A DNA stretch of 64,000 nucleotides, taken from contig CAVSHO010000010.1 in the NCBI GenBank assembly GCA_963727825.1, positions 160,001 to 224,000 of the forward strand, written 5' to 3'. The notes below the pieces were generated by a model that did no database searches, had not been told where the DNA came from, and was given only the letters and a program-made list of their open reading frames with translations. This DNA is from Ignavibacteriota bacterium (GTDB taxonomy: Bacteria > Bacteroidota > Ignavibacteria > UBA10030). The position numbers and the translations under genes were made by a program. Within the stretch, counting starts at the first letter, position 1. Each line of letters opens with the position of its first letter. Below, one piece after another: positions 1-64,000 of this stretch.

Positions 1-154
1 ATCATTACAGGGAATCCAATTGGGTTTGATCAATATTGTAAAATCAAATCCTGTCCCATTCGGAGTATTGCCTATTATAAACTTTAGGTTTTAATTAACA
101 TAAAAACAGATGGATTCCCTACGCTTGGTTGTTGGTTATGCCGATAAAAACAGA

Positions 155-186
155 AAAGCCAATGTCAACGACATTGGCTTTCTTTT
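155..186. terminator. Probable bidirectional intrinsic terminator after the aldehyde dehydrogenase gene
   Basis: AAAGCCAATGTC-aac-GACATTGGCTTT inverted repeat with A/T runs on both sides, just past the stop at 203. Confidence 0.7.
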
Positions 187-202
187 ATACAATTAGGTTC
201 CA

Positions 203-1771
203 TTATTTTTGAAATGTTCTTAAAAAGACTGGCACAAGCCGTAGCCCACCCTTGAGTCTTTTTCCTAGTTTTTTCGAATACAGAAACTCCAGTGCTCCTT
301 TCAATCCTTCGTACACTTTCTTGTTATGCGGGTGCCACCACATATTCTTTTGCACAAATGGAAGAATATCAACCACGACACAACGCGGCTGCGTCATTTC
401 TTCTAAACCGATATACCCATGCGTACGGCCAATGCCAGATTCTTTCCAACCGCCCCATGGAGTTTCTGCAAGTCCATGACTCATAAGGTGATCATTGATC
501 ATAACAGAACCTACCTCGAGTCGAGATGCAATTTCATGTCCCTTGCGTCGATTTTCCGTCCAAACTGAAGCAGTTAATCCTAATGTTGAAGCATTGGCAT
601 GAGCAATTGCTTCCTCTATGCTTTCAACTTTTTGTACAGCAAGTATCGGGCCGAATATCTCTTCGTTCACCACCTTCATATCGTTATTAATGTTTTCCAG
701 AAGCACTGGTGGACAAAATAATCCTTTATTTATCTTTTCAATATTCACAATTTCAGGATATGATTTTGCTCCTTTTTTAACAGCATCTTTAAGAAAGCTT
801 TGCATTTTTTTCCATTGCTGTTCTGTGGTCATAGAGCCAATATCAACATTCGAGTCAATATCAACTCCTTGTTTTAATTTGCCCATCTTAGTCTTTAGGA
901 TTGCAATAAATTTTTCATACACTTTTGATTCCACATAAATTCGTTCGACACCGGCACATGATTGACCGGCATTCGAAAGCCCCGCCCATATCGCTCCACT
1001 TGCCGCACGATATAGATTCGCGTCACCGCAAACAATCATAGCATCGTTACCTCCCAATTCCAAAGAAAGTGGAATAAGGTGTTTCGCTGCCTTTCGCATC
1101 AATTCTTTACCTACCGGTACCGAGCCGGTGAAGAATAGTTTATTGATCCCAGAATTCAAAAATGCATCGCCTGCAATTTTTCCCGGTAGATTAATTAGAT
1201 TGAAAATATCCTTCGGCAGCTTTCCAGCTTCAACACATTCTTTTATGATTTTACCGACTTCTAATGAATGAGACGCCACTTTGAGCACAACACCATTTCC
1301 TGCAATGAGTGCCATAGCAATTTCATGGAATGGAATTGAAAATGGGTAATTCCACGGACTGATGATGCCAACCACACCCATTGGGACCCGATCTACGTAG
1401 GACCGTTTATTAATCGTCAAAATACTGCCACCGCTTAACCGTTTCCGTTTCAGAATTCTTTTTGCACTTTTTGCGTAATACGTTATGGCCATCGAAGTAG
1501 AAAGCACTTCGGTGCTGAGAGCATCCATTTTTGTCTTACCGCTCTCCTTCGATATGACATCAGAAATTCTATCAACATTCTCTACAATGTAATCTCGAGT
1601 CGCTAAAAGATATTGCGCTCGCTCTTGAAAACTTAGCTTTGCCCATCCAAGTTGAGCGATTTTTGCAAGGGCAACAGCTCTTTCCAATTCTTCGACAGTA
1701 TCCTCAAGCGTTTTGCCTATGATTTCTCCAGTTGCGGGATTGATTGATGTTGTTATCTTTTTTGATTGCAT
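203..1771 (-). CDS. NAD(P)-dependent aldehyde dehydrogenase
   Basis: Motifs ISPWNYP, FTGS, LELGGND, NAGQSC (catalytic Cys), EEIFGP and PWGGWKESG. ATG at 1771 preferred over the TTG at 1819. Confidence 0.93.
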   Translation of the reverse strand: MQSKKITTSINPATGEIIGKTLEDTVEELERAVALAKIAQLGWAKLSFQERAQYLLATRDYIVENVDRISDVISKESGKTKMDALSTEVLSTSMAITYYAKSAKRILKRKRLSGGSILTINKRSYVDRVPMGVVGIISPWNYPFSIPFHEIAMALIAGNGVVLKVASHSLEVGKIIKECVEAGKLPKDIFNLINLPGKIAGDAFLNSGINKLFFTGSVPVGKELMRKAAKHLIPLSLELGGNDAMIVCGDANLYRAASGAIWAGLSNAGQSCAGVERIYVESKVYEKFIAILKTKMGKLKQGVDIDSNVDIGSMTTEQQWKKMQSFLKDAVKKGAKSYPEIVNIEKINKGLFCPPVLLENINNDMKVVNEEIFGPILAVQKVESIEEAIAHANASTLGLTASVWTENRRKGHEIASRLEVGSVMINDHLMSHGLAETPWGGWKESGIGRTHGYIGLEEMTQPRCVVVDILPFVQKNMWWHPHNKKVYEGLKGALEFLYSKKLGKRLKGGLRLVPVFLRTFQK

Positions 1772-1852
1772 GGCGATATCCTGATTAGAGATTGAAGGTT
1801 TTAGATTTGAGATGTCCAATTAATTGATTTATGATTTAGTGATCGATATCCA

Positions 1853-2677
1853 TCATTGTTTCCTACCATACCAGGTTTTCATACTTCCCGCAACTCCCAT
1901 GATAATAAGGAATCGTTGGAACCAGCGATCCGGCATCAAAGCTCTAAAGCGAAGATTGAGATTAATCGTGCTTGGACGCTTGGGGGAATATTTCCCCTTC
2001 TTTAATGCATCGTTGATTATTGCCTTTGCAATGACGTCATGATTTTTCACTAAAGGAACAATCCATCTCCCAGGAATCCCTAACTTCGCGCCTTCGAACA
2101 TTCCAGTTGCGATATATCCGGGATGAATAGAAGAAAATTTTACTCCAGATTTTCCATTCCCTAAAGCTTCCATCCGAATTGATTCTGTTAATCCCCATAC
2201 AGCCCATTTGGTTGCGGCATATACTGCGAGCCCTGCAACTCCGATAGTCCCTGCAGCAGAAGAGATGTTTACGATATGTCCGATATTGCGATCGTACATT
2301 CCAGGAAGAAATGCTCTTGTTGTATAAAGCAATGCCTTTAAATTCACATCGATAGTTCTTTCCCAATCTGCATCAGGCCGTTCTAGAAATTCTCCTCCTG
2401 AAACATAGCCTGCATTGTTGATCAGGATATCAACTTTGCCCATCTCCTTAGCCGCTTTCTTGGCAAGTTTATACACTTGTTCTTTTTGGGTCACATCGCA
2501 TTGGTGAAGAAACACTTTCCCTAATGCAGAAAGTTCTTGCTTTGCCTGTTTGAGAGCGGCTTGATTTAAATCCCAGACAGTAACAACAACCCCTTCCATA
2601 AGAAGTCGTTTACTTGTAGCAAGCCCAATACCCATTGCGCCACCTGTAACAATTGCACATTTATCTTTGAGTTCCAT
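1853..2677 (-). CDS. Short-chain dehydrogenase/reductase (SDR)
   Basis: TGGAMGIG, NNAG and catalytic YAATK motifs. Confidence 0.93.
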   Translation of the reverse strand: MELKDKCAIVTGGAMGIGLATSKRLLMEGVVVTVWDLNQAALKQAKQELSALGKVFLHQCDVTQKEQVYKLAKKAAKEMGKVDILINNAGYVSGGEFLERPDADWERTIDVNLKALLYTTRAFLPGMYDRNIGHIVNISSAAGTIGVAGLAVYAATKWAVWGLTESIRMEALGNGKSGVKFSSIHPGYIATGMFEGAKLGIPGRWIVPLVKNHDVIAKAIINDALKKGKYSPKRPSTINLNLRFRALMPDRWFQRFLIIMGVAGSMKTWYGRKQ

Positions 2678-2717
2678 AATATTGATCCATCCAATCGTTG
2701 AAAAAAAGTGAGTATTA

Positions 2718-3263
2718 CTATTGACGCAATTTATATATCGCAGAAATATTGAATCCCCATTCGGTTGCTTTTTGAATTAATTCATTATAAACGGCGTCGT
2801 CTAAATGTGGTGTCCGGCTCAATATCCAAAAATATTTCTTTGAACTGCTTGTTACCATAGCATAAGAGTAATTTGCCGTATCGAGTTCGATTACTTTGTA
2901 GTCTGCGTAAAAAAACCAGAAAAAACTTACTTCAAGAAAAGCATCGGTATTAGAATCTTTTATGCGTGCCTTACCATTTGCTTCCTTCCATTCCCCTTTA
3001 ATTGTATCGAATCCTTTATTGAGCACATTTATCTTGCCATCATCGCGCAATGCATATGTAGCAGTCACTTTATCCAATCCATTTTCAAACGAGTGGGGAA
3101 GGCGTGCTATTTCATACCATGTTCCGAGATACTTTTGAAGATCGAAGGATTTAACCGCTGGAATGGATTCCGTGCTCATTTCTTTCGAAACTGAACACCC
3201 ATATAAGGGCACAAGAATGAGTGGGAAACTAAAAAAGATCGAGGATAATTGAGTAGGATTCAT
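2718..3263 (-). CDS. blc: Bacterial lipocalin (Blc-like) lipoprotein
   Basis: Lipobox LYGC; lipocalin motifs YLGTWYEIAR and WILSR; GGAGG RBS before the ATG at 3263. Confidence 0.88.
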   Translation of the reverse strand: MNPTQLSSIFFSFPLILVPLYGCSVSKEMSTESIPAVKSFDLQKYLGTWYEIARLPHSFENGLDKVTATYALRDDGKINVLNKGFDTIKGEWKEANGKARIKDSNTDAFLEVSFFWFFYADYKVIELDTANYSYAMVTSSSKKYFWILSRTPHLDDAVYNELIQKATEWGFNISAIYKLRQ

Positions 3264-3395
3264 CCTGACCTCCTTTTTGTGTGTTGGATGTGGCATAGTT
3301 TGATAACGACAAAAGGTAAAGAAAATGAATGGAAAGAGCAAAGGGAGAATGACGCCCAGGTAATATAGGAGACCTATCCTTTTTTTGAAGATATT

Positions 3396-3514
3396 TTATT
3401 TCACTCGCTCCCAATACTGGCAAAGCCATGGAATAATTCGGAAAAGGGGATGCGACCTAAGTTTATCGAAAAATTTGAGTCAAGATATCGAGGATGAAGT
3501 GTCCATAATCCCAT
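3396..3514 (-). pseudogene. Internally deleted remnant of a pyrimidine-dimer DNA glycosylase (T4 endonuclease V-like) gene
   Basis: ATG at 3514 gives MGLWTLHPRYLDS (family start recalled as MRLWSLHPxYLD); a shifted frame gives HPLFRIIP....WERVK*, resembling the family C-terminus. Confidence 0.55.
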
Positions 3515-3579
3515 AAAGCTCGATTTTTTCTAATGGTATTCACTACATCCAAATGTGCAAATTAAGTGTCGCGTGATTT

Positions 3580-3942
3580 TTAATTTACAAAAACACTCAA
3601 CTCTTTACCAATTGCATCAACGAGAGCTTCTTTTGGTAATGCCCCGACAGACATCTTTGGCTTGCCTTCTTTCGGAATGAAGAGCATTGATGGAATACTG
3701 CGAATACCAAATATGCCAGCAAGTTCTTGTTCGTCATCTACATTAATCTTGTAGAAATTTACTTTACCGGTATATTCTGTTGACAGTTCGTCGATAATAG
3801 GTCCCACCATTCGGCACGGTCCGCACCATGGCGCCCAGAAATCAACCACTGCCGGAATATCGCCTTCAAATTTCCATTCCTTGTTTTTTTTATAATTAAA
3901 TATTTTTTGTAAAAATGTTTCTTTTGTTAAATGCTCAGCCAT
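3580..3942 (-). CDS. trxA: Thioredoxin
   Basis: DFWAPWCGPC active site and IRSIP cis-Pro motif. Confidence 0.95.
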   Translation of the reverse strand: MAEHLTKETFLQKIFNYKKNKEWKFEGDIPAVVDFWAPWCGPCRMVGPIIDELSTEYTGKVNFYKINVDDEQELAGIFGIRSIPSMLFIPKEGKPKMSVGALPKEALVDAIGKELSVFVN

Positions 3943-4070
3943 TATCAATTCCTCTATTTATAATTGCTTCACCATCTATGACCTTGTTTATTCCTTAACG
4001 CTTTTGTGAGATGATGAGTTCCGGAAAAAGATTCAATAGAAAAAGGAATGAGAGTTATTGCTATGAAATA

Positions 4071-4103
4071 AAAAAACGGATCGATTTATTCAATCGACCC
4101 GTT
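4071..4103 (-). terminator. Intrinsic terminator
   Basis: Minus-strand AACGGGTCGATT...AATCGATCCGTT hairpin followed by a T run, downstream of the spy-like gene. Confidence 0.6.
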
Positions 4104-4133
4104 CGAATTGTCTTTTATTCTATTACAATTATC

Positions 4134-4629
4134 TTATTTTGACATTTGCTGTTCATGCCGTGTTGACGACTGTTGTCTTTTATCCATTCGTTTCATCATC
4201 CCATGTTTCATCATCCATCATCTCATGCTGTCTAAATGCTTGTCTTTCTCCTAGAGCTTTTTTCCATATTTTTTGCTGATCCGGCGTAAGTAATTTATTA
4301 ACGGCAAACCAAGAGTTAATCTTGATCATATGCATCTGCACTCTTAGAACTGCTATGTCACCGATCTTCTTCTCAATGGCTGATTTGTCTGGGGCATCTG
4401 CTTTAAGTAGTTGCCGAAGCTCAATGCCCGCGGTTTCCACTTTTGCTTTTTGGGCAATTGTTTGCTTCTCCGCATCAAAATGAATCTTTTCAACATCCTT
4501 CTTTTGCTCATCGGTTAGATTGAGCTTCTCCATGAACTTTTTGATCTGCTTCGCCTCGTTCGGCTGGCCATATAATTGAGTGCCTAATATCATCACAGCA
4601 GCCGCCATCAATATTGCAAGTCGTTTCAT
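4134..4629 (-). CDS. Spy/CpxP-family periplasmic chaperone, with an apparent +1 indel near 4215
   Basis: Signal peptide MKRLAILMAAAV; LNLTDEQ and LLTPDQQ (LTxxQ) motifs. Removing one base at 4215-4216 gives a Met-rich tail ending at 4134; as given the frame stops at 4180. Confidence 0.75.
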
Positions 4630-4833
4630 TGTCTTTCTCCTTTTATTAGTGACTTCAATAGTTTGATGCATTACGAGTATAAAAGGTTTAAGAGGATATT
4701 GGAGGAAAATAAAAAGGGTCGGTATTTGACCAACCCTTAATAAAAACATAAACCAACCAATCAGGAAGAAAATGTCTGAAAATGTTACACAACCCTATAC
4801 AGCTGTCTGAACGCTTACTTATAGCAAATTTAT

Positions 4834-5928
4834 TTATTGATCCTTCGGCTGAAATTTTTCTACTTCTTCTAAAATAGTCGAAACAATTTCGCTTTCTTTG
4901 ACACGCTTGATCATCTCACCTTTGCGATAGAGAATGCCGACTCCTTTGCCTGCTGCAATACCAATATCTGCAGAGCTTGCCTCGCCCGGTCCATTGACAA
5001 CACAGCCCAAGACAGCAATAGTCACAGGCTTCTTCACATTCGCCAACTTTTCTTCAAGCTCGCCCATAATTCTAAACAGATCAACTTCGATCCGGCCGCA
5101 AGTCGGGCAAGCAATTAATTCGATATTACGCGAAGCAAGATTTAGTGAGCGCAGAATTTCCTTGCCAACTTCAACTTCCTTAACTGGATCGTCAGTTAGC
5201 GAAACACGAATTGTATCGCCAATGCCTTCAGCAAGCAATGCACCGATACCCACCGCCGATTTGATCGTGCCGCTGCGTGTTGGTCCAGCTTCTGTTACTC
5301 CAAGATGCAGAGGAATATCTGTCCGCTCAGCAACAAGCCGATAAGCTTCAATCATCAATTTTACATCTGTGGATTTTACTGAGATGACGATATCTTTGAA
5401 ATTATATTCATCACAAATTCCCACGTGACGCATTGCGCTTTCAAACAATGCTTCTGCCGTTGGATAGCCATATTTCTTAAGGATATCATCTTCCAGCGAA
5501 CCGGAATTTACGCCGATACGAATTGGAATATTACGTTCTTTTGCAGCTGTTAGTACTTGTTTAATACGATCCTTTGATCCGATATTACCGGGGTTGATGC
5601 GCACTTTCGCTACGCCTGCTTCAATTGCCTTCAGAGCGAAGATGTGATTAAAATGAATATCTGCGACAATTGGCACAGGCGATCGTTTTACAATCTCAGT
5701 CATCGCAGCCGCAGCTTCTTTATCATTTACCGTCACCCGAACAATATCAGCACCTGCCTCCGCTGCAGCCTTAATTTGTGCAATGGTACCTGCAATATCA
5801 TCCGTTTTTGTTTTTGTCATTGTTTGAATGGAAATCGGTGCATCGCCGCCAATTTTTATGCCGCCGACATTCACTTGCCGGGTTTTCCTTCGTGTAGTTA
5901 CCTTATATGTCTTATGCTGTTGGCTCAT
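4834..5928 (-). CDS. ispG: (E)-4-hydroxy-3-methylbut-2-enyl-diphosphate synthase
   Basis: VADIHF, RINPGN, RIGVNSGSL, GDTIRVSL, CPTCGR and GCVVNGPGE motifs. Confidence 0.97.
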   Translation of the reverse strand: MSQQHKTYKVTTRRKTRQVNVGGIKIGGDAPISIQTMTKTKTDDIAGTIAQIKAAAEAGADIVRVTVNDKEAAAAMTEIVKRSPVPIVADIHFNHIFALKAIEAGVAKVRINPGNIGSKDRIKQVLTAAKERNIPIRIGVNSGSLEDDILKKYGYPTAEALFESAMRHVGICDEYNFKDIVISVKSTDVKLMIEAYRLVAERTDIPLHLGVTEAGPTRSGTIKSAVGIGALLAEGIGDTIRVSLTDDPVKEVEVGKEILRSLNLASRNIELIACPTCGRIEVDLFRIMGELEEKLANVKKPVTIAVLGCVVNGPGEASSADIGIAAGKGVGILYRKGEMIKRVKESEIVSTILEEVEKFQPKDQ

Positions 5929-5958
5929 CGATCATCTTTCTTTCTATACAAAAACAAA

Positions 5959-5982
5959 GGGCACGATATATCGTTCCCCTAC
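5959..5982 (-). repeat. GTAG-type REP-like palindrome
   Basis: Minus strand GTAG-GGGAACGATATATCGTGCCC: GTAG tetranucleotide followed by an imperfect palindrome, intergenic. Confidence 0.55.
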
Positions 5983-5985
5983 AAA

Positions 5986-6897
5986 TTAATTCATTCGTTT
6001 ACTGGCTTCAAAGAGAATTTTCTTTTCTTCTTCCGATAAACTTTGGTATCCGCTTTGGCTGATTTTATCAAGAATCTCGTCGATGCGCTTTTGAGCATCA
6101 ACTGGTTTTTCCTTTGGTTCAAATGCTTTTGCTTCGTTTATATCAAATACTTTTGCATCCACCACATTGCCGGTAGAAGTAGTTGGATTGCTCCAAGGTG
6201 CAGAAGACATCCATGATCGAGAAGTTCCGCGGCTTTTTCTTCGTATCAATTGTCGACGATCATACAAGATATAAAGATATCCAGCGACCGCTCCGCCAAG
6301 ATGTGCAAGATTGGCAACATTCCCTTGTCCACCAACAGACATCACACCAAAGACAATCAGGATAATGACAAAGTATTTCACTTTTACAGGAATTAAGAAA
6401 TAAAGATATATGTATCTATCCGGAAAGATAGCGGCAAATGCAATCATCACGCCATAAATTGCTCCAGATGCTCCGACAGTTGGGCCAAGCGCTGGTTCAA
6501 AGATGGGTGAAAGTATCAACTGTGATATTCCTGCCGCGACACCGCAGGATAAATAATAAATAAGAAATTTCTTTGATCCCCAAACATGTTCGACTTCCAT
6601 TCCAAACATCCATAATCCGAACACCATATTAAAAAAGAGATGCCAGAAATTGGCATGCACAAACTGATAGGTAATAAGCTGCCAGATGTAAAACCCATGC
6701 CCCAAAGGCATCAAACCAAAAAATCGGTCAAAAATTTCACTAAATCCTATGTCTCCGAAATGGAATGACCCAAAGAACATTTCCAACAAAAATACGCCCC
6801 CGTTGGCAATCAATAGTGCCTTGATTACAGGTGGGAAAAATTGAAATCCTCCAAACGCTGAAGGACGATAGTAATTGCCTTGATTGTTGTAAGCCAT
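5986..6897 (-). CDS. Rhomboid-family intramembrane serine protease with soluble C-terminal tail
   Basis: HLFFN, GASG (catalytic Ser), AHLGG (catalytic His); tail IDEILDKISQSGYQSL. Confidence 0.93.
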   Translation of the reverse strand: MAYNNQGNYYRPSAFGGFQFFPPVIKALLIANGGVFLLEMFFGSFHFGDIGFSEIFDRFFGLMPLGHGFYIWQLITYQFVHANFWHLFFNMVFGLWMFGMEVEHVWGSKKFLIYYLSCGVAAGISQLILSPIFEPALGPTVGASGAIYGVMIAFAAIFPDRYIYLYFLIPVKVKYFVIILIVFGVMSVGGQGNVANLAHLGGAVAGYLYILYDRRQLIRRKSRGTSRSWMSSAPWSNPTTSTGNVVDAKVFDINEAKAFEPKEKPVDAQKRIDEILDKISQSGYQSLSEEEKKILFEASKRMN

Positions 6898-6909
6898 TTT
6901 TAGATTTTC

Positions 6910-6939
6910 TGCGCCAGAGGCGCATCCGTCTTCGGCGGA
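6910..6939. repeat. 30-bp double-hairpin mini-element (family A)
   Basis: TGCGCC-AGA-GGCGCA-TCCGTC-TTC-GGCGGA; related copies at 34042 and 38577. Confidence 0.75.
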
Positions 6940-7046
6940 GATTTAATGATTTTATGATTTTGTGATTGATAAAAAATGGTGTCATTATTTATCTGACAGC
7001 CAATTACTTTATTTTTTACCTTTTACTTTTTATCTTTTACCTTTTT

Positions 7047-8311
7047 TTACTTATCATTCAGTGCTGCAACACCGGGAAGAACTTTTCCTTCTAAGAATTC
7101 TAACGATGCTCCGCCTCCTGTTGAGACATGTGACACAGCTTTATCGAGTCCGGCTTGAGCTATTGCCGAGGCAGAATCTCCACCGCCAACGACGGTAATC
7201 GCGCCGGCTTTTGTTGCAGTAGCTAACGCTTGCGCGACGGCAGTAGTTCCTTTTGCAAAGTTCGACATCTCGAACACACCCATTGGTCCGTTCCACACTA
7301 CCGTTTTAGCTTTCACGATTTCGTCATTATATATTTTTATGGTCTCTGGACCGATATCCATTCCTATCCAATCGGACGGAATTTCGTTGATTTTCACTAT
7401 TTTGTTGCCGCCGCATTATCAAATTTATCGGACACAACACAATCGACCGGCAGCATTAATCTTACTTTTTTTGCTTTAGCTTCATCAAGAATTTTCTTTG
7501 CTAATTCAATTTTATCTTCTTCTAATAATGATTTACCGATTTCCAATCCTTGTGCCTTGTAAAACGTGAACATCATTCCGCCGCCGATAAGCAGTGCATC
7601 TACTTTGTTCATAAGATTCTGTATGACATCAATCTTGCCGGAAATTTTTGCACCACCGATAATTGCAACATAAGGCTTTGCCGGATTTTCGACTGCTTTG
7701 CCAAGATACGCCAGCTCTTTCTCCATCAAAAATCCTGCAACTGCCGGCAAATAATGTGCAATAGTTTCTGTAGATGCATGTGCGCGGTGTGCAGTACCAA
7801 ACGCATCGTTCACGAAGATATCGCCGTATGAAGCAAGTTCCTTTGCCATTTGTTCGCGTTCCGCCGGATCTTTTGAAGTCTCTTGTTTATGAAAGCGAGT
7901 ATTCTCCAGCATCAATATTTCGCCGTCCTTCAATCCATCCACCATAGCTTTTGTTTCCGGACCGATTGCTGCAGGAGCAAGTTTCACCGGTTTATTCAAC
8001 AGTTGCGAGAGATGCTCGACGATCGGTTTCATTTTATGTTTGCCTTCGATGAACTTTGCTTCATCGAACGGTTTGCCATCTTTCTCGGCTTTCTCTTTTG
8101 CCTTCTGAGTATCTTTTTTTGGATCTCCGAGATGCGACATTAGTACGAGATATTTTGGTTTTTGGTCAAGTACATATTTGATAGTTGGAAGTGCTGCACG
8201 CATTCGAATGTCATCTTGAATGACGCCGTTCTTTAATGGTACGTTAAAATCAACGCGCATAATAACGCGCTTGCCGGTAAAGTTCATATCGCTCACAGTT
8301 TTCTTATTCAT
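7047..8311 (-). CDS. pgk: Phosphoglycerate kinase, split by a 1-bp deletion in an A run at 7400-7403
   Basis: [26 protein letters not shown] in the first ORF; [23 protein letters not shown] in the second. One extra A joins them (ATKIVKINE). Confidence 0.95.
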
Positions 8312-8375
8312 TGTTTTTCTCCGCGAAGAGATGGATGTTTGACTATTCCGGCAAAGCCGGAGTTTCTTTTATATA

Positions 8376-8460
8376 TAAAAAACGGGCTTCGACCCGATAA
8401 GTCGTCAGCCCGATGCAGAAAAACATTCTGCCCAATGCATTTACGCACCGGGCAGATAAA
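8376..8460 (-). terminator. Two tandem hairpins with T tails between gap and pgk
   Basis: Minus strand TCTGCCCGGTGC...GCATTGGGCAGA-atgttttt, then CGGGCT...AGCCCG-TTTTTT. Confidence 0.55.
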
Positions 8461-8479
8461 GATTGAATACTTTTGAGTC

Positions 8480-9604
<1,125 letters not shown>

Positions 9605-9608
9605 CTAA

Positions 9609-9637
9609 AATTTAGATAGAAATCGATTGAAATGCAA
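9609..9637 (-). promoter_or_regulatory. Putative sigma70-type promoter of gap-pgk
   Basis: TTGCAT-N17-TAAATT; same pattern as upstream of guaB, 20070, nif3 and ruvB. Confidence 0.5.
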
Positions 9638-9657
9638 GAACGAGAAATTGACTGCGT

Positions 9658-11025
9658 TTATTCCTTACTTTCATCTTCATCTTTAGCCAATCCGTAACGT
9701 TTCATTTTTGTGTAAAGATGGCTGCGCTGGATTTCCATAGCTTCAGCTGTTTTGGTAATGTTCCATTTGTGAATTTCCAATTGCTTTTTAATGAACGCTG
9801 CTTCGGCACGTTCTTTGAATTCCTGAAATGTTTCATTGATATCGAGTGATCCCAAATCCGTGTCACCAACATTTCCAAACGTATCGAGCACAGTAATGTC
9901 AATCGAATTACCGTGCGATAAAATGATCAGACGTTCGACTGCATTTTTCAATTCACGCACATTGCCAGGCCAATCGCGCTGAAGAAGAACATTAATCGCG
10001 CCACTGGATATTGCCTTACGCGCAATTCCGTTCCGTGAACAAACATCATCAATAAACGATTGAACGAGGATAGGAATATCATCTCGATGTTCCCGCAGAG
10101 CTGGTGCGTGAATAGGGATGACATTAAGCCGGTGAAAGAGATCATTACGAAAATTCCCTTTGCCAATTTCCTCATCCAATTTTTTATTAGTTGCCGAAAG
10201 AACACGAACATCAACAGAAATGAGTTTGCTGCCGCCAACGCGCTCGATCTTTCCTTCTTCCAATGCACGCAGAACTTTCGCTTGCGCCTGCAAACTCATG
10301 TCGCCAATTTCGTCAAGGAACAGCGTTCCACCGTCCGCCTGTTCGAACTTGCCAATTCGTTGTGCTATTGCTCCTGTAAAGGAACCTTTTTCGTGACCGA
10401 ACAATTCTGATTCAATCATTTCAGAAGGAATCGCCGCACAGTTAACTTCCACGAACGATTTCGTATTGCGCTTGCTGGCACGATGAATAGCGTGCGCGAT
10501 TAGTTCTTTCCCTGTTCCATTTTCACCTGTGATCAACACGCGAGCATCCGTAGGCGCTACCTGATTGATAACGGCAAGTATCTCTTTAATCTTCTCTCCC
10601 TCGCCAATAATACGCCGCTTACCTTCAACACTTTCCTGCAACCTCTCGTAGTCTTCTGAAAGCTTTGCCTGTTGTATCGCATTGCGAATGGTAATAAGAA
10701 GTTTATTGCGGTCAAGTGGTTTGGAAAGAAAATCGAACGCACCGAGCTTTGTCGCTTCTACAGCCGTTTCAATAGTCCCGTGGCCGGAAATCATTACCAC
10801 CGGCAGTTTTCCACTCTTCTGTCGAATCTTTGTCAATACTTCGATACCGTCCATGCCGGACATTTTCACGTCAAGCAAAACAACATCAACCGGCAAGCGG
10901 TCAATTTTCTGCAACCCTTGTTCACCGTTCTCAGCAAACTCAACTTCGTAACGATCGTATTCAAGAATCATTTTGAGCGATTCACGAACAGATTTGTCAT
11001 CGTCAACAATAAGAATAGTTTTCAT
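9658..11025 (-). CDS. Sigma54-dependent response regulator (NtrC/NtrX family; receiver-AAA+-HTH)
   Basis: Receiver (VDDD, LLDVKM, SKP), GENGTGKE, ELFGHEKGSFTGA, LFLDEIG, WPGNVREL and Fis-type HTH. Confidence 0.95.
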   Translation of the reverse strand: MKTILIVDDDKSVRESLKMILEYDRYEVEFAENGEQGLQKIDRLPVDVVLLDVKMSGMDGIEVLTKIRQKSGKLPVVMISGHGTIETAVEATKLGAFDFLSKPLDRNKLLITIRNAIQQAKLSEDYERLQESVEGKRRIIGEGEKIKEILAVINQVAPTDARVLITGENGTGKELIAHAIHRASKRNTKSFVEVNCAAIPSEMIESELFGHEKGSFTGAIAQRIGKFEQADGGTLFLDEIGDMSLQAQAKVLRALEEGKIERVGGSKLISVDVRVLSATNKKLDEEIGKGNFRNDLFHRLNVIPIHAPALREHRDDIPILVQSFIDDVCSRNGIARKAISSGAINVLLQRDWPGNVRELKNAVERLIILSHGNSIDITVLDTFGNVGDTDLGSLDINETFQEFKERAEAAFIKKQLEIHKWNITKTAEAMEIQRSHLYTKMKRYGLAKDEDESKE

Positions 11026-11075
11026 TTGATTTATCGACAATTAGATTCCTGTGTTCAATGGAATAAGTCTATTAT

Positions 11076-11840
11076 CTATTTACTGTCTTCATACGGAAAA
11101 GTCAAGTAATCAGATGGAAGTAATGTCTTCACTACCAATAGATCGCGGCCAAAACTTTTGCCTTGTTTATTTGCGCGTTTATCACGCGGGTCATCTGTGC
11201 CTCCAACAATGAATTTTGCTTCTGACCACTCAATAAAGTCTCCTGTTGCATGCGTCAACCCTGGCGACTCAGATGCGAACGCAAGATATGCCGAACCAAA
11301 AAAATGTTGAAGCTTATCCTTATCTCCGTAGGAACCCGGCGGTGTATCAGGATATACTTGAATAGGAAGATTTTTTATACGGGCAGAGAAAATACTGTCA
11401 TCTTCAAATGTCAGCGGCAATGCAAGTGAATTGAAGATTGGCATTTTGACATCAACCTTTCGATGTTCAAGCACAGCCATAAAAGAAAGGAAAAGTGCAC
11501 GCGCAATATTATAATCTGCAATCTTTAGCGATTTTAAATAGATAGCATCGATAGCGCGGATATCGCCGCACCAACTGCGTAAAATTTGAAACCGTCCATC
11601 ACGAATATAGTCCCTGAGGCTCTTAATATCCAGTATAATTTGCGGCGTAAAAAGGTCTGATATAAATGTTCCAAAAGAAAATCCTTTATTATTCGCTTCA
11701 TCAAAGTCCCAAGAAATGCCGTCGGTATTTTTTTTGTCATCACATTGTGCACGCACTTCAAGAATCAAAATCTGAGAAAAGACACAAAAGAACAATACTA
11801 TCAATTCAAGGTGGGATATTTTGCGCTTCGAGAAATTCAT
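11076..11840 (-). CDS. Hypothetical exported protein
   Basis: 254-aa ORF co-oriented within the operon; N-terminal hydrophobic signal; DKLQHF and DKRANKQG motifs. Confidence 0.7.
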   Translation of the reverse strand: MNFSKRKISHLELIVLFFCVFSQILILEVRAQCDDKKNTDGISWDFDEANNKGFSFGTFISDLFTPQIILDIKSLRDYIRDGRFQILRSWCGDIRAIDAIYLKSLKIADYNIARALFLSFMAVLEHRKVDVKMPIFNSLALPLTFEDDSIFSARIKNLPIQVYPDTPPGSYGDKDKLQHFFGSAYLAFASESPGLTHATGDFIEWSEAKFIVGGTDDPRDKRANKQGKSFGRDLLVVKTLLPSDYLTFPYEDSK

Positions 11841-11939
11841 TTTTCACTTCGGTGTTATGTGAAAATTGCAATTCGTAATTTCAGAAGTCGTAAGAATATT
11901 TTTGAGAACAATTCCAAATGACGCAACACTTTATTGATT

Positions 11940-12872
11940 TTACTTGCCTTTGGAAAATTCCTTTTTGAAGTATTCCGCCGTTGATCGCAAGCCTTCTTCT
12001 AATTGCACGGTAGGTTTCCAGCCAAGTTCACCCTCAATTTTCTTAGAACTAATCACACTGCGTTGCTGCTCACCCTCTTTTGCCGGAGCGTGTCGTTCTG
12101 GACAGGATGGATTAAGATGGGTTCGCAAATTGAGGAAAAGATTATTGACATCAGTCTCAATGCCTGTACCTATATTAAAGATATTTGATCTATCATATTT
12201 AAGAGCCAATAAATTTGCTTTCACAATATCACTAACAAACGTATAATCGCGCGTTTGTTTACCATCGCCATTAATGACGGGTTGTTCACTTTTCAGCATT
12301 TTATTGCAGAAAATGGCGACAACACCGGCTTCGCCATGCGGATTCTGGCGCGGCCCATAGACATTAGCATAGCGAAGAATAACATGGTTAATTCCATAAA
12401 CGGCTTTATAGAAGAAAAGATATTTTTCTGTACAAAGTTTCGTGATGCCATACGGAGAAAGGGGGCGAGTGGGATGTTCTTCATCAGCGGGAAAATAATC
12501 TTGTTCACCATAAATTGCACCGCCGGTGGAAGAAAAGATAATTTTCTTCGCTCGATGCCGTCTTGCAGACTCAAAAATATTTAATCCGCCAAGGACATTG
12601 ACAGAAGCGTCGAATTTCGGATCGGCAACCGACCGGCGCACATCCATTTGTGCAGCCAAATGATTCACTACATCTATTTTTTCTTTTTGAAATACGTCTT
12701 CTAGTTTTTCGCTTCGTATATCGAGTTTATAGAATTTCGCTCTCTTGTTTATATTCTCTAAAAAACCTCCTGACAAATTATCGACGACAATAACGTTATG
12801 GCCTTCAGCGATATACGCATCTGTTATGTGAGATCCGATAAATCCAGCACCGCCTGTTACAAGAATATTCAA
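11940..12872 (-). CDS. NAD-dependent nucleotide-sugar epimerase (UDP-glucose 4-epimerase-like)
   Basis: TGGAGFIG, SSTGGAIYG, YGITK and RYANVYGPRQ motifs. Confidence 0.9.
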   Translation of the reverse strand: MNILVTGGAGFIGSHITDAYIAEGHNVIVVDNLSGGFLENINKRAKFYKLDIRSEKLEDVFQKEKIDVVNHLAAQMDVRRSVADPKFDASVNVLGGLNIFESARRHRAKKIIFSSTGGAIYGEQDYFPADEEHPTRPLSPYGITKLCTEKYLFFYKAVYGINHVILRYANVYGPRQNPHGEAGVVAIFCNKMLKSEQPVINGDGKQTRDYTFVSDIVKANLLALKYDRSNIFNIGTGIETDVNNLFLNLRTHLNPSCPERHAPAKEGEQQRSVISSKKIEGELGWKPTVQLEEGLRSTAEYFKKEFSKGK

Positions 12873-12892
12873 ATTATCTCCTATGGATTTTT

Positions 12893-14188
12893 CTATTTTC
12901 TAGTTAAATGCCCCAGCGCTTTCTTGCCGATATCACTACGGTAATAGGCACCATCAAACGTAATCTTTTCCACTGCACGATACGCGTTTTGGATCGTCTG
13001 CTCCAGTTCATTATTAAAACCGATTGCCGTCACTCCGAGCACACGCCCACCGGAAGTAACTATTGAATTTCCTTCTGACTTTGTGCCAGCGTGAAACACT
13101 ACAACGCCATCTTCTGCCTTGATGTTTTCCAATCCAAAAATCTGTTTACCGATTTGATATTCATCCGGATAGCCATGCGATGCTATTACCACGCTTACAG
13201 CTGTCGCCGAATGCTGCCTTACTTTCGATGAATCAAACCGACGTTCTGTAATGGCTAGGAATATTTCCGCTAAATCACCATCGATGAGTGGAACAACAAC
13301 CTGCGTTTCCGGATCACCGAACCGGCAATTGTATTCCAACACTTTAGGTCCATCTGGTGTTATCATTAATCCAATATATAGACAGCCACGGTATGGCATG
13401 CCTTCTTGTTTCATGCCATTGAGCGTCGGCTGAACTACAGCGGGTATAATGCATTGAAGAAGTTCATCGGTCACAATATGCGCTGGGGCGTATGCTCCCA
13501 TACCGCCGGTATTTTTTCCGAGATCGCCATCAAGAATACATTTATGATCTTGCGCTGAAGCGAGAATTGCAAACTGCTCGCCGTCAGTCAGGACAAACAG
13601 CGATGCCTCTTCACCATTCAAAAATTCTTCAATTACAATTCTATCACCCGCAGAACCAAAAGCTTTGTTTAAAATAATATCATCCAACGCAAGATTGGCT
13701 TCCTGCCTGCTTTTACAAATGAGTACGCCTTTTCCTGCCGCAAGGCCGTCCGCCTTTACAACCATCGGTGGCTCAATTATATTGATATATTTCTTTGCTT
13801 CGTCGATCGCAGTTGCTACAAAGGTCCGATATTGAGCAGTTGGAATGTGATTCCGCAACATAAAATTTTTTGAAAAGACTTTGCTACCTTCCAATTGGGC
13901 AGCAGCTTTACTTGGACCAAAAATTTTAAACCCGCGTTCTTCGAAGGCATCAACTATTCCATCGACAAGCGGTTGTTCGGAGCCAACAACTGTTAGATCT
14001 ATCTTTTCTTCCTTCGCAAACTTAAGTAACCCTTTGATGTCGGTCGGCTTCAAAGCAATGCATTTGGCAAGATACTCGATACCGGCATTCCCAGGTGCAC
14101 AAAAGATTGTCTTCACTTGAGGGCTCTGACGGAGTTTCCAAACAAGAGCATGTTCTCTTCCACCAGAACCAATGACGAGAATATTCAC
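12893..14188 (-). CDS. purD: Phosphoribosylamine--glycine ligase
   Basis: GSGGREHAL, KADGLAAGKGV, NTGGMGAY, RFGDPETQ and GGRVL motifs. Confidence 0.97.
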   Translation of the reverse strand: MNILVIGSGGREHALVWKLRQSPQVKTIFCAPGNAGIEYLAKCIALKPTDIKGLLKFAKEEKIDLTVVGSEQPLVDGIVDAFEERGFKIFGPSKAAAQLEGSKVFSKNFMLRNHIPTAQYRTFVATAIDEAKKYINIIEPPMVVKADGLAAGKGVLICKSRQEANLALDDIILNKAFGSAGDRIVIEEFLNGEEASLFVLTDGEQFAILASAQDHKCILDGDLGKNTGGMGAYAPAHIVTDELLQCIIPAVVQPTLNGMKQEGMPYRGCLYIGLMITPDGPKVLEYNCRFGDPETQVVVPLIDGDLAEIFLAITERRFDSSKVRQHSATAVSVVIASHGYPDEYQIGKQIFGLENIKAEDGVVVFHAGTKSEGNSIVTSGGRVLGVTAIGFNNELEQTIQNAYRAVEKITFDGAYYRSDIGKKALGHLTRK

Positions 14189-15507
14189 GCTTGCCCCACC
14201 TTCACTTTCACAAATCCGGCACGATCATAATTCATCAACGATTCGAATTGTTTCGCCAATTCAGCTGTGAGGGTTAATCGATTGAATTTTGCCATAAACG
14301 ATTCCTGAACACGTTCCAATTTTTTTAGCTCGAACCGTTTAAACTGTTCGAGAATTGCAAGCTCGTGCGCCGCAACATCTTTCAGCGGAACACAAATCGC
14401 CGCACCACTTTCTTTGATGATCTGCTTGGTATATCCATCTACAAGCGAGGCGATCAGAGGTTTCCGCGAACCAAAATACTCATATAACTTGCCGGGCGTC
14501 TGAAAATCGTTATCAATAACGAACCATAGCACATCAGATTCGACTAAATGTTTTATACATTCCCTGTGCGGTAGATACCCCAGAAAGTGAACAGCATTCT
14601 GTAAATCTAATTTTTTCACTAACTGCCGATCTTCTTCGCGCGCGTTGCCAACGAAGTGTGCTTCGATACGTCCGCGAATTTTGGGATTCGATTGTAAAAC
14701 ATTTGCGAGTGCATGAAGCAAGGTTACCGGATTTCTTTCGGCATAAAATGTCCCCGCGTGAGTAATTTTCATTTTTACAGGCTTAATGTGTTTCTCTACA
14801 TTTGTTGGTGGAAAATCTTCAGCATCAAATCCCTGAGAAATAATAATTACTTCTTTGTAATCCACAGTTTTATGACGACGCAGAATACTTTCCTTTACCC
14901 GTCGGTGTGTTACGATTACTTTATCCGCCGCTTTTAATACGCGTTTTTCTAAATGTGCATGCCACATGCGGTGCAAAGGTGTTGGAAAATACTTGAACGG
15001 ATAATCGAGCCAAGCATCTCTATAATCCACTACAAGAGGAATTTCAAACTTGCGTTTCAGTGCTGCACCTATAAGAAAATCAGTTTGCGGAGGAGCAGTC
15101 GCAAATAATAGATCGAATCGTTCGCGTTCGATCAATTCTGATGCAACCTTCACAGCTGTAGATTTCCACCCAATTTTTGTATCCGGGATAAAAAATAAAT
15201 CTCCAAAGAATTGCAGTATCTTCCGTATCCGTTCGGAAGGCATCTTTATTACACCTTGCTTTTTTAGCAAGCGATTAACATCATAAGAAGATGTGCGAAC
15301 AATCTTTACACCAGCTTCCTCGGCTTCTTTCAATAATGTGTCATCAAATGCATAATAACCAGTCGGTTCCACTGTAAGCACTGTTGGTTTCCAACCGTAT
15401 TTTGGAAGAAACTTAGCAAACTTTACCGTTCTCTGCACACCACTTAATCCCATAGGAGGAAAATAATATGCAATGATTAAAACCTTTCTAAATCCGTCAT
15501 CCGCCAT
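14185..15507 (-). CDS. GT4-family glycosyltransferase
   Basis: IAYYFPP..SGVQR N-terminus, DYRDAW and PGKLYEY motifs. Confidence 0.85.
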   Translation of the reverse strand: MADDGFRKVLIIAYYFPPMGLSGVQRTVKFAKFLPKYGWKPTVLTVEPTGYYAFDDTLLKEAEEAGVKIVRTSSYDVNRLLKKQGVIKMPSERIRKILQFFGDLFFIPDTKIGWKSTAVKVASELIERERFDLLFATAPPQTDFLIGAALKRKFEIPLVVDYRDAWLDYPFKYFPTPLHRMWHAHLEKRVLKAADKVIVTHRRVKESILRRHKTVDYKEVIIISQGFDAEDFPPTNVEKHIKPVKMKITHAGTFYAERNPVTLLHALANVLQSNPKIRGRIEAHFVGNAREEDRQLVKKLDLQNAVHFLGYLPHRECIKHLVESDVLWFVIDNDFQTPGKLYEYFGSRKPLIASLVDGYTKQIIKESGAAICVPLKDVAAHELAILEQFKRFELKKLERVQESFMAKFNRLTLTAELAKQFESLMNYDRAGFVKVKVGQA

Positions 15508-15510
15508 AAA

Positions 15511-16545
15511 TCACACAATAATTAATTCTTTTGAAGATTTTGTAAGTATATCACAGCCGTTTTCACGAACAACGATGTCGTCTTCGATCCGCACACCGCC
15601 ACGATCTGGAATATAAATTCCAGGCTCGATAGTAACTACATTGCCAGATTTTAGTACTGCCGTACTAACTGCAGAGACGCGAAGAGGATCGTGGACATGA
15701 ATACCTAAACCATGACCAAGAGAGTGGATAAAATATCGTCCATAGCCATTCTGCTGAATGTGCGTACGGGCGATTGCATCAATCGAACGAGCTGTAACCC
15801 CGCTATGTACTGCCTCGATGGCTTTTCTTTGCGAATCAAGCACAATTCGATATATTTTCTTCATCTCTGCTGAAGGATTCCCGACAGCAAGAGTGCGTGT
15901 AATATCGCTGTTGTAACCGCGGTAACGACAGCCAAAATCCAGTACAACCAGTTCCCCGCGCCTAATTTTTTTTTCGGATGGCTGTGCATGCGGCAAAGCA
16001 CCGCGCTCACCGCTAGCGACAATAGGGGCGAATGCATCACACTCAGCGCCGTATTTCCGATGCAAGTAGCTAATTTCTGCCGCGATGTCACATTCGCGCA
16101 CACCCGGACGCACGAGCGTCAGAAGTCTCTTAAACACCTTATCGCTAATACTCGCGGCATAACGAATCAACTCTATTTCTTTGTCGTCTTTGATTGCAGT
16201 AACATTTTCGAGAATGCTTGTCGCGGGAATAAAATGTCTCAGGGGCAATAGTTTTTTCAGACTATCCATATCCGCAACCGAAATGTTCTGGCTCTCGAAT
16301 CCAACGCGTGATCTTGTTTGTACTAATTTTCTTTCGGCAAGCGAGGGAAATAGATTTTGTTTCGCGATAATGATCTTAAAACCAATAACCTCCTGCGGTG
16401 CCTGACTTTTATATCGGTTGTCAGTAATAAAAAATTGTTTTGATTGTGTAATTAGACAAAGCCCGCTCGAGCCAGAGAACCCAGTAAGATAGCGAACATG
16501 CTCTAATTCAGTTACAAGCAATGATTGGAGCCTAAGTGCTGCCAT
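15511..16545 (-). CDS. Xaa-Pro aminopeptidase (M24B); start uncertain, homology-like sequence extends to about 16581
   Basis: YLTGFSGS, DFGC..GYNSDITRT, HSLGHGLG, TIEPGIY and GGVRIEDD motifs. Confidence 0.9.
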   Translation of the reverse strand: MAALRLQSLLVTELEHVRYLTGFSGSSGLCLITQSKQFFITDNRYKSQAPQEVIGFKIIIAKQNLFPSLAERKLVQTRSRVGFESQNISVADMDSLKKLLPLRHFIPATSILENVTAIKDDKEIELIRYAASISDKVFKRLLTLVRPGVRECDIAAEISYLHRKYGAECDAFAPIVASGERGALPHAQPSEKKIRRGELVVLDFGCRYRGYNSDITRTLAVGNPSAEMKKIYRIVLDSQRKAIEAVHSGVTARSIDAIARTHIQQNGYGRYFIHSLGHGLGIHVHDPLRVSAVSTAVLKSGNVVTIEPGIYIPDRGGVRIEDDIVVRENGCDILTKSSKELIIV

Positions 16546-16588
16546 CAATGTACGCACTGCCTTAAGCCGCTGGTGAGTTATCGGAAAA

Positions 16589-18070
<1,482 letters not shown>

Positions 18071-18093
18071 TTAATGAAGAATAAAGTTTTTAA

Positions 18094-18122
18094 AAATTAG
18101 TCAATAATCGATGCAAAAGCAA
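18094..18122 (-). promoter_or_regulatory. Putative sigma70-type promoter of the guaB operon
   Basis: TTGCTT-N17-TAATTT. Confidence 0.45.
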
Positions 18123-18134
18123 GAATGAGATTCT

Positions 18135-18240
18135 GGAAGAAAAGGATAGAGCCAGTATCTCGATCGACACCACCACGCGCAATCGATTGCTGGCTCTATA
18201 TAAGAAGGAGATTTGGGAAAACTATCTTCATTCCCAATTT
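18135..18240 (-). other. Structured intergenic element (terminator or small RNA candidate)
   Basis: Hairpin TTGGGAA...TTCCCAA, linker CTCCTTCTT, long hairpin ATAGAGCCAG...CTGGCTCTAT, then a pyrimidine tail. Confidence 0.45.
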
Positions 18241-18300
18241 GATGATACGATGATGCTTATAAAAATGTTGCAGGCAAATAGAAATAGAATGCGAATGTAA

Positions 18301-19674
18301 TTACGGTTCTAGAGAATCTAAATGCGGTACTATAATTTTATATCGCTTGATTTTTAGGTAGAGTGTCTTCGGTGTAATCCCCAATGTCGCTGCAGTCTTT
18401 ACACGATTCCATCGGAAATGTTTCAAGGTGCGTTCGATGTATAATTTTTCAAGTTCATCCATCTTAATGAGTTTGTCTTCGGTAGGCAATTGAGCAGGAG
18501 CAGCCGTTGCAGATGGTGATGCACTCAATGCGACATTCATCCATAAATCCTTAGGTTCTACAACATCACTGTGACTGAGAGCAACAGCGCCTTCAATTAC
18601 ATGTTCAAGTTCGCGTACATTACCAGGCCAATCGTAATTTCTAAGCACTTGAAATGCATCCGGGCTGAGGTGTTTCGTTTTTGTTTTTCGCGAAAGAAAA
18701 TTCTCTACAAGAAGCGGAATATCTTCTTTTCGTTCGTTCAAATTTGGCAGGCGAAGACTGACAACATTTAACCTGTACAGTAAATCTTCCCGGAAACGGG
18801 TTGCTTTTACTTCTTCCTGTAAATTTTTATTTGTTGCTGAGATTACACGAACATCAACCATTCTTGTGTTAGTGCCGCCAACTCTCCGAAACTCACCTGT
18901 TTCCAAAAAGCGAAGAAGTTTGGGCTGAGTTGTGATGCTGATATCGCCTACTTCATCCAAGAATAGCGTGCCGCCGTCAGCAACCTCGACAAGGCCTTGC
19001 TTCGTTTTAACGGCACTTGTGAATGATCCTTTTTCGTGTCCGAATAATTCACTCTCTAATAACTGATCAGGCATTGCAGCACAATTGACAGCAATAAAAG
19101 GTTGATCCCTGCGTGTACTATGTTGGTGAATAAGCCGCGCAAAGAGTTCCTTACCAGTACCACTTGCCCCTTGAATCAACACAAATGCTTCGCTTGATGC
19201 TAATTTAATTGCTTTGCTGACTATGTCTTTGAATATCTGGCATTCACCAATTAGTTCAACCGGTCGTTCAAGCTGGTTCACTTCCTTGTCTATTAGCAGC
19301 TGTTTGTGTTCAAGTGCACGGCGAACTGTAGCTAAAAGTTCATCTGGTTCATACGGTTTGCTGACGAAGTCGTATGCACCTAATTTTGTCGTCTCAATTG
19401 CTGTTTTAACATCAACAACATTCGTCAGTATTATTACTTGCGTTGTCGGAGAATGGTCCTTAATATATTTGAGAACTTCAACTCCGCCAATGCGCGGCAT
19501 CTTTACGTCAAGCAGCACGACGTCATAGACTTTTGATTGGATCAAATTGATTGCATCCGAACCGCTTAATGCAGTATCAACTTCAAACTCTGGTAAATCT
19601 TCAAGTTCGGTTTTAACGAGATAGGTTATGGATTCTTCGTCGTCTACAACAAGAACCCGATACTTTTTGGACAT
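18301..19674 (-). CDS. Sigma54-dependent response regulator (NtrC family)
   Basis: Receiver, GASGTGKE, ELFGHEKGSFTSA, FLDEVG, WPGNVREL and HTH. Confidence 0.95.
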   Translation of the reverse strand: MSKKYRVLVVDDEESITYLVKTELEDLPEFEVDTALSGSDAINLIQSKVYDVVLLDVKMPRIGGVEVLKYIKDHSPTTQVIILTNVVDVKTAIETTKLGAYDFVSKPYEPDELLATVRRALEHKQLLIDKEVNQLERPVELIGECQIFKDIVSKAIKLASSEAFVLIQGASGTGKELFARLIHQHSTRRDQPFIAVNCAAMPDQLLESELFGHEKGSFTSAVKTKQGLVEVADGGTLFLDEVGDISITTQPKLLRFLETGEFRRVGGTNTRMVDVRVISATNKNLQEEVKATRFREDLLYRLNVVSLRLPNLNERKEDIPLLVENFLSRKTKTKHLSPDAFQVLRNYDWPGNVRELEHVIEGAVALSHSDVVEPKDLWMNVALSASPSATAAPAQLPTEDKLIKMDELEKLYIERTLKHFRWNRVKTAATLGITPKTLYLKIKRYKIIVPHLDSLEP

Positions 19675-19698
19675 GTCGGCAGGTCTCCCTTGCCGGAT

Positions 19699-20070
19699 TT
19701 ATGCACTCGTAAGGACTCTTTCGACTGTGGTCAACAGATCGACGAGGTCGTATGGCTTACTAACAAAATCTTCCGCGCCGAGCTTCTTTGACTCGATAGC
19801 ATTTTTAAGGTCGGCAAAACCTGTCAACATTACCACTTTCGTCTTCGGCCAGCGGTCTTTTACAAACTTTAACACTTCAAATCCATCTACATTGGGCATC
19901 TTAATATCTAATAGAATGAGATCAAATTCATTGGTTGTTAAAACATCAATCGCTGTTTGTCCATCAACAGCACTGGAAACTTGATACCCTTCGCCTTCTA
20001 ATTCAGTGCTAAGAACAACGCGAAGTGCTTCTTCATCATCAACAACTAAAATTTTATTTTTTACTGGCAT
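19699..20070 (-). CDS. Single-domain CheY-like response regulator
   Basis: VVDDE, LLDIKMP, MLTG and SKP motifs; GGAG RBS before the ATG at 20070. Confidence 0.92.
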   Translation of the reverse strand: MPVKNKILVVDDEEALRVVLSTELEGEGYQVSSAVDGQTAIDVLTTNEFDLILLDIKMPNVDGFEVLKFVKDRWPKTKVVMLTGFADLKNAIESKKLGAEDFVSKPYDLVDLLTTVERVLTSA

Positions 20071-20150
20071 AGAGCATCTCCTCGCAGAATGTCTGTTTTC
20101 ATCTTTGAAACAGTACATTTAAGAATTCTTAACAGGTATTTACGATTGTG

Positions 20151-20179
20151 ATAATATGAAGAATACTTATAAAAAGCAA
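20151..20179 (-). promoter_or_regulatory. Putative sigma70-type promoter
   Basis: TTGCTT-N17-TATTAT upstream of the CheY-like gene. Confidence 0.45.
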
Positions 20180-20291
20180 ACAATTCTACAAGAAAGCTCT
20201 CATCGATTTAAATCTCAAAATATTTCAGCCACAAGTATTAAAGAATAAATCTGTCGTTGAATGTTATATGAACTTATGGTACTATTAATGT

Positions 20292-20987
20292 ATGGAAACC
20301 ATCGATCTTAATAAGTTAAAACCTATTCGTGTTCTTCTCGTGGATGATGACGTCACATTTGCTAAATTGGTTCAAGTTATCCTTAAACGTTTCCAACAAC
20401 GCGCATTTATTACTATTTGGAAGGATTCTATTGAAGGTGCACTTGCCGAAATTGCTCAGAACCAAGAGATAGATGTGATTCTCATGGATTACTACTTTCC
20501 AACATCGAACGGTTTGGAGTTCTGTCTGCAATTGGATCAGATGGAACGTTTCATCCCAATCATTTTTCTAACTGGCTTTCATGATTTCAAACTTGCAGTT
20601 GAGGCGATGAAACTCGGTGTCGAAGATTTTTTGCTGAAAGACGATCTAAAGGAGGTATATCTGCCTCGAACAATTCTCAGTATTCTTGAGCGCGTTGATC
20701 TACGGAAGCACAAACAGGCGATTGAAAAAAGATTAGCGCTGGCTGAAAATCGCGCTCAAGCCATCCGTGAATTAGTCGTCACCGTGTGTCATGAATTCAA
20801 TAATCCGCTTGCAGCAGTTAAAATAAGTTTTGATCTCCTGCAACGTCAAAATTTGGAAACAGTAAAGCCGGAAGTGATGAAAACGTTTGAGAACCGCTTT
20901 AATACAATAGATTCAGAGATTAAGCGATTACGTGATTTAAATTTTGAAAAAATAGATTTCCACAGCAATTATTCTAATGACGTTTGA
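20292..20987 (+). CDS. Receiver plus HisKA-like (DHp) protein lacking a catalytic ATPase domain
   Basis: LVDDD...LMDYY...LTG...LLK receiver; H-box VCHEFNNPL; protein ends about 60 aa later. Confidence 0.85.
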   Translation: METIDLNKLKPIRVLLVDDDVTFAKLVQVILKRFQQRAFITIWKDSIEGALAEIAQNQEIDVILMDYYFPTSNGLEFCLQLDQMERFIPIIFLTGFHDFKLAVEAMKLGVEDFLLKDDLKEVYLPRTILSILERVDLRKHKQAIEKRLALAENRAQAIRELVVTVCHEFNNPLAAVKISFDLLQRQNLETVKPEVMKTFENRFNTIDSEIKRLRDLNFEKIDFHSNYSNDV

Positions 20988-21000
20988 CAGGCCGTATATC

Positions 21001-21029
21001 TTGCATCTCTGTCTTTTTTTTGTTATTAT
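21001..21029 (+). promoter_or_regulatory. Putative sigma70-type promoter
   Basis: TTGCAT-N17-TATTAT. Confidence 0.5.
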
Positions 21030-21145
21030 TTTATAGTGATAGTGTAAAATGAATTCCTTTAAATAGTTGTATAGCAAATTAAGATGCCTGTAAAAAAGAA
21101 ATTAATAATCGATAAAATTACACTTCAAAAAACTTAGAGATTTAC

Positions 21146-21180
21146 AAAGTGTCCCGCCCAACCAGCGGGACACTTTTTTT
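21146..21180 (+). terminator. Intrinsic terminator/attenuator directly before nif3
   Basis: AAAGTGTCCCGC-ccaacca-GCGGGACAC-TTTTTTT ending 2 nt before the ATG. Confidence 0.75.
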
Positions 21181-21182
21181 AT

Positions 21183-22295
21183 ATGAGCCTGCGTGTAATA
21201 AATATTATCCAGTTGTTTGAAAATTGGGCGCCAAAATGGACTGCTTGGGAAAAGGATAATGTCGGGTTGCAAGTCGGCGACAAGCAAAACAAAGTTGCAA
21301 AAGTTCTAGTAACACTCGACGTCACCAAACAAATCGTTAGCGAAGCAATCGATCAAAAGGTGGATCTCATTGTCTCGCATCATCCGCTGCTTTTCCGACC
21401 AACATCTGCAATTATCGCAAACGATCCCGTTGGTGAATTAGTCTTGCGACTTGCAGAGCACAGGATTGCCCTTTTTTCAGCTCACACTAATTTAGATTTT
21501 ACGCAAGGTGGTGTCAGCTTTACGTTAGCCAAAACACTCGGATTAAAAAACATTCGATTCCTTGCACCATTAAAAAAGTCTCTGGCAAAGATTATTGTGT
21601 TCGTTCCCGAGGTGCATGTGGAACGCACGATACATGCAATGACGCAAGCAGGCGCAGGAATTATAGGCAAGTATTCGTCTTGTTCTTTCGGTGCGAAAGG
21701 AACAGGAAGTTTTTACGGTTCAACAGAATCTAATCCGTTTTTAGGAAAACGTGGAAATCTTGAGTTTGTTGGGGAGATACGGCTTGAGATGATTGCACCT
21801 CGTGCAATCATACCCGATGTCATTGCCGCTTTGAAAGCTGTTCATCCGTACGAAGAACCGGCATACGATATTTATTTTATTGAAAATGCAAACCCAAACT
21901 TCGGAATGGGCGCTCTCGGTAAATTATCAAAACTTCAGCCGCTTGGATTCTTTTTAAAGTCCTTGAAACGAACACTTGGTGTAGAAGCGTTGCGTTATAC
22001 CGGCAGTTTAGCACATAAAATCCAGAACATCGCAGTTTGCGGCGGAGCTGGAAGCGAACTTTTACCTGACGCTATCGCGGCGAAAGCAGATGTTTTTGTT
22101 ACTGCAGACGTTAAATATCATGCGTTTCAAAAAGCATACGAAACCATCGCTCTTATCGATGCCGGCCATTGGGAAACTGAACAGATCATTTTAAGACCCA
22201 TTGCAGTTCGACTTCGATCTGCTGCCAAGGCGGCACACGAACCATTGGATGTATTCATTACAAAGCATAAAACGAACCCGATTAAAATAATATAA
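21183..22295 (+). CDS. Nif3-like dinuclear metal centre protein with PII-like insert
   Basis: DNVGLQVG, SHHPLLF, AHTNLD, HPYEEPAYD, CGGAG and DAGHWETE motifs. Confidence 0.93.
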   Translation: MSLRVINIIQLFENWAPKWTAWEKDNVGLQVGDKQNKVAKVLVTLDVTKQIVSEAIDQKVDLIVSHHPLLFRPTSAIIANDPVGELVLRLAEHRIALFSAHTNLDFTQGGVSFTLAKTLGLKNIRFLAPLKKSLAKIIVFVPEVHVERTIHAMTQAGAGIIGKYSSCSFGAKGTGSFYGSTESNPFLGKRGNLEFVGEIRLEMIAPRAIIPDVIAALKAVHPYEEPAYDIYFIENANPNFGMGALGKLSKLQPLGFFLKSLKRTLGVEALRYTGSLAHKIQNIAVCGGAGSELLPDAIAAKADVFVTADVKYHAFQKAYETIALIDAGHWETEQIILRPIAVRLRSAAKAAHEPLDVFITKHKTNPIKII

Positions 22296-22323
22296 GTTGT
22301 TTTATCATAGAGAGGAGCAACAG

Positions 22324-23055
22324 TTGGAAAATAGATTACGCTCGTTGTACTTATTGCAGTTAGTTGATTCAAACCTCGACGAGCTGCAAGAAATGAAAGG
22401 CGACTTGCCGCAAATCGTAGCTGAATTATCAGAGAACGTAAAGAACAAGCTCGCAAACAAGAAAGCTCTTGAGAATATTTTAAAAGAATCAATTGCTGTT
22501 CGAGACCAAACAGATTCAGATATCCTTTCTCTTAAAGCAAAAATTGAGAAGTATAAAGCTCAACAATTCCAGGTGAAGACTAACAAGCAATATGATATAT
22601 TGGCAAGAGAGATCGATCTCTCGCAAGAAAAGATCACTAAGCTTCAAAGAGATATGGAAATATTGGAAGGCAAAGCAATGCTTGCCAAAGAAGACGCAGA
22701 AAAGCTCATCCCCGAACTTGAAACACTTCAAGCAGAACTAACAAACCGAAAGAAAGAACTTGCCGCAGTTAACAAAGAGCATGAAGATGAAGAGTTAAAA
22801 TTACAACACCAGCGCGAGAAGATAGTTGGGAAAATCTCTAAAGGGGATTACCAGATGTACAGCAGAATCCGCAAAGCGGAAGATGGTCGTGCAATTGTAT
22901 CTGTGAAGCGGATGTCCTGCGGCGGATGTTTTAACCGTGTCACTCCGCAGCGAGTGTTGGAATTGCGGAAGAACGCTGCTATGATCGCTTGTGAGCGGTG
23001 CGGCCGTATTCTTGTATCGGATGAAATCGTTGAGAGCGCAAAAAAATTCCTATGA
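22324..23055 (+). CDS. Coiled-coil protein with C4 zinc ribbon (DUF164-like)
   Basis: Long coiled coil, CGGC...CERCGRIL; GAGGAG before the TTG at 22324; usual neighbour of nif3 and rnhA. Confidence 0.88.
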   Translation: MENRLRSLYLLQLVDSNLDELQEMKGDLPQIVAELSENVKNKLANKKALENILKESIAVRDQTDSDILSLKAKIEKYKAQQFQVKTNKQYDILAREIDLSQEKITKLQRDMEILEGKAMLAKEDAEKLIPELETLQAELTNRKKELAAVNKEHEDEELKLQHQREKIVGKISKGDYQMYSRIRKAEDGRAIVSVKRMSCGGCFNRVTPQRVLELRKNAAMIACERCGRILVSDEIVESAKKFL

Positions 23056-23468
23056 CTATTCTCGCTTATACGGATGGAGCTTCACGCGGTAATCCTGGTG
23101 AAAGCGGTGTCGGCATAATATTGAAGGATGAACTCGGCAATGTAATAGCATCGCAATATGGTTATATCGGAAAGGCAACAAATAATATCGCCGAATATAC
23201 TGCACTAGCCGCTTGCTTAAAACTAGTGCAAGCAACTAAATGCAGCCGCCTTGTGGTCCATTCTGACAGCGAATTGATGGTATGTCAATTGAATGGTCAA
23301 TATAAAGTGAAGGATATAAAACTGAAGAAACAATTTCAGAAAATCCAAAATATTCTAGTAACGGCCCCTTTTCAATTTATGATTAGGCACATATCACGCG
23401 AGAAAAATCGGGAAGCAGATGATTTAGCAAACCGTGGTATAGATACGAAGAAATTATTAGTCATTTAA
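23052..23468 (+). CDS. rnhA: Ribonuclease HI family protein
   Basis: YTDGASRGNPG, TNNIAEY, SDSEL and NREADDLAN motifs. Confidence 0.92.
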   Translation: MTILAYTDGASRGNPGESGVGIILKDELGNVIASQYGYIGKATNNIAEYTALAACLKLVQATKCSRLVVHSDSELMVCQLNGQYKVKDIKLKKQFQKIQNILVTAPFQFMIRHISREKNREADDLANRGIDTKKLLVI

Positions 23469-23532
23469 AATTGTTTTCTAATTGCATTCGATGCAGTTAA
23501 ATAGAATTTTGTTGAGAAAGCTGGACGTTGAG

Positions 23533-24065
23533 TCCAGAAGCAGAAGCTGGTGCATCAGGCAGCCGCTCTATTTCATCTAAGATGAAATGGGGAGGAAAGT
23601 CCGAACACCACAGGGCAAGGTGCCTCGCGTGTCTGTTAGAAGCGGTTGAATCCGCATCTAACTTAGAAAGCGGGGGTTCTGCAGGCGACATCCTGCAGAA
23701 ACGGAAAGTATCACAGAAAACACACATCCCGGTCCCTTCGCAAGAAGGAATTGAGAGAAAGGTGAAAAGGTGGTGTAAGAGACCACCGCATCGTCAGTAA
23801 TGGCGATGGTCGCGCAAGCGATCCCGTTATGACCGTTGGTCATAACGGGACAAGAGAAACCCCGCTTGGTGCAAGACCATGTAGATCCCGTTCTCGGTTT
23901 GGTGAAAATCAAACGGAGGCAGAGTTGCCCGCACAAGTTCACGAAAGTGAAGACGGGATGGGTAGGTCGCCAAGAGAAATGGCTGCCTCGTTTCGCTGTT
24001 TGCCTTGGCATTCAACGGGATCAGACAGAATTCGGCTTATCGATCAACCACTTCTTGCTTCTGGA
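23533..24065 (+). ncRNA. rnpB: RNase P RNA (type A, lacking P18, about 530 nt)
   Basis: GAGGAAAGTCC, ACAGAAA, GGTGAAA, GTAAGAG loop, GCAAGACC and ACAGAATTCGGCTTA conserved regions; P1 TCCAGAAGC/GCTTCTGGA; P2 GGCAGCC/GGCTGCC. Confidence 0.95.
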
Positions 24066-24140
24066 TTTCAGTGCACTTGAATCCAATCGAGTGCTCAGAT
24101 TTCTCACCACATTGATCAATCATTTTATTAAAGGATACCT

Positions 24141-25883
24141 TTGTCGCCTATTCGGGAATATCGCTGGACACTTCGCAAAGATACGAACGTAGCGCCAGAA
24201 ATTACTCAGACAGCACTATCATTGTCGCAGGAATTGTCCATTTCTCCAATCCTGACCGAAATACTTGTAAGCCGGGGCATTGATACATTCGAGAAAGCAC
24301 GGACATTCTTTCGACCAAGCTTGGAAGATCTACACGATCCATTTATTATGGATCAAATGGATGCCGCTGTAAAACGCATTTCAATGGCAATCTTGAACAA
24401 TGAACATATAGTTGTTTTTGGTGACTATGATGTTGATGGGACTGATAGCACTGCAATGTTATGGAAATTTCTGAAAGACGCTGGCGCGAACGTCAGCTAT
24501 TTCATTCCAGACAGAATCAAAGATGGTTATGGCATTTCGATAGCAGGCATCGATCACGTACACGATGCAGGAACTACGCTTCTAATTGCTGTCGATTGTG
24601 GCATTACAGCAGTTCAGCAAATTGAATATGCTCGCTCAAATAGCATTGATGTAATCATCTGCGATCATCATGAACCTGGGAATGAAATTCCTAAAGCTGC
24701 CGCTGTACTTGACGCCCTGAAATCATCATGTTCTTATCCATTTAAATATCTTTGCGGGTGTGGAGTCGCATTTAAATTGATTCAAGCGCTTGCTGCGTCT
24801 GAGCCAATTCAAAGCAAGCTTGGCGAAGATGCACCGAAACGCCTGCTCGACTATCTACAATACGTAACGCTGGCAACTACTGCAGACATCGTTCCGCTTG
24901 TCAATGAAAACCGAGTAATGGTTAAATTGGGATTGGAGCTTATTAACTCCATTCCAGTACCGGGAATCCAAGCACTTATCGAAACCTCGGGTTTATCACT
25001 TGGAAGAATTTCTTCAGGTCAGATTGTTTTCGTACTTGCACCGCGTATTAATGCAGTTGGAAGATTAGGAGATGCAAACCGAGCAGTTGAAATGCTTGCC
25101 AGTGATTCTTACGATCGTGCAGTTCAGATTGCCCGTGTTATGGAAAACGAAAACTTTGAGCGGCGTAAGATCGACGAGGAAACTTTTCTTCAAGCACAGG
25201 AAATTGTAGAAAAATATCTTGAAGCAGACAATGACAGCGCCATCGTTCTGCATCAGGAAGCTTGGCACCCCGGTGTTATCGGTATTGTCGCATCGAGACT
25301 GGTAGAACGGTATTATCGCCCCACTATTATGATGACAACGGTTGACGGCGTTGCCAAAGGTTCTGCCCGCAGTATCTCCGGCTTTAACATTCACGAAGCA
25401 CTGAAGCGGTGCGAAGACAAATTAATACAATTTGGCGGGCACAAATATGCCGCTGGCCTGACAGTAGAATTAGATAAGGTCGATGAATTCCGCGAAGCAT
25501 TTAAGCAAGTTGCCGCTGAACTTCTTACGGAAGATTTGCTTACACCAGAAATAAAGATTGATGCAGAAGTACAGCTTTCCGATCTAACACCAAAATTTAT
25601 TCGAGTGTTAAGTCAGTTCGCGCCATTCGGACCAGAGAACATGCGGCCTGTATTTGCAGCGCACAACGTGGAAGTTATTGGACAACCACGTATTGTTGGA
25701 AAGAACCATCTCCGTTTTAAGGTACGCAGCAACACGTACATTGTTGATGCCATCGGATTTAATCTCGGACATTTGCTCAGCCGTGTTCAAAGCGGCAGTA
25801 AGGTTGATGTGGCATTCTCGTTGGATGAAGGTGAATACGCCGGCGAAGCTGTGCCGCAATTAAAAATTCGAGATGTGAAGTGA
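24141..25883 (+). CDS. recJ: Single-stranded-DNA-specific exonuclease RecJ
   Basis: GDYDVDG, VDCG, CDHH, PRINAVGR, KGSARS, GGHKYAAG and PFGPEN motifs. Confidence 0.97.
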   Translation: MSPIREYRWTLRKDTNVAPEITQTALSLSQELSISPILTEILVSRGIDTFEKARTFFRPSLEDLHDPFIMDQMDAAVKRISMAILNNEHIVVFGDYDVDGTDSTAMLWKFLKDAGANVSYFIPDRIKDGYGISIAGIDHVHDAGTTLLIAVDCGITAVQQIEYARSNSIDVIICDHHEPGNEIPKAAAVLDALKSSCSYPFKYLCGCGVAFKLIQALAASEPIQSKLGEDAPKRLLDYLQYVTLATTADIVPLVNENRVMVKLGLELINSIPVPGIQALIETSGLSLGRISSGQIVFVLAPRINAVGRLGDANRAVEMLASDSYDRAVQIARVMENENFERRKIDEETFLQAQEIVEKYLEADNDSAIVLHQEAWHPGVIGIVASRLVERYYRPTIMMTTVDGVAKGSARSISGFNIHEALKRCEDKLIQFGGHKYAAGLTVELDKVDEFREAFKQVAAELLTEDLLTPEIKIDAEVQLSDLTPKFIRVLSQFAPFGPENMRPVFAAHNVEVIGQPRIVGKNHLRFKVRSNTYIVDAIGFNLGHLLSRVQSGSKVDVAFSLDEGEYAGEAVPQLKIRDVK

Positions 25884-26002
25884 GCCTATGAGTGATAAAA
25901 CACTTGAGCCCGAATATTTCACCAATCATTTTAGACGTTCAACTACATATCTGCTCAAAAGCGCAGATGTTCCATAACTCTCAACTTTTAAGGAGAGGAT
26001 AA

Positions 26003-26758
26003 ATGTCCGGTCATAGTAAGTGGTCAACAATAAAGCGGAAGAAAGCAGTTACCGACGCGCGACGCGGCAAAATCTTCACGCAAGTCATCAAGGAAATAAC
26101 TGTCGCCGCAAAACTTGGCGGCGGTGATTCAAATAGTAATGCGCGGCTACGATTCGCGATTGAGAAAGCGAAAGCAAGCAATATGCCTGCCGATAACATT
26201 AAGCGCGCCATACAAAAGGGAACTGGTGAATTGCCCGGTGTCAATTATGAAGACGTGGTGTACGAAGTCTATGGACCGGGCGGTGTCGCTATTATTATCG
26301 AAACCGTGACAGACAATAAAAACCGCACAATCTCGGACATTCGTCATATACTTGAAAGAAACCATGGCAAGATTGCAATGGCCGGATCTGTGGCTTTCCA
26401 ATTTCATAAGAAAGGCATCATACTTGTACTAAAGTCCGTTATACAGGAAGACGATTTGCTCTCCATCATTCTTGATGCTGGAGCCGAAGACATGAAAATT
26501 GAAGGCGAAGAGTACAGCATTATTTGCGCACCTGAAAATTTTGAGAAGGTGAAACAAGCCCTCATAACAAAAAATATTAAGATCGAATCCGCTGAAATTC
26601 TTCTCGTCGCCGACAATACAGTAAAAGTGGAAGGAAAAGATGCGGAAAACTTACTGAAGCTATTAGAAGTACTTGAAGACTATGACGATGTGCAAAAAGT
26701 ACATGCCAATTTCGATATTGACGATAAGGAATTAGCACGAATAGGAACTGGAAATTAA
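26003..26758 (+). CDS. yebC: YebC/PmpR family regulator
   Basis: MSGHSKW start, GPGGVA, TDNKNRT and DDVQKV motifs. Confidence 0.96.
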   Translation: MSGHSKWSTIKRKKAVTDARRGKIFTQVIKEITVAAKLGGGDSNSNARLRFAIEKAKASNMPADNIKRAIQKGTGELPGVNYEDVVYEVYGPGGVAIIIETVTDNKNRTISDIRHILERNHGKIAMAGSVAFQFHKKGIILVLKSVIQEDDLLSIILDAGAEDMKIEGEEYSIICAPENFEKVKQALITKNIKIESAEILLVADNTVKVEGKDAENLLKLLEVLEDYDDVQKVHANFDIDDKELARIGTGN

Positions 26759-26842
26759 TTGATTGTTATTTAGTGAATTGGTGATGAGAAATCTCTATCT
26801 TATATAAATGATGAATTACAGATCACTTAGTCATCAATTATT

Positions 26843-27418
26843 ATGATAATTCTTGGTGTTGATCCTGGGACTCTCATTACAGGCTTTGGCGTTATAGAAG
26901 TAGAACGGGGAAAGTATTCCGTACTCACTTATAATGTTGTAAAAAATTCCGGCAATGACTCCATGCCAATCCGCTTGAAACGAATTTACGATCGACTATG
27001 TGAAATCATCAACAATTATCATCCGGATGAGTTTGCTATCGAAACTGCATTCTATGGAAAGAATGCACAATCGGCTTTAAAGATTGGCCATTCACGCGGC
27101 GTATCAATATTGGCGGCAGTGAATTATGAAATTCCGACCACTGAATATTCTCCACGTGAAGTCAAGAAAGCCGTTACCGGCAACGGTGCTGCTTCAAAAC
27201 AGCAAGTGCAGTTCATGGTGCAGACACATCTGAAGCTTCGCGAAACACCAAAATATTTTGATGTCTCAGACGCGCTCGCAGTCGCTTTATGCCATTCGTT
27301 CCGAATAACGGGCGGCAAAGCGACATCCAAACGCACACGGAGGATTGCTTCGAATACACATCGAAGCTGGTCGGATTTCATTCATTCGCATCCAGAACGA
27401 GTTGTGGGGAAAAAATGA
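26843..27418 (+). CDS. ruvC: Holliday junction resolvase RuvC
   Basis: LGVDPG, AIE, EYSPREVK...G.GAASK and DVSDALAVA motifs. Confidence 0.96.
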   Translation: MIILGVDPGTLITGFGVIEVERGKYSVLTYNVVKNSGNDSMPIRLKRIYDRLCEIINNYHPDEFAIETAFYGKNAQSALKIGHSRGVSILAAVNYEIPTTEYSPREVKKAVTGNGAASKQQVQFMVQTHLKLRETPKYFDVSDALAVALCHSFRITGGKATSKRTRRIASNTHRSWSDFIHSHPERVVGKK

Positions 27419-28023
27419 TCGCATCTCTTACGGGTATCCTTAAATATAAAAGTCCCACGGAAATTCTTATTGATGTACACGGCGTCGGTTACAACGTTAG
27501 TATTCCACTTTCTACATATGAAAAGCTTGGAGAAATAGGTTCATCAATTTCCCTGCTAACATATTTCCACGTGCGCGAAGATGCCATGCAGTTGTTTGGA
27601 TTTTTTTCAGATGAAGAACGACGACTCTTCAAACTTCTAATTTCGGTGTCGGGCATAGGACCTAAGATTGCACAGAGCGTTCTTTCTGGAATGAATGTTG
27701 AAGAGCTCAAATCATATCTTATCAGTGGAAACGTCATTGCTCTAACGGCTATTCCCGGCGTTGGTAAAAAAACAGCCGAACGTTTGATCTTAGAATTGCG
27801 CGATAAAATCGGCAAAACGATTGCTGATGCCGAACCTCTCTCAACCCAAGGTATGGAATCTGCCGCAATGCGCACGGAAGCACTTCAAGCGCTCACATCG
27901 TTGGGATACAATCTGCAAATCGCTGAAAAATCTATTCGGCTTGTTTTGAAAGAAGCTGAGGGTTCGAATATTTCCCTTGAAGAACTCATCAAACGAGCGC
28001 TTCGTCACACGAACGTTCGATAA
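27415..28023 (+). CDS. ruvA: Holliday junction branch migration protein RuvA
   Basis: MIASLTG, GVGY, VRED, VSGIGPK, IPGVGKKTAER; ATGA overlap with the ruvC stop. Confidence 0.96.
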   Translation: MIASLTGILKYKSPTEILIDVHGVGYNVSIPLSTYEKLGEIGSSISLLTYFHVREDAMQLFGFFSDEERRLFKLLISVSGIGPKIAQSVLSGMNVEELKSYLISGNVIALTAIPGVGKKTAERLILELRDKIGKTIADAEPLSTQGMESAAMRTEALQALTSLGYNLQIAEKSIRLVLKEAEGSNISLEELIKRALRHTNVR

Positions 28024-28064
28024 ATCGACCTTAATATTCTGCTAAATGTTTTTCAAGTGTTGTA

Positions 28065-28093
28065 TTGCAATTCTCTGCGGTTCTTGGTAATAT
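28065..28093 (+). promoter_or_regulatory. Putative internal promoter of ruvB
   Basis: TTGCAA-N17-TAATAT ending 7 nt before the ATG. Confidence 0.45.
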
Positions 28094-28100
28094 TCCATAA

Positions 28101-29153
28101 ATGAGACAGTCCAATTTGACAAAACCCGAACGATTGGATCAAGAAATTGATCTTGATCAAACATTGCGCCCGTCTGCACTTACAGATTTTGTCGGACAGG
28201 ATAAAATTGTAGAGAATCTGAAAGTATTCATTACGGCGGCGAGGCAGCGTAATGAACCGCTCGATCATGTTTTATTGACCGGTCCTCCCGGACTTGGGAA
28301 AACAACGCTTGCCCACATCGTTGCGCACGAAATGGGTACTGGTATTAAAATGACCTCTGGTCCGGCGTTAGAAAAACCAGGCGACCTTGCGGGCATTCTT
28401 ACTTCACTCGAGAAATCTGAAGTACTCTTCATCGACGAAATCCACCGCGTGCCTGCAAGAATAGAAGAATATTTATACTCCGCGATGGAAGATTTTCGAG
28501 TTGATATTGTGATAGACAGTGGACCTGGAGCAAAAACAATTCAACTTGGCCTTCAGCCATTTACTTTGGTTGGAGCTACAACACGTGCTGGATTGCTAAG
28601 TTCACCCTTGCGATCTCGATTTGGTATCACCAATCGTTTAGATTATTATTCATATGACCAATTAGACTGCATAATTCGGCGTTCGGCAGGTATTTTATCG
28701 ATAACGGCAGAATCAGAAGCAACTATAGAAATTGCCAAACGTTCGCGAGGAACGCCGCGTATTGCCAATCGTCTATTGAAACGGTGCCGCGATTTTGCAC
28801 AGGCAGATGCACGGCTGGCGCATTTCGATGGAATCATCACGAAAGAGGTTGCTGAGTTTTCACTGAAGGCTTTGGAAGTGGACGAGTACGGATTTGACGA
28901 AATGGATAAACGCATTCTATCCGCTATCATTAAAAAATATAATGGCGGGCCAGTCGGAGTCAGCACACTTGCAGTTGCCGTTGGCGAAGAATCAGGAACA
29001 CTGGAAGAAGTATATGAACCGTATCTTATTCAAGAGGGTTTTTTGAAACGGACTTCTCGCGGCCGCGAGGCAACCGCACTCGCCTATAAGCATTTCGGCG
29101 TTCCGATGAAACGAGAATCAATACAGCAATCACAGATTGAATTTGACAGCTAA
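28101..29153 (+). CDS. ruvB: Holliday junction DNA helicase RuvB
   Basis: [35 protein letters not shown] and EPYLIQ motifs. Confidence 0.98.
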
Positions 29154-29177
29154 CGTCGGAAATACAGGAAGAATAAT

Positions 29178-31067
29178 ATGATGAAGCATAAGCGAAATTT
29201 TCCTTGGCTGCTGATCTTCACCTGTTGTATGATTAATTTCGCTGAATGGAAATTCGTTTATTCCCAAAACGCACCATCAGACGGAGTGTCATTTCAAGCA
29301 ATAACATTTATTGATGCGAACAAAGTTATTGCCGTTGGCGATAGCGGAACTATTGCGCTTTCTACCGATATGGGCAAAACGTGGTCGATGCGGCGCAACG
29401 TCAACCACATAACGACTCCCTTGAATGGAGTAGCATTTGCAAATGCTGCGCGTGGTTTTGTCGTAGGAACAAATGGCGTCCTTCTAATGACAACAAATGG
29501 CGGAGGAACATCTTGGGACAAACAACTCATCAACTCTACGGCAACGTTGCATTCAATCTCTTTCAGCAATGAGATGACCGGCACTATTGTCGGCGATAAT
29601 GGCATGATATATCATTCTCTCGATGGCGGATATGATTGGTTCATGCAAACAAGTGGCGTTCGTCTCAATCTAAACAGTGTAGTTATCATGGACAACAAAA
29701 CTGGAATCGCTGTCGGCGACCATGGTACAATTCTTCGCACAACAGATGATGGAAATACTTGGACTAACCTTTCTTCTTCATTCATTCCTTATAATTTTTA
29801 TTCCGTTTCTTTTAACGGATTGAATAACGGAATTATAGTCGGTGAGAATGGAACTATACTCCATACGACGAATGGAGGCTTAAGTTGGACTTTAGAACCA
29901 AGCGGCGTCATGCAGACACTTTTTTGTTCTGCCTTTCCCTCCTCAAATTTTTCTATTGCTGCAGGTGCTTCTGCCACAATTCTTACGTCAATAAGAGGAA
30001 TAAATTGGCTGAAACAATCGAACATAACGCGTAACACAATTATTGCGACAGCGTTTGCTGATGCGAAGGTTGGCATTGCAGTTGGGGCTCAACAAACTAT
30101 TATTCGAACGACGGACGGCGCAATCACTTGGAATACTGTGATACCTGCGTTGGAAAAACCGGTTCCACTGCCGGCGATAACTGCGTTACCAGAGAGATTT
30201 CTGAAAAAGAATATTGCTACCGCCGTGGGAACGAATGGTCTAATTCTCCAATCCAAGGATTTCGGTGCATCATGGGCGAAAATAGTCGGCACAAGCGAGA
30301 ACACACTCATATCAATCTCTGCTGTAGACCAAACGAATGCTACGGCTGTTGGGAACGGCGGTATTATTCTCCACACGAGCGACGCTGGAGCAACTTGGAT
30401 AACTCAATTGAGTACAACCACCAGGCCATTATTCCGGTCATGCTTCACAAGCATTGACAATGGAATAGCAGTTGGCGATTTAGGCATTATGCTGAAAACA
30501 TCGAACGGCGGGACAACCTGGATCAAACAGCCATCGGGTACGGTCAATCATCTGCGCGATATTGCATTCATCGACAATAAAACCGGTATTTCTGTCGGAG
30601 CAATGGGAACAATTATAGGTACTATCGATGGCGGAATGACATGGACATTGCAGGAAAGTGGAACAACAAGCTGGCTAAATTCTGCAGTGCTTCTTTCTAA
30701 AACCACATTCATCGCCGTTGGTGCAGACGGAATAATTTTACGATCCACAGACAAAGGCAAAATATGGATATCACAAGTAAGCGGAACTACAAAGGAATTG
30801 TTAAACGCTTTCTGCATCGATTCAAATAATGTATTTGTTGTTGGAACAGAGGGAACAATATTACACACTCTAGATGGCGGGATAAAGTGGACTGAGATTA
30901 GAAGTCAATCTACCAACGACTTGCGTTCAATTCAATTCTTCGATGAAAAACAAGGTATCATTGTCGGAGCTGGAGGAATAATTCTGAGGACAACAAACGG
31001 CGGGACATCTTGGACAAAAGTGGAAACAGATTTCCCGTTATCACTTTTTAGTTTAACAATCAATTAA
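29178..31067 (+). CDS. Secreted YCF48/BNR (Asp-box) repeat protein, probably two beta-propellers
   Basis: Signal peptide; about 14 repeats of about 41 aa (AVG..G.IL.T.DGG.TW); central Pro-rich linker PALEKPVPLPA. Confidence 0.85.
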   Translation: MMKHKRNFPWLLIFTCCMINFAEWKFVYSQNAPSDGVSFQAITFIDANKVIAVGDSGTIALSTDMGKTWSMRRNVNHITTPLNGVAFANAARGFVVGTNGVLLMTTNGGGTSWDKQLINSTATLHSISFSNEMTGTIVGDNGMIYHSLDGGYDWFMQTSGVRLNLNSVVIMDNKTGIAVGDHGTILRTTDDGNTWTNLSSSFIPYNFYSVSFNGLNNGIIVGENGTILHTTNGGLSWTLEPSGVMQTLFCSAFPSSNFSIAAGASATILTSIRGINWLKQSNITRNTIIATAFADAKVGIAVGAQQTIIRTTDGAITWNTVIPALEKPVPLPAITALPERFLKKNIATAVGTNGLILQSKDFGASWAKIVGTSENTLISISAVDQTNATAVGNGGIILHTSDAGATWITQLSTTTRPLFRSCFTSIDNGIAVGDLGIMLKTSNGGTTWIKQPSGTVNHLRDIAFIDNKTGISVGAMGTIIGTIDGGMTWTLQESGTTSWLNSAVLLSKTTFIAVGADGIILRSTDKGKIWISQVSGTTKELLNAFCIDSNNVFVVGTEGTILHTLDGGIKWTEIRSQSTNDLRSIQFFDEKQGIIVGAGGIILRTTNGGTSWTKVETDFPLSLFSLTIN

Positions 31068-31088
31068 AACCTAAGTACCGTTCATTCT

Positions 31089-31838
31089 CTATTTTCCATA
31101 ATATTTTTTCAAGACTTTTAGTACTGTTTCCATATCTTTAGGCATTTGTGCTTCTATTAACATCTTCTTGCCTGTCGTTGGATGAATGAAGGAAAGAGAA
31201 AAAGCATGAAGAGCTGACCGCGCCAGAAGCGGTTTCTCTTCCCCACTCGGCTTATAATTTCGTTTTACGCTCGAAAGAAAAAACCAACCGCTATTACTAT
31301 ACAAAGGATCAGCCAGAATCGGCAATCCGACAGCACTTAAGTGAACACGAATTTGGTGCGTGCGCCCTGTGTGTGGTTTTGCCTCGACAAACGCGTAGCC
31401 ATTAAATTTTTCAATTATTTTATAATCTGTTATCGCTTCTTTTCCATTTTTCCTATCAATTTTCATTTTTCTAACGCCGTGTTCATTCTCTGTTATTGGC
31501 AAATTGATGCAGCCACTATCAGCGTTCGGCGATCCGGTAACAATTGCCCGATATATTTTTTCCACCTGTCGCTTTTCAAAAGCCGTATTGAGAAGTGCAT
31601 GTGCCTCAGCGGACTTGGCAAAGAGCACAACACCGCTTGTCTCTCTATCAATTCTGTGCACAATAAAAATATTTCCGAGCGTTTCCTTTAATAACTCATA
31701 CAGATTAATCAATTTCCTGTCGAACCGATCCGGTAGTACTAATAATCCGGCAGGCTTATTGATAACAATAATGGTATCGTCTTCTAGAAGGATACCACCA
31801 CGATTCTTCTTGAGAATATTTTCAAGCTTCCATCGCAT
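31089..31838 (-). CDS. RluA-family pseudouridine synthase
   Basis: INKPAGL, VHRIDRETSG, TGRTHQIRVH and LHA motifs. Confidence 0.93.
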   Translation of the reverse strand: MRWKLENILKKNRGGILLEDDTIIVINKPAGLLVLPDRFDRKLINLYELLKETLGNIFIVHRIDRETSGVVLFAKSAEAHALLNTAFEKRQVEKIYRAIVTGSPNADSGCINLPITENEHGVRKMKIDRKNGKEAITDYKIIEKFNGYAFVEAKPHTGRTHQIRVHLSAVGLPILADPLYSNSGWFFLSSVKRNYKPSGEEKPLLARSALHAFSLSFIHPTTGKKMLIEAQMPKDMETVLKVLKKYYGK

Positions 31839-31961
31839 AACGATTTATTTTCAATGTAGAACCGCATTTGTTGAAAAACAAGCGATTGAAGAAATTGATT
31901 GTCAATAGAAATTGATTTACATTCGTTCAAATATTTGTTGGGAAAGAGCAGGAATAGGACT

Positions 31962-33626
31962 ATGGATAAAGATCTCCAATCAATTCAGGAAGCACGCGAT
32001 CTCCTCGCCCGCGCCAAAGAAGCACAACTTGCGTTTAAGAGTTTCACACAGGAAAAAGTCGACAAGATTGTCAAAGCAATGGCTGACGCAGGTTTCAGTG
32101 CAGCGGAAAAACTTGCAAAGATGGCGGTAGAGGAAACCGGCTTCGGTAAAGCGGCAGATAAAAAACTTAAGAATGAATTCGCAACAAGGCGAGTATGGGA
32201 ATCGATCAAAGACCTAAAGACCGTTGGCGTTATTAATGATGATAAAGAGAAACGCATAATTGAAATCGGAGAACCGATGGGCGTGATTGCAGCGCTTATT
32301 CCTTCCACTAATCCAACCTCCACGATGATGTTCAAATCCATCATCGCACTCAAAGGGCGCAATGCCATTGTTGCAAGTCCGCATCCAAAATCAGTTAACT
32401 GCACACTCGAAGCTGCACGCATTATCACACAAGCTGCTGAATCAGCAGGCGCTCCAAAAGGATTGATAAATTGCATGTCAATTCCGACAAACGAAGGCAC
32501 CAGCGAATTAATGAAACACAAACTCACGGCAATTATTCTCGCTACTGGTTCAGATGCGATGGTAAAGGCAGCATATAGTGCGGGCAAACCGGCATACGGT
32601 GTTGGACCTGGAAATGTACCATCATTCATAGAACGCACTGCAAATGTGAAGAAAGCCGTTGCCGATATCATCTTCGGAAAATCATTCGATTGGGGCGTGC
32701 TTTGTTCTACCGAATCCGCAGTTATTCTCGATGCGCCAATTAAGAAATTAGCGATTGAAGAATTCAAACGGCGCGGAGCTTACTTTGCTTCCCCGGAAGA
32801 AAAAGAACGATTATCAAGATTGATGTTTGATCCGCGCGGTACGTTAAATTCGGATGTCGTTGGCAAATCTCCAAAGTTTATTGCGGAAAAAGCCGGCTTT
32901 GATGTTCCGCATGACACAACTTGTATTATCGCAGAAATACCTGCGGTCGGCAAAGAGTATCCACTGTCGCGTGAGAAACTTTCACCTGTACTTTCGATGT
33001 TCACCGTAGACGGTTGGTTGGAAGGATGTCATCGCTGCATTGAAATTCTGGAATTCGGCGGCATAGGCCATTCGATGGTGATTCACTCCAGCGATTCAGA
33101 AGTTATCTTAAAATTTGGATTAGAAAAACCGGCATTTAGAATTCTCGTAAACACCACATCTTCGCTCGGCGCGATCGGTTATACAAACGAATTAATGCCG
33201 TCTCTCACGCTTGGTCCCGGCACTTGGGGCGGATCTATCGTTTCTGAAAATGTTTCTGCAAAGCATTTGATAAACATAAAGCGGCTGACATTTGAAACTC
33301 GTCCAGTCAATCAGCCGGAAAAATTTGGTGGACAACCCGCAGAAGAATTACACAAAGCACCTGCGCCTTTAAAAGTATCTCAACATGCTCCCACTTCTGG
33401 ACCTGCAGCTAAATCGTGGATGGATGAAATTGACGAACGTATTAGATTGAAGGCTGGAAATGTTTTGGCTGAACCGAAAGCATCAACCAATATTCAGCAA
33501 CCAATAGATGTAAAACCGCAGCAGAAGATAGAATCTAAACCTTCAAAACCTTCTGAGTCAAAATTCGGAACGGGCATTAGCGAAGCTGAGGTTGAAAAGA
33601 TTATGATGGAGTTCGAGAAACGTTGA
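31962..33626 (+). CDS. CoA-acylating aldehyde dehydrogenase (EutE/AdhE-N-like) with C-terminal extension
   Basis: MDKDLQSIQE start, PSTNPTST, GVGPGN, catalytic GVLCSTE, EKLSPVL and PSLTLG; about 90-aa Pro/Lys-rich tail. Confidence 0.9.
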   Translation: MDKDLQSIQEARDLLARAKEAQLAFKSFTQEKVDKIVKAMADAGFSAAEKLAKMAVEETGFGKAADKKLKNEFATRRVWESIKDLKTVGVINDDKEKRIIEIGEPMGVIAALIPSTNPTSTMMFKSIIALKGRNAIVASPHPKSVNCTLEAARIITQAAESAGAPKGLINCMSIPTNEGTSELMKHKLTAIILATGSDAMVKAAYSAGKPAYGVGPGNVPSFIERTANVKKAVADIIFGKSFDWGVLCSTESAVILDAPIKKLAIEEFKRRGAYFASPEEKERLSRLMFDPRGTLNSDVVGKSPKFIAEKAGFDVPHDTTCIIAEIPAVGKEYPLSREKLSPVLSMFTVDGWLEGCHRCIEILEFGGIGHSMVIHSSDSEVILKFGLEKPAFRILVNTTSSLGAIGYTNELMPSLTLGPGTWGGSIVSENVSAKHLINIKRLTFETRPVNQPEKFGGQPAEELHKAPAPLKVSQHAPTSGPAAKSWMDEIDERIRLKAGNVLAEPKASTNIQQPIDVKPQQKIESKPSKPSESKFGTGISEAEVEKIMMEFEKR

Positions 33627-33687
33627 CTGGAGATTAAAGATTACTAATAGAAATCTTTCATTTTTCATTTATCATTTTTAATAATCA

Positions 33688-34344
33688 TTGAAACCACTCC
33701 CCCGCTCTTTCTATCTTCGACCGACACTTCAAGTTGCCAGTGACCTTCTTGGCAAACACATCGTTAGGAAAGTGGGCAATAAATTACTGATTGGAAAAAT
33801 TGTTGAAGTTGAGGCTTACTGCAAAGGAGATCCGGCATCTCATGCATTTCACGGAAGAACAAAGCGTAACGACGTAATGTTTGGGGAAGGCGGGCATTTA
33901 TATGTCTATTTCACTTATGGTATGCATTTTTGTGCTAATGTAGTGACAGGAAAAGAAGGTATTGGAGAAGCGGTACTAATTCGTGCCGTAGAACCTTTAG
34001 TTGGAATTGAAGAGATGACAAAGAACCGCTTTCCTAATCTTTGCGCCGAGGGCGCATACGCCCGCCTGCCAAAGTGCAACGGCGGGCAGGCCTCTGGCGT
34101 AAAATCTTTCAATCTCAAAATCTTAATTAATCTCACCAACGGACCAGCAAAGTTTTGTCAAGCATTTAGCATTGTGCGCAAAGAAAATGGGACAGACTTA
34201 CTCGATAGCGAAATCTGTATCACCGATGGTGAAACCATTCTTTCAAATCTCATTAAGCGTTCTTCGCGAATTGGAATTCAACAAGGTGTAGAAAAGAAGT
34301 GGAGATTTTTTATTGCGGAAAATCCGTGGGTTTCAAGAAAATAA
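33688..34344 (+). CDS. mpg: DNA-3-methyladenine glycosylase (MPG/AAG family)
   Basis: IVEVEAY, DPASHA, YVYFTYGMH, AVLIRA, NGPAK and RIGI motifs. Confidence 0.93.
   Translation: MKPLPRSFYLRPTLQVASDLLGKHIVRKVGNKLLIGKIVEVEAYCKGDPASHAFHGRTKRNDVMFGEGGHLYVYFTYGMHFCANVVTGKEGIGEAVLIRAVEPLVGIEEMTKNRFPNLCAEGAYARLPKCNGGQASGVKSFNLKILINLTNGPAKFCQAFSIVRKENGTDLLDSEICITDGETILSNLIKRSSRIGIQQGVEKKWRFFIAENPWVSRK
34042..34101. repeat. Family A element (30 bp) with nested family B element (30 bp), in-frame inside mpg
   Basis: TGCGCCGAGGGCGCATACG[CCCGCCTGCC-N10-GGCGGGCAGG]CCTCTGGCGTA; 60 bp encoding CAEGAYARLPKCNGGQASGV. Confidence 0.8.
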
Positions 34345-34359
34345 AATCCTTACACTTAA

Positions 34360-34583
34360 GTTGGGAGGGAGTTATACTCCCGACCAACGAACTACTTTGA
34401 GTGTTTAGTTCGGGAGAACATCTCCCTCACAGCGAGGCTTTTACATAGTCTTTTGCGTCCTGACCGATATTATTGAATGTCAGGAATCCCGCTTTGCCTG
34501 CCCGCAGCGGGCGGGCGGGACTGACATCACTAATCAACATCTCCCTTACAACCTCTCCGAACGCTTGAAGCGGTCGGAGAGGT
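34360..34583. repeat. Cluster of REP-like palindromes in the mpg/uvrA convergent gap
   Basis: Inverted GGGAG..CTCCCGA / TCGGGAG..CTCCC doublet (34360-34430); TCCCGC-TTT-GCGGGA with nested CCTGCCCGC-A-GCGGGCGGG (34497-34515); ACCTCTCCGA/TCGGAGAGGT (34551-34583). Confidence 0.7.
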
Positions 34584-37492
34584 CACAATTCCTTCTTCAA
34601 ATACTCGCCCGTGTACGATCGTTGATTCATCGCCACTTCTTCCGGTGTTCCTTCAGCAACAATCTCACCCCCTTCATCTCCGCCATTGGGTCCTAAATCA
34701 ATAACCCAGTCCGCGGTTTTGATGACATCGAGATTGTGTTCGATAACGATGACAGTGTTTCCTTTATCAACCAATCTGTTCAACACGAGAAGCAACATAC
34801 GAATATCTTCAAAATGCAAACCCGTTGTCGGTTCATCGAGAATGTATAATGTTTTACCGGTACCGATTTTCGAAAGTTCAGTTGAGAGCTTCACACGCTG
34901 CGCTTCGCCGCCGGAAAGTGTCGTAGCTTGCTGACCCAAACGGATGTAACCCATTCCGACATCATGCAGCGTTTGCAAATGCCGATGAATACGCGGCAGC
35001 TCGCTGAACTGTTCCATCGCTTCATCAACTGTCATATTCAACACATCGGCAATCGATTTTCCTTTGTAGTGCACTTCAAGCGTTTCGCGGTTGTATCTTT
35101 TGCCGTTGCAAACATCGCAATGCACATAAACATCCGGCAAAAAATTCATTTCAATTTTTCTAACTCCATCTCCTTCGCAATTCTCGCAACGCCCGCCTTT
35201 AACATTGAAGCTGAAGCGTCCAGCTTTGTAACCGCGAATCTGTGCCTCGGGCAATTGCGTGAATAAATCCCGTATAAGCGTAAATAGTCCTGTGTAAGTT
35301 GCAGGATTTGATCGCGGCGTTCTGCCGATAGGCGATTGGTCTATATCTATGACTTTATCAATGTGCTGCAATCCATCTATAGATTTATAAGGAAGCGAAA
35401 CAAGTTTCGTCTTGTAAAACTTACGCGAAAGAATCGGATAAAGAGTTTCATTGATAAGAGTAGATTTACCAGAACCACTCACGCCGGTAATACATACGAA
35501 TTTTGCAAGCGGTATTTGCAGAGAAATATTCTTTAGATTGTTGCCCGATGCTCCTTTTATGAGGAGAAACTTTCCATTCCCCCGCCGTCGTTTTTTAGGA
35601 ATTTCGATCTTGTGTTCACCACGAAGATATGCAGCAGTTAAAGATTGCGGATGAGGAATTGGGGATTGGGGATTAGTAATTTGCGATGTGGAACTCGACT
35701 TTAAATTCTTTTTTCTTATCCCATTTTTCATTTTTAATTGATTCGGCGTTCCAGTCACCACAACATACCCGCCATGTTCACCTGCACGCGGCCCCAGGTC
35801 AACAACATAATCAGCGCTTTCAATCATCTCTTTGTCATGTTCGACGACGATGACAGTGTTGCCGAGATTACGGAGTGATTTGAGAGAATCAATCAGCTTG
35901 ATATTATCGCGCTGATGCAAGCCAATGCTCGGCTCATCTAAAATGTAAAGCACGCCGACGAGCTGCGTCCCAATTTGCGTCGCAAGACGAATACGCTGAC
36001 CTTCACCGCCAGCGAGTGTCCGCGCAACACGATTGAGCGTAAGATAACTCAGACCAACATTCAACAGAAATTCTAATCGTTGGCGTATTTCTTTCAATAC
36101 TTGATGAGCAATTTCTTCATCGCGTGAACTGAGCGCAAGGTTATCAAAGAATTGTTTGGCTTGTGAGATGGAGAGACTCACCACATCGTGAATATTAGTT
36201 TGCTTGCCTGTTTTTGAATCTTCTAACCGGATAGAAAGACTTTCCTTGCGCAACCGGCCACCTTTGCATACCTCGCAAGGATTTGTTGCCATAAATGATT
36301 CCACCCAATCGCGCACTTGATTAGAAGATGTGTCTTCGTACCAGCGATCTAACATCTTGAGAAGACCTTCGAAGCGGTGTTTGTAGATTTGCACGCGTCC
36401 GGTTTTATCGTGCGTGTATTCAATTTCCAATTTCTCGCCGTGCGATCCATAGAATAGAACATCGCGCGCTTCAGTGGAAATATTTTTTATAGGCGTATCG
36501 AAATCGAAATTATATTTCTTTGCCACAGCGTTAATCTGACTGAACATCCAAGTCTGACGCGGCTTGCCCATCGGAGCAAGTCCTTCTTGATTGATAGATA
36601 GATCTTCATTGGGAATAATTAATTTCATATCGAACGAACGCAGTTCGCCAAGTCCTTCACACTTTGGGCAATATCCTGCGGGCGTGTTGAATGAAAACGA
36701 GCTCGGCGCCGGTTCTTCATAACTGATTCCGCATTCATGGCATGAAGATTTTTGACTGAACAGCTGGTCCTTTTCGCCATCATTGACAATCAGAACTCCT
36801 TCGCCATAACGCAGTGCCATCTCGACTGAATCGGCAATGCGCGAACGCATTTCCTTTTTTAATACAATTCTGTCAACGACAATTTCAATCGTATGAATTT
36901 TATAGCGGTCGACTTTCATTCCTTTTTCAATTTGTCGTACTTCGTCATCAATCCGAACGCGGAGAAATCCATCTTTAATAATGCGCTCGAATAATTCCCG
37001 ATAATGCCCCTTGCGACCTTTAACGATAGGCGCTAGAATCTGTAGCTTCGAACCATTCGGATAATTAAGAATAGTTTCAATGATTTGGTCAACCGATTGT
37101 CGCTGGACTTTGCGGCCGCAGTTATAGCAGAATTGCGTCCCGACACGTGCGAAGAGTAGACGAAGGTAATCGTAGATTTCTGTAACAGTGCCAACGGTCG
37201 AGCGAGGATTGGTGCTGATTGTTCTTTGTTCAATAGAGATGGACGGACTCAGCCCCTCGATGAGATCAACATCGGGACGTTCCATTACGTCAAGAAATTG
37301 GCGCGCGTATGCAGAAAGACTTTCAACATATCGCCGTTGTCCCTCGGCATAGATTGTATCGAACGCTAAGCTCGATTTCCCCGATCCGGAAAGGCCTGTG
37401 ATAACAGTCAATGAATCGCGAGGAATATCAACATCGATATTCTTTAAATTGTGGACGCGTGCACCGCGAACTATGATTTTGTCTTCAGCCAA
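34583..37492 (-). CDS. uvrA: Excinuclease ABC subunit A
   Basis: GARVHNLKN, two Walker A motifs (GLSGSGKSS, GVSGSGKST), zinc fingers, LSGGEAQR and LDEPTTGLH. Confidence 0.98.
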   Translation of the reverse strand: MAEDKIIVRGARVHNLKNIDVDIPRDSLTVITGLSGSGKSSLAFDTIYAEGQRRYVESLSAYARQFLDVMERPDVDLIEGLSPSISIEQRTISTNPRSTVGTVTEIYDYLRLLFARVGTQFCYNCGRKVQRQSVDQIIETILNYPNGSKLQILAPIVKGRKGHYRELFERIIKDGFLRVRIDDEVRQIEKGMKVDRYKIHTIEIVVDRIVLKKEMRSRIADSVEMALRYGEGVLIVNDGEKDQLFSQKSSCHECGISYEEPAPSSFSFNTPAGYCPKCEGLGELRSFDMKLIIPNEDLSINQEGLAPMGKPRQTWMFSQINAVAKKYNFDFDTPIKNISTEARDVLFYGSHGEKLEIEYTHDKTGRVQIYKHRFEGLLKMLDRWYEDTSSNQVRDWVESFMATNPCEVCKGGRLRKESLSIRLEDSKTGKQTNIHDVVSLSISQAKQFFDNLALSSRDEEIAHQVLKEIRQRLEFLLNVGLSYLTLNRVARTLAGGEGQRIRLATQIGTQLVGVLYILDEPSIGLHQRDNIKLIDSLKSLRNLGNTVIVVEHDKEMIESADYVVDLGPRAGEHGGYVVVTGTPNQLKMKNGIRKKNLKSSSTSQITNPQSPIPHPQSLTAAYLRGEHKIEIPKKRRRGNGKFLLIKGASGNNLKNISLQIPLAKFVCITGVSGSGKSTLINETLYPILSRKFYKTKLVSLPYKSIDGLQHIDKVIDIDQSPIGRTPRSNPATYTGLFTLIRDLFTQLPEAQIRGYKAGRFSFNVKGGRCENCEGDGVRKIEMNFLPDVYVHCDVCNGKRYNRETLEVHYKGKSIADVLNMTVDEAMEQFSELPRIHRHLQTLHDVGMGYIRLGQQATTLSGGEAQRVKLSTELSKIGTGKTLYILDEPTTGLHFEDIRMLLLVLNRLVDKGNTVIVIEHNLDVIKTADWVIDLGPNGGDEGGEIVAEGTPEEVAMNQRSYTGEYLKKEL

Positions 37493-37598
37493 GATATAAT
37501 AAATAAGGATTGGGGATTAATATGATTTGTTGATTTTCAGACAAACAGACATATAAAAATCTCATTTACTCACATACTCACAGACTCTATGACTTCAC

Positions 37599-38495
37599 TC
37601 AATTCATTCTTTTTCGCTTATTTAAATATTCAAACAGAGCCTTGTCGAAAGGAGTGCTCGTATCCAACAGAACATAGTCAATGCTATTGTCGCGACATTG
37701 CCGCTTGTAGAAATCGAGAAACTCTTGCATCGACTGTTGATACGCTTTCTGAATGTGCCACGGTTGTGTCATTAATTCTTCCTGAGTCTCTAAGTCCTTG
37801 AAGATTGCATCTCCGTCAAACGCAAACGATCTCTCCAGCGGATCCAATATTTGCATCACGACAACTTCATGTCCTTTGTGTCGAAAATGTTTTAATGCTG
37901 TCATCACTGATTCCGGTGTATCAAATAGATCACTTAAGACGATAACGAGTCCGCGCCGCTTAATTTGTTCAGCAATAAGATTTAACGATGCCGACGTTCC
38001 AGTTTTATTTTCCGGTTGAGCCGATTCTAATTCTTTCAGAATTTCTTTTAGATACGAGCGTGTGGCACGCGGAGGCAATGAAACGCGAACCCCTTCATCA
38101 AATAATGTCAAGCCCACTGCATCGCGTTGTTCTATCATTAAAAATGATAAAGCAGCAGCAACATACGAGGCATATTCAAACTTTTTTAGATTCCCCTTTG
38201 ATGCATAATCCATCGATCGGCTCACATCAACGATCAGATATGATTTAAGATTTGTCTCTTCCTCAAATTGTTTAATGTAGAAACGGTCGGTTTTTCCGTA
38301 CGCCTTCCAATCGATGTGTTTGATTTCATCACCCGGCATATATTGGCGATGTTCGGTGAATTCAACACTGAAGCCGTGATACGGACTTTTATGCAATCCA
38401 GTGATAAATCCTTCCACCACTAAACGCGCACGCAATTCCATATTCGCAAGCTGGGCAACAACGGCGGGCTGGAGATATTTTAATGATTCGTTCAA
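37599..38495 (-). CDS. DUF58 family (vWA-like, MoxR-associated) protein
   Basis: GLHKSPYHGFSVEF.EHRQY.PGD...IDWK, DVSRSM and SDL motifs. Confidence 0.9.
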   Translation of the reverse strand: MNESLKYLQPAVVAQLANMELRARLVVEGFITGLHKSPYHGFSVEFTEHRQYMPGDEIKHIDWKAYGKTDRFYIKQFEEETNLKSYLIVDVSRSMDYASKGNLKKFEYASYVAAALSFLMIEQRDAVGLTLFDEGVRVSLPPRATRSYLKEILKELESAQPENKTGTSASLNLIAEQIKRRGLVIVLSDLFDTPESVMTALKHFRHKGHEVVVMQILDPLERSFAFDGDAIFKDLETQEELMTQPWHIQKAYQQSMQEFLDFYKRQCRDNSIDYVLLDTSTPFDKALFEYLNKRKRMN

Positions 38496-38576
38496 AACAG
38501 TTTTCAGTTCTCGGCAACCATTTTTTCAATGGATATAAGCTCTGACTAACCTAACTCCTCAATTGCTCAACTACTT

Positions 38577-38627
38577 TACGCCAAAGGTGCATCCCCGCCC
38601 GTCCAACAGGCGGGCACCTATGACGGA
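38577..38627. repeat. Degenerate family A element with nested 21-bp family B element
   Basis: TACGCC-AAA-GGTGCA-TC[CCCGCCCGT-CCA-ACAGGCGGG]CACC-TAT-GACGGA. Confidence 0.7.
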
Positions 38628-38637
38628 AAAGACTCTT

Positions 38638-39156
38638 TTACTTCTTCTTCACCTTCTTTACCGGTTTCGTTTCTTCTTGCGCTATCTGTGTTTGCGCTTT
38701 CAAAATTTCTGCCGGATCTTTTCCGAGATTATTTAGTTCAAACTTGACTGATTCTACCAGCCGGTTTGTAGGATATTTTTTAAGAAAGTCTTCATAAGCG
38801 ATCCGTGCTGAATCGATATTCTTTAATTCATTGTTGTAAACGAATCCTATGAGAAACGATGCATGAGACGCAGTAGCATGATTCGGATATTTTTCTACAA
38901 GGAAGCGAAATGTCTGAATTGCTTGATGATATGAACGTTTATAATTCTGATAAATTATTCCGATAGCATAAACTGCTTCCGGTGTACGAGCGCTGTCAGG
39001 ATAAACTTTGACCAATTCTTGATACGAAGCTATCGCCGCGTCATATTGTTCTGCTTTCTGTGCGTCTACACCTTGATTGAACAACTCTTCCGCGCTGGGT
39101 TTGGAACAACCTATGAGAGTGAGGACAAGGAATATTGAAATTAAATAAGACCTCAT
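38638..39156 (-). CDS. TPR-repeat lipoprotein (BamD/CpoB-like)
   Basis: Lipobox LIGC; three TPR-like units ending in YP.S/N. Confidence 0.85.
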   Translation of the reverse strand: MRSYLISIFLVLTLIGCSKPSAEELFNQGVDAQKAEQYDAAIASYQELVKVYPDSARTPEAVYAIGIIYQNYKRSYHQAIQTFRFLVEKYPNHATASHASFLIGFVYNNELKNIDSARIAYEDFLKKYPTNRLVESVKFELNNLGKDPAEILKAQTQIAQEETKPVKKVKKK

Positions 39157-39293
39157 TGCAGAATCCTTTCTTCTAAGGTACGGAGAATAACTTATATCAA
39201 TCTGTTCTAAGCATTCAATAATTAATTTCATCAGATAACTGAACACTGACGATTAATAGCTATTTTTAAAAGTATTAAAACATCTCTGGAGAA

Positions 39294-40628
39294 TCAACGA
39301 ATGGTATTCTTTTCAAGAATAGCGCAAAAGAAACCATCAGTTCCATTAATATGAGGAAAAAGTTTAAAGAATGTTCCTGCTGTAATCAATTCATTATGCC
39401 ATTTTTCTAATAATCTATTTGCCTCGACCAAACTAAAATCAGGATGTCGCACTATAAATTCTTCCACTACATCTTCATTCTCTTGACTTAGTAATGTGCA
39501 CGTCGCATACGCTATTCTTCCCCCTGGTTTCACAAGCGGTGCAGAGGAACAGAGAATAGATTTTTGCTTATCCGACACTTCATTAACTGTCTGTTCCGTA
39601 ACCATCCATTTCATTCCGGGATTACGGCGAATAGTGCCAAGTCCGCTGCAAGGCGCATCTACAAAAACTATGTCAAAGAAGTTGGAAAATTGTTTAGCCA
39701 AATCTTCAATTGCCTGAATTTCTTGGACACGAATATTCTGCGCTCCGGCACGCTTTATACGTTTGCGTAATTCCTCAAGACGGTAACTATTGATATCTGT
39801 AGCAAAGATTTCTCCACGATTCTTCATCAGTGCGGCAAACTCCAGCGTCTTACCTCCGGCGCCCGCGCATACGTCGAGTAATTTCGCATTCGGTTTCGGA
39901 TCGATGAGAAATGGCAGTAACTGACTTCCCTCATCTTGCACTTCAAACCAGCCATCTTGGAATATTGGAAGAGAAAATACATTTATGCGTTTTGAAAGAT
40001 TCAAACCAAATGGTGACAATGCCGTGCTGGTTGTCTCAATTCCCTGCTTGTTCAATTCGGCCTGACATTGTTCAACAGTCGTCTTCAATGTATTAACACG
40101 CAATGTGATTGGGGCTTGTTCATTAAGACTTGCACATATATTTTCAGCTTCACTCTCATCGTACTGCTCAAATAATTTCTGCACCATCCAATCCGGGAAG
40201 GAATGCTCAATTCCTATTCGTACAACAGCAGATTCGGACGGAATTGTTACCGGTTTCGTAAATATATTTAAAACATGTGCCATCTTTTCTGCAAGCTGTG
40301 TGCTCTTGAGTTTTGATGAGACATCCTCTGGAGCTACATTCTGTATCTTTCCCTGCAAAGATAAATATGCAACAACGAGAAAAAGAGTTTTATCTTCTTC
40401 AAGTAATGCCTCGTTCAATTCAGTCATTGTTGAAGCTACCATTAGTTCGCATTTCCGCAAATGGCGCAAAGTACCGTACATCGTCTCTGCAATAAACTTC
40501 CTGTCATGAGAACCGAGATACTTGTGCGACCGAAAAAATGTATCTATGAGTGCGTCTGCGGGTTTCTTTGAATTCAGAACAATACCGAGCAATTCCTGTG
40601 CATGCCCGATAAGTGATGTCATTTGCAT
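39294..40628 (-). CDS. RsmB/NOP-family RNA cytosine-C5 methyltransferase
   Basis: LRVNTLK, VQDEGSQ, DVCAGAGGKT, VDAPCSG and ATCT motifs. Confidence 0.93.
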   Translation of the reverse strand: MQMTSLIGHAQELLGIVLNSKKPADALIDTFFRSHKYLGSHDRKFIAETMYGTLRHLRKCELMVASTMTELNEALLEEDKTLFLVVAYLSLQGKIQNVAPEDVSSKLKSTQLAEKMAHVLNIFTKPVTIPSESAVVRIGIEHSFPDWMVQKLFEQYDESEAENICASLNEQAPITLRVNTLKTTVEQCQAELNKQGIETTSTALSPFGLNLSKRINVFSLPIFQDGWFEVQDEGSQLLPFLIDPKPNAKLLDVCAGAGGKTLEFAALMKNRGEIFATDINSYRLEELRKRIKRAGAQNIRVQEIQAIEDLAKQFSNFFDIVFVDAPCSGLGTIRRNPGMKWMVTEQTVNEVSDKQKSILCSSAPLVKPGGRIAYATCTLLSQENEDVVEEFIVRHPDFSLVEANRLLEKWHNELITAGTFFKLFPHINGTDGFFCAILEKNTIR

Positions 40629-40904
40629 AGTTTTTCCAGCCAACCCGATTTTTCTGCGTAACCCATTTGTATTATTATCTTCATTTCACTTATAAGATAC
40701 ATCTTTTTGTCAATGGATGCGTGCTTCTTTAGACATTAAGTCATAAAGAAGATTTGTTTGATTTGCTTATTGTTAACCACAAGATCAAATTCATCTAGGG
40801 GTATAAAAAATCCTTCCCCAGTAACAATCTGAAGAAGGATATAAAATATTGAGTCCAGTCTAAATAATTATTTCGATTTCAATTCACCGGGCTTTTTCAG
40901 TGCA

Positions 40905-41219
40905 TTATTTTTTTACGCTGTCGACTTTCGCTTTTTCATTTGTTTTTGTTTCTTCCGCTTTCACTTTCGCCTTTGCTTTTACTCCTTCCGCCTTCACTTT
41001 CACCTTTGTTTTTACCCCTTCCGTTTTCACTTCAGTTGTATCTTTTGCGGTTGTCACTTTTGCCTCCGTCTTGATCCCTTCCTCTTTCACTTTTGACTTT
41101 GTTTTTACTTTTTCTATTTTTGTTTTAAGCGTATCTTTTACTGTTGACGCCCGCATTTGTGTGAAAACTAATCCCGCAACAAAGAAACAGAGACTGAATA
41201 ACACGAGTATTCTTTTCAT
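40905..41219 (-). CDS. Small exported Lys-rich low-complexity protein
   Basis: AAGGAG RBS, signal peptide MKRILVLFSLCFFVAG, KVKxEG repeats; terminator-like hairpin near 40805-40840. Confidence 0.75.
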   Translation of the reverse strand: MKRILVLFSLCFFVAGLVFTQMRASTVKDTLKTKIEKVKTKSKVKEEGIKTEAKVTTAKDTTEVKTEGVKTKVKVKAEGVKAKAKVKAEETKTNEKAKVDSVKK

Positions 41220-41344
41220 TTTATTTCTCCTTTGTTGTTGATAGATAGAATTATTTGAATTACTACGTGAATGTTGTAATTATTTTATCAAAACTCAATT
41301 AGTATTATATAAGTACCTTGAAAATGTCCAATAAATAGAAATAT

Positions 41345-43979
41345 TTATATTACAACCTCTGGTTTTGTCTTTGCCACGAACTCAATCATCCCGCGGTTAT
41401 CTGTTCCAATCTCGACTGTATCTCCATCCGCAACGCTGCCAGTAAGAAGTTTTTCTGATAAAGTATTGATAACATATTTTTGGATAATTCGCTTCAACGG
41501 ACGCGCACCAAAGCTTGGATCGTACCCGATTGTGGCAAGCCGCTCTTTCGCATCAGCAGTAAATTCTAATTTGATGTTCTTATCTGCAACCAACTTCTGT
41601 ACTTGTTTCAATTGCAACTCGACAATTTTCTTTAACTCCGTCATTGTCAATGGTTTGAAAAGAATCACCTCGTCAATGCGGTTGAGAAACTCCGGCCGCA
41701 CTGACTGTTTGAGCATTTCAAAAAGCTGTACGCGCAGCTCACCCATCAAGTCGTCGCGATTTTCTTCTGTCAACGTATCCATCTTCTCTTGAATGAGTTG
41801 AGAGCCAAGATTCGATGTCATAATGACTATTGTGTTTTTGAAATTCACAGTTCGTCCTTTGCTATCCGTCAATCTGCCTTCATCCAGTAATTGCAGAAGA
41901 ACATTGAATACTTCCGGATGAGCTTTTTCAATCTCGTCGAGAAGGACAACTGAGTATGGTTTTCTCCGTACTGCTTCCGTCAACTGGCCGCCTTCTTCAT
42001 AACCAACATAACCTGGCGGTGCGCCAATCAGCCGCGACACCGAAAACTTTTCCATATATTCTGTCATATCGATTCGCACAACAGCATTTTCATCATTGAA
42101 AAGAAATTCGGCAAGTGCTTTCGCTAATTCTGTTTTCCCGACACCGGTGCTGCCGAGGAAGATAAACGAACCTATCGGTTTCCTCTCATCCTGCAATCCT
42201 GCGCGGCTTCTTCGGATTGCATCCGCTACAGCTTTTACAGCATCTTCCTGATCGATCAACCGCTCGTGTATGCGATCTTCTAAATGTAAGAGCTTCGTCC
42301 GATCGCTTTCTAACATACGTTGCACAGGAATACCAGTCCACTTTGCTACAATTTCTGCAATGTCTTCCGCATCGACTTCTTCCTTCAGCATTTTCTGGTG
42401 CTTTTGCACTTCGTTCAGTTTAAGCGATGCTTCCTTCAATTGCTTTTCTAATCCCGCAATAACACCGTAACGCAGTTCTGCCACACGGCCAAGATTGCTT
42501 TGCCGCTCTTGCTGTTCTGCTTCCTTTTTGGCGTTGTCAATATCTTCCTTCATTTTTCGAATAGACTGGATCAGTCCCTTTTCCAACTGCCAGTGCGCCT
42601 TCAACTCAGAGCGAGTTTGATTCAAATCGGCAAGTTCGTGCTTGATTTCTCCAAGGCGAGAATTCGAGTCGGAGTCTTTCTCGCGTTTCACTGCTTCACG
42701 TTCAATTTCTAATTGTTTTATTCGGCGTTCAACGTTATCCAATTCTTCCGGCATCGAATCGATTTCCATGCGAAGTTTCGCTGCCGCCTCATCCACTAGA
42801 TCAATTGCTTTGTCGGGTAAGAAACGATCCGATATATAACGATGGCTTAACTGTGCCGCCGCAACAATTGCACCGTCCGTAATGCGTACACCGTGATGCA
42901 CTTCGTATCGCTCTTTCAATCCGCGCAAAATAGAAATTGTATCTTCCACTGTTGATTCTTCCACAAGCACTGGTTGGAATCGCCGTTCCAATGCGGGATC
43001 TTTCTCAATATATTTTCGATATTCATCAATAGTCGTGGCACCGATGGCTCGCAGATCACCGCGTGCTAATGCCGGTTTCAGCATATTCGACGCATCAACA
43101 GAACCTTGCGCCGCACCAGCGCCAACGAGTGTATGTAGTTCATCGATGAATAAAATAATTTCCCCGTTCGATTCAGTTACTTCTTTAAGTACCGCTTTCA
43201 ATCGTTCTTCAAATTGACCACGGAAACTTGTGCCTGCAACCAGCGTTCCCATATCGAGTGCAACAATGCGCTTCGTCTTCAAACTTTCCGGCACATCGCC
43301 TTGCACAATGCGTTGTGCTATACCTTCGGCAATTGCCGTCTTGCCGACGCCCGGATCACCGATGAGCACCGGATTATTTTTTGTGCGGCGTGAGAGCACT
43401 TGAAGCACGCGGCGAATTTCTTCTTCGCGTCCGATGACTGGATCTAATTTACCTTTACGTGCAAGATCATTAAGGTCGCGGCCAAACCGCTCGAGAGATT
43501 GGTATTTGTCCTCCGGCGTCTGGTCGGTAACACGCTGCGAGCCGCGTACATCTTTCAGCGCCTTGTAAATGCTTTCTTTCGACACGCCTTGATCGGTTAA
43601 TAATTTTATCACTGACGATTTGGCTGCAAGCAATCCCAATAACAAATGTTCGGTGCTGACATATTCGTCTTTCAGCTGTTGCTGCTTCTTGTTGTGCAGA
43701 CTCAAAAACTTGCCCGAGTTGAGGCGAGATATGTTGATTGCCAAGACCGGCGCCCTGTACTTTTGGCAAATGTTCCACCGTCTCGTTAATTTTTATTTTG
43801 AGATAATTGACGTTTGTGCCAAGTTTTTGCAGGATTGGCACGACGATGCCTTCGCTATCTTGCACCAGTGCCGCAAGTAAATGTTCCGGTTCGATAACTT
43901 GATTGCTGTAGCTTGATGCAATCTCCTGTGCGTTCTGTACCGCTTCTTGAGATTTAATTGTAAATTTATTAAAGTTCAT
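41345..43979 (-). CDS. clpB: ATP-dependent disaggregase ClpB, split by a +1 indel at about 43679
   Basis: MNFNKFT N-domain in one ORF; [15 protein letters not shown], middle coiled coil, GSTGVGKTE and GARPLKR in the other. Removing one base joins [14 protein letters not shown]. Confidence 0.95.
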
Positions 43980-44025
43980 GTATTCCTCTGTTCGCTCAAT
44001 CTTTATATAAAACCAAGATATATAA

Positions 44026-44143
44026 CTCCTTCCCCTTTAGGGGAAGGTCGGGATGGGGTCATTTATTTTAATCAGATAAATATTTCAAGTTACAATCGCC
44101 TAATGATGACCTCACCCTAACCCTCTCCTACAAGGAGAGGGAA
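44026..44143. repeat. Inverted REP-like doublet (CCTCACCCTAACCCTCTCC type)
   Basis: CCTTCCCC-ttta-GGGGAAGG-TCGGGATGGGGTCAT ... ATGACCTCACCCTAA-CCCTCTCCT-aca-AGGAGAGGG; related to 53024-53060. Confidence 0.75.
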
Positions 44144-44216
44144 TGTTGTTTCGCTCTACTTTGCACCGGTTCTTGAGGTTTAATTGTAAATTTATTGAAG
44201 TTCATATGTTCCTCTT

Positions 44217-44477
44217 TTACGAAGGCATTTCCTTATCAGTTGTTCCTTCTCCACTCTCTTCTTCCTTCCATTTCTTTTCTGCCTGTTGTTCTATTACCGT
44301 TTCAATCGCATTCTGTTCATCTTTTCCTCCCATATCATGCAATGCTGCCATTGAAGCAAAACTGCCGGAGCGCTGTAAATCTTTTTTGTCTTTATGGGCA
44401 AGTGTATAGATAATTCCAGCCAGCAGAAAAATGATAATACCAATGAATAATAAAAGTGCAATTGTTGAGTCGGACAT
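44217..44477 (-). CDS. Small membrane-anchored protein
   Basis: 86 aa; N-terminal TM helix and acidic tail; co-oriented between dnaK and clpB. Confidence 0.65.
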   Translation of the reverse strand: MSDSTIALLLFIGIIIFLLAGIIYTLAHKDKKDLQRSGSFASMAALHDMGGKDEQNAIETVIEQQAEKKWKEEESGEGTTDKEMPS

Positions 44478-44493
44478 TATCTTTCTCTTTATA

Positions 44494-44580
44494 TTGTCAT
44501 TCCCGAATGTTTCAATCGGGAATCCAGAATTAAGGAAACCGAAATATTAGATGCCCGCTTAACATCCGCGGGCATGACAA
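44494..44580. repeat. GTCATTCCCG...CGGGAATCC-type palindromic element
   Basis: TTGTCATTCCCGA..TCGGGAATCCAG ... ATGCCCGC..GCGGGCATGACAA, with terminal inverted repeats and internal hairpins. Confidence 0.7.
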
Positions 44581-44601
44581 AATAAATCAATTATTAAATA
44601 T

Positions 44602-44627
44602 AAAAGGCGAGTTTTTATCTCGCCTTT
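44602..44627 (-). terminator. Intrinsic terminator after dnaK
   Basis: Minus strand AAAGGCGAG-ataaaaa-CTCGCCTTTT. Confidence 0.6.
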
Positions 44628-44707
44628 CGTTAGTACATCAGATTGGTGAGTATTCACCATACCATCTGTTCTTTTACTCAACTACTTAATACTTCATACT
44701 CATCGAC

Positions 44708-46678
44708 TTACTTATCATCAACAACCTCGAAGTCGGCGTTTTCCACTTTCTTGCCGCCTTGATCGCCACCTTGTTGTTGCTGCGGACCGGCTTGTTCAGC
44801 ACCCGGTTGACCGCCTGCGAACGGACCCTGTTGCTGCCCACCTGCACCAGGAGCTTGCTGTGCTTTTGCCGATTCGTACATCTTTGTCGATGCTTCATTC
44901 CAGGCATTGTTGAGTGCTTCTGTCTTCGCCTTAATATCTGCGGGATTGTTGCCCTTAATTGCTTCTTCAAGAGCATTTGCCGCCGCTTCGACCTTAGACT
45001 TAGTGTCTGCGTTCATCTTATCGCCAAGATCTTTTAACTGCTTTCGCGTTTGGAAGACGAGATTATCCGCTTGATTTTTTGTCTCAATTTCCTCTTTCCG
45101 TTTTTTATCTTCCGCAGCATGCGCCGTCGCATCTGTTTTCATTTTCTCTACTTCTTCTTTGCTCAATCCGCTGGAAGAAGTAATACGAATGGATTGCTCT
45201 TTATTTGTTGCCTTGTCTTTTGCAGAGACGTGCAGCATTCCATTGGCATCGATATCAAACGTAACTTCGATCTGAGGAACACCGCGCGGTGCAGGCGGAA
45301 TACCATCTAAATGAAATTGACCGAGCGTGCGGTTATCTAAAGCCATCGGGCGTTCACCCTGCAAAACATGAATTTCTACGGATGGCTGGCTATCCGATGC
45401 GGTAGAAAATATTTCACTTTTCTTTGTCGGAATGGTTGTGTTCGCTTGAATCATCTGTGTCATCACACCGCCGAGTGTTTCAATTCCAAGGGTTAATGGA
45501 GTAACATCCAGCAAGAGCACATCTGTCACATCTCCGGAAAGTACGCCGCCCTGAATCGCTGCACCTACCGCTACAACTTCATCCGGATTGACTCCTTTAT
45601 GTCCTTCTTTTCCAAATATATCTTTTACCAACTGCTGAACACGCGGCATACGCGTCATTCCACCTACGAGAATAATCTCATCAATTTGATTCGGATTTAA
45701 TCCAGAATCCTTCAATGCTTTTTCTACCGGCGGCATACAACGTTGTACTAAATCTTCCACAAGTTGCTCCAATTTCGCCCGCGTGAGCGTCATGTTCAAG
45801 TGCTTCGGGCCATCTGCTGTTGCTGTAATGAACGGAAGATTAATCTCTGTCTGCAATAACTGCGACAACTCCATCTTTGCTTTTTCCGCTGCTTCACGTA
45901 AACGCTGAAGTGCCATCGGATCTTTGCGAAGGTCTATACTTTCTGTTTTCTTGAATTCATCTGCTATGTAGTCAAGTACACGCATATCAAAATTATCGCC
46001 GCCAAGGTGTGTATCACCGTTAGTGGATTTTACTTCGAACACGCCTTCACCTAATTCAAGCACGGAAATATCAAATGTTCCGCCGCCAAGATCGAATACC
46101 GCAACTTTAGAATCTTTATGTTTCTTATCCAAACCATAAGCCAGTGCCGCCGCTGTCGGTTCGTTAATAATACGCCGAACATTAAGGCCAGCTATTTCAC
46201 CGGCTTCTTTTGTTGCCTGTCGCTGTGCATCGTTGAAGTATGCAGGCACGGTAATGACTGCTTCAGTGATTTTTGTACCAAGATAATCTTCTGCCGTCTG
46301 TTTCATTTTTTGAAGAATCATCGAAGATATTTCCGAAGGTGAATAGACACGATCACCTATTTTCACACGTGCTGTGTTGTTTTCGCCTTGCACCACATTG
46401 TAGGGAACAAGTTTCATTTCTTCATTTACTTCATTATAGAACCGTCCCATAAAACGTTTAATGGAAAAGACAGTGTTTTGTGAATTCGTCACCGCTTGAC
46501 GCTTTGCAGCCGCTCCAACCAGTCGCTCGCCTGACTTTGTAAATCCGACTACAGATGGTGTAGTGCGTGAGCCTTCTGAGTTTGCGATGACAACTGGGTC
46601 ATTGCCTTCCATCACAGCAACACACGAGTTTGTAGTTCCCAGGTCGATACCAATAATTTTTCCTGTATTTTTTGACAT
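44708..46678 (-). CDS. dnaK: Chaperone DnaK (Hsp70)
   Basis: [32 protein letters not shown] and [11 protein letters not shown] motifs. Confidence 0.99.
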
Positions 46679-46821
46679 TGTAAAACTCCTTTACTTTCGC
46701 GGCTTGTATACCGCTGATATGTGGATTGATGCACCAACGGGCCGGGATTGATCCACTTCAAACCCGACCCTAATGGCGCGTTGATCGATCAATGGAGGAA
46801 TTTCATTCATCCACTATGTTG

Positions 46822-47286
46822 TTACTTCACTTTAACTTCTATTTGTTTCGGTTTCGCTTCTTCTGCTTTCGGCAATGCCACCGTCAAGATGCCATCTTTG
46901 TAAGAAGCATCGATCTTGTCAGCTTTTACTGCAGCCGGAAGTGTGAAAGATCGTTGGAAAGAACCATAGCTCCGCTCGACGCGGTGATAATTCTCTTTCT
47001 TCGTTTCCTTCTCTTGTTTCTTCTCGCCACGAATCGTCAGGATGTTATTCTCAAGCGTGAGTTTCACTTCATCCTTATTGACTCCGGGCAATTCTACCTT
47101 CACCAAATATTCATCGTCATGTTCGGCAATATCGACTGCCGGCGTCCACGATGAGATTGCATAATCTTCATCGTTTGTGCCGCGGAAGAAACCATCGAAC
47201 ATCCGGTTCATTTCCCTCTGAATCCCAAACAGATCAGAGGGCCAAGTCGCTAATTCGCGAGCTGGATTCCATCGTACGAGTGACAT
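46822..47286 (-). CDS. Small heat shock protein (Hsp20)
   Basis: PAVDI.E, ELPG, ERSYGSFQRSF and ASYKDGILT motifs. Confidence 0.96.
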   Translation of the reverse strand: MSLVRWNPARELATWPSDLFGIQREMNRMFDGFFRGTNDEDYAISSWTPAVDIAEHDDEYLVKVELPGVNKDEVKLTLENNILTIRGEKKQEKETKKENYHRVERSYGSFQRSFTLPAAVKADKIDASYKDGILTVALPKAEEAKPKQIEVKVK

Positions 47287-47314
47287 ACGTCTACCCTCCT
47301 TTAAGATTGTTTAT

Positions 47315-47725
47315 TTAGTTAATTGAAATTTCCCTTGCCTTCACCGCTTCGGTTTTCGGCAAGGTGATTGTTAAAATGCCATTACTCATTTCTGCGGATA
47401 TCTTTGCTGAATTTATTTCATATCCTAGCCGCACAGAACGATCGAAACTCTCAGATTGAGTTTCTTTCAGAAGAACTTTCGCCTTTTCAGACAACTCAAC
47501 AGGTTTTCGTTCTCCACTAATCGCTAATACATTCTTCTCAAATGTAATCTTCACATCTTCCTTCTTCATGCCGGGCAATTCTGCACTGACAACGATCTCA
47601 TTTTCTTGTTCGATAATATCGAGCGCCGGAAATTCTGTCCGAACCGGTAATCTATCGGTTGCAAGGAAATCATTCATTAGACTGTCGCATTCACAAGTTC
47701 TAGGATAATCAAATCGTACTAACAT
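47315..47725 (-). CDS. Small heat shock protein (Hsp20)
   Basis: PALDI.E, AELPG and AEMSNGILTITLPK motifs. Confidence 0.92.
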   Translation of the reverse strand: MLVRFDYPRTCECDSLMNDFLATDRLPVRTEFPALDIIEQENEIVVSAELPGMKKEDVKITFEKNVLAISGERKPVELSEKAKVLLKETQSESFDRSVRLGYEINSAKISAEMSNGILTITLPKTEAVKAREISIN

Positions 47726-47768
47726 TGTTGTATCTCCTTTTTAGATTTTAATTTGTTACTATAAATAA

Positions 47769-47784
47769 ATCAATAGGCGTGCCA
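47769..47784 (-). promoter_or_regulatory. Putative sigma54 (-24/-12) promoter of hsp20-hsp20-dnaK
   Basis: TGGCACG-CCTA-TTGAT versus consensus TGGCACG-N4-TTGC; inverted repeat TTGGCAG-N5-CTGCCAA at 47844-47862 upstream. Confidence 0.65.
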
Positions 47785-48054
47785 AATAGAAAAGTGCGGA
47801 TTACGACTGGTTTTTAGAGGATGAAAATCTTCGTCTCAGCATTTTGGCAGTTTATCTGCCAATGTTTCCGATAACTCAATCCTATTGTGGCAGAATTATA
47901 GGAAGAAACGGCAGAAGGAAATGATAAGAAGAACAAAAGAGTAGCTCATAGGATATGATGAAAGAAAGATTGATGGTTAGAAATTTCCGAGTCACTTGTT
48001 ATGGCAATGGCAAAAGTTTGAAGATATTCCTGCAATAGAGACCTTCAATTTTTA

Positions 48055-48074
48055 CCCGCCGTCTTTTTGGCGGG
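48055..48074. repeat. Family B-like palindrome
   Basis: CCCGCC-GTCTTTTT-GGCGGG in AT-rich intergenic DNA. Confidence 0.5.
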
Positions 48075-48260
48075 GAACGTCTATACAATATGCTATGCTA
48101 TCATTTCCCGCGCTTTCCTTGATATTCGTTTTGCAACTTCGTACGTTTCTTTTGCTACTGAAAACAGAAATTCAAACTACTTTCACTTTAGTAGCAGCTA
48201 AGAGGAATTTGATTTCTATAAGTTTTGTAAGAATTATTAATAAATGATAGGAATAGCTAT

Positions 48261-48893
48261 ATGAATTTTTCAACAATACAACGATGGGGCGGAATTGCAA
48301 TAATACTTGGTTCAATATTTCTTACTGCCTGGGCAATATGTTGGACAACTCTTTTACCAGTGAACGAACGAGCCAGGGATATATCTCTCATGATTTCAAA
48401 TCCTAACTGGATATGGATTTCTTCATTAGCTTATCCAGGAACTCTTTTCATGATTTTTGGTTTTACAGCGGTTTATGCAAGACTCTACAATAAAGCTGGA
48501 GTTCTCGGTTTTATCGGCTATGTATTTATTATTCTCGCATACATTTTTCAAGCAGCAAAGATTACGTGGGAAATTTTCATTTATCCAATTATAGTGGGAT
48601 ATGAGCCCTCTATTGCATTGTTCAGGGATAGAATATTGTTGCAGCATCCTCAGTTCATTTTATTCAGATTGTTTGCAAGTATAACTATTTTTGTTGGTGT
48701 TATTCTTCTTTGCATTATGTTGATAAGAAGCCGTGAGTTTCCGAAAAGCGCAGGGATTCTGATTTTTTGCGGCGCAATAATTTATGCTGTTGGCCCATTG
48801 ATCAACATCTATTTGGCTATTGCAGGAGTTGTAATACTTTCTATTGGATGTTTTATCTTGGGATACAAAATGCTTTTCAATGTGATGGAATAA
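48261..48893 (+). CDS. Hypothetical integral membrane protein
   Basis: 210 aa with about 6 hydrophobic segments. Confidence 0.8.
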   Translation: MNFSTIQRWGGIAIILGSIFLTAWAICWTTLLPVNERARDISLMISNPNWIWISSLAYPGTLFMIFGFTAVYARLYNKAGVLGFIGYVFIILAYIFQAAKITWEIFIYPIIVGYEPSIALFRDRILLQHPQFILFRLFASITIFVGVILLCIMLIRSREFPKSAGILIFCGAIIYAVGPLINIYLAIAGVVILSIGCFILGYKMLFNVME

Positions 48894-48907
48894 TGGATTT
48901 GATAGTG

Positions 48908-48931
48908 GTGTCAGGAATTATTTCCTGACAC
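48908..48931. repeat. GTGTCAGGA..TCCTGACAC palindrome, copy 1
   Basis: GTGTCAGGAA-ttat-TTCCTGACAC; second copy at 61667. Confidence 0.7.
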
Positions 48932-48954
48932 TAAACTTTCAATGTGATTGAACA

Positions 48955-49770
48955 ATGACAATACATAAAGAATTTGTAGAAAATATTATAGAAAAAGTTA
49001 AATCCGATCCAACTATTGTGGGATTAGCTATCGGTGGTTCTTGGATTGATAATCAAATTGACGAATTCTCTGATCTTGATTTCATATTAATTACAGATCA
49101 GCTCGTTTCTGATGACTTCAACAAAATGTATAACTATGCCAAACAATTCGGCAGTCTCTTGAATGCATTTACCGGCGAACACATTGGAGAAAAAAGATTG
49201 CTCATATGTATGTACGATAATCCGCTGATTCATGTTGATATAAAATTTATTCTGATAGAAGATTTAAAGCACCGAGTAGAAGATCCCATTATTTTATGGG
49301 ATAGAGATGGATCGGTTAAAAGGATTATAGAAACCTCAACTTCGGAATGGCCAACAGTAAATTTTCAATGGATTGAAGACCGGTTCTGGACATGGATTCA
49401 TTATACTGCATCAAAACTTGGAAGGGGCGAATATTATGAGGCTCTCGATTGTCTTTCATTTTTAAGAATGAATGTGCTATCTCCGCTTTTGCAAATAAAA
49501 AACAGGCAGAAGCCGCGCGGACTTCGGAAAATAGAGCGAACATGCCGCAAAGAAGATCTTCTGAAATTGCAGGAGACGGTTTCCACATATTCAGCGGAAT
49601 CTATTGCTCTTTCTTTGGAGAAGGCGATAAAATTGTATCGAGAACTGAGAAAAGAACTCTTCAAAGACAATATTATTCTCCGTAAGGATACAGAAAAAAT
49701 ATGCATTGATTATTTTGATAAGATTAAAAAAAGACGCACACCCCTCCGGTTTGCGATTAAATCGAAATAA
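48955..49770 (+). CDS. Pol-beta superfamily nucleotidyltransferase (aminoglycoside/lincosamide adenylyltransferase-like)
   Basis: GGS......DEFSDLDF motif and VDIKF; helical C-domain with RGEYYEA. Confidence 0.75.
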   Translation: MTIHKEFVENIIEKVKSDPTIVGLAIGGSWIDNQIDEFSDLDFILITDQLVSDDFNKMYNYAKQFGSLLNAFTGEHIGEKRLLICMYDNPLIHVDIKFILIEDLKHRVEDPIILWDRDGSVKRIIETSTSEWPTVNFQWIEDRFWTWIHYTASKLGRGEYYEALDCLSFLRMNVLSPLLQIKNRQKPRGLRKIERTCRKEDLLKLQETVSTYSAESIALSLEKAIKLYRELRKELFKDNIILRKDTEKICIDYFDKIKKRRTPLRFAIKSK

Positions 49771-49870
49771 TAGTACTATTTTCTAAAGCAATCCCCTGCC
49801 ACAATACTTTGAGGCAAGCAACCAAGTGCTTGCCCTTTCCGATGAGATTGAATTCTATACAGGATAGTAA

Positions 49871-52800
49871 ATGATAGAAACATACATCAAGAAAGTAGCA
49901 TCCAGCACTGCTCAAGGCGATGCCCGCGAAGAAAGTTATTATGGAAATTTCTCCAACTTTCTCGAATCCTTCGCTGAGGAAACAGGCAAAAAGCGTATTC
50001 AAATCACCACCCTCCCTAAAAAGACCGAAGCTGGTAACCCTGATTTCCGTGTGTGGGATGGCAGGCAGCAAATCGTTGGGTACATCGAAGCGAAGAAGCC
50101 GGGAGAGAATCTCGATCTCATCGAAGATTCCGAACAACTGAAACGCTACCGCGCCACCTTTCCTAATCTTATCCTCACCGATTTTTACGAATTCCGGTTA
50201 TATCGCAACGGCGAATTGTTCGATAAAGTTCTTCTTGCCAGGCCGTTTATTGCCAAAAAACTCAAAACGGTGCCGCCGGTTGAACACAAAGAGAAGTTTA
50301 TTACGCTTCTGGAAAAATTCTTTTCCTTCTCTCTTCCAAAAGTCTTTACGGCAGAAAATCTTGCTGTAGAGCTGGCAAAGCGCACCGGTTTTTTACGCGA
50401 TGAAGTAGTCGTCAAAGAACTGGAAGAAGCAGAACACGGTAAAGGAAAAACTTTCGGCTTCTATACTGCCTTCAAACAATATCTCGTTTCCGATCTTTCA
50501 CCGAAAGATTTTGCGGACATCTATTCGCAAACCATTACTTACGGATTGTTCGCCGCACGAACGCGTGCAACCGGAGAGTTCAACCGAAAATTAGCGTATG
50601 ATCTTATTCCCAAAACCATCGGCATTCTGCGGGACGTGTTTAGGTTCATTTCTCTCGACAAATTGCCGCCGCAAATGGAAGTGATCATTGATGACATTGC
50701 CGAAGTACTTCAAGCGGCCGATGTGAACAAAATATTAGACGAATATTATCGAAAAGGAAAAGGCGAAGACCCGATTGTCCATTTCTACGAGACCTTTTTG
50801 AATATCTACGATCCCGGCACGCGCGAGAAACGCGGCGTGTATTACACGCCGGAGCCGGTTGTGAAATATATTGTCCGCGCCATTCATGATTTGCTTAAAA
50901 CGCATTTCCATTTGCAGGACGGACTTGCAAACAAGGAAGTGACCCTGCTTGATCCGGCCGGCGGAACGCTCACATTCCCCGCGGAAGCGATTAAGTTAGC
51001 GGTGGAAGAGTACACCACAAAATATGGTGACGCGGGAAAAACCAAACTGATTAAAAACCAGATTCTTAAAAACTTTTATGCGTTCGAGCTGATGATGGCT
51101 CCTTATGCCATCGGGCATATTAAAATTAGTTTCTTACTGGAAGAACTCGGCTACACAATGCAAGAAGACGACCGCTTTAAGCTCTACCTAACCAACACGC
51201 TGGATATGGAAGATTTAAAGCAAACTGAAATTCCCGGACTTGAATCCCTAAGCGATGAAAACCACCTTGCCGGACAGATAAAACAAAAAGAGCCGATACT
51301 TGTTATTCTCGGCAATCCTCCATACAGTGGACACTCCGCAAACAAAAATGATTGGACAGAAAAACTATTAAAAGAAGATATTGACGGGGCAACAGGATAT
51401 TATACGGTCGATGGACAACCGCTTGGAGAGAAAAATCCCAAATGGCTGCAAGATGATTATGTAAAGTTTCTGCGCTTTGCTCAATGGAAGATTCATAAAG
51501 CCGGGCAAGGTATCGTGGGAATGATTACTAATCACAGTTATCTGGATAATCCCACGTTTCGCGGAATGCGTCAGAGTTTAATGAACACATATAACGAGAT
51601 TTATATTGTTGATCTGCATGGCAATTCTTTGAAGAAAGAAACAACTCCAGACGGTGGTAAAGATGAAAATGTTTTTGATATTCGTCAGGGAACAGCAATT
51701 GCGGTTTTTGCAAAGATAAAGAATACAAAAGGATGTAAAGTCTATCAACGTGATATTTTTGGTTTAAGAGAAGAAAAATACGATTGGCTTGAAAAGAAAC
51801 CGTTTAAGAAAAAAGACTATGAAGTATTAGACCCAATAATACCATGGTATTTTTTGACGCAAAGTAATACAGAAGAGATTGAATACTATAATCGTTGGTG
51901 GAAAGTCAATGACATATTCCCGATTAACAGTGTTGGGATTGTCACAGCAAGAGATGATTTTGCTATTTCATTTAATAAAGAAGCCCTTGAAGGCAGAATA
52001 AGACAATTCAGGAACCTAAAATTTGATTTAGAGTTTCTTAAAAGTGCTTACAATCTGAAAAGTTCGGGGACGTGGGATATAAGTAATGCAAGGGAAGAAT
52101 TAGCAAAAGACAACAATTATGATGAACATTATCATAAAATTCTCTATCGTCCTTTTGATAATCGTTTGATCTACTATTGCGAGACAATAATTGAAAGAAT
52201 GCGATTTGATATAATGCAGCATATGCTTAAACCAAACATTTCACTTTGTTTTGTTCGGCAATATTCAGGTGATTCGCCTTATTCTCATGCATTAGTCTCC
52301 GAGAGTATGATCGATAATAGAACATTCTTTAGTAGTAAAGGAATCATACAGCAAGCACCTCTTTATCTCTACGAAACCGAGAAAGCAAAAAAGCGCGCCG
52401 CACTTTCCACGATGATGCTGTTTGATAACGTGGTAGAATACGGAAAAGCGAAAGGAAAGAAAGCGAACATTGCGCCGAAAGTGTTTGAGCAATTGGAGAA
52501 AGCGTACGGCAAGGTCCCAACGCCGGAACAAATCCTCGGTTACTGTTATGCCGTTTTATACAGCAATGCTTACCGCGAAAAGTTTGCGGAGTTTTTGAAG
52601 ATCGATTTTCCGCGCATACCATTTACAAAGAATTATGATCTCTTTAAAGAAATGTCCAAACTTGGCGAAGAGCTGATCGAATTACATCTATTGAAACACA
52701 AAGCTCTGAACAAGCCCATCCTCAAATATTTCGGCAAAGGAAAAGACGATACCATCGTCAAGCCGCGCTATGATGAAGAACGAGAATACGTGTTCATCAA

Positions 52801-53017
52801 CGATCAAAAATGGTTCGAAAATGTTTCTGTCGAAGTGTGGAACTACCAAATCGGCGGGTATCAGGTGATGGAAAAATATCTCAAAGACCGCAAAGGCAGA
52901 CAAATGGAAGATTCAGGACATTACTGCCGGATGGGAACTTCCATTGCCAAGACTATCGAGGTGCAGAAGGAAATCGATAAACTATTCCCGAGAGTTGAGA
53001 AAAAAGTGATAACATAG
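49871..53017 (+). CDS. Single-polypeptide restriction-modification enzyme (Type IIG-like, N6-adenine MTase, Type ISP-like C-terminus, no helicase)
   Basis: N-terminal PD...IEAK nuclease motif, GVYYTP, LDPAGGT, GNPPY, YRPFD, DFPRIP and IGGYQV. Confidence 0.9.
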   Translation: MIETYIKKVASSTAQGDAREESYYGNFSNFLESFAEETGKKRIQITTLPKKTEAGNPDFRVWDGRQQIVGYIEAKKPGENLDLIEDSEQLKRYRATFPNLILTDFYEFRLYRNGELFDKVLLARPFIAKKLKTVPPVEHKEKFITLLEKFFSFSLPKVFTAENLAVELAKRTGFLRDEVVVKELEEAEHGKGKTFGFYTAFKQYLVSDLSPKDFADIYSQTITYGLFAARTRATGEFNRKLAYDLIPKTIGILRDVFRFISLDKLPPQMEVIIDDIAEVLQAADVNKILDEYYRKGKGEDPIVHFYETFLNIYDPGTREKRGVYYTPEPVVKYIVRAIHDLLKTHFHLQDGLANKEVTLLDPAGGTLTFPAEAIKLAVEEYTTKYGDAGKTKLIKNQILKNFYAFELMMAPYAIGHIKISFLLEELGYTMQEDDRFKLYLTNTLDMEDLKQTEIPGLESLSDENHLAGQIKQKEPILVILGNPPYSGHSANKNDWTEKLLKEDIDGATGYYTVDGQPLGEKNPKWLQDDYVKFLRFAQWKIHKAGQGIVGMITNHSYLDNPTFRGMRQSLMNTYNEIYIVDLHGNSLKKETTPDGGKDENVFDIRQGTAIAVFAKIKNTKGCKVYQRDIFGLREEKYDWLEKKPFKKKDYEVLDPIIPWYFLTQSNTEEIEYYNRWWKVNDIFPINSVGIVTARDDFAISFNKEALEGRIRQFRNLKFDLEFLKSAYNLKSSGTWDISNAREELAKDNNYDEHYHKILYRPFDNRLIYYCETIIERMRFDIMQHMLKPNISLCFVRQYSGDSPYSHALVSESMIDNRTFFSSKGIIQQAPLYLYETEKAKKRAALSTMMLFDNVVEYGKAKGKKANIAPKVFEQLEKAYGKVPTPEQILGYCYAVLYSNAYREKFAEFLKIDFPRIPFTKNYDLFKEMSKLGEELIELHLLKHKALNKPILKYFGKGKDDTIVKPRYDEEREYVFINDQKWFENVSVEVWNYQIGGYQVMEKYLKDRKGRQMEDSGHYCRMGTSIAKTIEVQKEIDKLFPRVEKKVIT

Positions 53018-53023
53018 AAATTG

Positions 53024-53083
53024 GACCTCCCCTAAATCCCCTCCTCGTATGAGGAGGGGAAAACGCCGAAGGCGTAGGGGTGG
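53024..53083. repeat. REP-like palindrome upstream of the DUF559 gene
   Basis: GACCTCCCCTAAA-TCCCCTCCTC-gtat-GAGGAGGGGA, followed by ACGCC-GAA-GGCGT. Confidence 0.7.
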
Positions 53084-53094
53084 TGGACAAAACT

Positions 53095-53526
53095 ATGGCT
53101 GAACACTACAATAAACCGATCATGAAACGGCGACGGAAAGTTTTAAGAAGAAATCTCTCCAAAGCTGAAACCATAATATGGAAACATCTCTCGCACCGAC
53201 AGATGCACGGTTGTAAATTTCGCCGCCAATATAGCGTTGACCAATATGTTATAGATTTCTACTGTCCGGAATTCAAAATTGCCATTGAAATCGATGGCGA
53301 TTCACATTTCAAAACAGGTGCGGAAGATTACGATAAAGCAAGGCAGGAATACATCGAATCATTTGGTATACAGTTTCTCCCTGCCTCGCCGGCAGGCGGG
53401 CGTTTTACTAATGAAGATGTATGTAAAAATATAAATGGTGTGTGTCAGAAAATATATGAAAAAATCGAGGTGCGGAAGGAAATCGATAAACTTTTTCCTA
53501 AAGTGGAAAAGAAAGTTATTGGATAG
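53095..53526 (+). CDS. DUF559/Vsr-like PD-(D/E)xK endonuclease domain protein
   Basis: LRRN.S.AE..IW, KFRRQY, YVIDFYC, IEIDGDSH, YD..R and RFTN motifs; ATG at 53095. Confidence 0.88.
   Translation: MAEHYNKPIMKRRRKVLRRNLSKAETIIWKHLSHRQMHGCKFRRQYSVDQYVIDFYCPEFKIAIEIDGDSHFKTGAEDYDKARQEYIESFGIQFLPASPAGGRFTNEDVCKNINGVCQKIYEKIEVRKEIDKLFPKVEKKVIG
53380..53400. repeat. 21-bp family B element in-frame in the DUF559 gene
   Basis: CCTGCCTCGCCGGCAGGCGGG (PASPAGG) splits the GIQFL|RFTN motif. Confidence 0.75.
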
Positions 53527-53552
53527 GATATAGTTTTATCTTTGATCTCAAT

Positions 53553-53665
53553 TTGTCATTTCGAATCCCGACGAAGTCAGCGTGAGAAATCTAATTTAAA
53601 AGAAAGATTTCTTCCCCGATTATCCTTCGACAAGCTCAGGACAAACATCAGGAGAGAAATAACAA
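53553..53665. repeat. Composite GTCATTTCG..GAGAAATCT/AGATTTCT..GAAATAAC element with nested hairpins
   Basis: Terminal TTGTCATTTC/GAAATAACAA, inner AGAAATCT/AGATTTCT, nested TCCTTCGACAAGCTCAGGA. Confidence 0.6.
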
Positions 53666-53718
53666 GAGGGCGGCATTGATTATCACATACATTTACTTTA
53701 AAAGGATATCATTCCAAC

Positions 53719-54219
53719 ATGATTGCAATTCCCTTTGATGTCAATGACGAGAAGCTTCGCAAAAGATTCTTCGATAAACTTTTCGGCGATTGCATTGCTG
53801 GCCTCGCTGAAAATACACAGCCCATCTGGGGCAAAATGGCTCCACAACATATGATCGAACACCTCGTCTGGGCATTTGAATGCTCTTCAGGGATACTCGA
53901 AGTTTCTTGTCACACTCCGGCGAACCTGCTTGAGCGAGCGAAGAGATTTCTCTATAACAACCAGCCAACACCTCAAGATTTCAAGAATCCCTTACTCGGC
54001 GAGACCCCGCCTCCTTTCCGACTCCCCAGCTTTGCTGATGCGAAGGATGCATTACTCAAAGAAGTCGCTCGCTTTGTCAATCATTTCTGGGAACAACCGA
54101 ATGCGATTCACGTTCACCCCATATTCGGTCCGCTCGGTGCGGAGGAATGGCAGCGATCTCAATTCAAGCATTGCTATCACCACTTGCTGCAATTCGGACT
54201 TATCAACCAAATAGTATAG
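53719..54219 (+). CDS. DinB-like/DUF1569 family protein
   Basis: WGKM..QHM.EH, HPIFGPL and H..HHL.QFG motifs. Confidence 0.82.
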   Translation: MIAIPFDVNDEKLRKRFFDKLFGDCIAGLAENTQPIWGKMAPQHMIEHLVWAFECSSGILEVSCHTPANLLERAKRFLYNNQPTPQDFKNPLLGETPPPFRLPSFADAKDALLKEVARFVNHFWEQPNAIHVHPIFGPLGAEEWQRSQFKHCYHHLLQFGLINQIV

Positions 54220-54616
54220 AAAAGCAATCTCTGTGAAACGGAAAGTTTGCATGAGAATATCAAAATAGTAGGTGAAACATGGAATATAAATCCGGAAAAC
54301 AAAAATATTGGTTCGATATACTCGTTGGACAGCACGCATCTGGAGCATTGTAAGTATCGGGCTTGGAACGGAGTGTTCAAAAAAGCAATGATAAGAATAT
54401 ATTACAGAAAGAATTATACGGAAGATTGAAAGAATTATATGAACATTTTTAAAAACCCATCGCTTAACCGACAAACAGACAGCTGCTAAGTAAAGATGGC
54501 AGGTAAAAGAGCTTGGTCGGTAATATTGTTCTTCCTATGTAGAAAGTACGTGAGTATGTTTTTCCATCTTATTATTCAAAACCTAATGATAAGAGTAAAT
54601 TGTCAAGTTCTAAATT

Positions 54617-54633
54617 AGGCATAGAATATGCCT
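54617..54633 (+). promoter_or_regulatory. Possible sigma54 promoter or palindromic site
   Basis: AGGCATAGAATATGCCT has GG-N10-GC spacing, about 60 bp before the pilin-like ATG. Confidence 0.45.
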
Positions 54634-54692
54634 TATAATTAGCGGATTAAGATATATTGAAATTCACACAAGAGTTTATTATATAGACAACA

Positions 54693-55100
54693 ATGGGTCA
54701 ACAACAAATAATAATTTTAGTCCTTGGGACAGTAATTGTTGGAATTGCAATAGCGGTGGGAGTTTTACTGTTTCAATCAAATAATATTTCATCAAATAAA
54801 GATGCGCTTATGGCGGATTTAAATAATGTCTTAGCAGATGCACAAGCATATTATTTAAAGCCATCCTGCCTTGGCGGAGGCAATCGCAGTTTTATAGGAT
54901 ACATTATTCCCAGTAGAATGGTAACAACCGATAATGGCACTATTACGTTCACACAACCCCCAGATGTTAATACTCTTTACTTAACTGCAACTTCTGCCGA
55001 AAATGATGGAGTAATCACAGCTAATGTTGACATCTTTCATGACCACTTAATTGGGGTTACACCAAAGTCCGGAACTGTGTTTGATGACAGCGAAGAATAG
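54693..55100 (+). CDS. Type IV pilin-like protein (MGQQQ N-terminus)
   Basis: MGQQQ followed by a 20-aa hydrophobic helix, amphipathic continuation, YY.KP..LGGG and a small beta-rich head. Confidence 0.7.
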   Translation: MGQQQIIILVLGTVIVGIAIAVGVLLFQSNNISSNKDALMADLNNVLADAQAYYLKPSCLGGGNRSFIGYIIPSRMVTTDNGTITFTQPPDVNTLYLTATSAENDGVITANVDIFHDHLIGVTPKSGTVFDDSEE

Positions 55101-55324
55101 CATCATCGTTTCATCCGCTGACTCTTCCCTACTAATTTCTGTATAAATCGATTTCATAGTACATAAGTTCACTTTTATATCACTTCATTCGTTCCCCTTT
55201 TAATATTTCCGCGTTGTACAATTATTCCACCGTTTTGCTCCCAAGAATTATTTATATTGATATAGTGACACTAAATTACTCTGCATTTTATATAAGAGTA
55301 AAAGTGAGTGTATAACAAACGTCA

Positions 55325-56740
55325 TTGAGGAGGATGATTATTTTAAAAAAGAATCCACATTCTGTGAAAAAATCATTTAAGATTTCTCCCAAAATAATGA
55401 CGCTTATGGAAAGCGCGACGAAGAAATCAAGGAATCCGAAGAAAGAACTACTTTCTTCTTATGCTTCCGGTATTCCTTCCGACTTTGAATTGACGAAGGA
55501 ATTCTCGACTGCGTTTGAGCTAATGGAACATACTGGGAAGCATCTGTATATCACAGGCAACGCCGGTACGGGTAAGTCCACGCTTCTTCATTACTTTAAA
55601 AAACAGACACGCAAGGAAGTCGTCATACTCGCTCCAACGGGGATCGCCGCAGTGAATATCGGCGGCGCAACGATCCATTCCTTTTTCCGCTTCCCCACTC
55701 ACTTCATCACGCAGGACGACATCAAGAAAATACGCGGCAAAGCGGACATGTTCGCAGCCCTTGAAACTCTTATCATCGATGAAGCCTCTATGGTACGAGC
55801 CGATATGATGGATGCGATAGATGCCTCACTCCGGTTAAACCGCAATCGGCCGTATGAACCATTCGGCGGTGTTCAACTGGTTTTGATAGGAGACTTATTC
55901 CAACTACCGCCGGTTATAGAACAGGACCTCGAAGAATATTTCGCTGACAATTACATGACTCCCTATTTCTTCAGCGCGAAGGTGTTCAGCGAAATACATC
56001 TGCATAAGATAGAATTGCAGCGAGTGTTTCGTCAAAGCGACCCGGACTTTATCAGACTTCTGAATAAGGTGCGAAACAACGAACTTGAAATGTCTGACTT
56101 GGAAATAATCAATCAACGATTTCAGCCTTCATGGAAGCTTAACAATCACGATCTCGCAATCACTCTTACCAGTACGAACGCTCGTGCCTCGGCGATCAAC
56201 CTTCAACGGCTCTCTGAGTTACGGACAGAGGAATATTTTTTTGACGCGGTCATCGACGGTGACTTTGATGACAAATCGCACCCTACAGACAAGAGACTCA
56301 GGTTGAGAGAAGGCGCCCAGATTATGATGGTCAAGAATGATCCAAATAAACGATGGGTGAATGGATCGCTGGGTGTTGTGCAGCAGCTTTCGCACGATGC
56401 TATTAAAGTCTCCTTCGGTACTGCAGTGCACACTATTGAACCGACGAACTGGGAAAAATCGATTTACGACTATGATCGTGTGCATCGCAGCCTTGAGTCC
56501 GTGGTCATAGGTTCGTTCCGTCAATACCCGATAAAACTTGCATGGGCAATTACTATCCATAAGAGTCAGGGTAAAACATTCGATAACGTCATCATTGACC
56601 TTGGCTATGGAGCATTCGCACATGGACAATCGTATGTCGCACTTAGCCGTTGCACATCCTACGAGGGCTTGCATCTAAAAGCTCCATTGAAATATTCTGA
56701 TATTATTCTCGACCCTAGAATCCAGGAATTTCATACATAG
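55325..56740 (+). CDS. Pif1/RecD-like SF1B DNA helicase (start uncertain)
   Basis: TGNAGTGKS, APTGIAA, IIDEASM, GDLFQLPPV, AWAITIHKSQG and YVALSR motifs. Confidence 0.92.
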   Translation: MRRMIILKKNPHSVKKSFKISPKIMTLMESATKKSRNPKKELLSSYASGIPSDFELTKEFSTAFELMEHTGKHLYITGNAGTGKSTLLHYFKKQTRKEVVILAPTGIAAVNIGGATIHSFFRFPTHFITQDDIKKIRGKADMFAALETLIIDEASMVRADMMDAIDASLRLNRNRPYEPFGGVQLVLIGDLFQLPPVIEQDLEEYFADNYMTPYFFSAKVFSEIHLHKIELQRVFRQSDPDFIRLLNKVRNNELEMSDLEIINQRFQPSWKLNNHDLAITLTSTNARASAINLQRLSELRTEEYFFDAVIDGDFDDKSHPTDKRLRLREGAQIMMVKNDPNKRWVNGSLGVVQQLSHDAIKVSFGTAVHTIEPTNWEKSIYDYDRVHRSLESVVIGSFRQYPIKLAWAITIHKSQGKTFDNVIIDLGYGAFAHGQSYVALSRCTSYEGLHLKAPLKYSDIILDPRIQEFHT

Positions 56741-56798
56741 CTATAATACATTAATAAGAATCATGACACATACCACGCTAACAAATGTTGAGCGGGAT

Positions 56799-56875
56799 TT
56801 TCGAATTCCCCACGCCCCCCTTCGTTTGAAGATGGGAAGTCCCAATGCAGTTCGATCGGGATCTGGGGTTCAAAA
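56799..56875. repeat. Composite palindromic element
   Basis: Outer GAATTCCCCA/TGGGGTTC enclosing CTTC-gttt-GAAG and GTCCCAAT..ATCGGGAT hairpins. Confidence 0.45.
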
Positions 56876-56971
56876 GCAATAGCAAGAATTTATGATAAAA
56901 AGAATTATACGGGAGAATGATAAAATAATATAGATTTTGATTTTAATAAAATTCCAATTTATTGGGACATT

Positions 56972-57640
56972 ATGAATACCATTATCGATTTTCTTTCTTG
57001 GATCGGCGTCGCACTCGTGACACTTCTATCCATCGTCAATCCCGTCAGTACCGCTGTCCTTCTGCTCAGTATCAGCGCACATCTCAGCGATGAAGAGCGG
57101 AACCGTCAGATCACCCGGGCGTGTATGTATATGACGGCTATTCTGGTCATATTCCTTTTTGCGGGTCACGTAATTATGTTGGCCTTCAGAATTTCCATAC
57201 CGGGTATTCGTATCGCTGGAGGAATGATCATCGGTTATATCGGATTTCGGATGTTATTTCCAGAAAAGGGTTTGCTTTCTCGAGAAGGCAAAGAAGAGGC
57301 ACAACAAAAGCTAGATATTTCATTCAGTCCTCTCGCTATGCCAAGTTTGAGCGGACCCGGTTCCATCGCAGTCGTCATTACGATGTCATCGTCTATCAAC
57401 GGGCAGCATGGTATTAACAAAGTCCTCGCTTTTTCCGGTGTAGTTTTGGCAATCATTATAACTGCAATCGTCTCGTGGCTGGTTCTCCGCGGAGCCGGTG
57501 TTTTACGCCGTTACCTGGGTCTGAATGGAGTCGATGCACTTTCGAAAGTTATGGGGTTTCTACTCGTCTGCATTGGCATTCAATTTATGATCAACGGTGT
57601 TCAAGAGCTGGTGTTAAATATGGGATCTTTGGTTAAGTGA
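56972..57640 (+). CDS. marC: MarC family membrane protein
   Basis: IVNP, RIAGG, PLAMPSLSGPGSI and MGFLLVCIGIQF motifs. Confidence 0.92.
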   Translation: MNTIIDFLSWIGVALVTLLSIVNPVSTAVLLLSISAHLSDEERNRQITRACMYMTAILVIFLFAGHVIMLAFRISIPGIRIAGGMIIGYIGFRMLFPEKGLLSREGKEEAQQKLDISFSPLAMPSLSGPGSIAVVITMSSSINGQHGINKVLAFSGVVLAIIITAIVSWLVLRGAGVLRRYLGLNGVDALSKVMGFLLVCIGIQFMINGVQELVLNMGSLVK

Positions 57641-57681
57641 ATTATGTATCAGTGAAGAATAAACTATAGGATTGAAAACCC

Positions 57682-58612
57682 ATGCTTTACAAGGACTATT
57701 ATAAAGTATTGGGCGTAGCAAAGACTGCAACGCCAGAGGAAATTAAGAAAGCGTACCGAAAACTCGCCCTTAAGTATCATCCTGACAAAACTAAGGGGGA
57801 TAAAGCTGCCGAAGAAAAGTTCAAGGATGTCAACGAGGCAAATGAAGTTCTTAGTGACCCGCAAAAACGAAAAAAGTACCGATCAGTTAGGAGCAGATTG
57901 GAAGCATTATGAAGAAACCGGCGCGCCGCCGGGTGGATTTGATTGGTCAAAGTACACAAGCAATCGGGGCGGGCAAACTCGTACGATGAGTCAAGAAGAG
58001 TTCAACGCAATGTTTAATGAGGATAGCGCCGGAGATTTCTTTGAAACTCTTTTCGGGTTACATCCCGGAGAGAGACGCGGTAGGAGAAACAGGGCGATCA
58101 AAGGAGATGACTTGGAAGCTGAAACAACACTCTTGTTAGAAGAAGCATATCATGGTACGACGAGACTTATTAAAATTAATGATCAGACAATTAGGGTGAC
58201 GATTCATCCGGGTATTGAAGATCAACATGTCCTGAGAGTTCCAGGTAAAGGAGCCACAGGGATGAATGGCGGGGCAAATGGCGACCTCTTCCTCACAGTC
58301 AAAATTACACTACATCCAGATTTTCAGCGCAAGGGAGACGACCTTTATTGCGACTTACCAGTTGAATTATATACCGCTGTGCTTGGGGGAAAAACCAAGA
58401 TTAAAACGATGAAAGGCATTGTCAAAATCGATATCCCTAAAGAAACATCAAACGGTACGGTGCTTAGGCTCATAGGACTTGGAATGCCGATTTATGATAA
58501 GAAGAATGAGTTTGGCAACCTTTATGTAAAAGTTGCGATCCGGTTGCCAGATAAGCTCAGTAAAGAAGAAATTGACTTATTTAAAAAGTTGGCGGCACTA
58601 CAAAGCAAGTAG
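57682..58612 (+). CDS. cbpA: DnaJ-class co-chaperone (CbpA-like, no zinc finger), split by a +1 indel at 57879-57880
   Basis: J domain with HPD; C-domain G.DL, LEEAY.G and GDL. Removing one C joins KRKKY-DQLGADW. Confidence 0.88.
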
Positions 58613-58659
58613 GTCATTCAGCAGCATATACACAAATAGAATTTCAAGAAACTATCAAA

Positions 58660-59196
58660 ATGAATACTTTACTCTTTATCATCATTCTGGCGATTGGCAC
58701 TATTTCAAACATCATCTTTTCATGGTTATTCTCAATTAAAGCCGGTCGCTACCACGGTATATACCGATTCTTTTCGTTTGAAAGCATCCTTATATTGATA
58801 TTATTGTGTGCACCGGTATGGTTCACACATCCATGGGATTGGAACCAATTAATCTCGTGGATAATGCTTTTTGGAGCAATTCCACTCCCTTTTTACGGAT
58901 TCCACGCATTGCGCATAGCAGGAAAGCCAAATGGTCAGATCGAGAATACAACTACATTGGTTACGTCTGGTATTTATCGATATATCCGTCACCCACTATA
59001 TGCATCACTCGTATTCTTGGGCACCGGTATCTTTTTTAAGGATATTACAATAGCAACAACAACTTGCGCTTTTGTGAATCTATGGGCGATGGTAGCGATA
59101 GCTAAAATCGAAGAGCATGAAATGGTCGTGAAGTTTGCCGATGAATATGTTCGCTATATGCAACGAACAAAAATGTTTATTCCCTTTGTCGTCTAA
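58660..59196 (+). CDS. Isoprenylcysteine carboxyl methyltransferase/PEMT-family membrane protein
   Basis: LVTSGIYRYIRHPLY, EE..M..KF..EY..Y and FIP motifs. Confidence 0.88.
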   Translation: MNTLLFIIILAIGTISNIIFSWLFSIKAGRYHGIYRFFSFESILILILLCAPVWFTHPWDWNQLISWIMLFGAIPLPFYGFHALRIAGKPNGQIENTTTLVTSGIYRYIRHPLYASLVFLGTGIFFKDITIATTTCAFVNLWAMVAIAKIEEHEMVVKFADEYVRYMQRTKMFIPFVV

Positions 59197-59280
59197 TCAG
59201 GAACGCGGCGGACAACTCACCTTGCATTTCATAAGTAATTTAGCGTATCTTTTTCTATAAACTTTTTTTCGGGAGCCATT

Positions 59281-60843
59281 ATGCGTCGGTTGCTTTTACT
59301 TCTGCCATTGTTCTATGTAACATTATATGCCCAGGCGATTGATCCAGCATCGAAGACCGGTTATGAATCCATTAATGCCGGCAACCTTAAAGTGAACCTC
59401 ATCGTCCTCACTTCTGATAGTCTGGAAGGGCGTGAGACAACATTCCCTGGGCAAAAGAAAGCAGCAAATTATATCGCAGATATTTTTAAGAACCTGAATC
59501 TTAAAGCCATCGGCGACAATGGAACATTCTTCCAGCATTTTGATGTAGAGGTTTCACGTGTTGATCCAGAAACAAAAATAATAACTGATATTGATGGAGT
59601 GAAGAAGAATTTCACTTGGGGAACAGATTTTATTTCTGAAGGAGCAAAAGACACTACAGTAAGCGGACCTGCTGTATTTGTGGGATTCACAGATACAGAA
59701 TTAGATTCTATTGCTAAAGCGAAACTTGCCGGACGAGTTGTATTTGTTTTCATAGGCAAGAAAAATATTGCCAGTGACACATCTAAGGCAGCAACATTAC
59801 GGCGGTTTTATGCAATTCGCCGCGATGCAGGTGCGGCAGCGGCGTTGATGATTCCAGATATCGAAGGACCGGCTACGTTTCAAAAAGCACAAGAAATGAT
59901 AAGTAGTTTTGGTTCAGATAAAGGAACAATGCGGATGAAAGACAATGGATCTCTAATACGGCAGCAATTTGTCCGATTCCTTGTGTCAACAGAGTTGGCG
60001 GAAGCAGTTTTAAAACCGTCAGGAAAATCGCTACAGCAACTAAAAAAAGAAGCGCTTAAAGATCAGGAGTTTACACCGGTATTCATTGACAATGCAACTG
60101 TTACGATAGTCTCGAAAGCTGTTCACGAAACAAAGCAAACTGAAAACGTTCTTGGTTTTCTGCCGGGAAGCGATCCGGATCTCAAATCGCAAGTCGTAAT
60201 ATTTACTGCACATTATGATCACCTTGGAAAAAATCGTAATGGCGTTTTCTATCCCGGTGCAGATGATGATGGCTCCGGTACTGTTACCGTTCTGGAACTC
60301 GCAAAAGCGTTTTCAGCAAATCCGATAAAACCAAAACGAAGTCTCCTTTTTATGACTGTAACGGGAGAAGAGAAGGGGTTGTACGGCTCGAGTTATTATA
60401 CAAATAACCCAATTATTCCATTAGATAAAACTATGGCTGATTTGAATATGGATATGGTTGGCAGAATTGATACGATTCATGAAGCGAATAAAGACACCAA
60501 TTACATATATGTAATAGGATCCGATAAAATTAGTCTTGAACTCGACAGTCTGCTTCGAATAGCGAACAATGAATCAGAACATCTCGAGCTTGATTATACA
60601 TTCAACGGCGAATACGATCCGGAGCGATTCTATTACAGAAGTGATCATTACAATTTTGCGAAGAATGGCGTACCTATCGTTTTCCTTTTCGATGGCATCC
60701 ACCGCGACTATCATAAGCCATCAGATACAATAGACAAAATTCTCTTTGAAAGAATGGCAAAGATAGGACGATTGATTTACGACCTTGGATGGCGGCTTGC
60801 AAATTTGAATCTTCCATTAACGAAGAAACCCGAACAACAATAG
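59281..60843 (+). CDS. Secreted M28-family peptidase with PA-like insert
   Basis: Signal peptide; AHYDHLG, GADDDGSG, GEEKGL, NMDMVGR, RSDH and YH motifs. Confidence 0.93.
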   Translation: MRRLLLLLPLFYVTLYAQAIDPASKTGYESINAGNLKVNLIVLTSDSLEGRETTFPGQKKAANYIADIFKNLNLKAIGDNGTFFQHFDVEVSRVDPETKIITDIDGVKKNFTWGTDFISEGAKDTTVSGPAVFVGFTDTELDSIAKAKLAGRVVFVFIGKKNIASDTSKAATLRRFYAIRRDAGAAAALMIPDIEGPATFQKAQEMISSFGSDKGTMRMKDNGSLIRQQFVRFLVSTELAEAVLKPSGKSLQQLKKEALKDQEFTPVFIDNATVTIVSKAVHETKQTENVLGFLPGSDPDLKSQVVIFTAHYDHLGKNRNGVFYPGADDDGSGTVTVLELAKAFSANPIKPKRSLLFMTVTGEEKGLYGSSYYTNNPIIPLDKTMADLNMDMVGRIDTIHEANKDTNYIYVIGSDKISLELDSLLRIANNESEHLELDYTFNGEYDPERFYYRSDHYNFAKNGVPIVFLFDGIHRDYHKPSDTIDKILFERMAKIGRLIYDLGWRLANLNLPLTKKPEQQ

Positions 60844-60855
60844 GATTCTGCACGA

Positions 60856-61638
60856 ATGTACACAGAAGAAGAACTCAAACACGGGCTTACTACGCAAGTA
60901 TTTGGACGCAAGTTATTCATCTATGATTCTATCGATTCAACTAATGTTTGTGCTAAAGCATTCGCAAATAAAGGCGCCGAAGAAGGCAGTGTTGTCATAG
61001 CCGATCACCAAACTGCAGGTCACGGACGATTTGGAAGGACATGGCTTGCAGAATCAGGCAGCAATTTGTTGTTCTCCGTCATAATTCGGCCAACTTTCAG
61101 TACAGACAAGATCGGATTACTTCCCATTTTCGCCGCCACTGGTATAGCCCTTGCCGTTGAAACAGTCACTGGTACGCGATGCGAATGCAAATGGCCGAAT
61201 GACATTTTGTTAAAAGGAAAAAAATGCTGCGGCATCCTTACAGAGAGTACTTCACAGCAAAACAGACTTGATTGCGCTATAATTGGTATTGGATTAAATG
61301 TGAACCAGAAGAACTTTTTGGGTGATCTTAATAACAAAGCAACATCGCTTTACAGCGAATGCGGTAGAATGTTTGACCGAAAAAATGTGTTCTGTCAAAT
61401 CATGGCTTCATTAGAAGCACTTTATGCAGATGTAAGTAAGGGAGATTTCACAACTGTGTTGATGGAATGGAAAGCACGCGCAACAATATTTGGCAGAAGA
61501 ATAACTCTTACTCAAGCCGCTGAAATTATTGACGGAATCGCAATCAATCTTGCAGCCGATGGAGGATTGGTTGTGGAAACTGAAACATGCCAACGTACTT
61601 TTCATGCCGGTGATGTGACCATTGCGAAACAACAATGA
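60856..61638 (+). CDS. birA: Biotin--protein ligase (no N-terminal HTH)
   Basis: DSTN, QTAGHGRFGRTW, KWPND, GILTE and GIGLN motifs. Confidence 0.95.
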   Translation: MYTEEELKHGLTTQVFGRKLFIYDSIDSTNVCAKAFANKGAEEGSVVIADHQTAGHGRFGRTWLAESGSNLLFSVIIRPTFSTDKIGLLPIFAATGIALAVETVTGTRCECKWPNDILLKGKKCCGILTESTSQQNRLDCAIIGIGLNVNQKNFLGDLNNKATSLYSECGRMFDRKNVFCQIMASLEALYADVSKGDFTTVLMEWKARATIFGRRITLTQAAEIIDGIAINLAADGGLVVETETCQRTFHAGDVTIAKQQ

Positions 61639-61666
61639 GCGATATGCATTAACATTAAAAAGTGTA

Positions 61667-61690
61667 GTGTCAGGAGATATCTCCTGACAC
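61667..61690. repeat. GTGTCAGGA..TCCTGACAC palindrome, copy 2
   Basis: Perfect 24-bp palindrome GTGTCAGGAGATATCTCCTGACAC between birA and coaX. Confidence 0.7.
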
Positions 61691-61738
61691 CATTATAAAA
61701 ATAGTTTTTCGATAGACTTCTAAGCAAGAGGAATTAAT

Positions 61739-62533
61739 ATGTTTATAGCGATTGATATAGGCAACACCCATACTGTGATTGGGATATACAAGAAAGATGT
61801 TCTCATTGCCGATTGCCGATTGAAAAACGTGCTGCAAAGAACAGAAGATGAAATTTATGCACAAGTTAATTCATTACTTGTTAAAATTGGCACAAATAAA
61901 AGAAAGATCGATGGTATCGGAATCTCATCTGTAGTTCCCAATCTTACAAATGCCTATGCCGTCATGGCAGAAAAATATTTCCATCAGGAACCGATGATTG
62001 TAAGCACAGAATTGAATCTTGGAATCAAAATTCTTTACGACAATCCCGCGTCGCTCGGCGCCGATAGAATCTGTAATACAATTGCCGGTTATTCTAAATA
62101 TGGCGGACCGCTTATCATTATTGATTTCGGGACGGCTACTACCTATGATGTTGTGGCTTCAAACGGGGATTATCTCGGCGGTGTTATTGCCCCTGGAATA
62201 GAAACATCGGCAATTTCTTTACATAAACGAACGGCAAAATTGCCTCAGATAATCGAGGATAGATTAATTTTCCCTGAATCCGTAATCAATACGAATACAG
62301 TTAACAGTATGCAGACCGGAATTCTATGGGGTGCAATAGATGCAATGACTGCAATGGTGAACCGGATCCAAAAAGAACTCCATGAACGTCGATCGAAGAA
62401 AGCAGTTGTCATAGCAACAGGTGGGTTTTCAAAATTCGTTGCCGAGAAAACAAATATAATTCAGCATGTAGAACCAACACTTGTCTTAAATGGAATTTTA
62501 CTGATTTATAAACGCCTACGAAGTAATTGCTGA
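61739..62533 (+). CDS. coaX: Type III pantothenate kinase
   Basis: IDIGNT, SSVVP, LGADR, DFGTATT, GG.IAPG and ATGG motifs. Confidence 0.96.
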   Translation: MFIAIDIGNTHTVIGIYKKDVLIADCRLKNVLQRTEDEIYAQVNSLLVKIGTNKRKIDGIGISSVVPNLTNAYAVMAEKYFHQEPMIVSTELNLGIKILYDNPASLGADRICNTIAGYSKYGGPLIIIDFGTATTYDVVASNGDYLGGVIAPGIETSAISLHKRTAKLPQIIEDRLIFPESVINTNTVNSMQTGILWGAIDAMTAMVNRIQKELHERRSKKAVVIATGGFSKFVAEKTNIIQHVEPTLVLNGILLIYKRLRSNC

Positions 62534-62608
62534 CACTATCTTTTATCATTTCTTAATACGAGTTCATTGCATCTTTAGTATCTCTTTCTCTTCAATTATC
62601 CTCTTGCC

Positions 62609-64000
62609 TTAATCTAAAGCCATAGAAGAAATACTCACTCGAAACAGATTTATTTTTTTTGATGTATGAACAACATCAATCCGAAGTAAATCCAAAATAT
62701 TTGCTAATCCAAAATATGTTTCCCAATACGGTTTCCAATTATCTTGCTGTATAAAATAAGGCGATGAATTCCATGAATTAGCAATACTGGCACCGGTAAT
62801 AATTTGAATACCACTCTCCTCTAATTTTTTAGCGTTAAATGGTTTAAACAGAAGAGTTTGCCAATTATGCTCTATTTGCATTGCTATATATTTATTTCCA
62901 GCTAAATCATACTGTTGAACACCTTTCAAAACTCCGCTTGGGCCATAAAAAGACAATGCTGTTGGAGGTGTTAGTAGATGTTGGATGCTATAATCCCCGG
63001 ATACGGTTCCACCTGCTAATGAAATAAAAAAATACGGAGCATTCATCATTGTCGGATATATTGAATTCAACCGAAGACTTCCTATAAACGAATATTTCTC
63101 GTAATCAAAATCGCTCCCAAAAGCAGGTTTTGAATACTCTGCAGTAACAATAAGATGATTTCTATTCTGAACAATAAGGGATAATAAGGTCGGAGGATCA
63201 AACCCAAATTGCAATCGGATAGTATTATTTTCCCCTTCGTTGATCACTGGATTTATTTGCTGAATGTTTTTAGAAAGCGATACGCAGGAATTTTCACTTA
63301 CGGAATGATCTTGTTCAACGGTATAATATAATTTTGCAAAAAGATCATCGGTAAAATATTTATGTATACCTACATTAAACCCCTTTGAACGTAAATAGTT
63401 GAAGTAATCTACGCCGGTTATACTAAACAACAATGAATTGATCGTTTTAGAAATAAAGGGAGAAGATTGCCACGGTTGGATATTATTCCAGACATTTATA
63501 TCGATTCTGTCGAGATGATCATCGCCAAGACTATACCCGCCGCCGATTTTCCATTCAACAAATTTCAATCCCGTGGAGTATAGTATTTCGGCATTGTAAA
63601 AATAATCCATATCCATCTCATCACTATCAAACCACACGCCAGGAGTAATTCCCTCAACACGATTATTGTGCAATATCCCATGATTAAGGAATGCAATCAA
63701 CGCATTGGAGAAAAAACTTTTTGAAGTATCTGACGAAGAAGAAGCTAACCCTGATAATGCACCCTTCGGCGCGATTACTTTGTCAAGCGTTTTCGTGCTG
63801 TCCAGCTCAGCAAATGCGATCTTCTCTATTTCTGTTAACGGCAATGGACGCAATGAATCCATTGTACTGGATAAAAGTTCAGGTGGCCTCTTAGCCGGTT
63901 CAAAAAGTTGATTTTCCAGATTCGGGGCTAGCTTTGTCTTTCTGGACCGTTGCAATTTTGAGATTACTTTTGAAGTATCGGTAGTGTAACCACCGAATTT
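62609..64000 (-). CDS. Probable outer-membrane beta-barrel protein, C-terminal part (5' end outside the window)
   Basis: Frame stays open to position 64000; NRVEG motif, alternating aromatic beta-strands and E..FG..NI...LRID near the C-terminus (DUF5686-like). Confidence 0.6.
   Translation of the reverse strand, partial: KFGGYTTDTSKVISKLQRSRKTKLAPNLENQLFEPAKRPPELLSSTMDSLRPLPLTEIEKIAFAELDSTKTLDKVIAPKGALSGLASSSSDTSKSFFSNALIAFLNHGILHNNRVEGITPGVWFDSDEMDMDYFYNAEILYSTGLKFVEWKIGGGYSLGDDHLDRIDINVWNNIQPWQSSPFISKTINSLLFSITGVDYFNYLRSKGFNVGIHKYFTDDLFAKLYYTVEQDHSVSENSCVSLSKNIQQINPVINEGENNTIRLQFGFDPPTLLSLIVQNRNHLIVTAEYSKPAFGSDFDYEKYSFIGSLRLNSIYPTMMNAPYFFISLAGGTVSGDYSIQHLLTPPTALSFYGPSGVLKGVQQYDLAGNKYIAMQIEHNWQTLLFKPFNAKKLEESGIQIITGASIANSWNSSPYFIQQDNWKPYWETYFGLANILDLLRIDVVHTSKKINLFRVSISSMALD

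Follow-up and report, generated by a model that had tools for sequence, protein, structure and literature searches.

The window considered here is a stretch of 64,000 nucleotides from a 3.1-Mb Ignavibacteria-type genome, and it holds five copies of a short palindrome, family B, all of which lie where the sequence-only reading of this DNA had placed them (strands are given below for the genes, the insert in the first gene and copy 5; the remaining features carry no strand assignment). Copy 1 (34061–34090; 30 bp, with 10-nt arms around the centre AAAGTGCAAC) is found within mpg, the gene for methylpurine-DNA glycosylase (33688–34344, plus strand; Pfam PF02245, E = 2e-62), as part of a 63-bp composite insert (34042–34104, plus strand) that comprises copy 1 and two small host hairpins, and that adds 21 codons in frame. 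The identical 30-mer recurs, immediate flanks included, at one other locus of the sister genome G006, and a near-identical version is found at a second G006 locus. Copy 2 (34497–34519) lies between mpg and uvrA, and consists of the 19 bp originally described (to 34515) together with an extra CGGG unit; it is held in a composite hairpin of 47 nt (34479–34525, GTCAGGAATCCCGCTTTG ... GGGACTGAC), of which the genome has four copies, each 47 nt long and each filled, with differing centres.

Copies 3 and 4 are also intergenic. The former (38594–38614, 21 bp) is a CCCGCC-N9-GGCGGG stem-loop with a DNA fold of −6.3 kcal/mol, and the latter (48055–48074, 20 bp) reads CCCGCC-GTCTTTTT-GGCGGG, and elements with its GTCTT-type centre are present in at least three other contexts in the same genome. 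Copy 5 (53380–53400, plus strand, 21 bp) is the 20-mer plus one base, and is translated in frame as PASPAGG within a gene for a DUF559 (Vsr-like) endonuclease (53080–53526, plus strand; Pfam PF04480, E = 7e-28). The initial observation that the copies in genes have lengths divisible by three (30 and 21 bp, both in frame), while the 19- and 20-bp copies are intergenic, is thus borne out. Two further hairpins in the window are empty: one, at 34552–34582, belongs to the family CTCTCCGA..TCGGAGAG, related hairpins of which carry B in the loop at G000:C1:246925 and C9:162288, and the other, at 53038–53059, belongs to the family CCCCTCCTC-N4-GAGGAGGGG, four related hairpins of which hold a B 19-mer elsewhere.

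Abundance and make-up of family B

Across the genome, the pattern CCYGCC-N(0–24)-GGCRGG gives 81 overlapping matches, which merge into 67 loci, compared to 6, 5 and 1 matches in three third-order Markov simulations, 6–11 matches for other arm orientations, and 2 for a reversed-pattern control, such that the genome-wide count lies well above random expectation. For the individual hexamer hairpins, CCCGCC..GGCGGG was found 27 times (1.3 expected) and CCTGCC..GGCAGG 26 times (2.4 expected), whereas all-G/C hexamer hairpins as a class are enriched just 1.9-fold. Matches are also present in 40 of 41 related genomes, in most of them well above control.

The merged loci span 12–38 nt, with 19 and 20 nt being the commonest lengths, and 53 of the 67 lie outside long ORFs. 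The B elements themselves are 19–36 nt long, with arms of CCYG units (CCYGCC...GGCRGG), and fold stably into stem-loops (as DNA, −6 to −10 kcal/mol). The conserved ends on which the family was originally defined are indeed shared, but across several subfamilies, so that the idea of a single family gives way to a heterogeneous set: simple stem-loops in which a loop separates CCCGCC from GGCGGG, 19-mers that read CCCGCCTGC-N-GCGGGCAGG, a perfect 20-mer (CCTGCCTGCCGGCAGGCAGG), and longer units of 30–36 nt. Many copies are amplified composites, and the number of independent insertions is therefore smaller than 67. A genome search for a longer parent element, with left and right B arms 0.5–3 kb apart, gave no convincing pair, and solitary arms are for the most part ordinary coding sequence, with a few decayed B copies among them. 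Matches in the genes for glutamate dehydrogenase (C8:120186) and QueA (C9:223366) were rejected as elements, being conserved native coding sequence; four other genic matches (C7:77913, C7:130087, C7:138603 and C9:188516) may be either elements or native sequence.

Beyond this genome, the perfect 20-mer recurs unchanged across many bacterial phyla, in approximately 18,000 sequence stretches by the search estimate for the 20-mer pattern, and among the matches listed for this pattern, 114 of 125 are a single T/A variant. The 20-mer is present in 40 stretches of viral sequence, and the 19-mer pattern is estimated to occur in approximately 2,300 metagenome stretches.

Filled sites, empty sites and reading frame

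Insertion of B takes the form of an exact CC...GG unit without target-site duplication: four junctions were read base by base, and each agrees with the initial impression that no duplication is present. An uninterrupted paralogous site was found for 13 of the 67 loci. The site at C11:81663, for example, is filled, and its counterpart at C11:3121–3159 is empty, with aligned flanks that are identical at 39 of 39 positions; likewise, C12:53403 is filled, and an empty copy lies 120 bp away (38/38 identical). The intact tRNA-Leu(CAG) gene reads ...ggcaga|cgcgc..., and two duplicated 5′ fragments of it hold the 20-mer precisely at that point. The spacer between mpg and uvrA, which is 238 nt long here, is approximately 40 nt long and free of these hairpins in three relatives (L003, L006 and L007), and Logan contigs of related organisms (four runs compared, the best accounting for 0.41 of sampled words and the others for at most 0.18) have neither the mpg insert nor the hairpin-filled spacer. 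Among these contigs, which come from related organisms and not from the same strain, no presence/absence polymorphism within a strain was seen. Empty sites, the existence of which the sequence-only reading had left to be checked, are therefore found in both paralogous and orthologous form, although filled and empty pairs could in principle also be explained by precise deletion.

Inside genes, the 63-bp mpg insert is missing from all 13 full-length orthologs aligned from relatives (a 14th row of the alignment ends before the insert site), and an X3 contig of a related organism crosses this site without it. Copy 5 corresponds to a 7-residue gap in three DUF559 paralogs of the same genome, and in-frame B inserts of seven residues are also found in a histidine kinase and in a GH43 xylosidase, and are missing from the respective solved homologs, CckA (5idm) and 8hcj. 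All four verified genic units are 21 or 30 nt long, that is, multiples of three, and the frame bias predicted for intragenic copies is thus observed; over all loci, lengths divisible by three account for 8 of 14 in long ORFs versus 13 of the 53 others (Fisher p = 0.024). Frame-breaking copies in genes would presumably be removed by selection.

B is therefore found in intergenic DNA, in the loops and stems of small repeats, in tRNA gene fragments, and in genes if its length is a multiple of three, and some copies later spread as passengers in the larger repeats they had entered. The targeting of other palindromes that had been proposed holds as a local tendency, with B nested in another hairpin at 22 of the 67 loci in this genome (versus 6.4% of controls), but not as a general rule. 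The observation that three window copies interrupt a hairpin that is restored on removal stands, but with qualifications: removal of copy 1 gives TACGCC-TCT-GGCGTA, removal of copy 2 would give TCCCG-CTTTG-CGGGA, with no empty version among the four genomic composites, the host stem of copy 3 is just 4–5 bp, and the joined flanks of copy 4 fold weakly (−1.9 kcal/mol). Several of the nested copies are amplified composites and do not count as independent hits. An apparent preference for the 3′ edge of host loops, seen in this genome, was dropped because metagenome 19-mers occupy both edges. At 151 distinct sites of the 20-mer, neither a conserved target tetranucleotide nor a flanking or upstream tag was found, and the sole flank signal is at position −1, with 40% A and 9% T (the background for T being approximately 26%).

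The exact filled and empty pairs, the in-frame inserts without ortholog counterpart, the recurrence of one short sequence in contexts that are otherwise unrelated, and the finding of a single 20-mer across many phyla as well as in viral contigs all agree with the earlier suggestion of an ultra-short mobile element, and support the view that B copies are, in their behaviour, inserted, selfish elements of ultra-short length.

Mechanism and candidate enzymes

We consider it probable, at roughly 60%, that family B comprises related insertion elements, GC-rich, palindromic and ultra-short, which carry no gene and are moved in trans as hairpins. An element would move as a DNA hairpin into transiently single-stranded or broken DNA, through the action of a structure- or sequence-specific nuclease that would be encoded elsewhere. 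The sequence-only reading had named no mobilizing enzyme, and testing of Y1 (HUH) transposases, DUF559 endonucleases and GIY-YIG nucleases has not identified one; the best candidate, and still a weak one, would be a small tRNA-nested GIY-YIG nuclease (UPF0213/Ssn-like). For the local nuclease, Pfam gives GIY-YIG alone, the nearest PDB entries are the UPF0213 proteins 1ywl and 1zg2, and comparison with NCBIfam gave nothing above cut-off.

In this genome, 4 of 12 small GIY-YIG genes have a B no further than 300 bp away, at three independent loci and on one side only, and the tRNA-fragment hairpins beside GIY-YIG genes are mostly of other types (for example TCCCGAC..GTCGGGA). Elsewhere, GIY-YIG is the only family that recurs beside the 20-mer without an obvious compositional explanation, with 3 Pfam matches among the 300 ORF fragments scanned of 386, with 5 of 123 loci when a custom HMM was used, and with 1 of 40 loci in viral sequence; approximately 96% of the sampled 20-mer loci have no GIY-YIG ORF within 200 bp. 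Among five loci from other records with the 20-mer in a tRNA D-loop, it is followed by a small GIY-YIG-type ORF in L079, L146 (where the first 11 residues are seen) and L197, as it is here, and in L132 such an ORF lies upstream of the 20-mer. Profiling across 41 genomes, which are related to one another, gave moderate Spearman correlations with the excess of B for Y1_Tnp (0.45), GIY-YIG (0.42) and DUF559 (0.34), but singled out none of them. Within the genus, the GIY-YIG count is uncorrelated with B excess (−0.07, n = 16), and G002 has 25 GIY-YIG matches yet just 14 B matches.

A more specific version of the mobile-hairpin reading, possible but with the odds clearly against it, is that the 20-mer and its 19–21-nt relatives would form a pan-bacterial non-coding "micro-transposon" without target duplication. 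TRNA-nested mini GIY-YIG nucleases would move it in trans, the places where they cut (in tRNA D-loops, in hairpin loops and in slipped repeats) would serve as its insertion sites, and these cassettes, together with phages, would take it from one phylum to another.

It is unlikely that B is instead a REP-type repeat that a RAYT/IS200-type Y1 (HUH) transposase mobilizes by acting on single-stranded hairpins. The genome has nine Y1_Tnp matches, and within the genus it is the Y1 count that correlates best with B excess (Spearman 0.53, n = 16, uncorrected). A GTAG-tagged hairpin with a B in its loop precedes an intact IS200-like gene by approximately 290 bp, and 8 of the 67 loci have GTAG no more than 10 nt away (1.8 expected). 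IS200/IS605 elements move by single-strand "peel and paste", which fits the absence of target duplication. However, copies of a single 190-bp MITE account for six of these eight cases, so that GTAG is not a family-wide feature, and a conserved target tetranucleotide is lacking at the 151 sites. The RAYT-like genes are flanked by a different hairpin family, GGGAGT..ACTCCC (at the four of nine Y1 loci displayed), and no Y1_Tnp match was found beside the 20-mer in the 300 ORF fragments scanned of 386. The two counts also come apart between genomes: G022 lacks any Y1 match but has 28 matches for B (versus 8 in the control), G007, G013 and G015 have one weak Y1 match each yet 51, 60 and 38 B matches, and G029, G037 and G038 have 5–6 Y1 matches yet 0–3 B matches.

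We find it improbable that B copies, instead of being transposed units, are "plugs", a filler that was captured or templated where site-specific nucleases (GIY-YIG, DUF559 or others) had broken the DNA, with their positions marking cleavage sites. This would accord with six independent tRNA contexts in which the 20-mer lies at the 3′ end of the D-loop (one in this genome and five in other records, L054, L079, L132, L146 and L197), with its position approximately 20–30 nt upstream of the nuclease ORF where one follows, with the absence of target duplication, and with the avoidance of T at position −1, but most sites have no nuclease gene nearby, and no pathway is known by which bacteria would place a fixed 20-mer at a break. 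Moreover, an identical sequence at unrelated sites requires a donor copy and a transfer step, so that this account is in practice a variant of mobility.

That the partner enzyme is the DUF559 endonuclease is very improbable. One B does lie inside a DUF559 gene in the window, and four of five B-poor relatives (G016, G029, G033 and G037) have no DUF559 match, the fifth, G038, having one. Against this, the hairpins that flank DUF559 genes here are of other kinds (CCCTCTCC..GGAGAGGG, CCCCTCCTC..GAGGAGGGG and TCCCCCT..GGGGGA) and not B, G018 has 140 B matches (versus 26 in the control) without a DUF559 match, the 300 ORF fragments scanned of 386 beside the 20-mer contain no DUF559 match, and of the three families DUF559 correlates least with B excess overall (0.34), the value within the genus being 0.28.

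Least tenable of all is recurrence by convergence, with B hairpins as selected functional motifs (terminators, RNA stabilizers or protein-binding sites), which the stability of the stem-loops and the 53 loci outside long ORFs would suit, but which is contradicted by the exact filled and empty pairs and the in-frame inserts in enzymes, by copies in dead tRNA fragments and in other repeats, by the absence of a T-run downstream of the window copies (read directly from the sequence), by the lack of any Rfam family matching positions 33000–54500 at E ≤ 1, and by the identity of the 20-mer across phyla, which convergence would not lead one to expect.

Known repeat systems and significance

The closest known kinds of element are the REP, RPE, SDR and NTS/SRM repeats. 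The suggestion of an undescribed system has to be narrowed in this light, as the general class, tiny palindromic repeats that occur also in genes, is known already from REP, RPE and SDR. A literature text search for the exact 20-mer string found no occurrence, and a search for GC-rich in-frame palindromes, and for GIY-YIG and tRNA palindromes, found just REP, HIP1 and mitochondrial work.

REP are described as dispersed, GC-rich imperfect palindromes of 20–40 nt with GTAG or CGTC tags, chiefly extragenic, with some copies within genes, often those for DNA repair (Di Nocera et al. 2013, PMC3733652; Bertels and Rainey 2011, PMC3116915). B is likewise short, dispersed, present in many copies and chiefly extragenic, and both are thought to be mobilized in trans. 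In contrast to REP, B has no general tag (GTAG at 8 and CGTC at 5 of the 67 loci, compared to 1.8 and 1.7 by chance), occurs mostly as single units rather than doublets, and differs from the GGGAGT..ACTCCC-type or other hairpins that flank the displayed Y1 genes. REP families are usually lineage-specific, whereas one B member is identical across phyla.

RPE (Rickettsia palindromic elements) are approximately 100–150 bp long and lineage-restricted, whereas B, at 19–36 nt, is several times shorter, with one member spanning many phyla. In-frame insertion is common to both, RPE being found in frame in genes that are probably still functional (Ogata 2002; Claverie and Ogata 2003, as summarized in PMC3733652). 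Ssn enzymes are GIY-YIG single-strand nucleases whose associated hairpin repeats are termed NTS/SRM (Chenal et al. 2025, PMC11893778). B resembles these repeats in being a small hairpin present in many copies, some of which lie beside a small single-domain GIY-YIG gene (in this genome on one side only, at 4 of 12 such genes), and recognition of the repeat as single-stranded DNA is plausible in both cases. It differs in that the SRM search sequence, with its upstream GTC tag, gives 8 hits here (versus 8 in the reversed control) and overlaps 1 of the 67 B loci, and in that B has no conserved upstream tag at the 151 sites; the available text of PMC11893778 has 0 occurrences of "tRNA" or "in-frame", and B has both.

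The arms of B are inverted repeats, as in MITEs, but without target-site duplication, and B shares the absence of duplication with IS200/IS605-derived palindromes, but without their fixed 3′ tetra- or pentanucleotide flank (151 sites). The SDR of heterocyst-forming cyanobacteria, as reported by Elhai et al. in 2008, are said to be hairpin repeats of 21–27 nt that encode no enzyme and are found nested within each other and within mobile elements of other kinds, and were reportedly described for this one cyanobacterial group only; by description, B is similar to them in size and nesting.

For its hosts, B lengthens enzymes, among them kinases, glycosidases and enzymes of DNA repair, by loops of seven residues, and marks protein loops that tolerate insertion; it enlarges intergenic spacers, remodels other repeats and tRNA loci, and can mislead gene calling and repeat annotation. 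A nuclease that recognizes a defined 20-nt hairpin would be a possible tool, as proposed for the Ssn enzymes in PMC11893778. If the micro-transposon reading is true, the 20-mer and its kin would be among the smallest mobile DNAs known, and if a 20-base palindrome is truly mobile, both inside a genome and from one genome to another across many phyla, the minimum size of mobile DNA would drop, and this would point to a widespread trans-acting machinery that recognizes a bare hairpin.

The five copies and their abundance in the genome

Family B consists of short CCYGCC...GGCRGG palindromes, and reading of the sequence placed all five copies in the window where the sequence-only reading had put them: copy 1 at 34061-34090 (CCCGCCTGCC-AAAGTGCAAC-GGCGGGCAGG), copy 2 at 34497-34515, with an extra CGGG unit extending to 34519 (CCTGCCCGC-A-GCGGGCGGG), copy 3 at 38594-38614 (CCCGCC-N9-GGCGGG), copy 4 at 48055-48074 (CCCGCC-GTCTTTTT-GGCGGG), and copy 5 at 53380-53400 (CCTGCCTCGCCGGCAGGCGGG). 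CCYG units make up the arms, and the order of CCCG and CCTG is swapped between the two arms in the 19-mers and the 30-mer, so that the full stem has a C·A and a T·G position, and either of two perfect 5-bp hairpins can form instead. Folding energies of the copies as single-stranded DNA are -5.9 to -10.2 kcal/mol.

The genome-wide pattern search proposed by the sequence-only reading gave counts well above simulated expectation: in 3.12 Mb (41% G+C, 14 contigs), CCYGCC-N(0-24)-GGCRGG has 81 matches, merging into 67 loci, as compared to 6, 5 and 1 matches in three 3rd-order Markov simulations, 11, 9 and 6 for the three alternative arm orientations, and 2 for the reversed-pattern control. In a survey of hexamers and their reverse complements within 24 nt, both CCCGCC..GGCGGG (27 vs 1.3 expected) and CCTGCC..GGCAGG (26 vs 2.4) are among the top-enriched pairs, while all-G/C hexamer pairs as a class are a mere 1.9-fold enriched. 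Since CCCCTC..GAGGGG, GGGAGT..ACTCCC, TCCCGC..GCGGGA and TCCCGA..TCGGGA are enriched equally, B is one among several hairpin repeat families of this genome, the most numerous of which are TCCCGA..TCGGGA (52 vs 3.3 expected) and TCCCGC..GCGGGA (43 vs 2.7).

Exact insertion, reading frame and target sites

B is a self-complementary unit inserted exactly and without duplication, and the evidence from filled and empty sites supports its behaving as a mobile insertion. When 30 nt from either side of each locus were joined and queried against the genome, 13 of the 67 loci had an uninterrupted paralogous copy. Four cases were compared base by base, namely C11:81663 (here and below, C numbers denote contigs of this genome, the window being C10:160001-224000) against the empty C11:3121-3159 (39/39 identical), C12:53403, filled with a 35-nt element, against a 38/38 identical empty counterpart located 120 bp upstream, the hairpin family of CCCCTCCTC (at least five empty and four filled copies), and tRNA-Leu. 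In all four, CC and GG form the exact ends of the inserted block and target duplication is absent, as had been surmised from the sequence. Two 346-bp units in tandem come before the intact tRNA-Leu(CAG) at C9:167302-167386 (aragorn), each comprising the first 32 nt of this tRNA and a small GIY-YIG ORF, and a perfect 20-mer (the perfectly palindromic subfamily) lies in both fragments between ...ttggcaga and cgcgctagc..., ends that are joined in the intact gene.

Within proteins, B is tolerated in loops provided that the frame is kept. In mpg (33688-34344, Pfam PF02245), a 63-bp, 21-codon insert at 34042-34104, in which two small hairpins enclose the 30-bp copy 1, is missing from 13 full-length orthologs (15-row alignment; another row ends before the site), the closest of which read KNRF(P/S)NLQS... 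at this point. Copy 5 gives the DUF559 gene an in-frame PASPAGG opposite a gap in three paralogs, and 7-residue gaps in CckA (5idm) and 8hcj lie opposite NLPAGKA of a histidine kinase (C12:13266) and ARLPDGQ of a GH43 xylosidase (C9:432952), respectively. All four verified genic units are 21 or 30 nt, bearing out the earlier claim that genic copies are multiples of 3. More broadly, lengths are divisible by 3 at 8/14 long-ORF loci vs 13/53 elsewhere (one-sided Fisher p=0.024), although the set of 14 is noisy, including one match in an open frame upstream of a gene, two, in GDH and QueA, that are native conserved sequence and were rejected as inserted B, and four that are no more than candidate insertions. 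Over the genome as a whole, 19 nt (17 matches) and 20 nt (9 matches) are the lengths seen most often, and two of the 21-mers consist of the 20-mer with a single extra base; such genic units are predicted by selection against frameshifts, making a special mechanism unnecessary.

We note that a Type ISP restriction-modification gene (49871-53017) precedes the DUF559 gene, whose end (53466-53526) is ~80% identical to the final ~60 bp of the former (52957-53017). This repeat suggests that the 3' end of the Type ISP gene was invaded by a DUF559 cassette, with a replacement end retained. Between the two genes lie the hairpins CCCCTCCTC-GTAT-GAGGAGGGG and ACGCC-GAA-GGCGT.

The proposal that B targets other palindromes stands for this genome but not as a general rule. 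With B taken out and its flanks joined, 22/67 loci (33%) reach a folding energy of <= -6 kcal/mol vs 6.4% of 1000 random controls; among the hosts are hairpins of the CTCTCCGA, AACCTTGTCAAGG and CCCCTCCTC types, one GTAG-tagged hairpin adjoining an IS200-like gene, attC-like C11 repeats, and tRNA arms. At 151 distinct 20-mer sites in other organisms, in contrast, flank pairing beyond the first base is at chance level, and hairpin targeting is thus a tendency of this genome; the sole flank signals there are position -1 (A 40%, T 9%) and an A before paired with a T after the element (36/151). Many hairpin-nested copies are, moreover, accounted for by amplified composites rather than separate hits, as B hitch-hikes within larger repeats. 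A ~190-bp MITE with ends tatcccaaa...tttgggata carries the same B 19-mer, with GTAGAGTC just before it, in 6/6 copies (C1:256440, C7:89254, C9:36566, C9:311219, C9:928969 and C11:58595), a 47-nt unit around copy 2 is filled in 4/4 copies, and the mpg 30-mer recurs between the flanks atacg and cctctggcg in the sister genome G006, identically at one locus and near-identically at a second. Copy 2 is itself one of four different consecutive hairpin elements packed into the mpg-uvrA spacer (34345-34582), which is 238 nt here vs ~40 nt in three relatives (L003, L006 and L007).

In other genomes the 20-mer often lies, as read by eye, within short tandem repeats. Arrays of 6-9-nt units are often broken by it (L095, L103, L148, L161, L171, L186 and L188 from other organisms and viral contigs, and C9:26049 here). 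On C11:1-100400, sites that end in ...gctcattccgtcagcttgagc are repeated in a long array; their variable central hairpins are often B-like, some of the sites are empty, and the whole may be an integron-type attC array.

Distribution and candidate enzymes

B matches occur in 40/41 related genomes, with counts of 0-174 that are mostly several-fold over control; G016, G029, G033, G037 and G038 have essentially none. CCYGCCYGCCGGCRGGCRGG occurs in 123 stretches in 1/64 of the species-genome collection, which the tool extrapolates to ~18,000 stretches for the whole. A single variant, CCTGCCTGCCGGCAGGCAGG, makes up 114 of 125 20-mer matches, from Patescibacteria, Bacteroidota, Omnitrophota, Planctomycetota, Proteobacteria and others, mostly at loci of 0.3-0.5 G+C; its dominance is not compositional, since G+C-rich DNA would be expected to hold the all-T/A variant least often of the 16. 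B is also present in phage-like contigs (40 viral-contig stretches with the 20-mer, at most 6 on one contig), while the 19-mer pattern has an estimated ~2,300 metagenome stretches and 1 viral match. Open frames crossing the 20-mer position match Pfam ribosomal protein S6, FtsK, ScpB and GatB, where the 20-mer would be a putative insertion. By its very small size and cross-phylum identity, B is unusual among miniature palindromic repeats, a known kind of element. By eye, the 20-mer is identical in its first 8 and last 5 bases to the anticodon stem and loop start of tRNA-Asp (C11:153720-153795; CCTGCCTG...GCAGG), a resemblance that may be fortuitous or may point to its origin.

A GIY-YIG nuclease is rated the best, if weak, lead for the mobiliser. 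Four of the 12 small GIY-YIG genes in this genome, at three independent loci, have B within 300 bp (~0.2 expected by chance, estimated from 67 loci in 3.12 Mb), as compared to 1/7 DUF559 genes (the in-gene window copy) and 1/9 Y1 genes, as read from listings, and a tRNA gene lies <1 kb from B at 6/67 loci vs 2.6% of controls. Elsewhere, GIY-YIG is the sole family recurring beside the 20-mer without obvious compositional cause (3 hits in 300 of 386 ORF fragments scanned); Acyl_transf_1 came up twice, but both loci are actinobacterial and G+C-rich, and the matches were set aside as chance-like. With a custom HMM trained on the proteins of this genome, GIY-YIG was detected at 5/123 20-mer loci and 1/40 viral loci. 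The 20-mer sits within a tRNA D-loop at five outside loci (L054, L079, L132, L146 and L197); at L079, L146 (where only the first 11 ORF residues are visible) and L197 a few nucleotides of tRNA sequence and then a small GIY-YIG-type ORF come after it, as in this genome, and at L132 the ORF is upstream. Nevertheless, ~96% of 20-mer loci have no GIY-YIG ORF within 200 bp, and the tRNA-fragment hairpins beside this genome's GIY-YIG genes are mostly of non-B types. The suggested phylogenetic profiling, run for Y1, DUF559 and GIY-YIG, gave moderate Spearman correlations with B excess over the 41 related genomes (0.45, 0.34 and 0.42, respectively; 0.53, 0.28 and -0.07 within genus) but singled out no family. 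Each family also has exceptions among the profiled genomes, which leaves GIY-YIG as a candidate mobiliser.

Small (~85-130 aa) GIY-YIG genes adjoin tRNA genes, each with a partial copy of the adjoining tRNA broken by short hairpins (C9:166609-167386, C7:94237-94815, C10:75173, C11:153940, C12:40098, C8:159700, C13:67535 and C1:4299). The tRNA-Leu unit is tandemly duplicated, and in the related genome G002 at least 13 GIY-YIG/partial-tRNA units follow one another at ~300 bp spacing.

Known systems and a possible mechanism

The exact 20-mer string had no occurrence in the literature searched. SDR are seemingly closest in size and nesting. RPE share the in-frame habit and are much longer than B. 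The size and extragenic bias of B fit REP/RAYT, but B has no general GTAG/CGTC tag, and at the four of nine Y1 loci inspected the RAYT-like genes are flanked by other hairpins (PMC3733652). NTS/SRM-Ssn (PMC11893778) is the nearest functional analogy, although B does not fit the published SRM motif and has no orientation tag, and tRNA and in-frame copies go unmentioned in that paper. The strict published SRM motif shows no enrichment in this genome, whose GIY-YIG nuclease has UPF0213 as its nearest structures. At C7:171100-171500, a GIY-YIG gene has one near-match to the Neisseria NTS consensus on its upstream side and a related hairpin downstream.

As a variant reading, B could be a "plug" marking nuclease cleavage points. 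In the mobile-insertion reading, B would be recognized as a hairpin and moved by a trans-acting nuclease, entering single-stranded or cut DNA such as the loops of extruded hairpins, the D-arms of highly transcribed tRNA genes, and slipped tandem repeats, and nuclease cassettes and phages would carry it between phyla.
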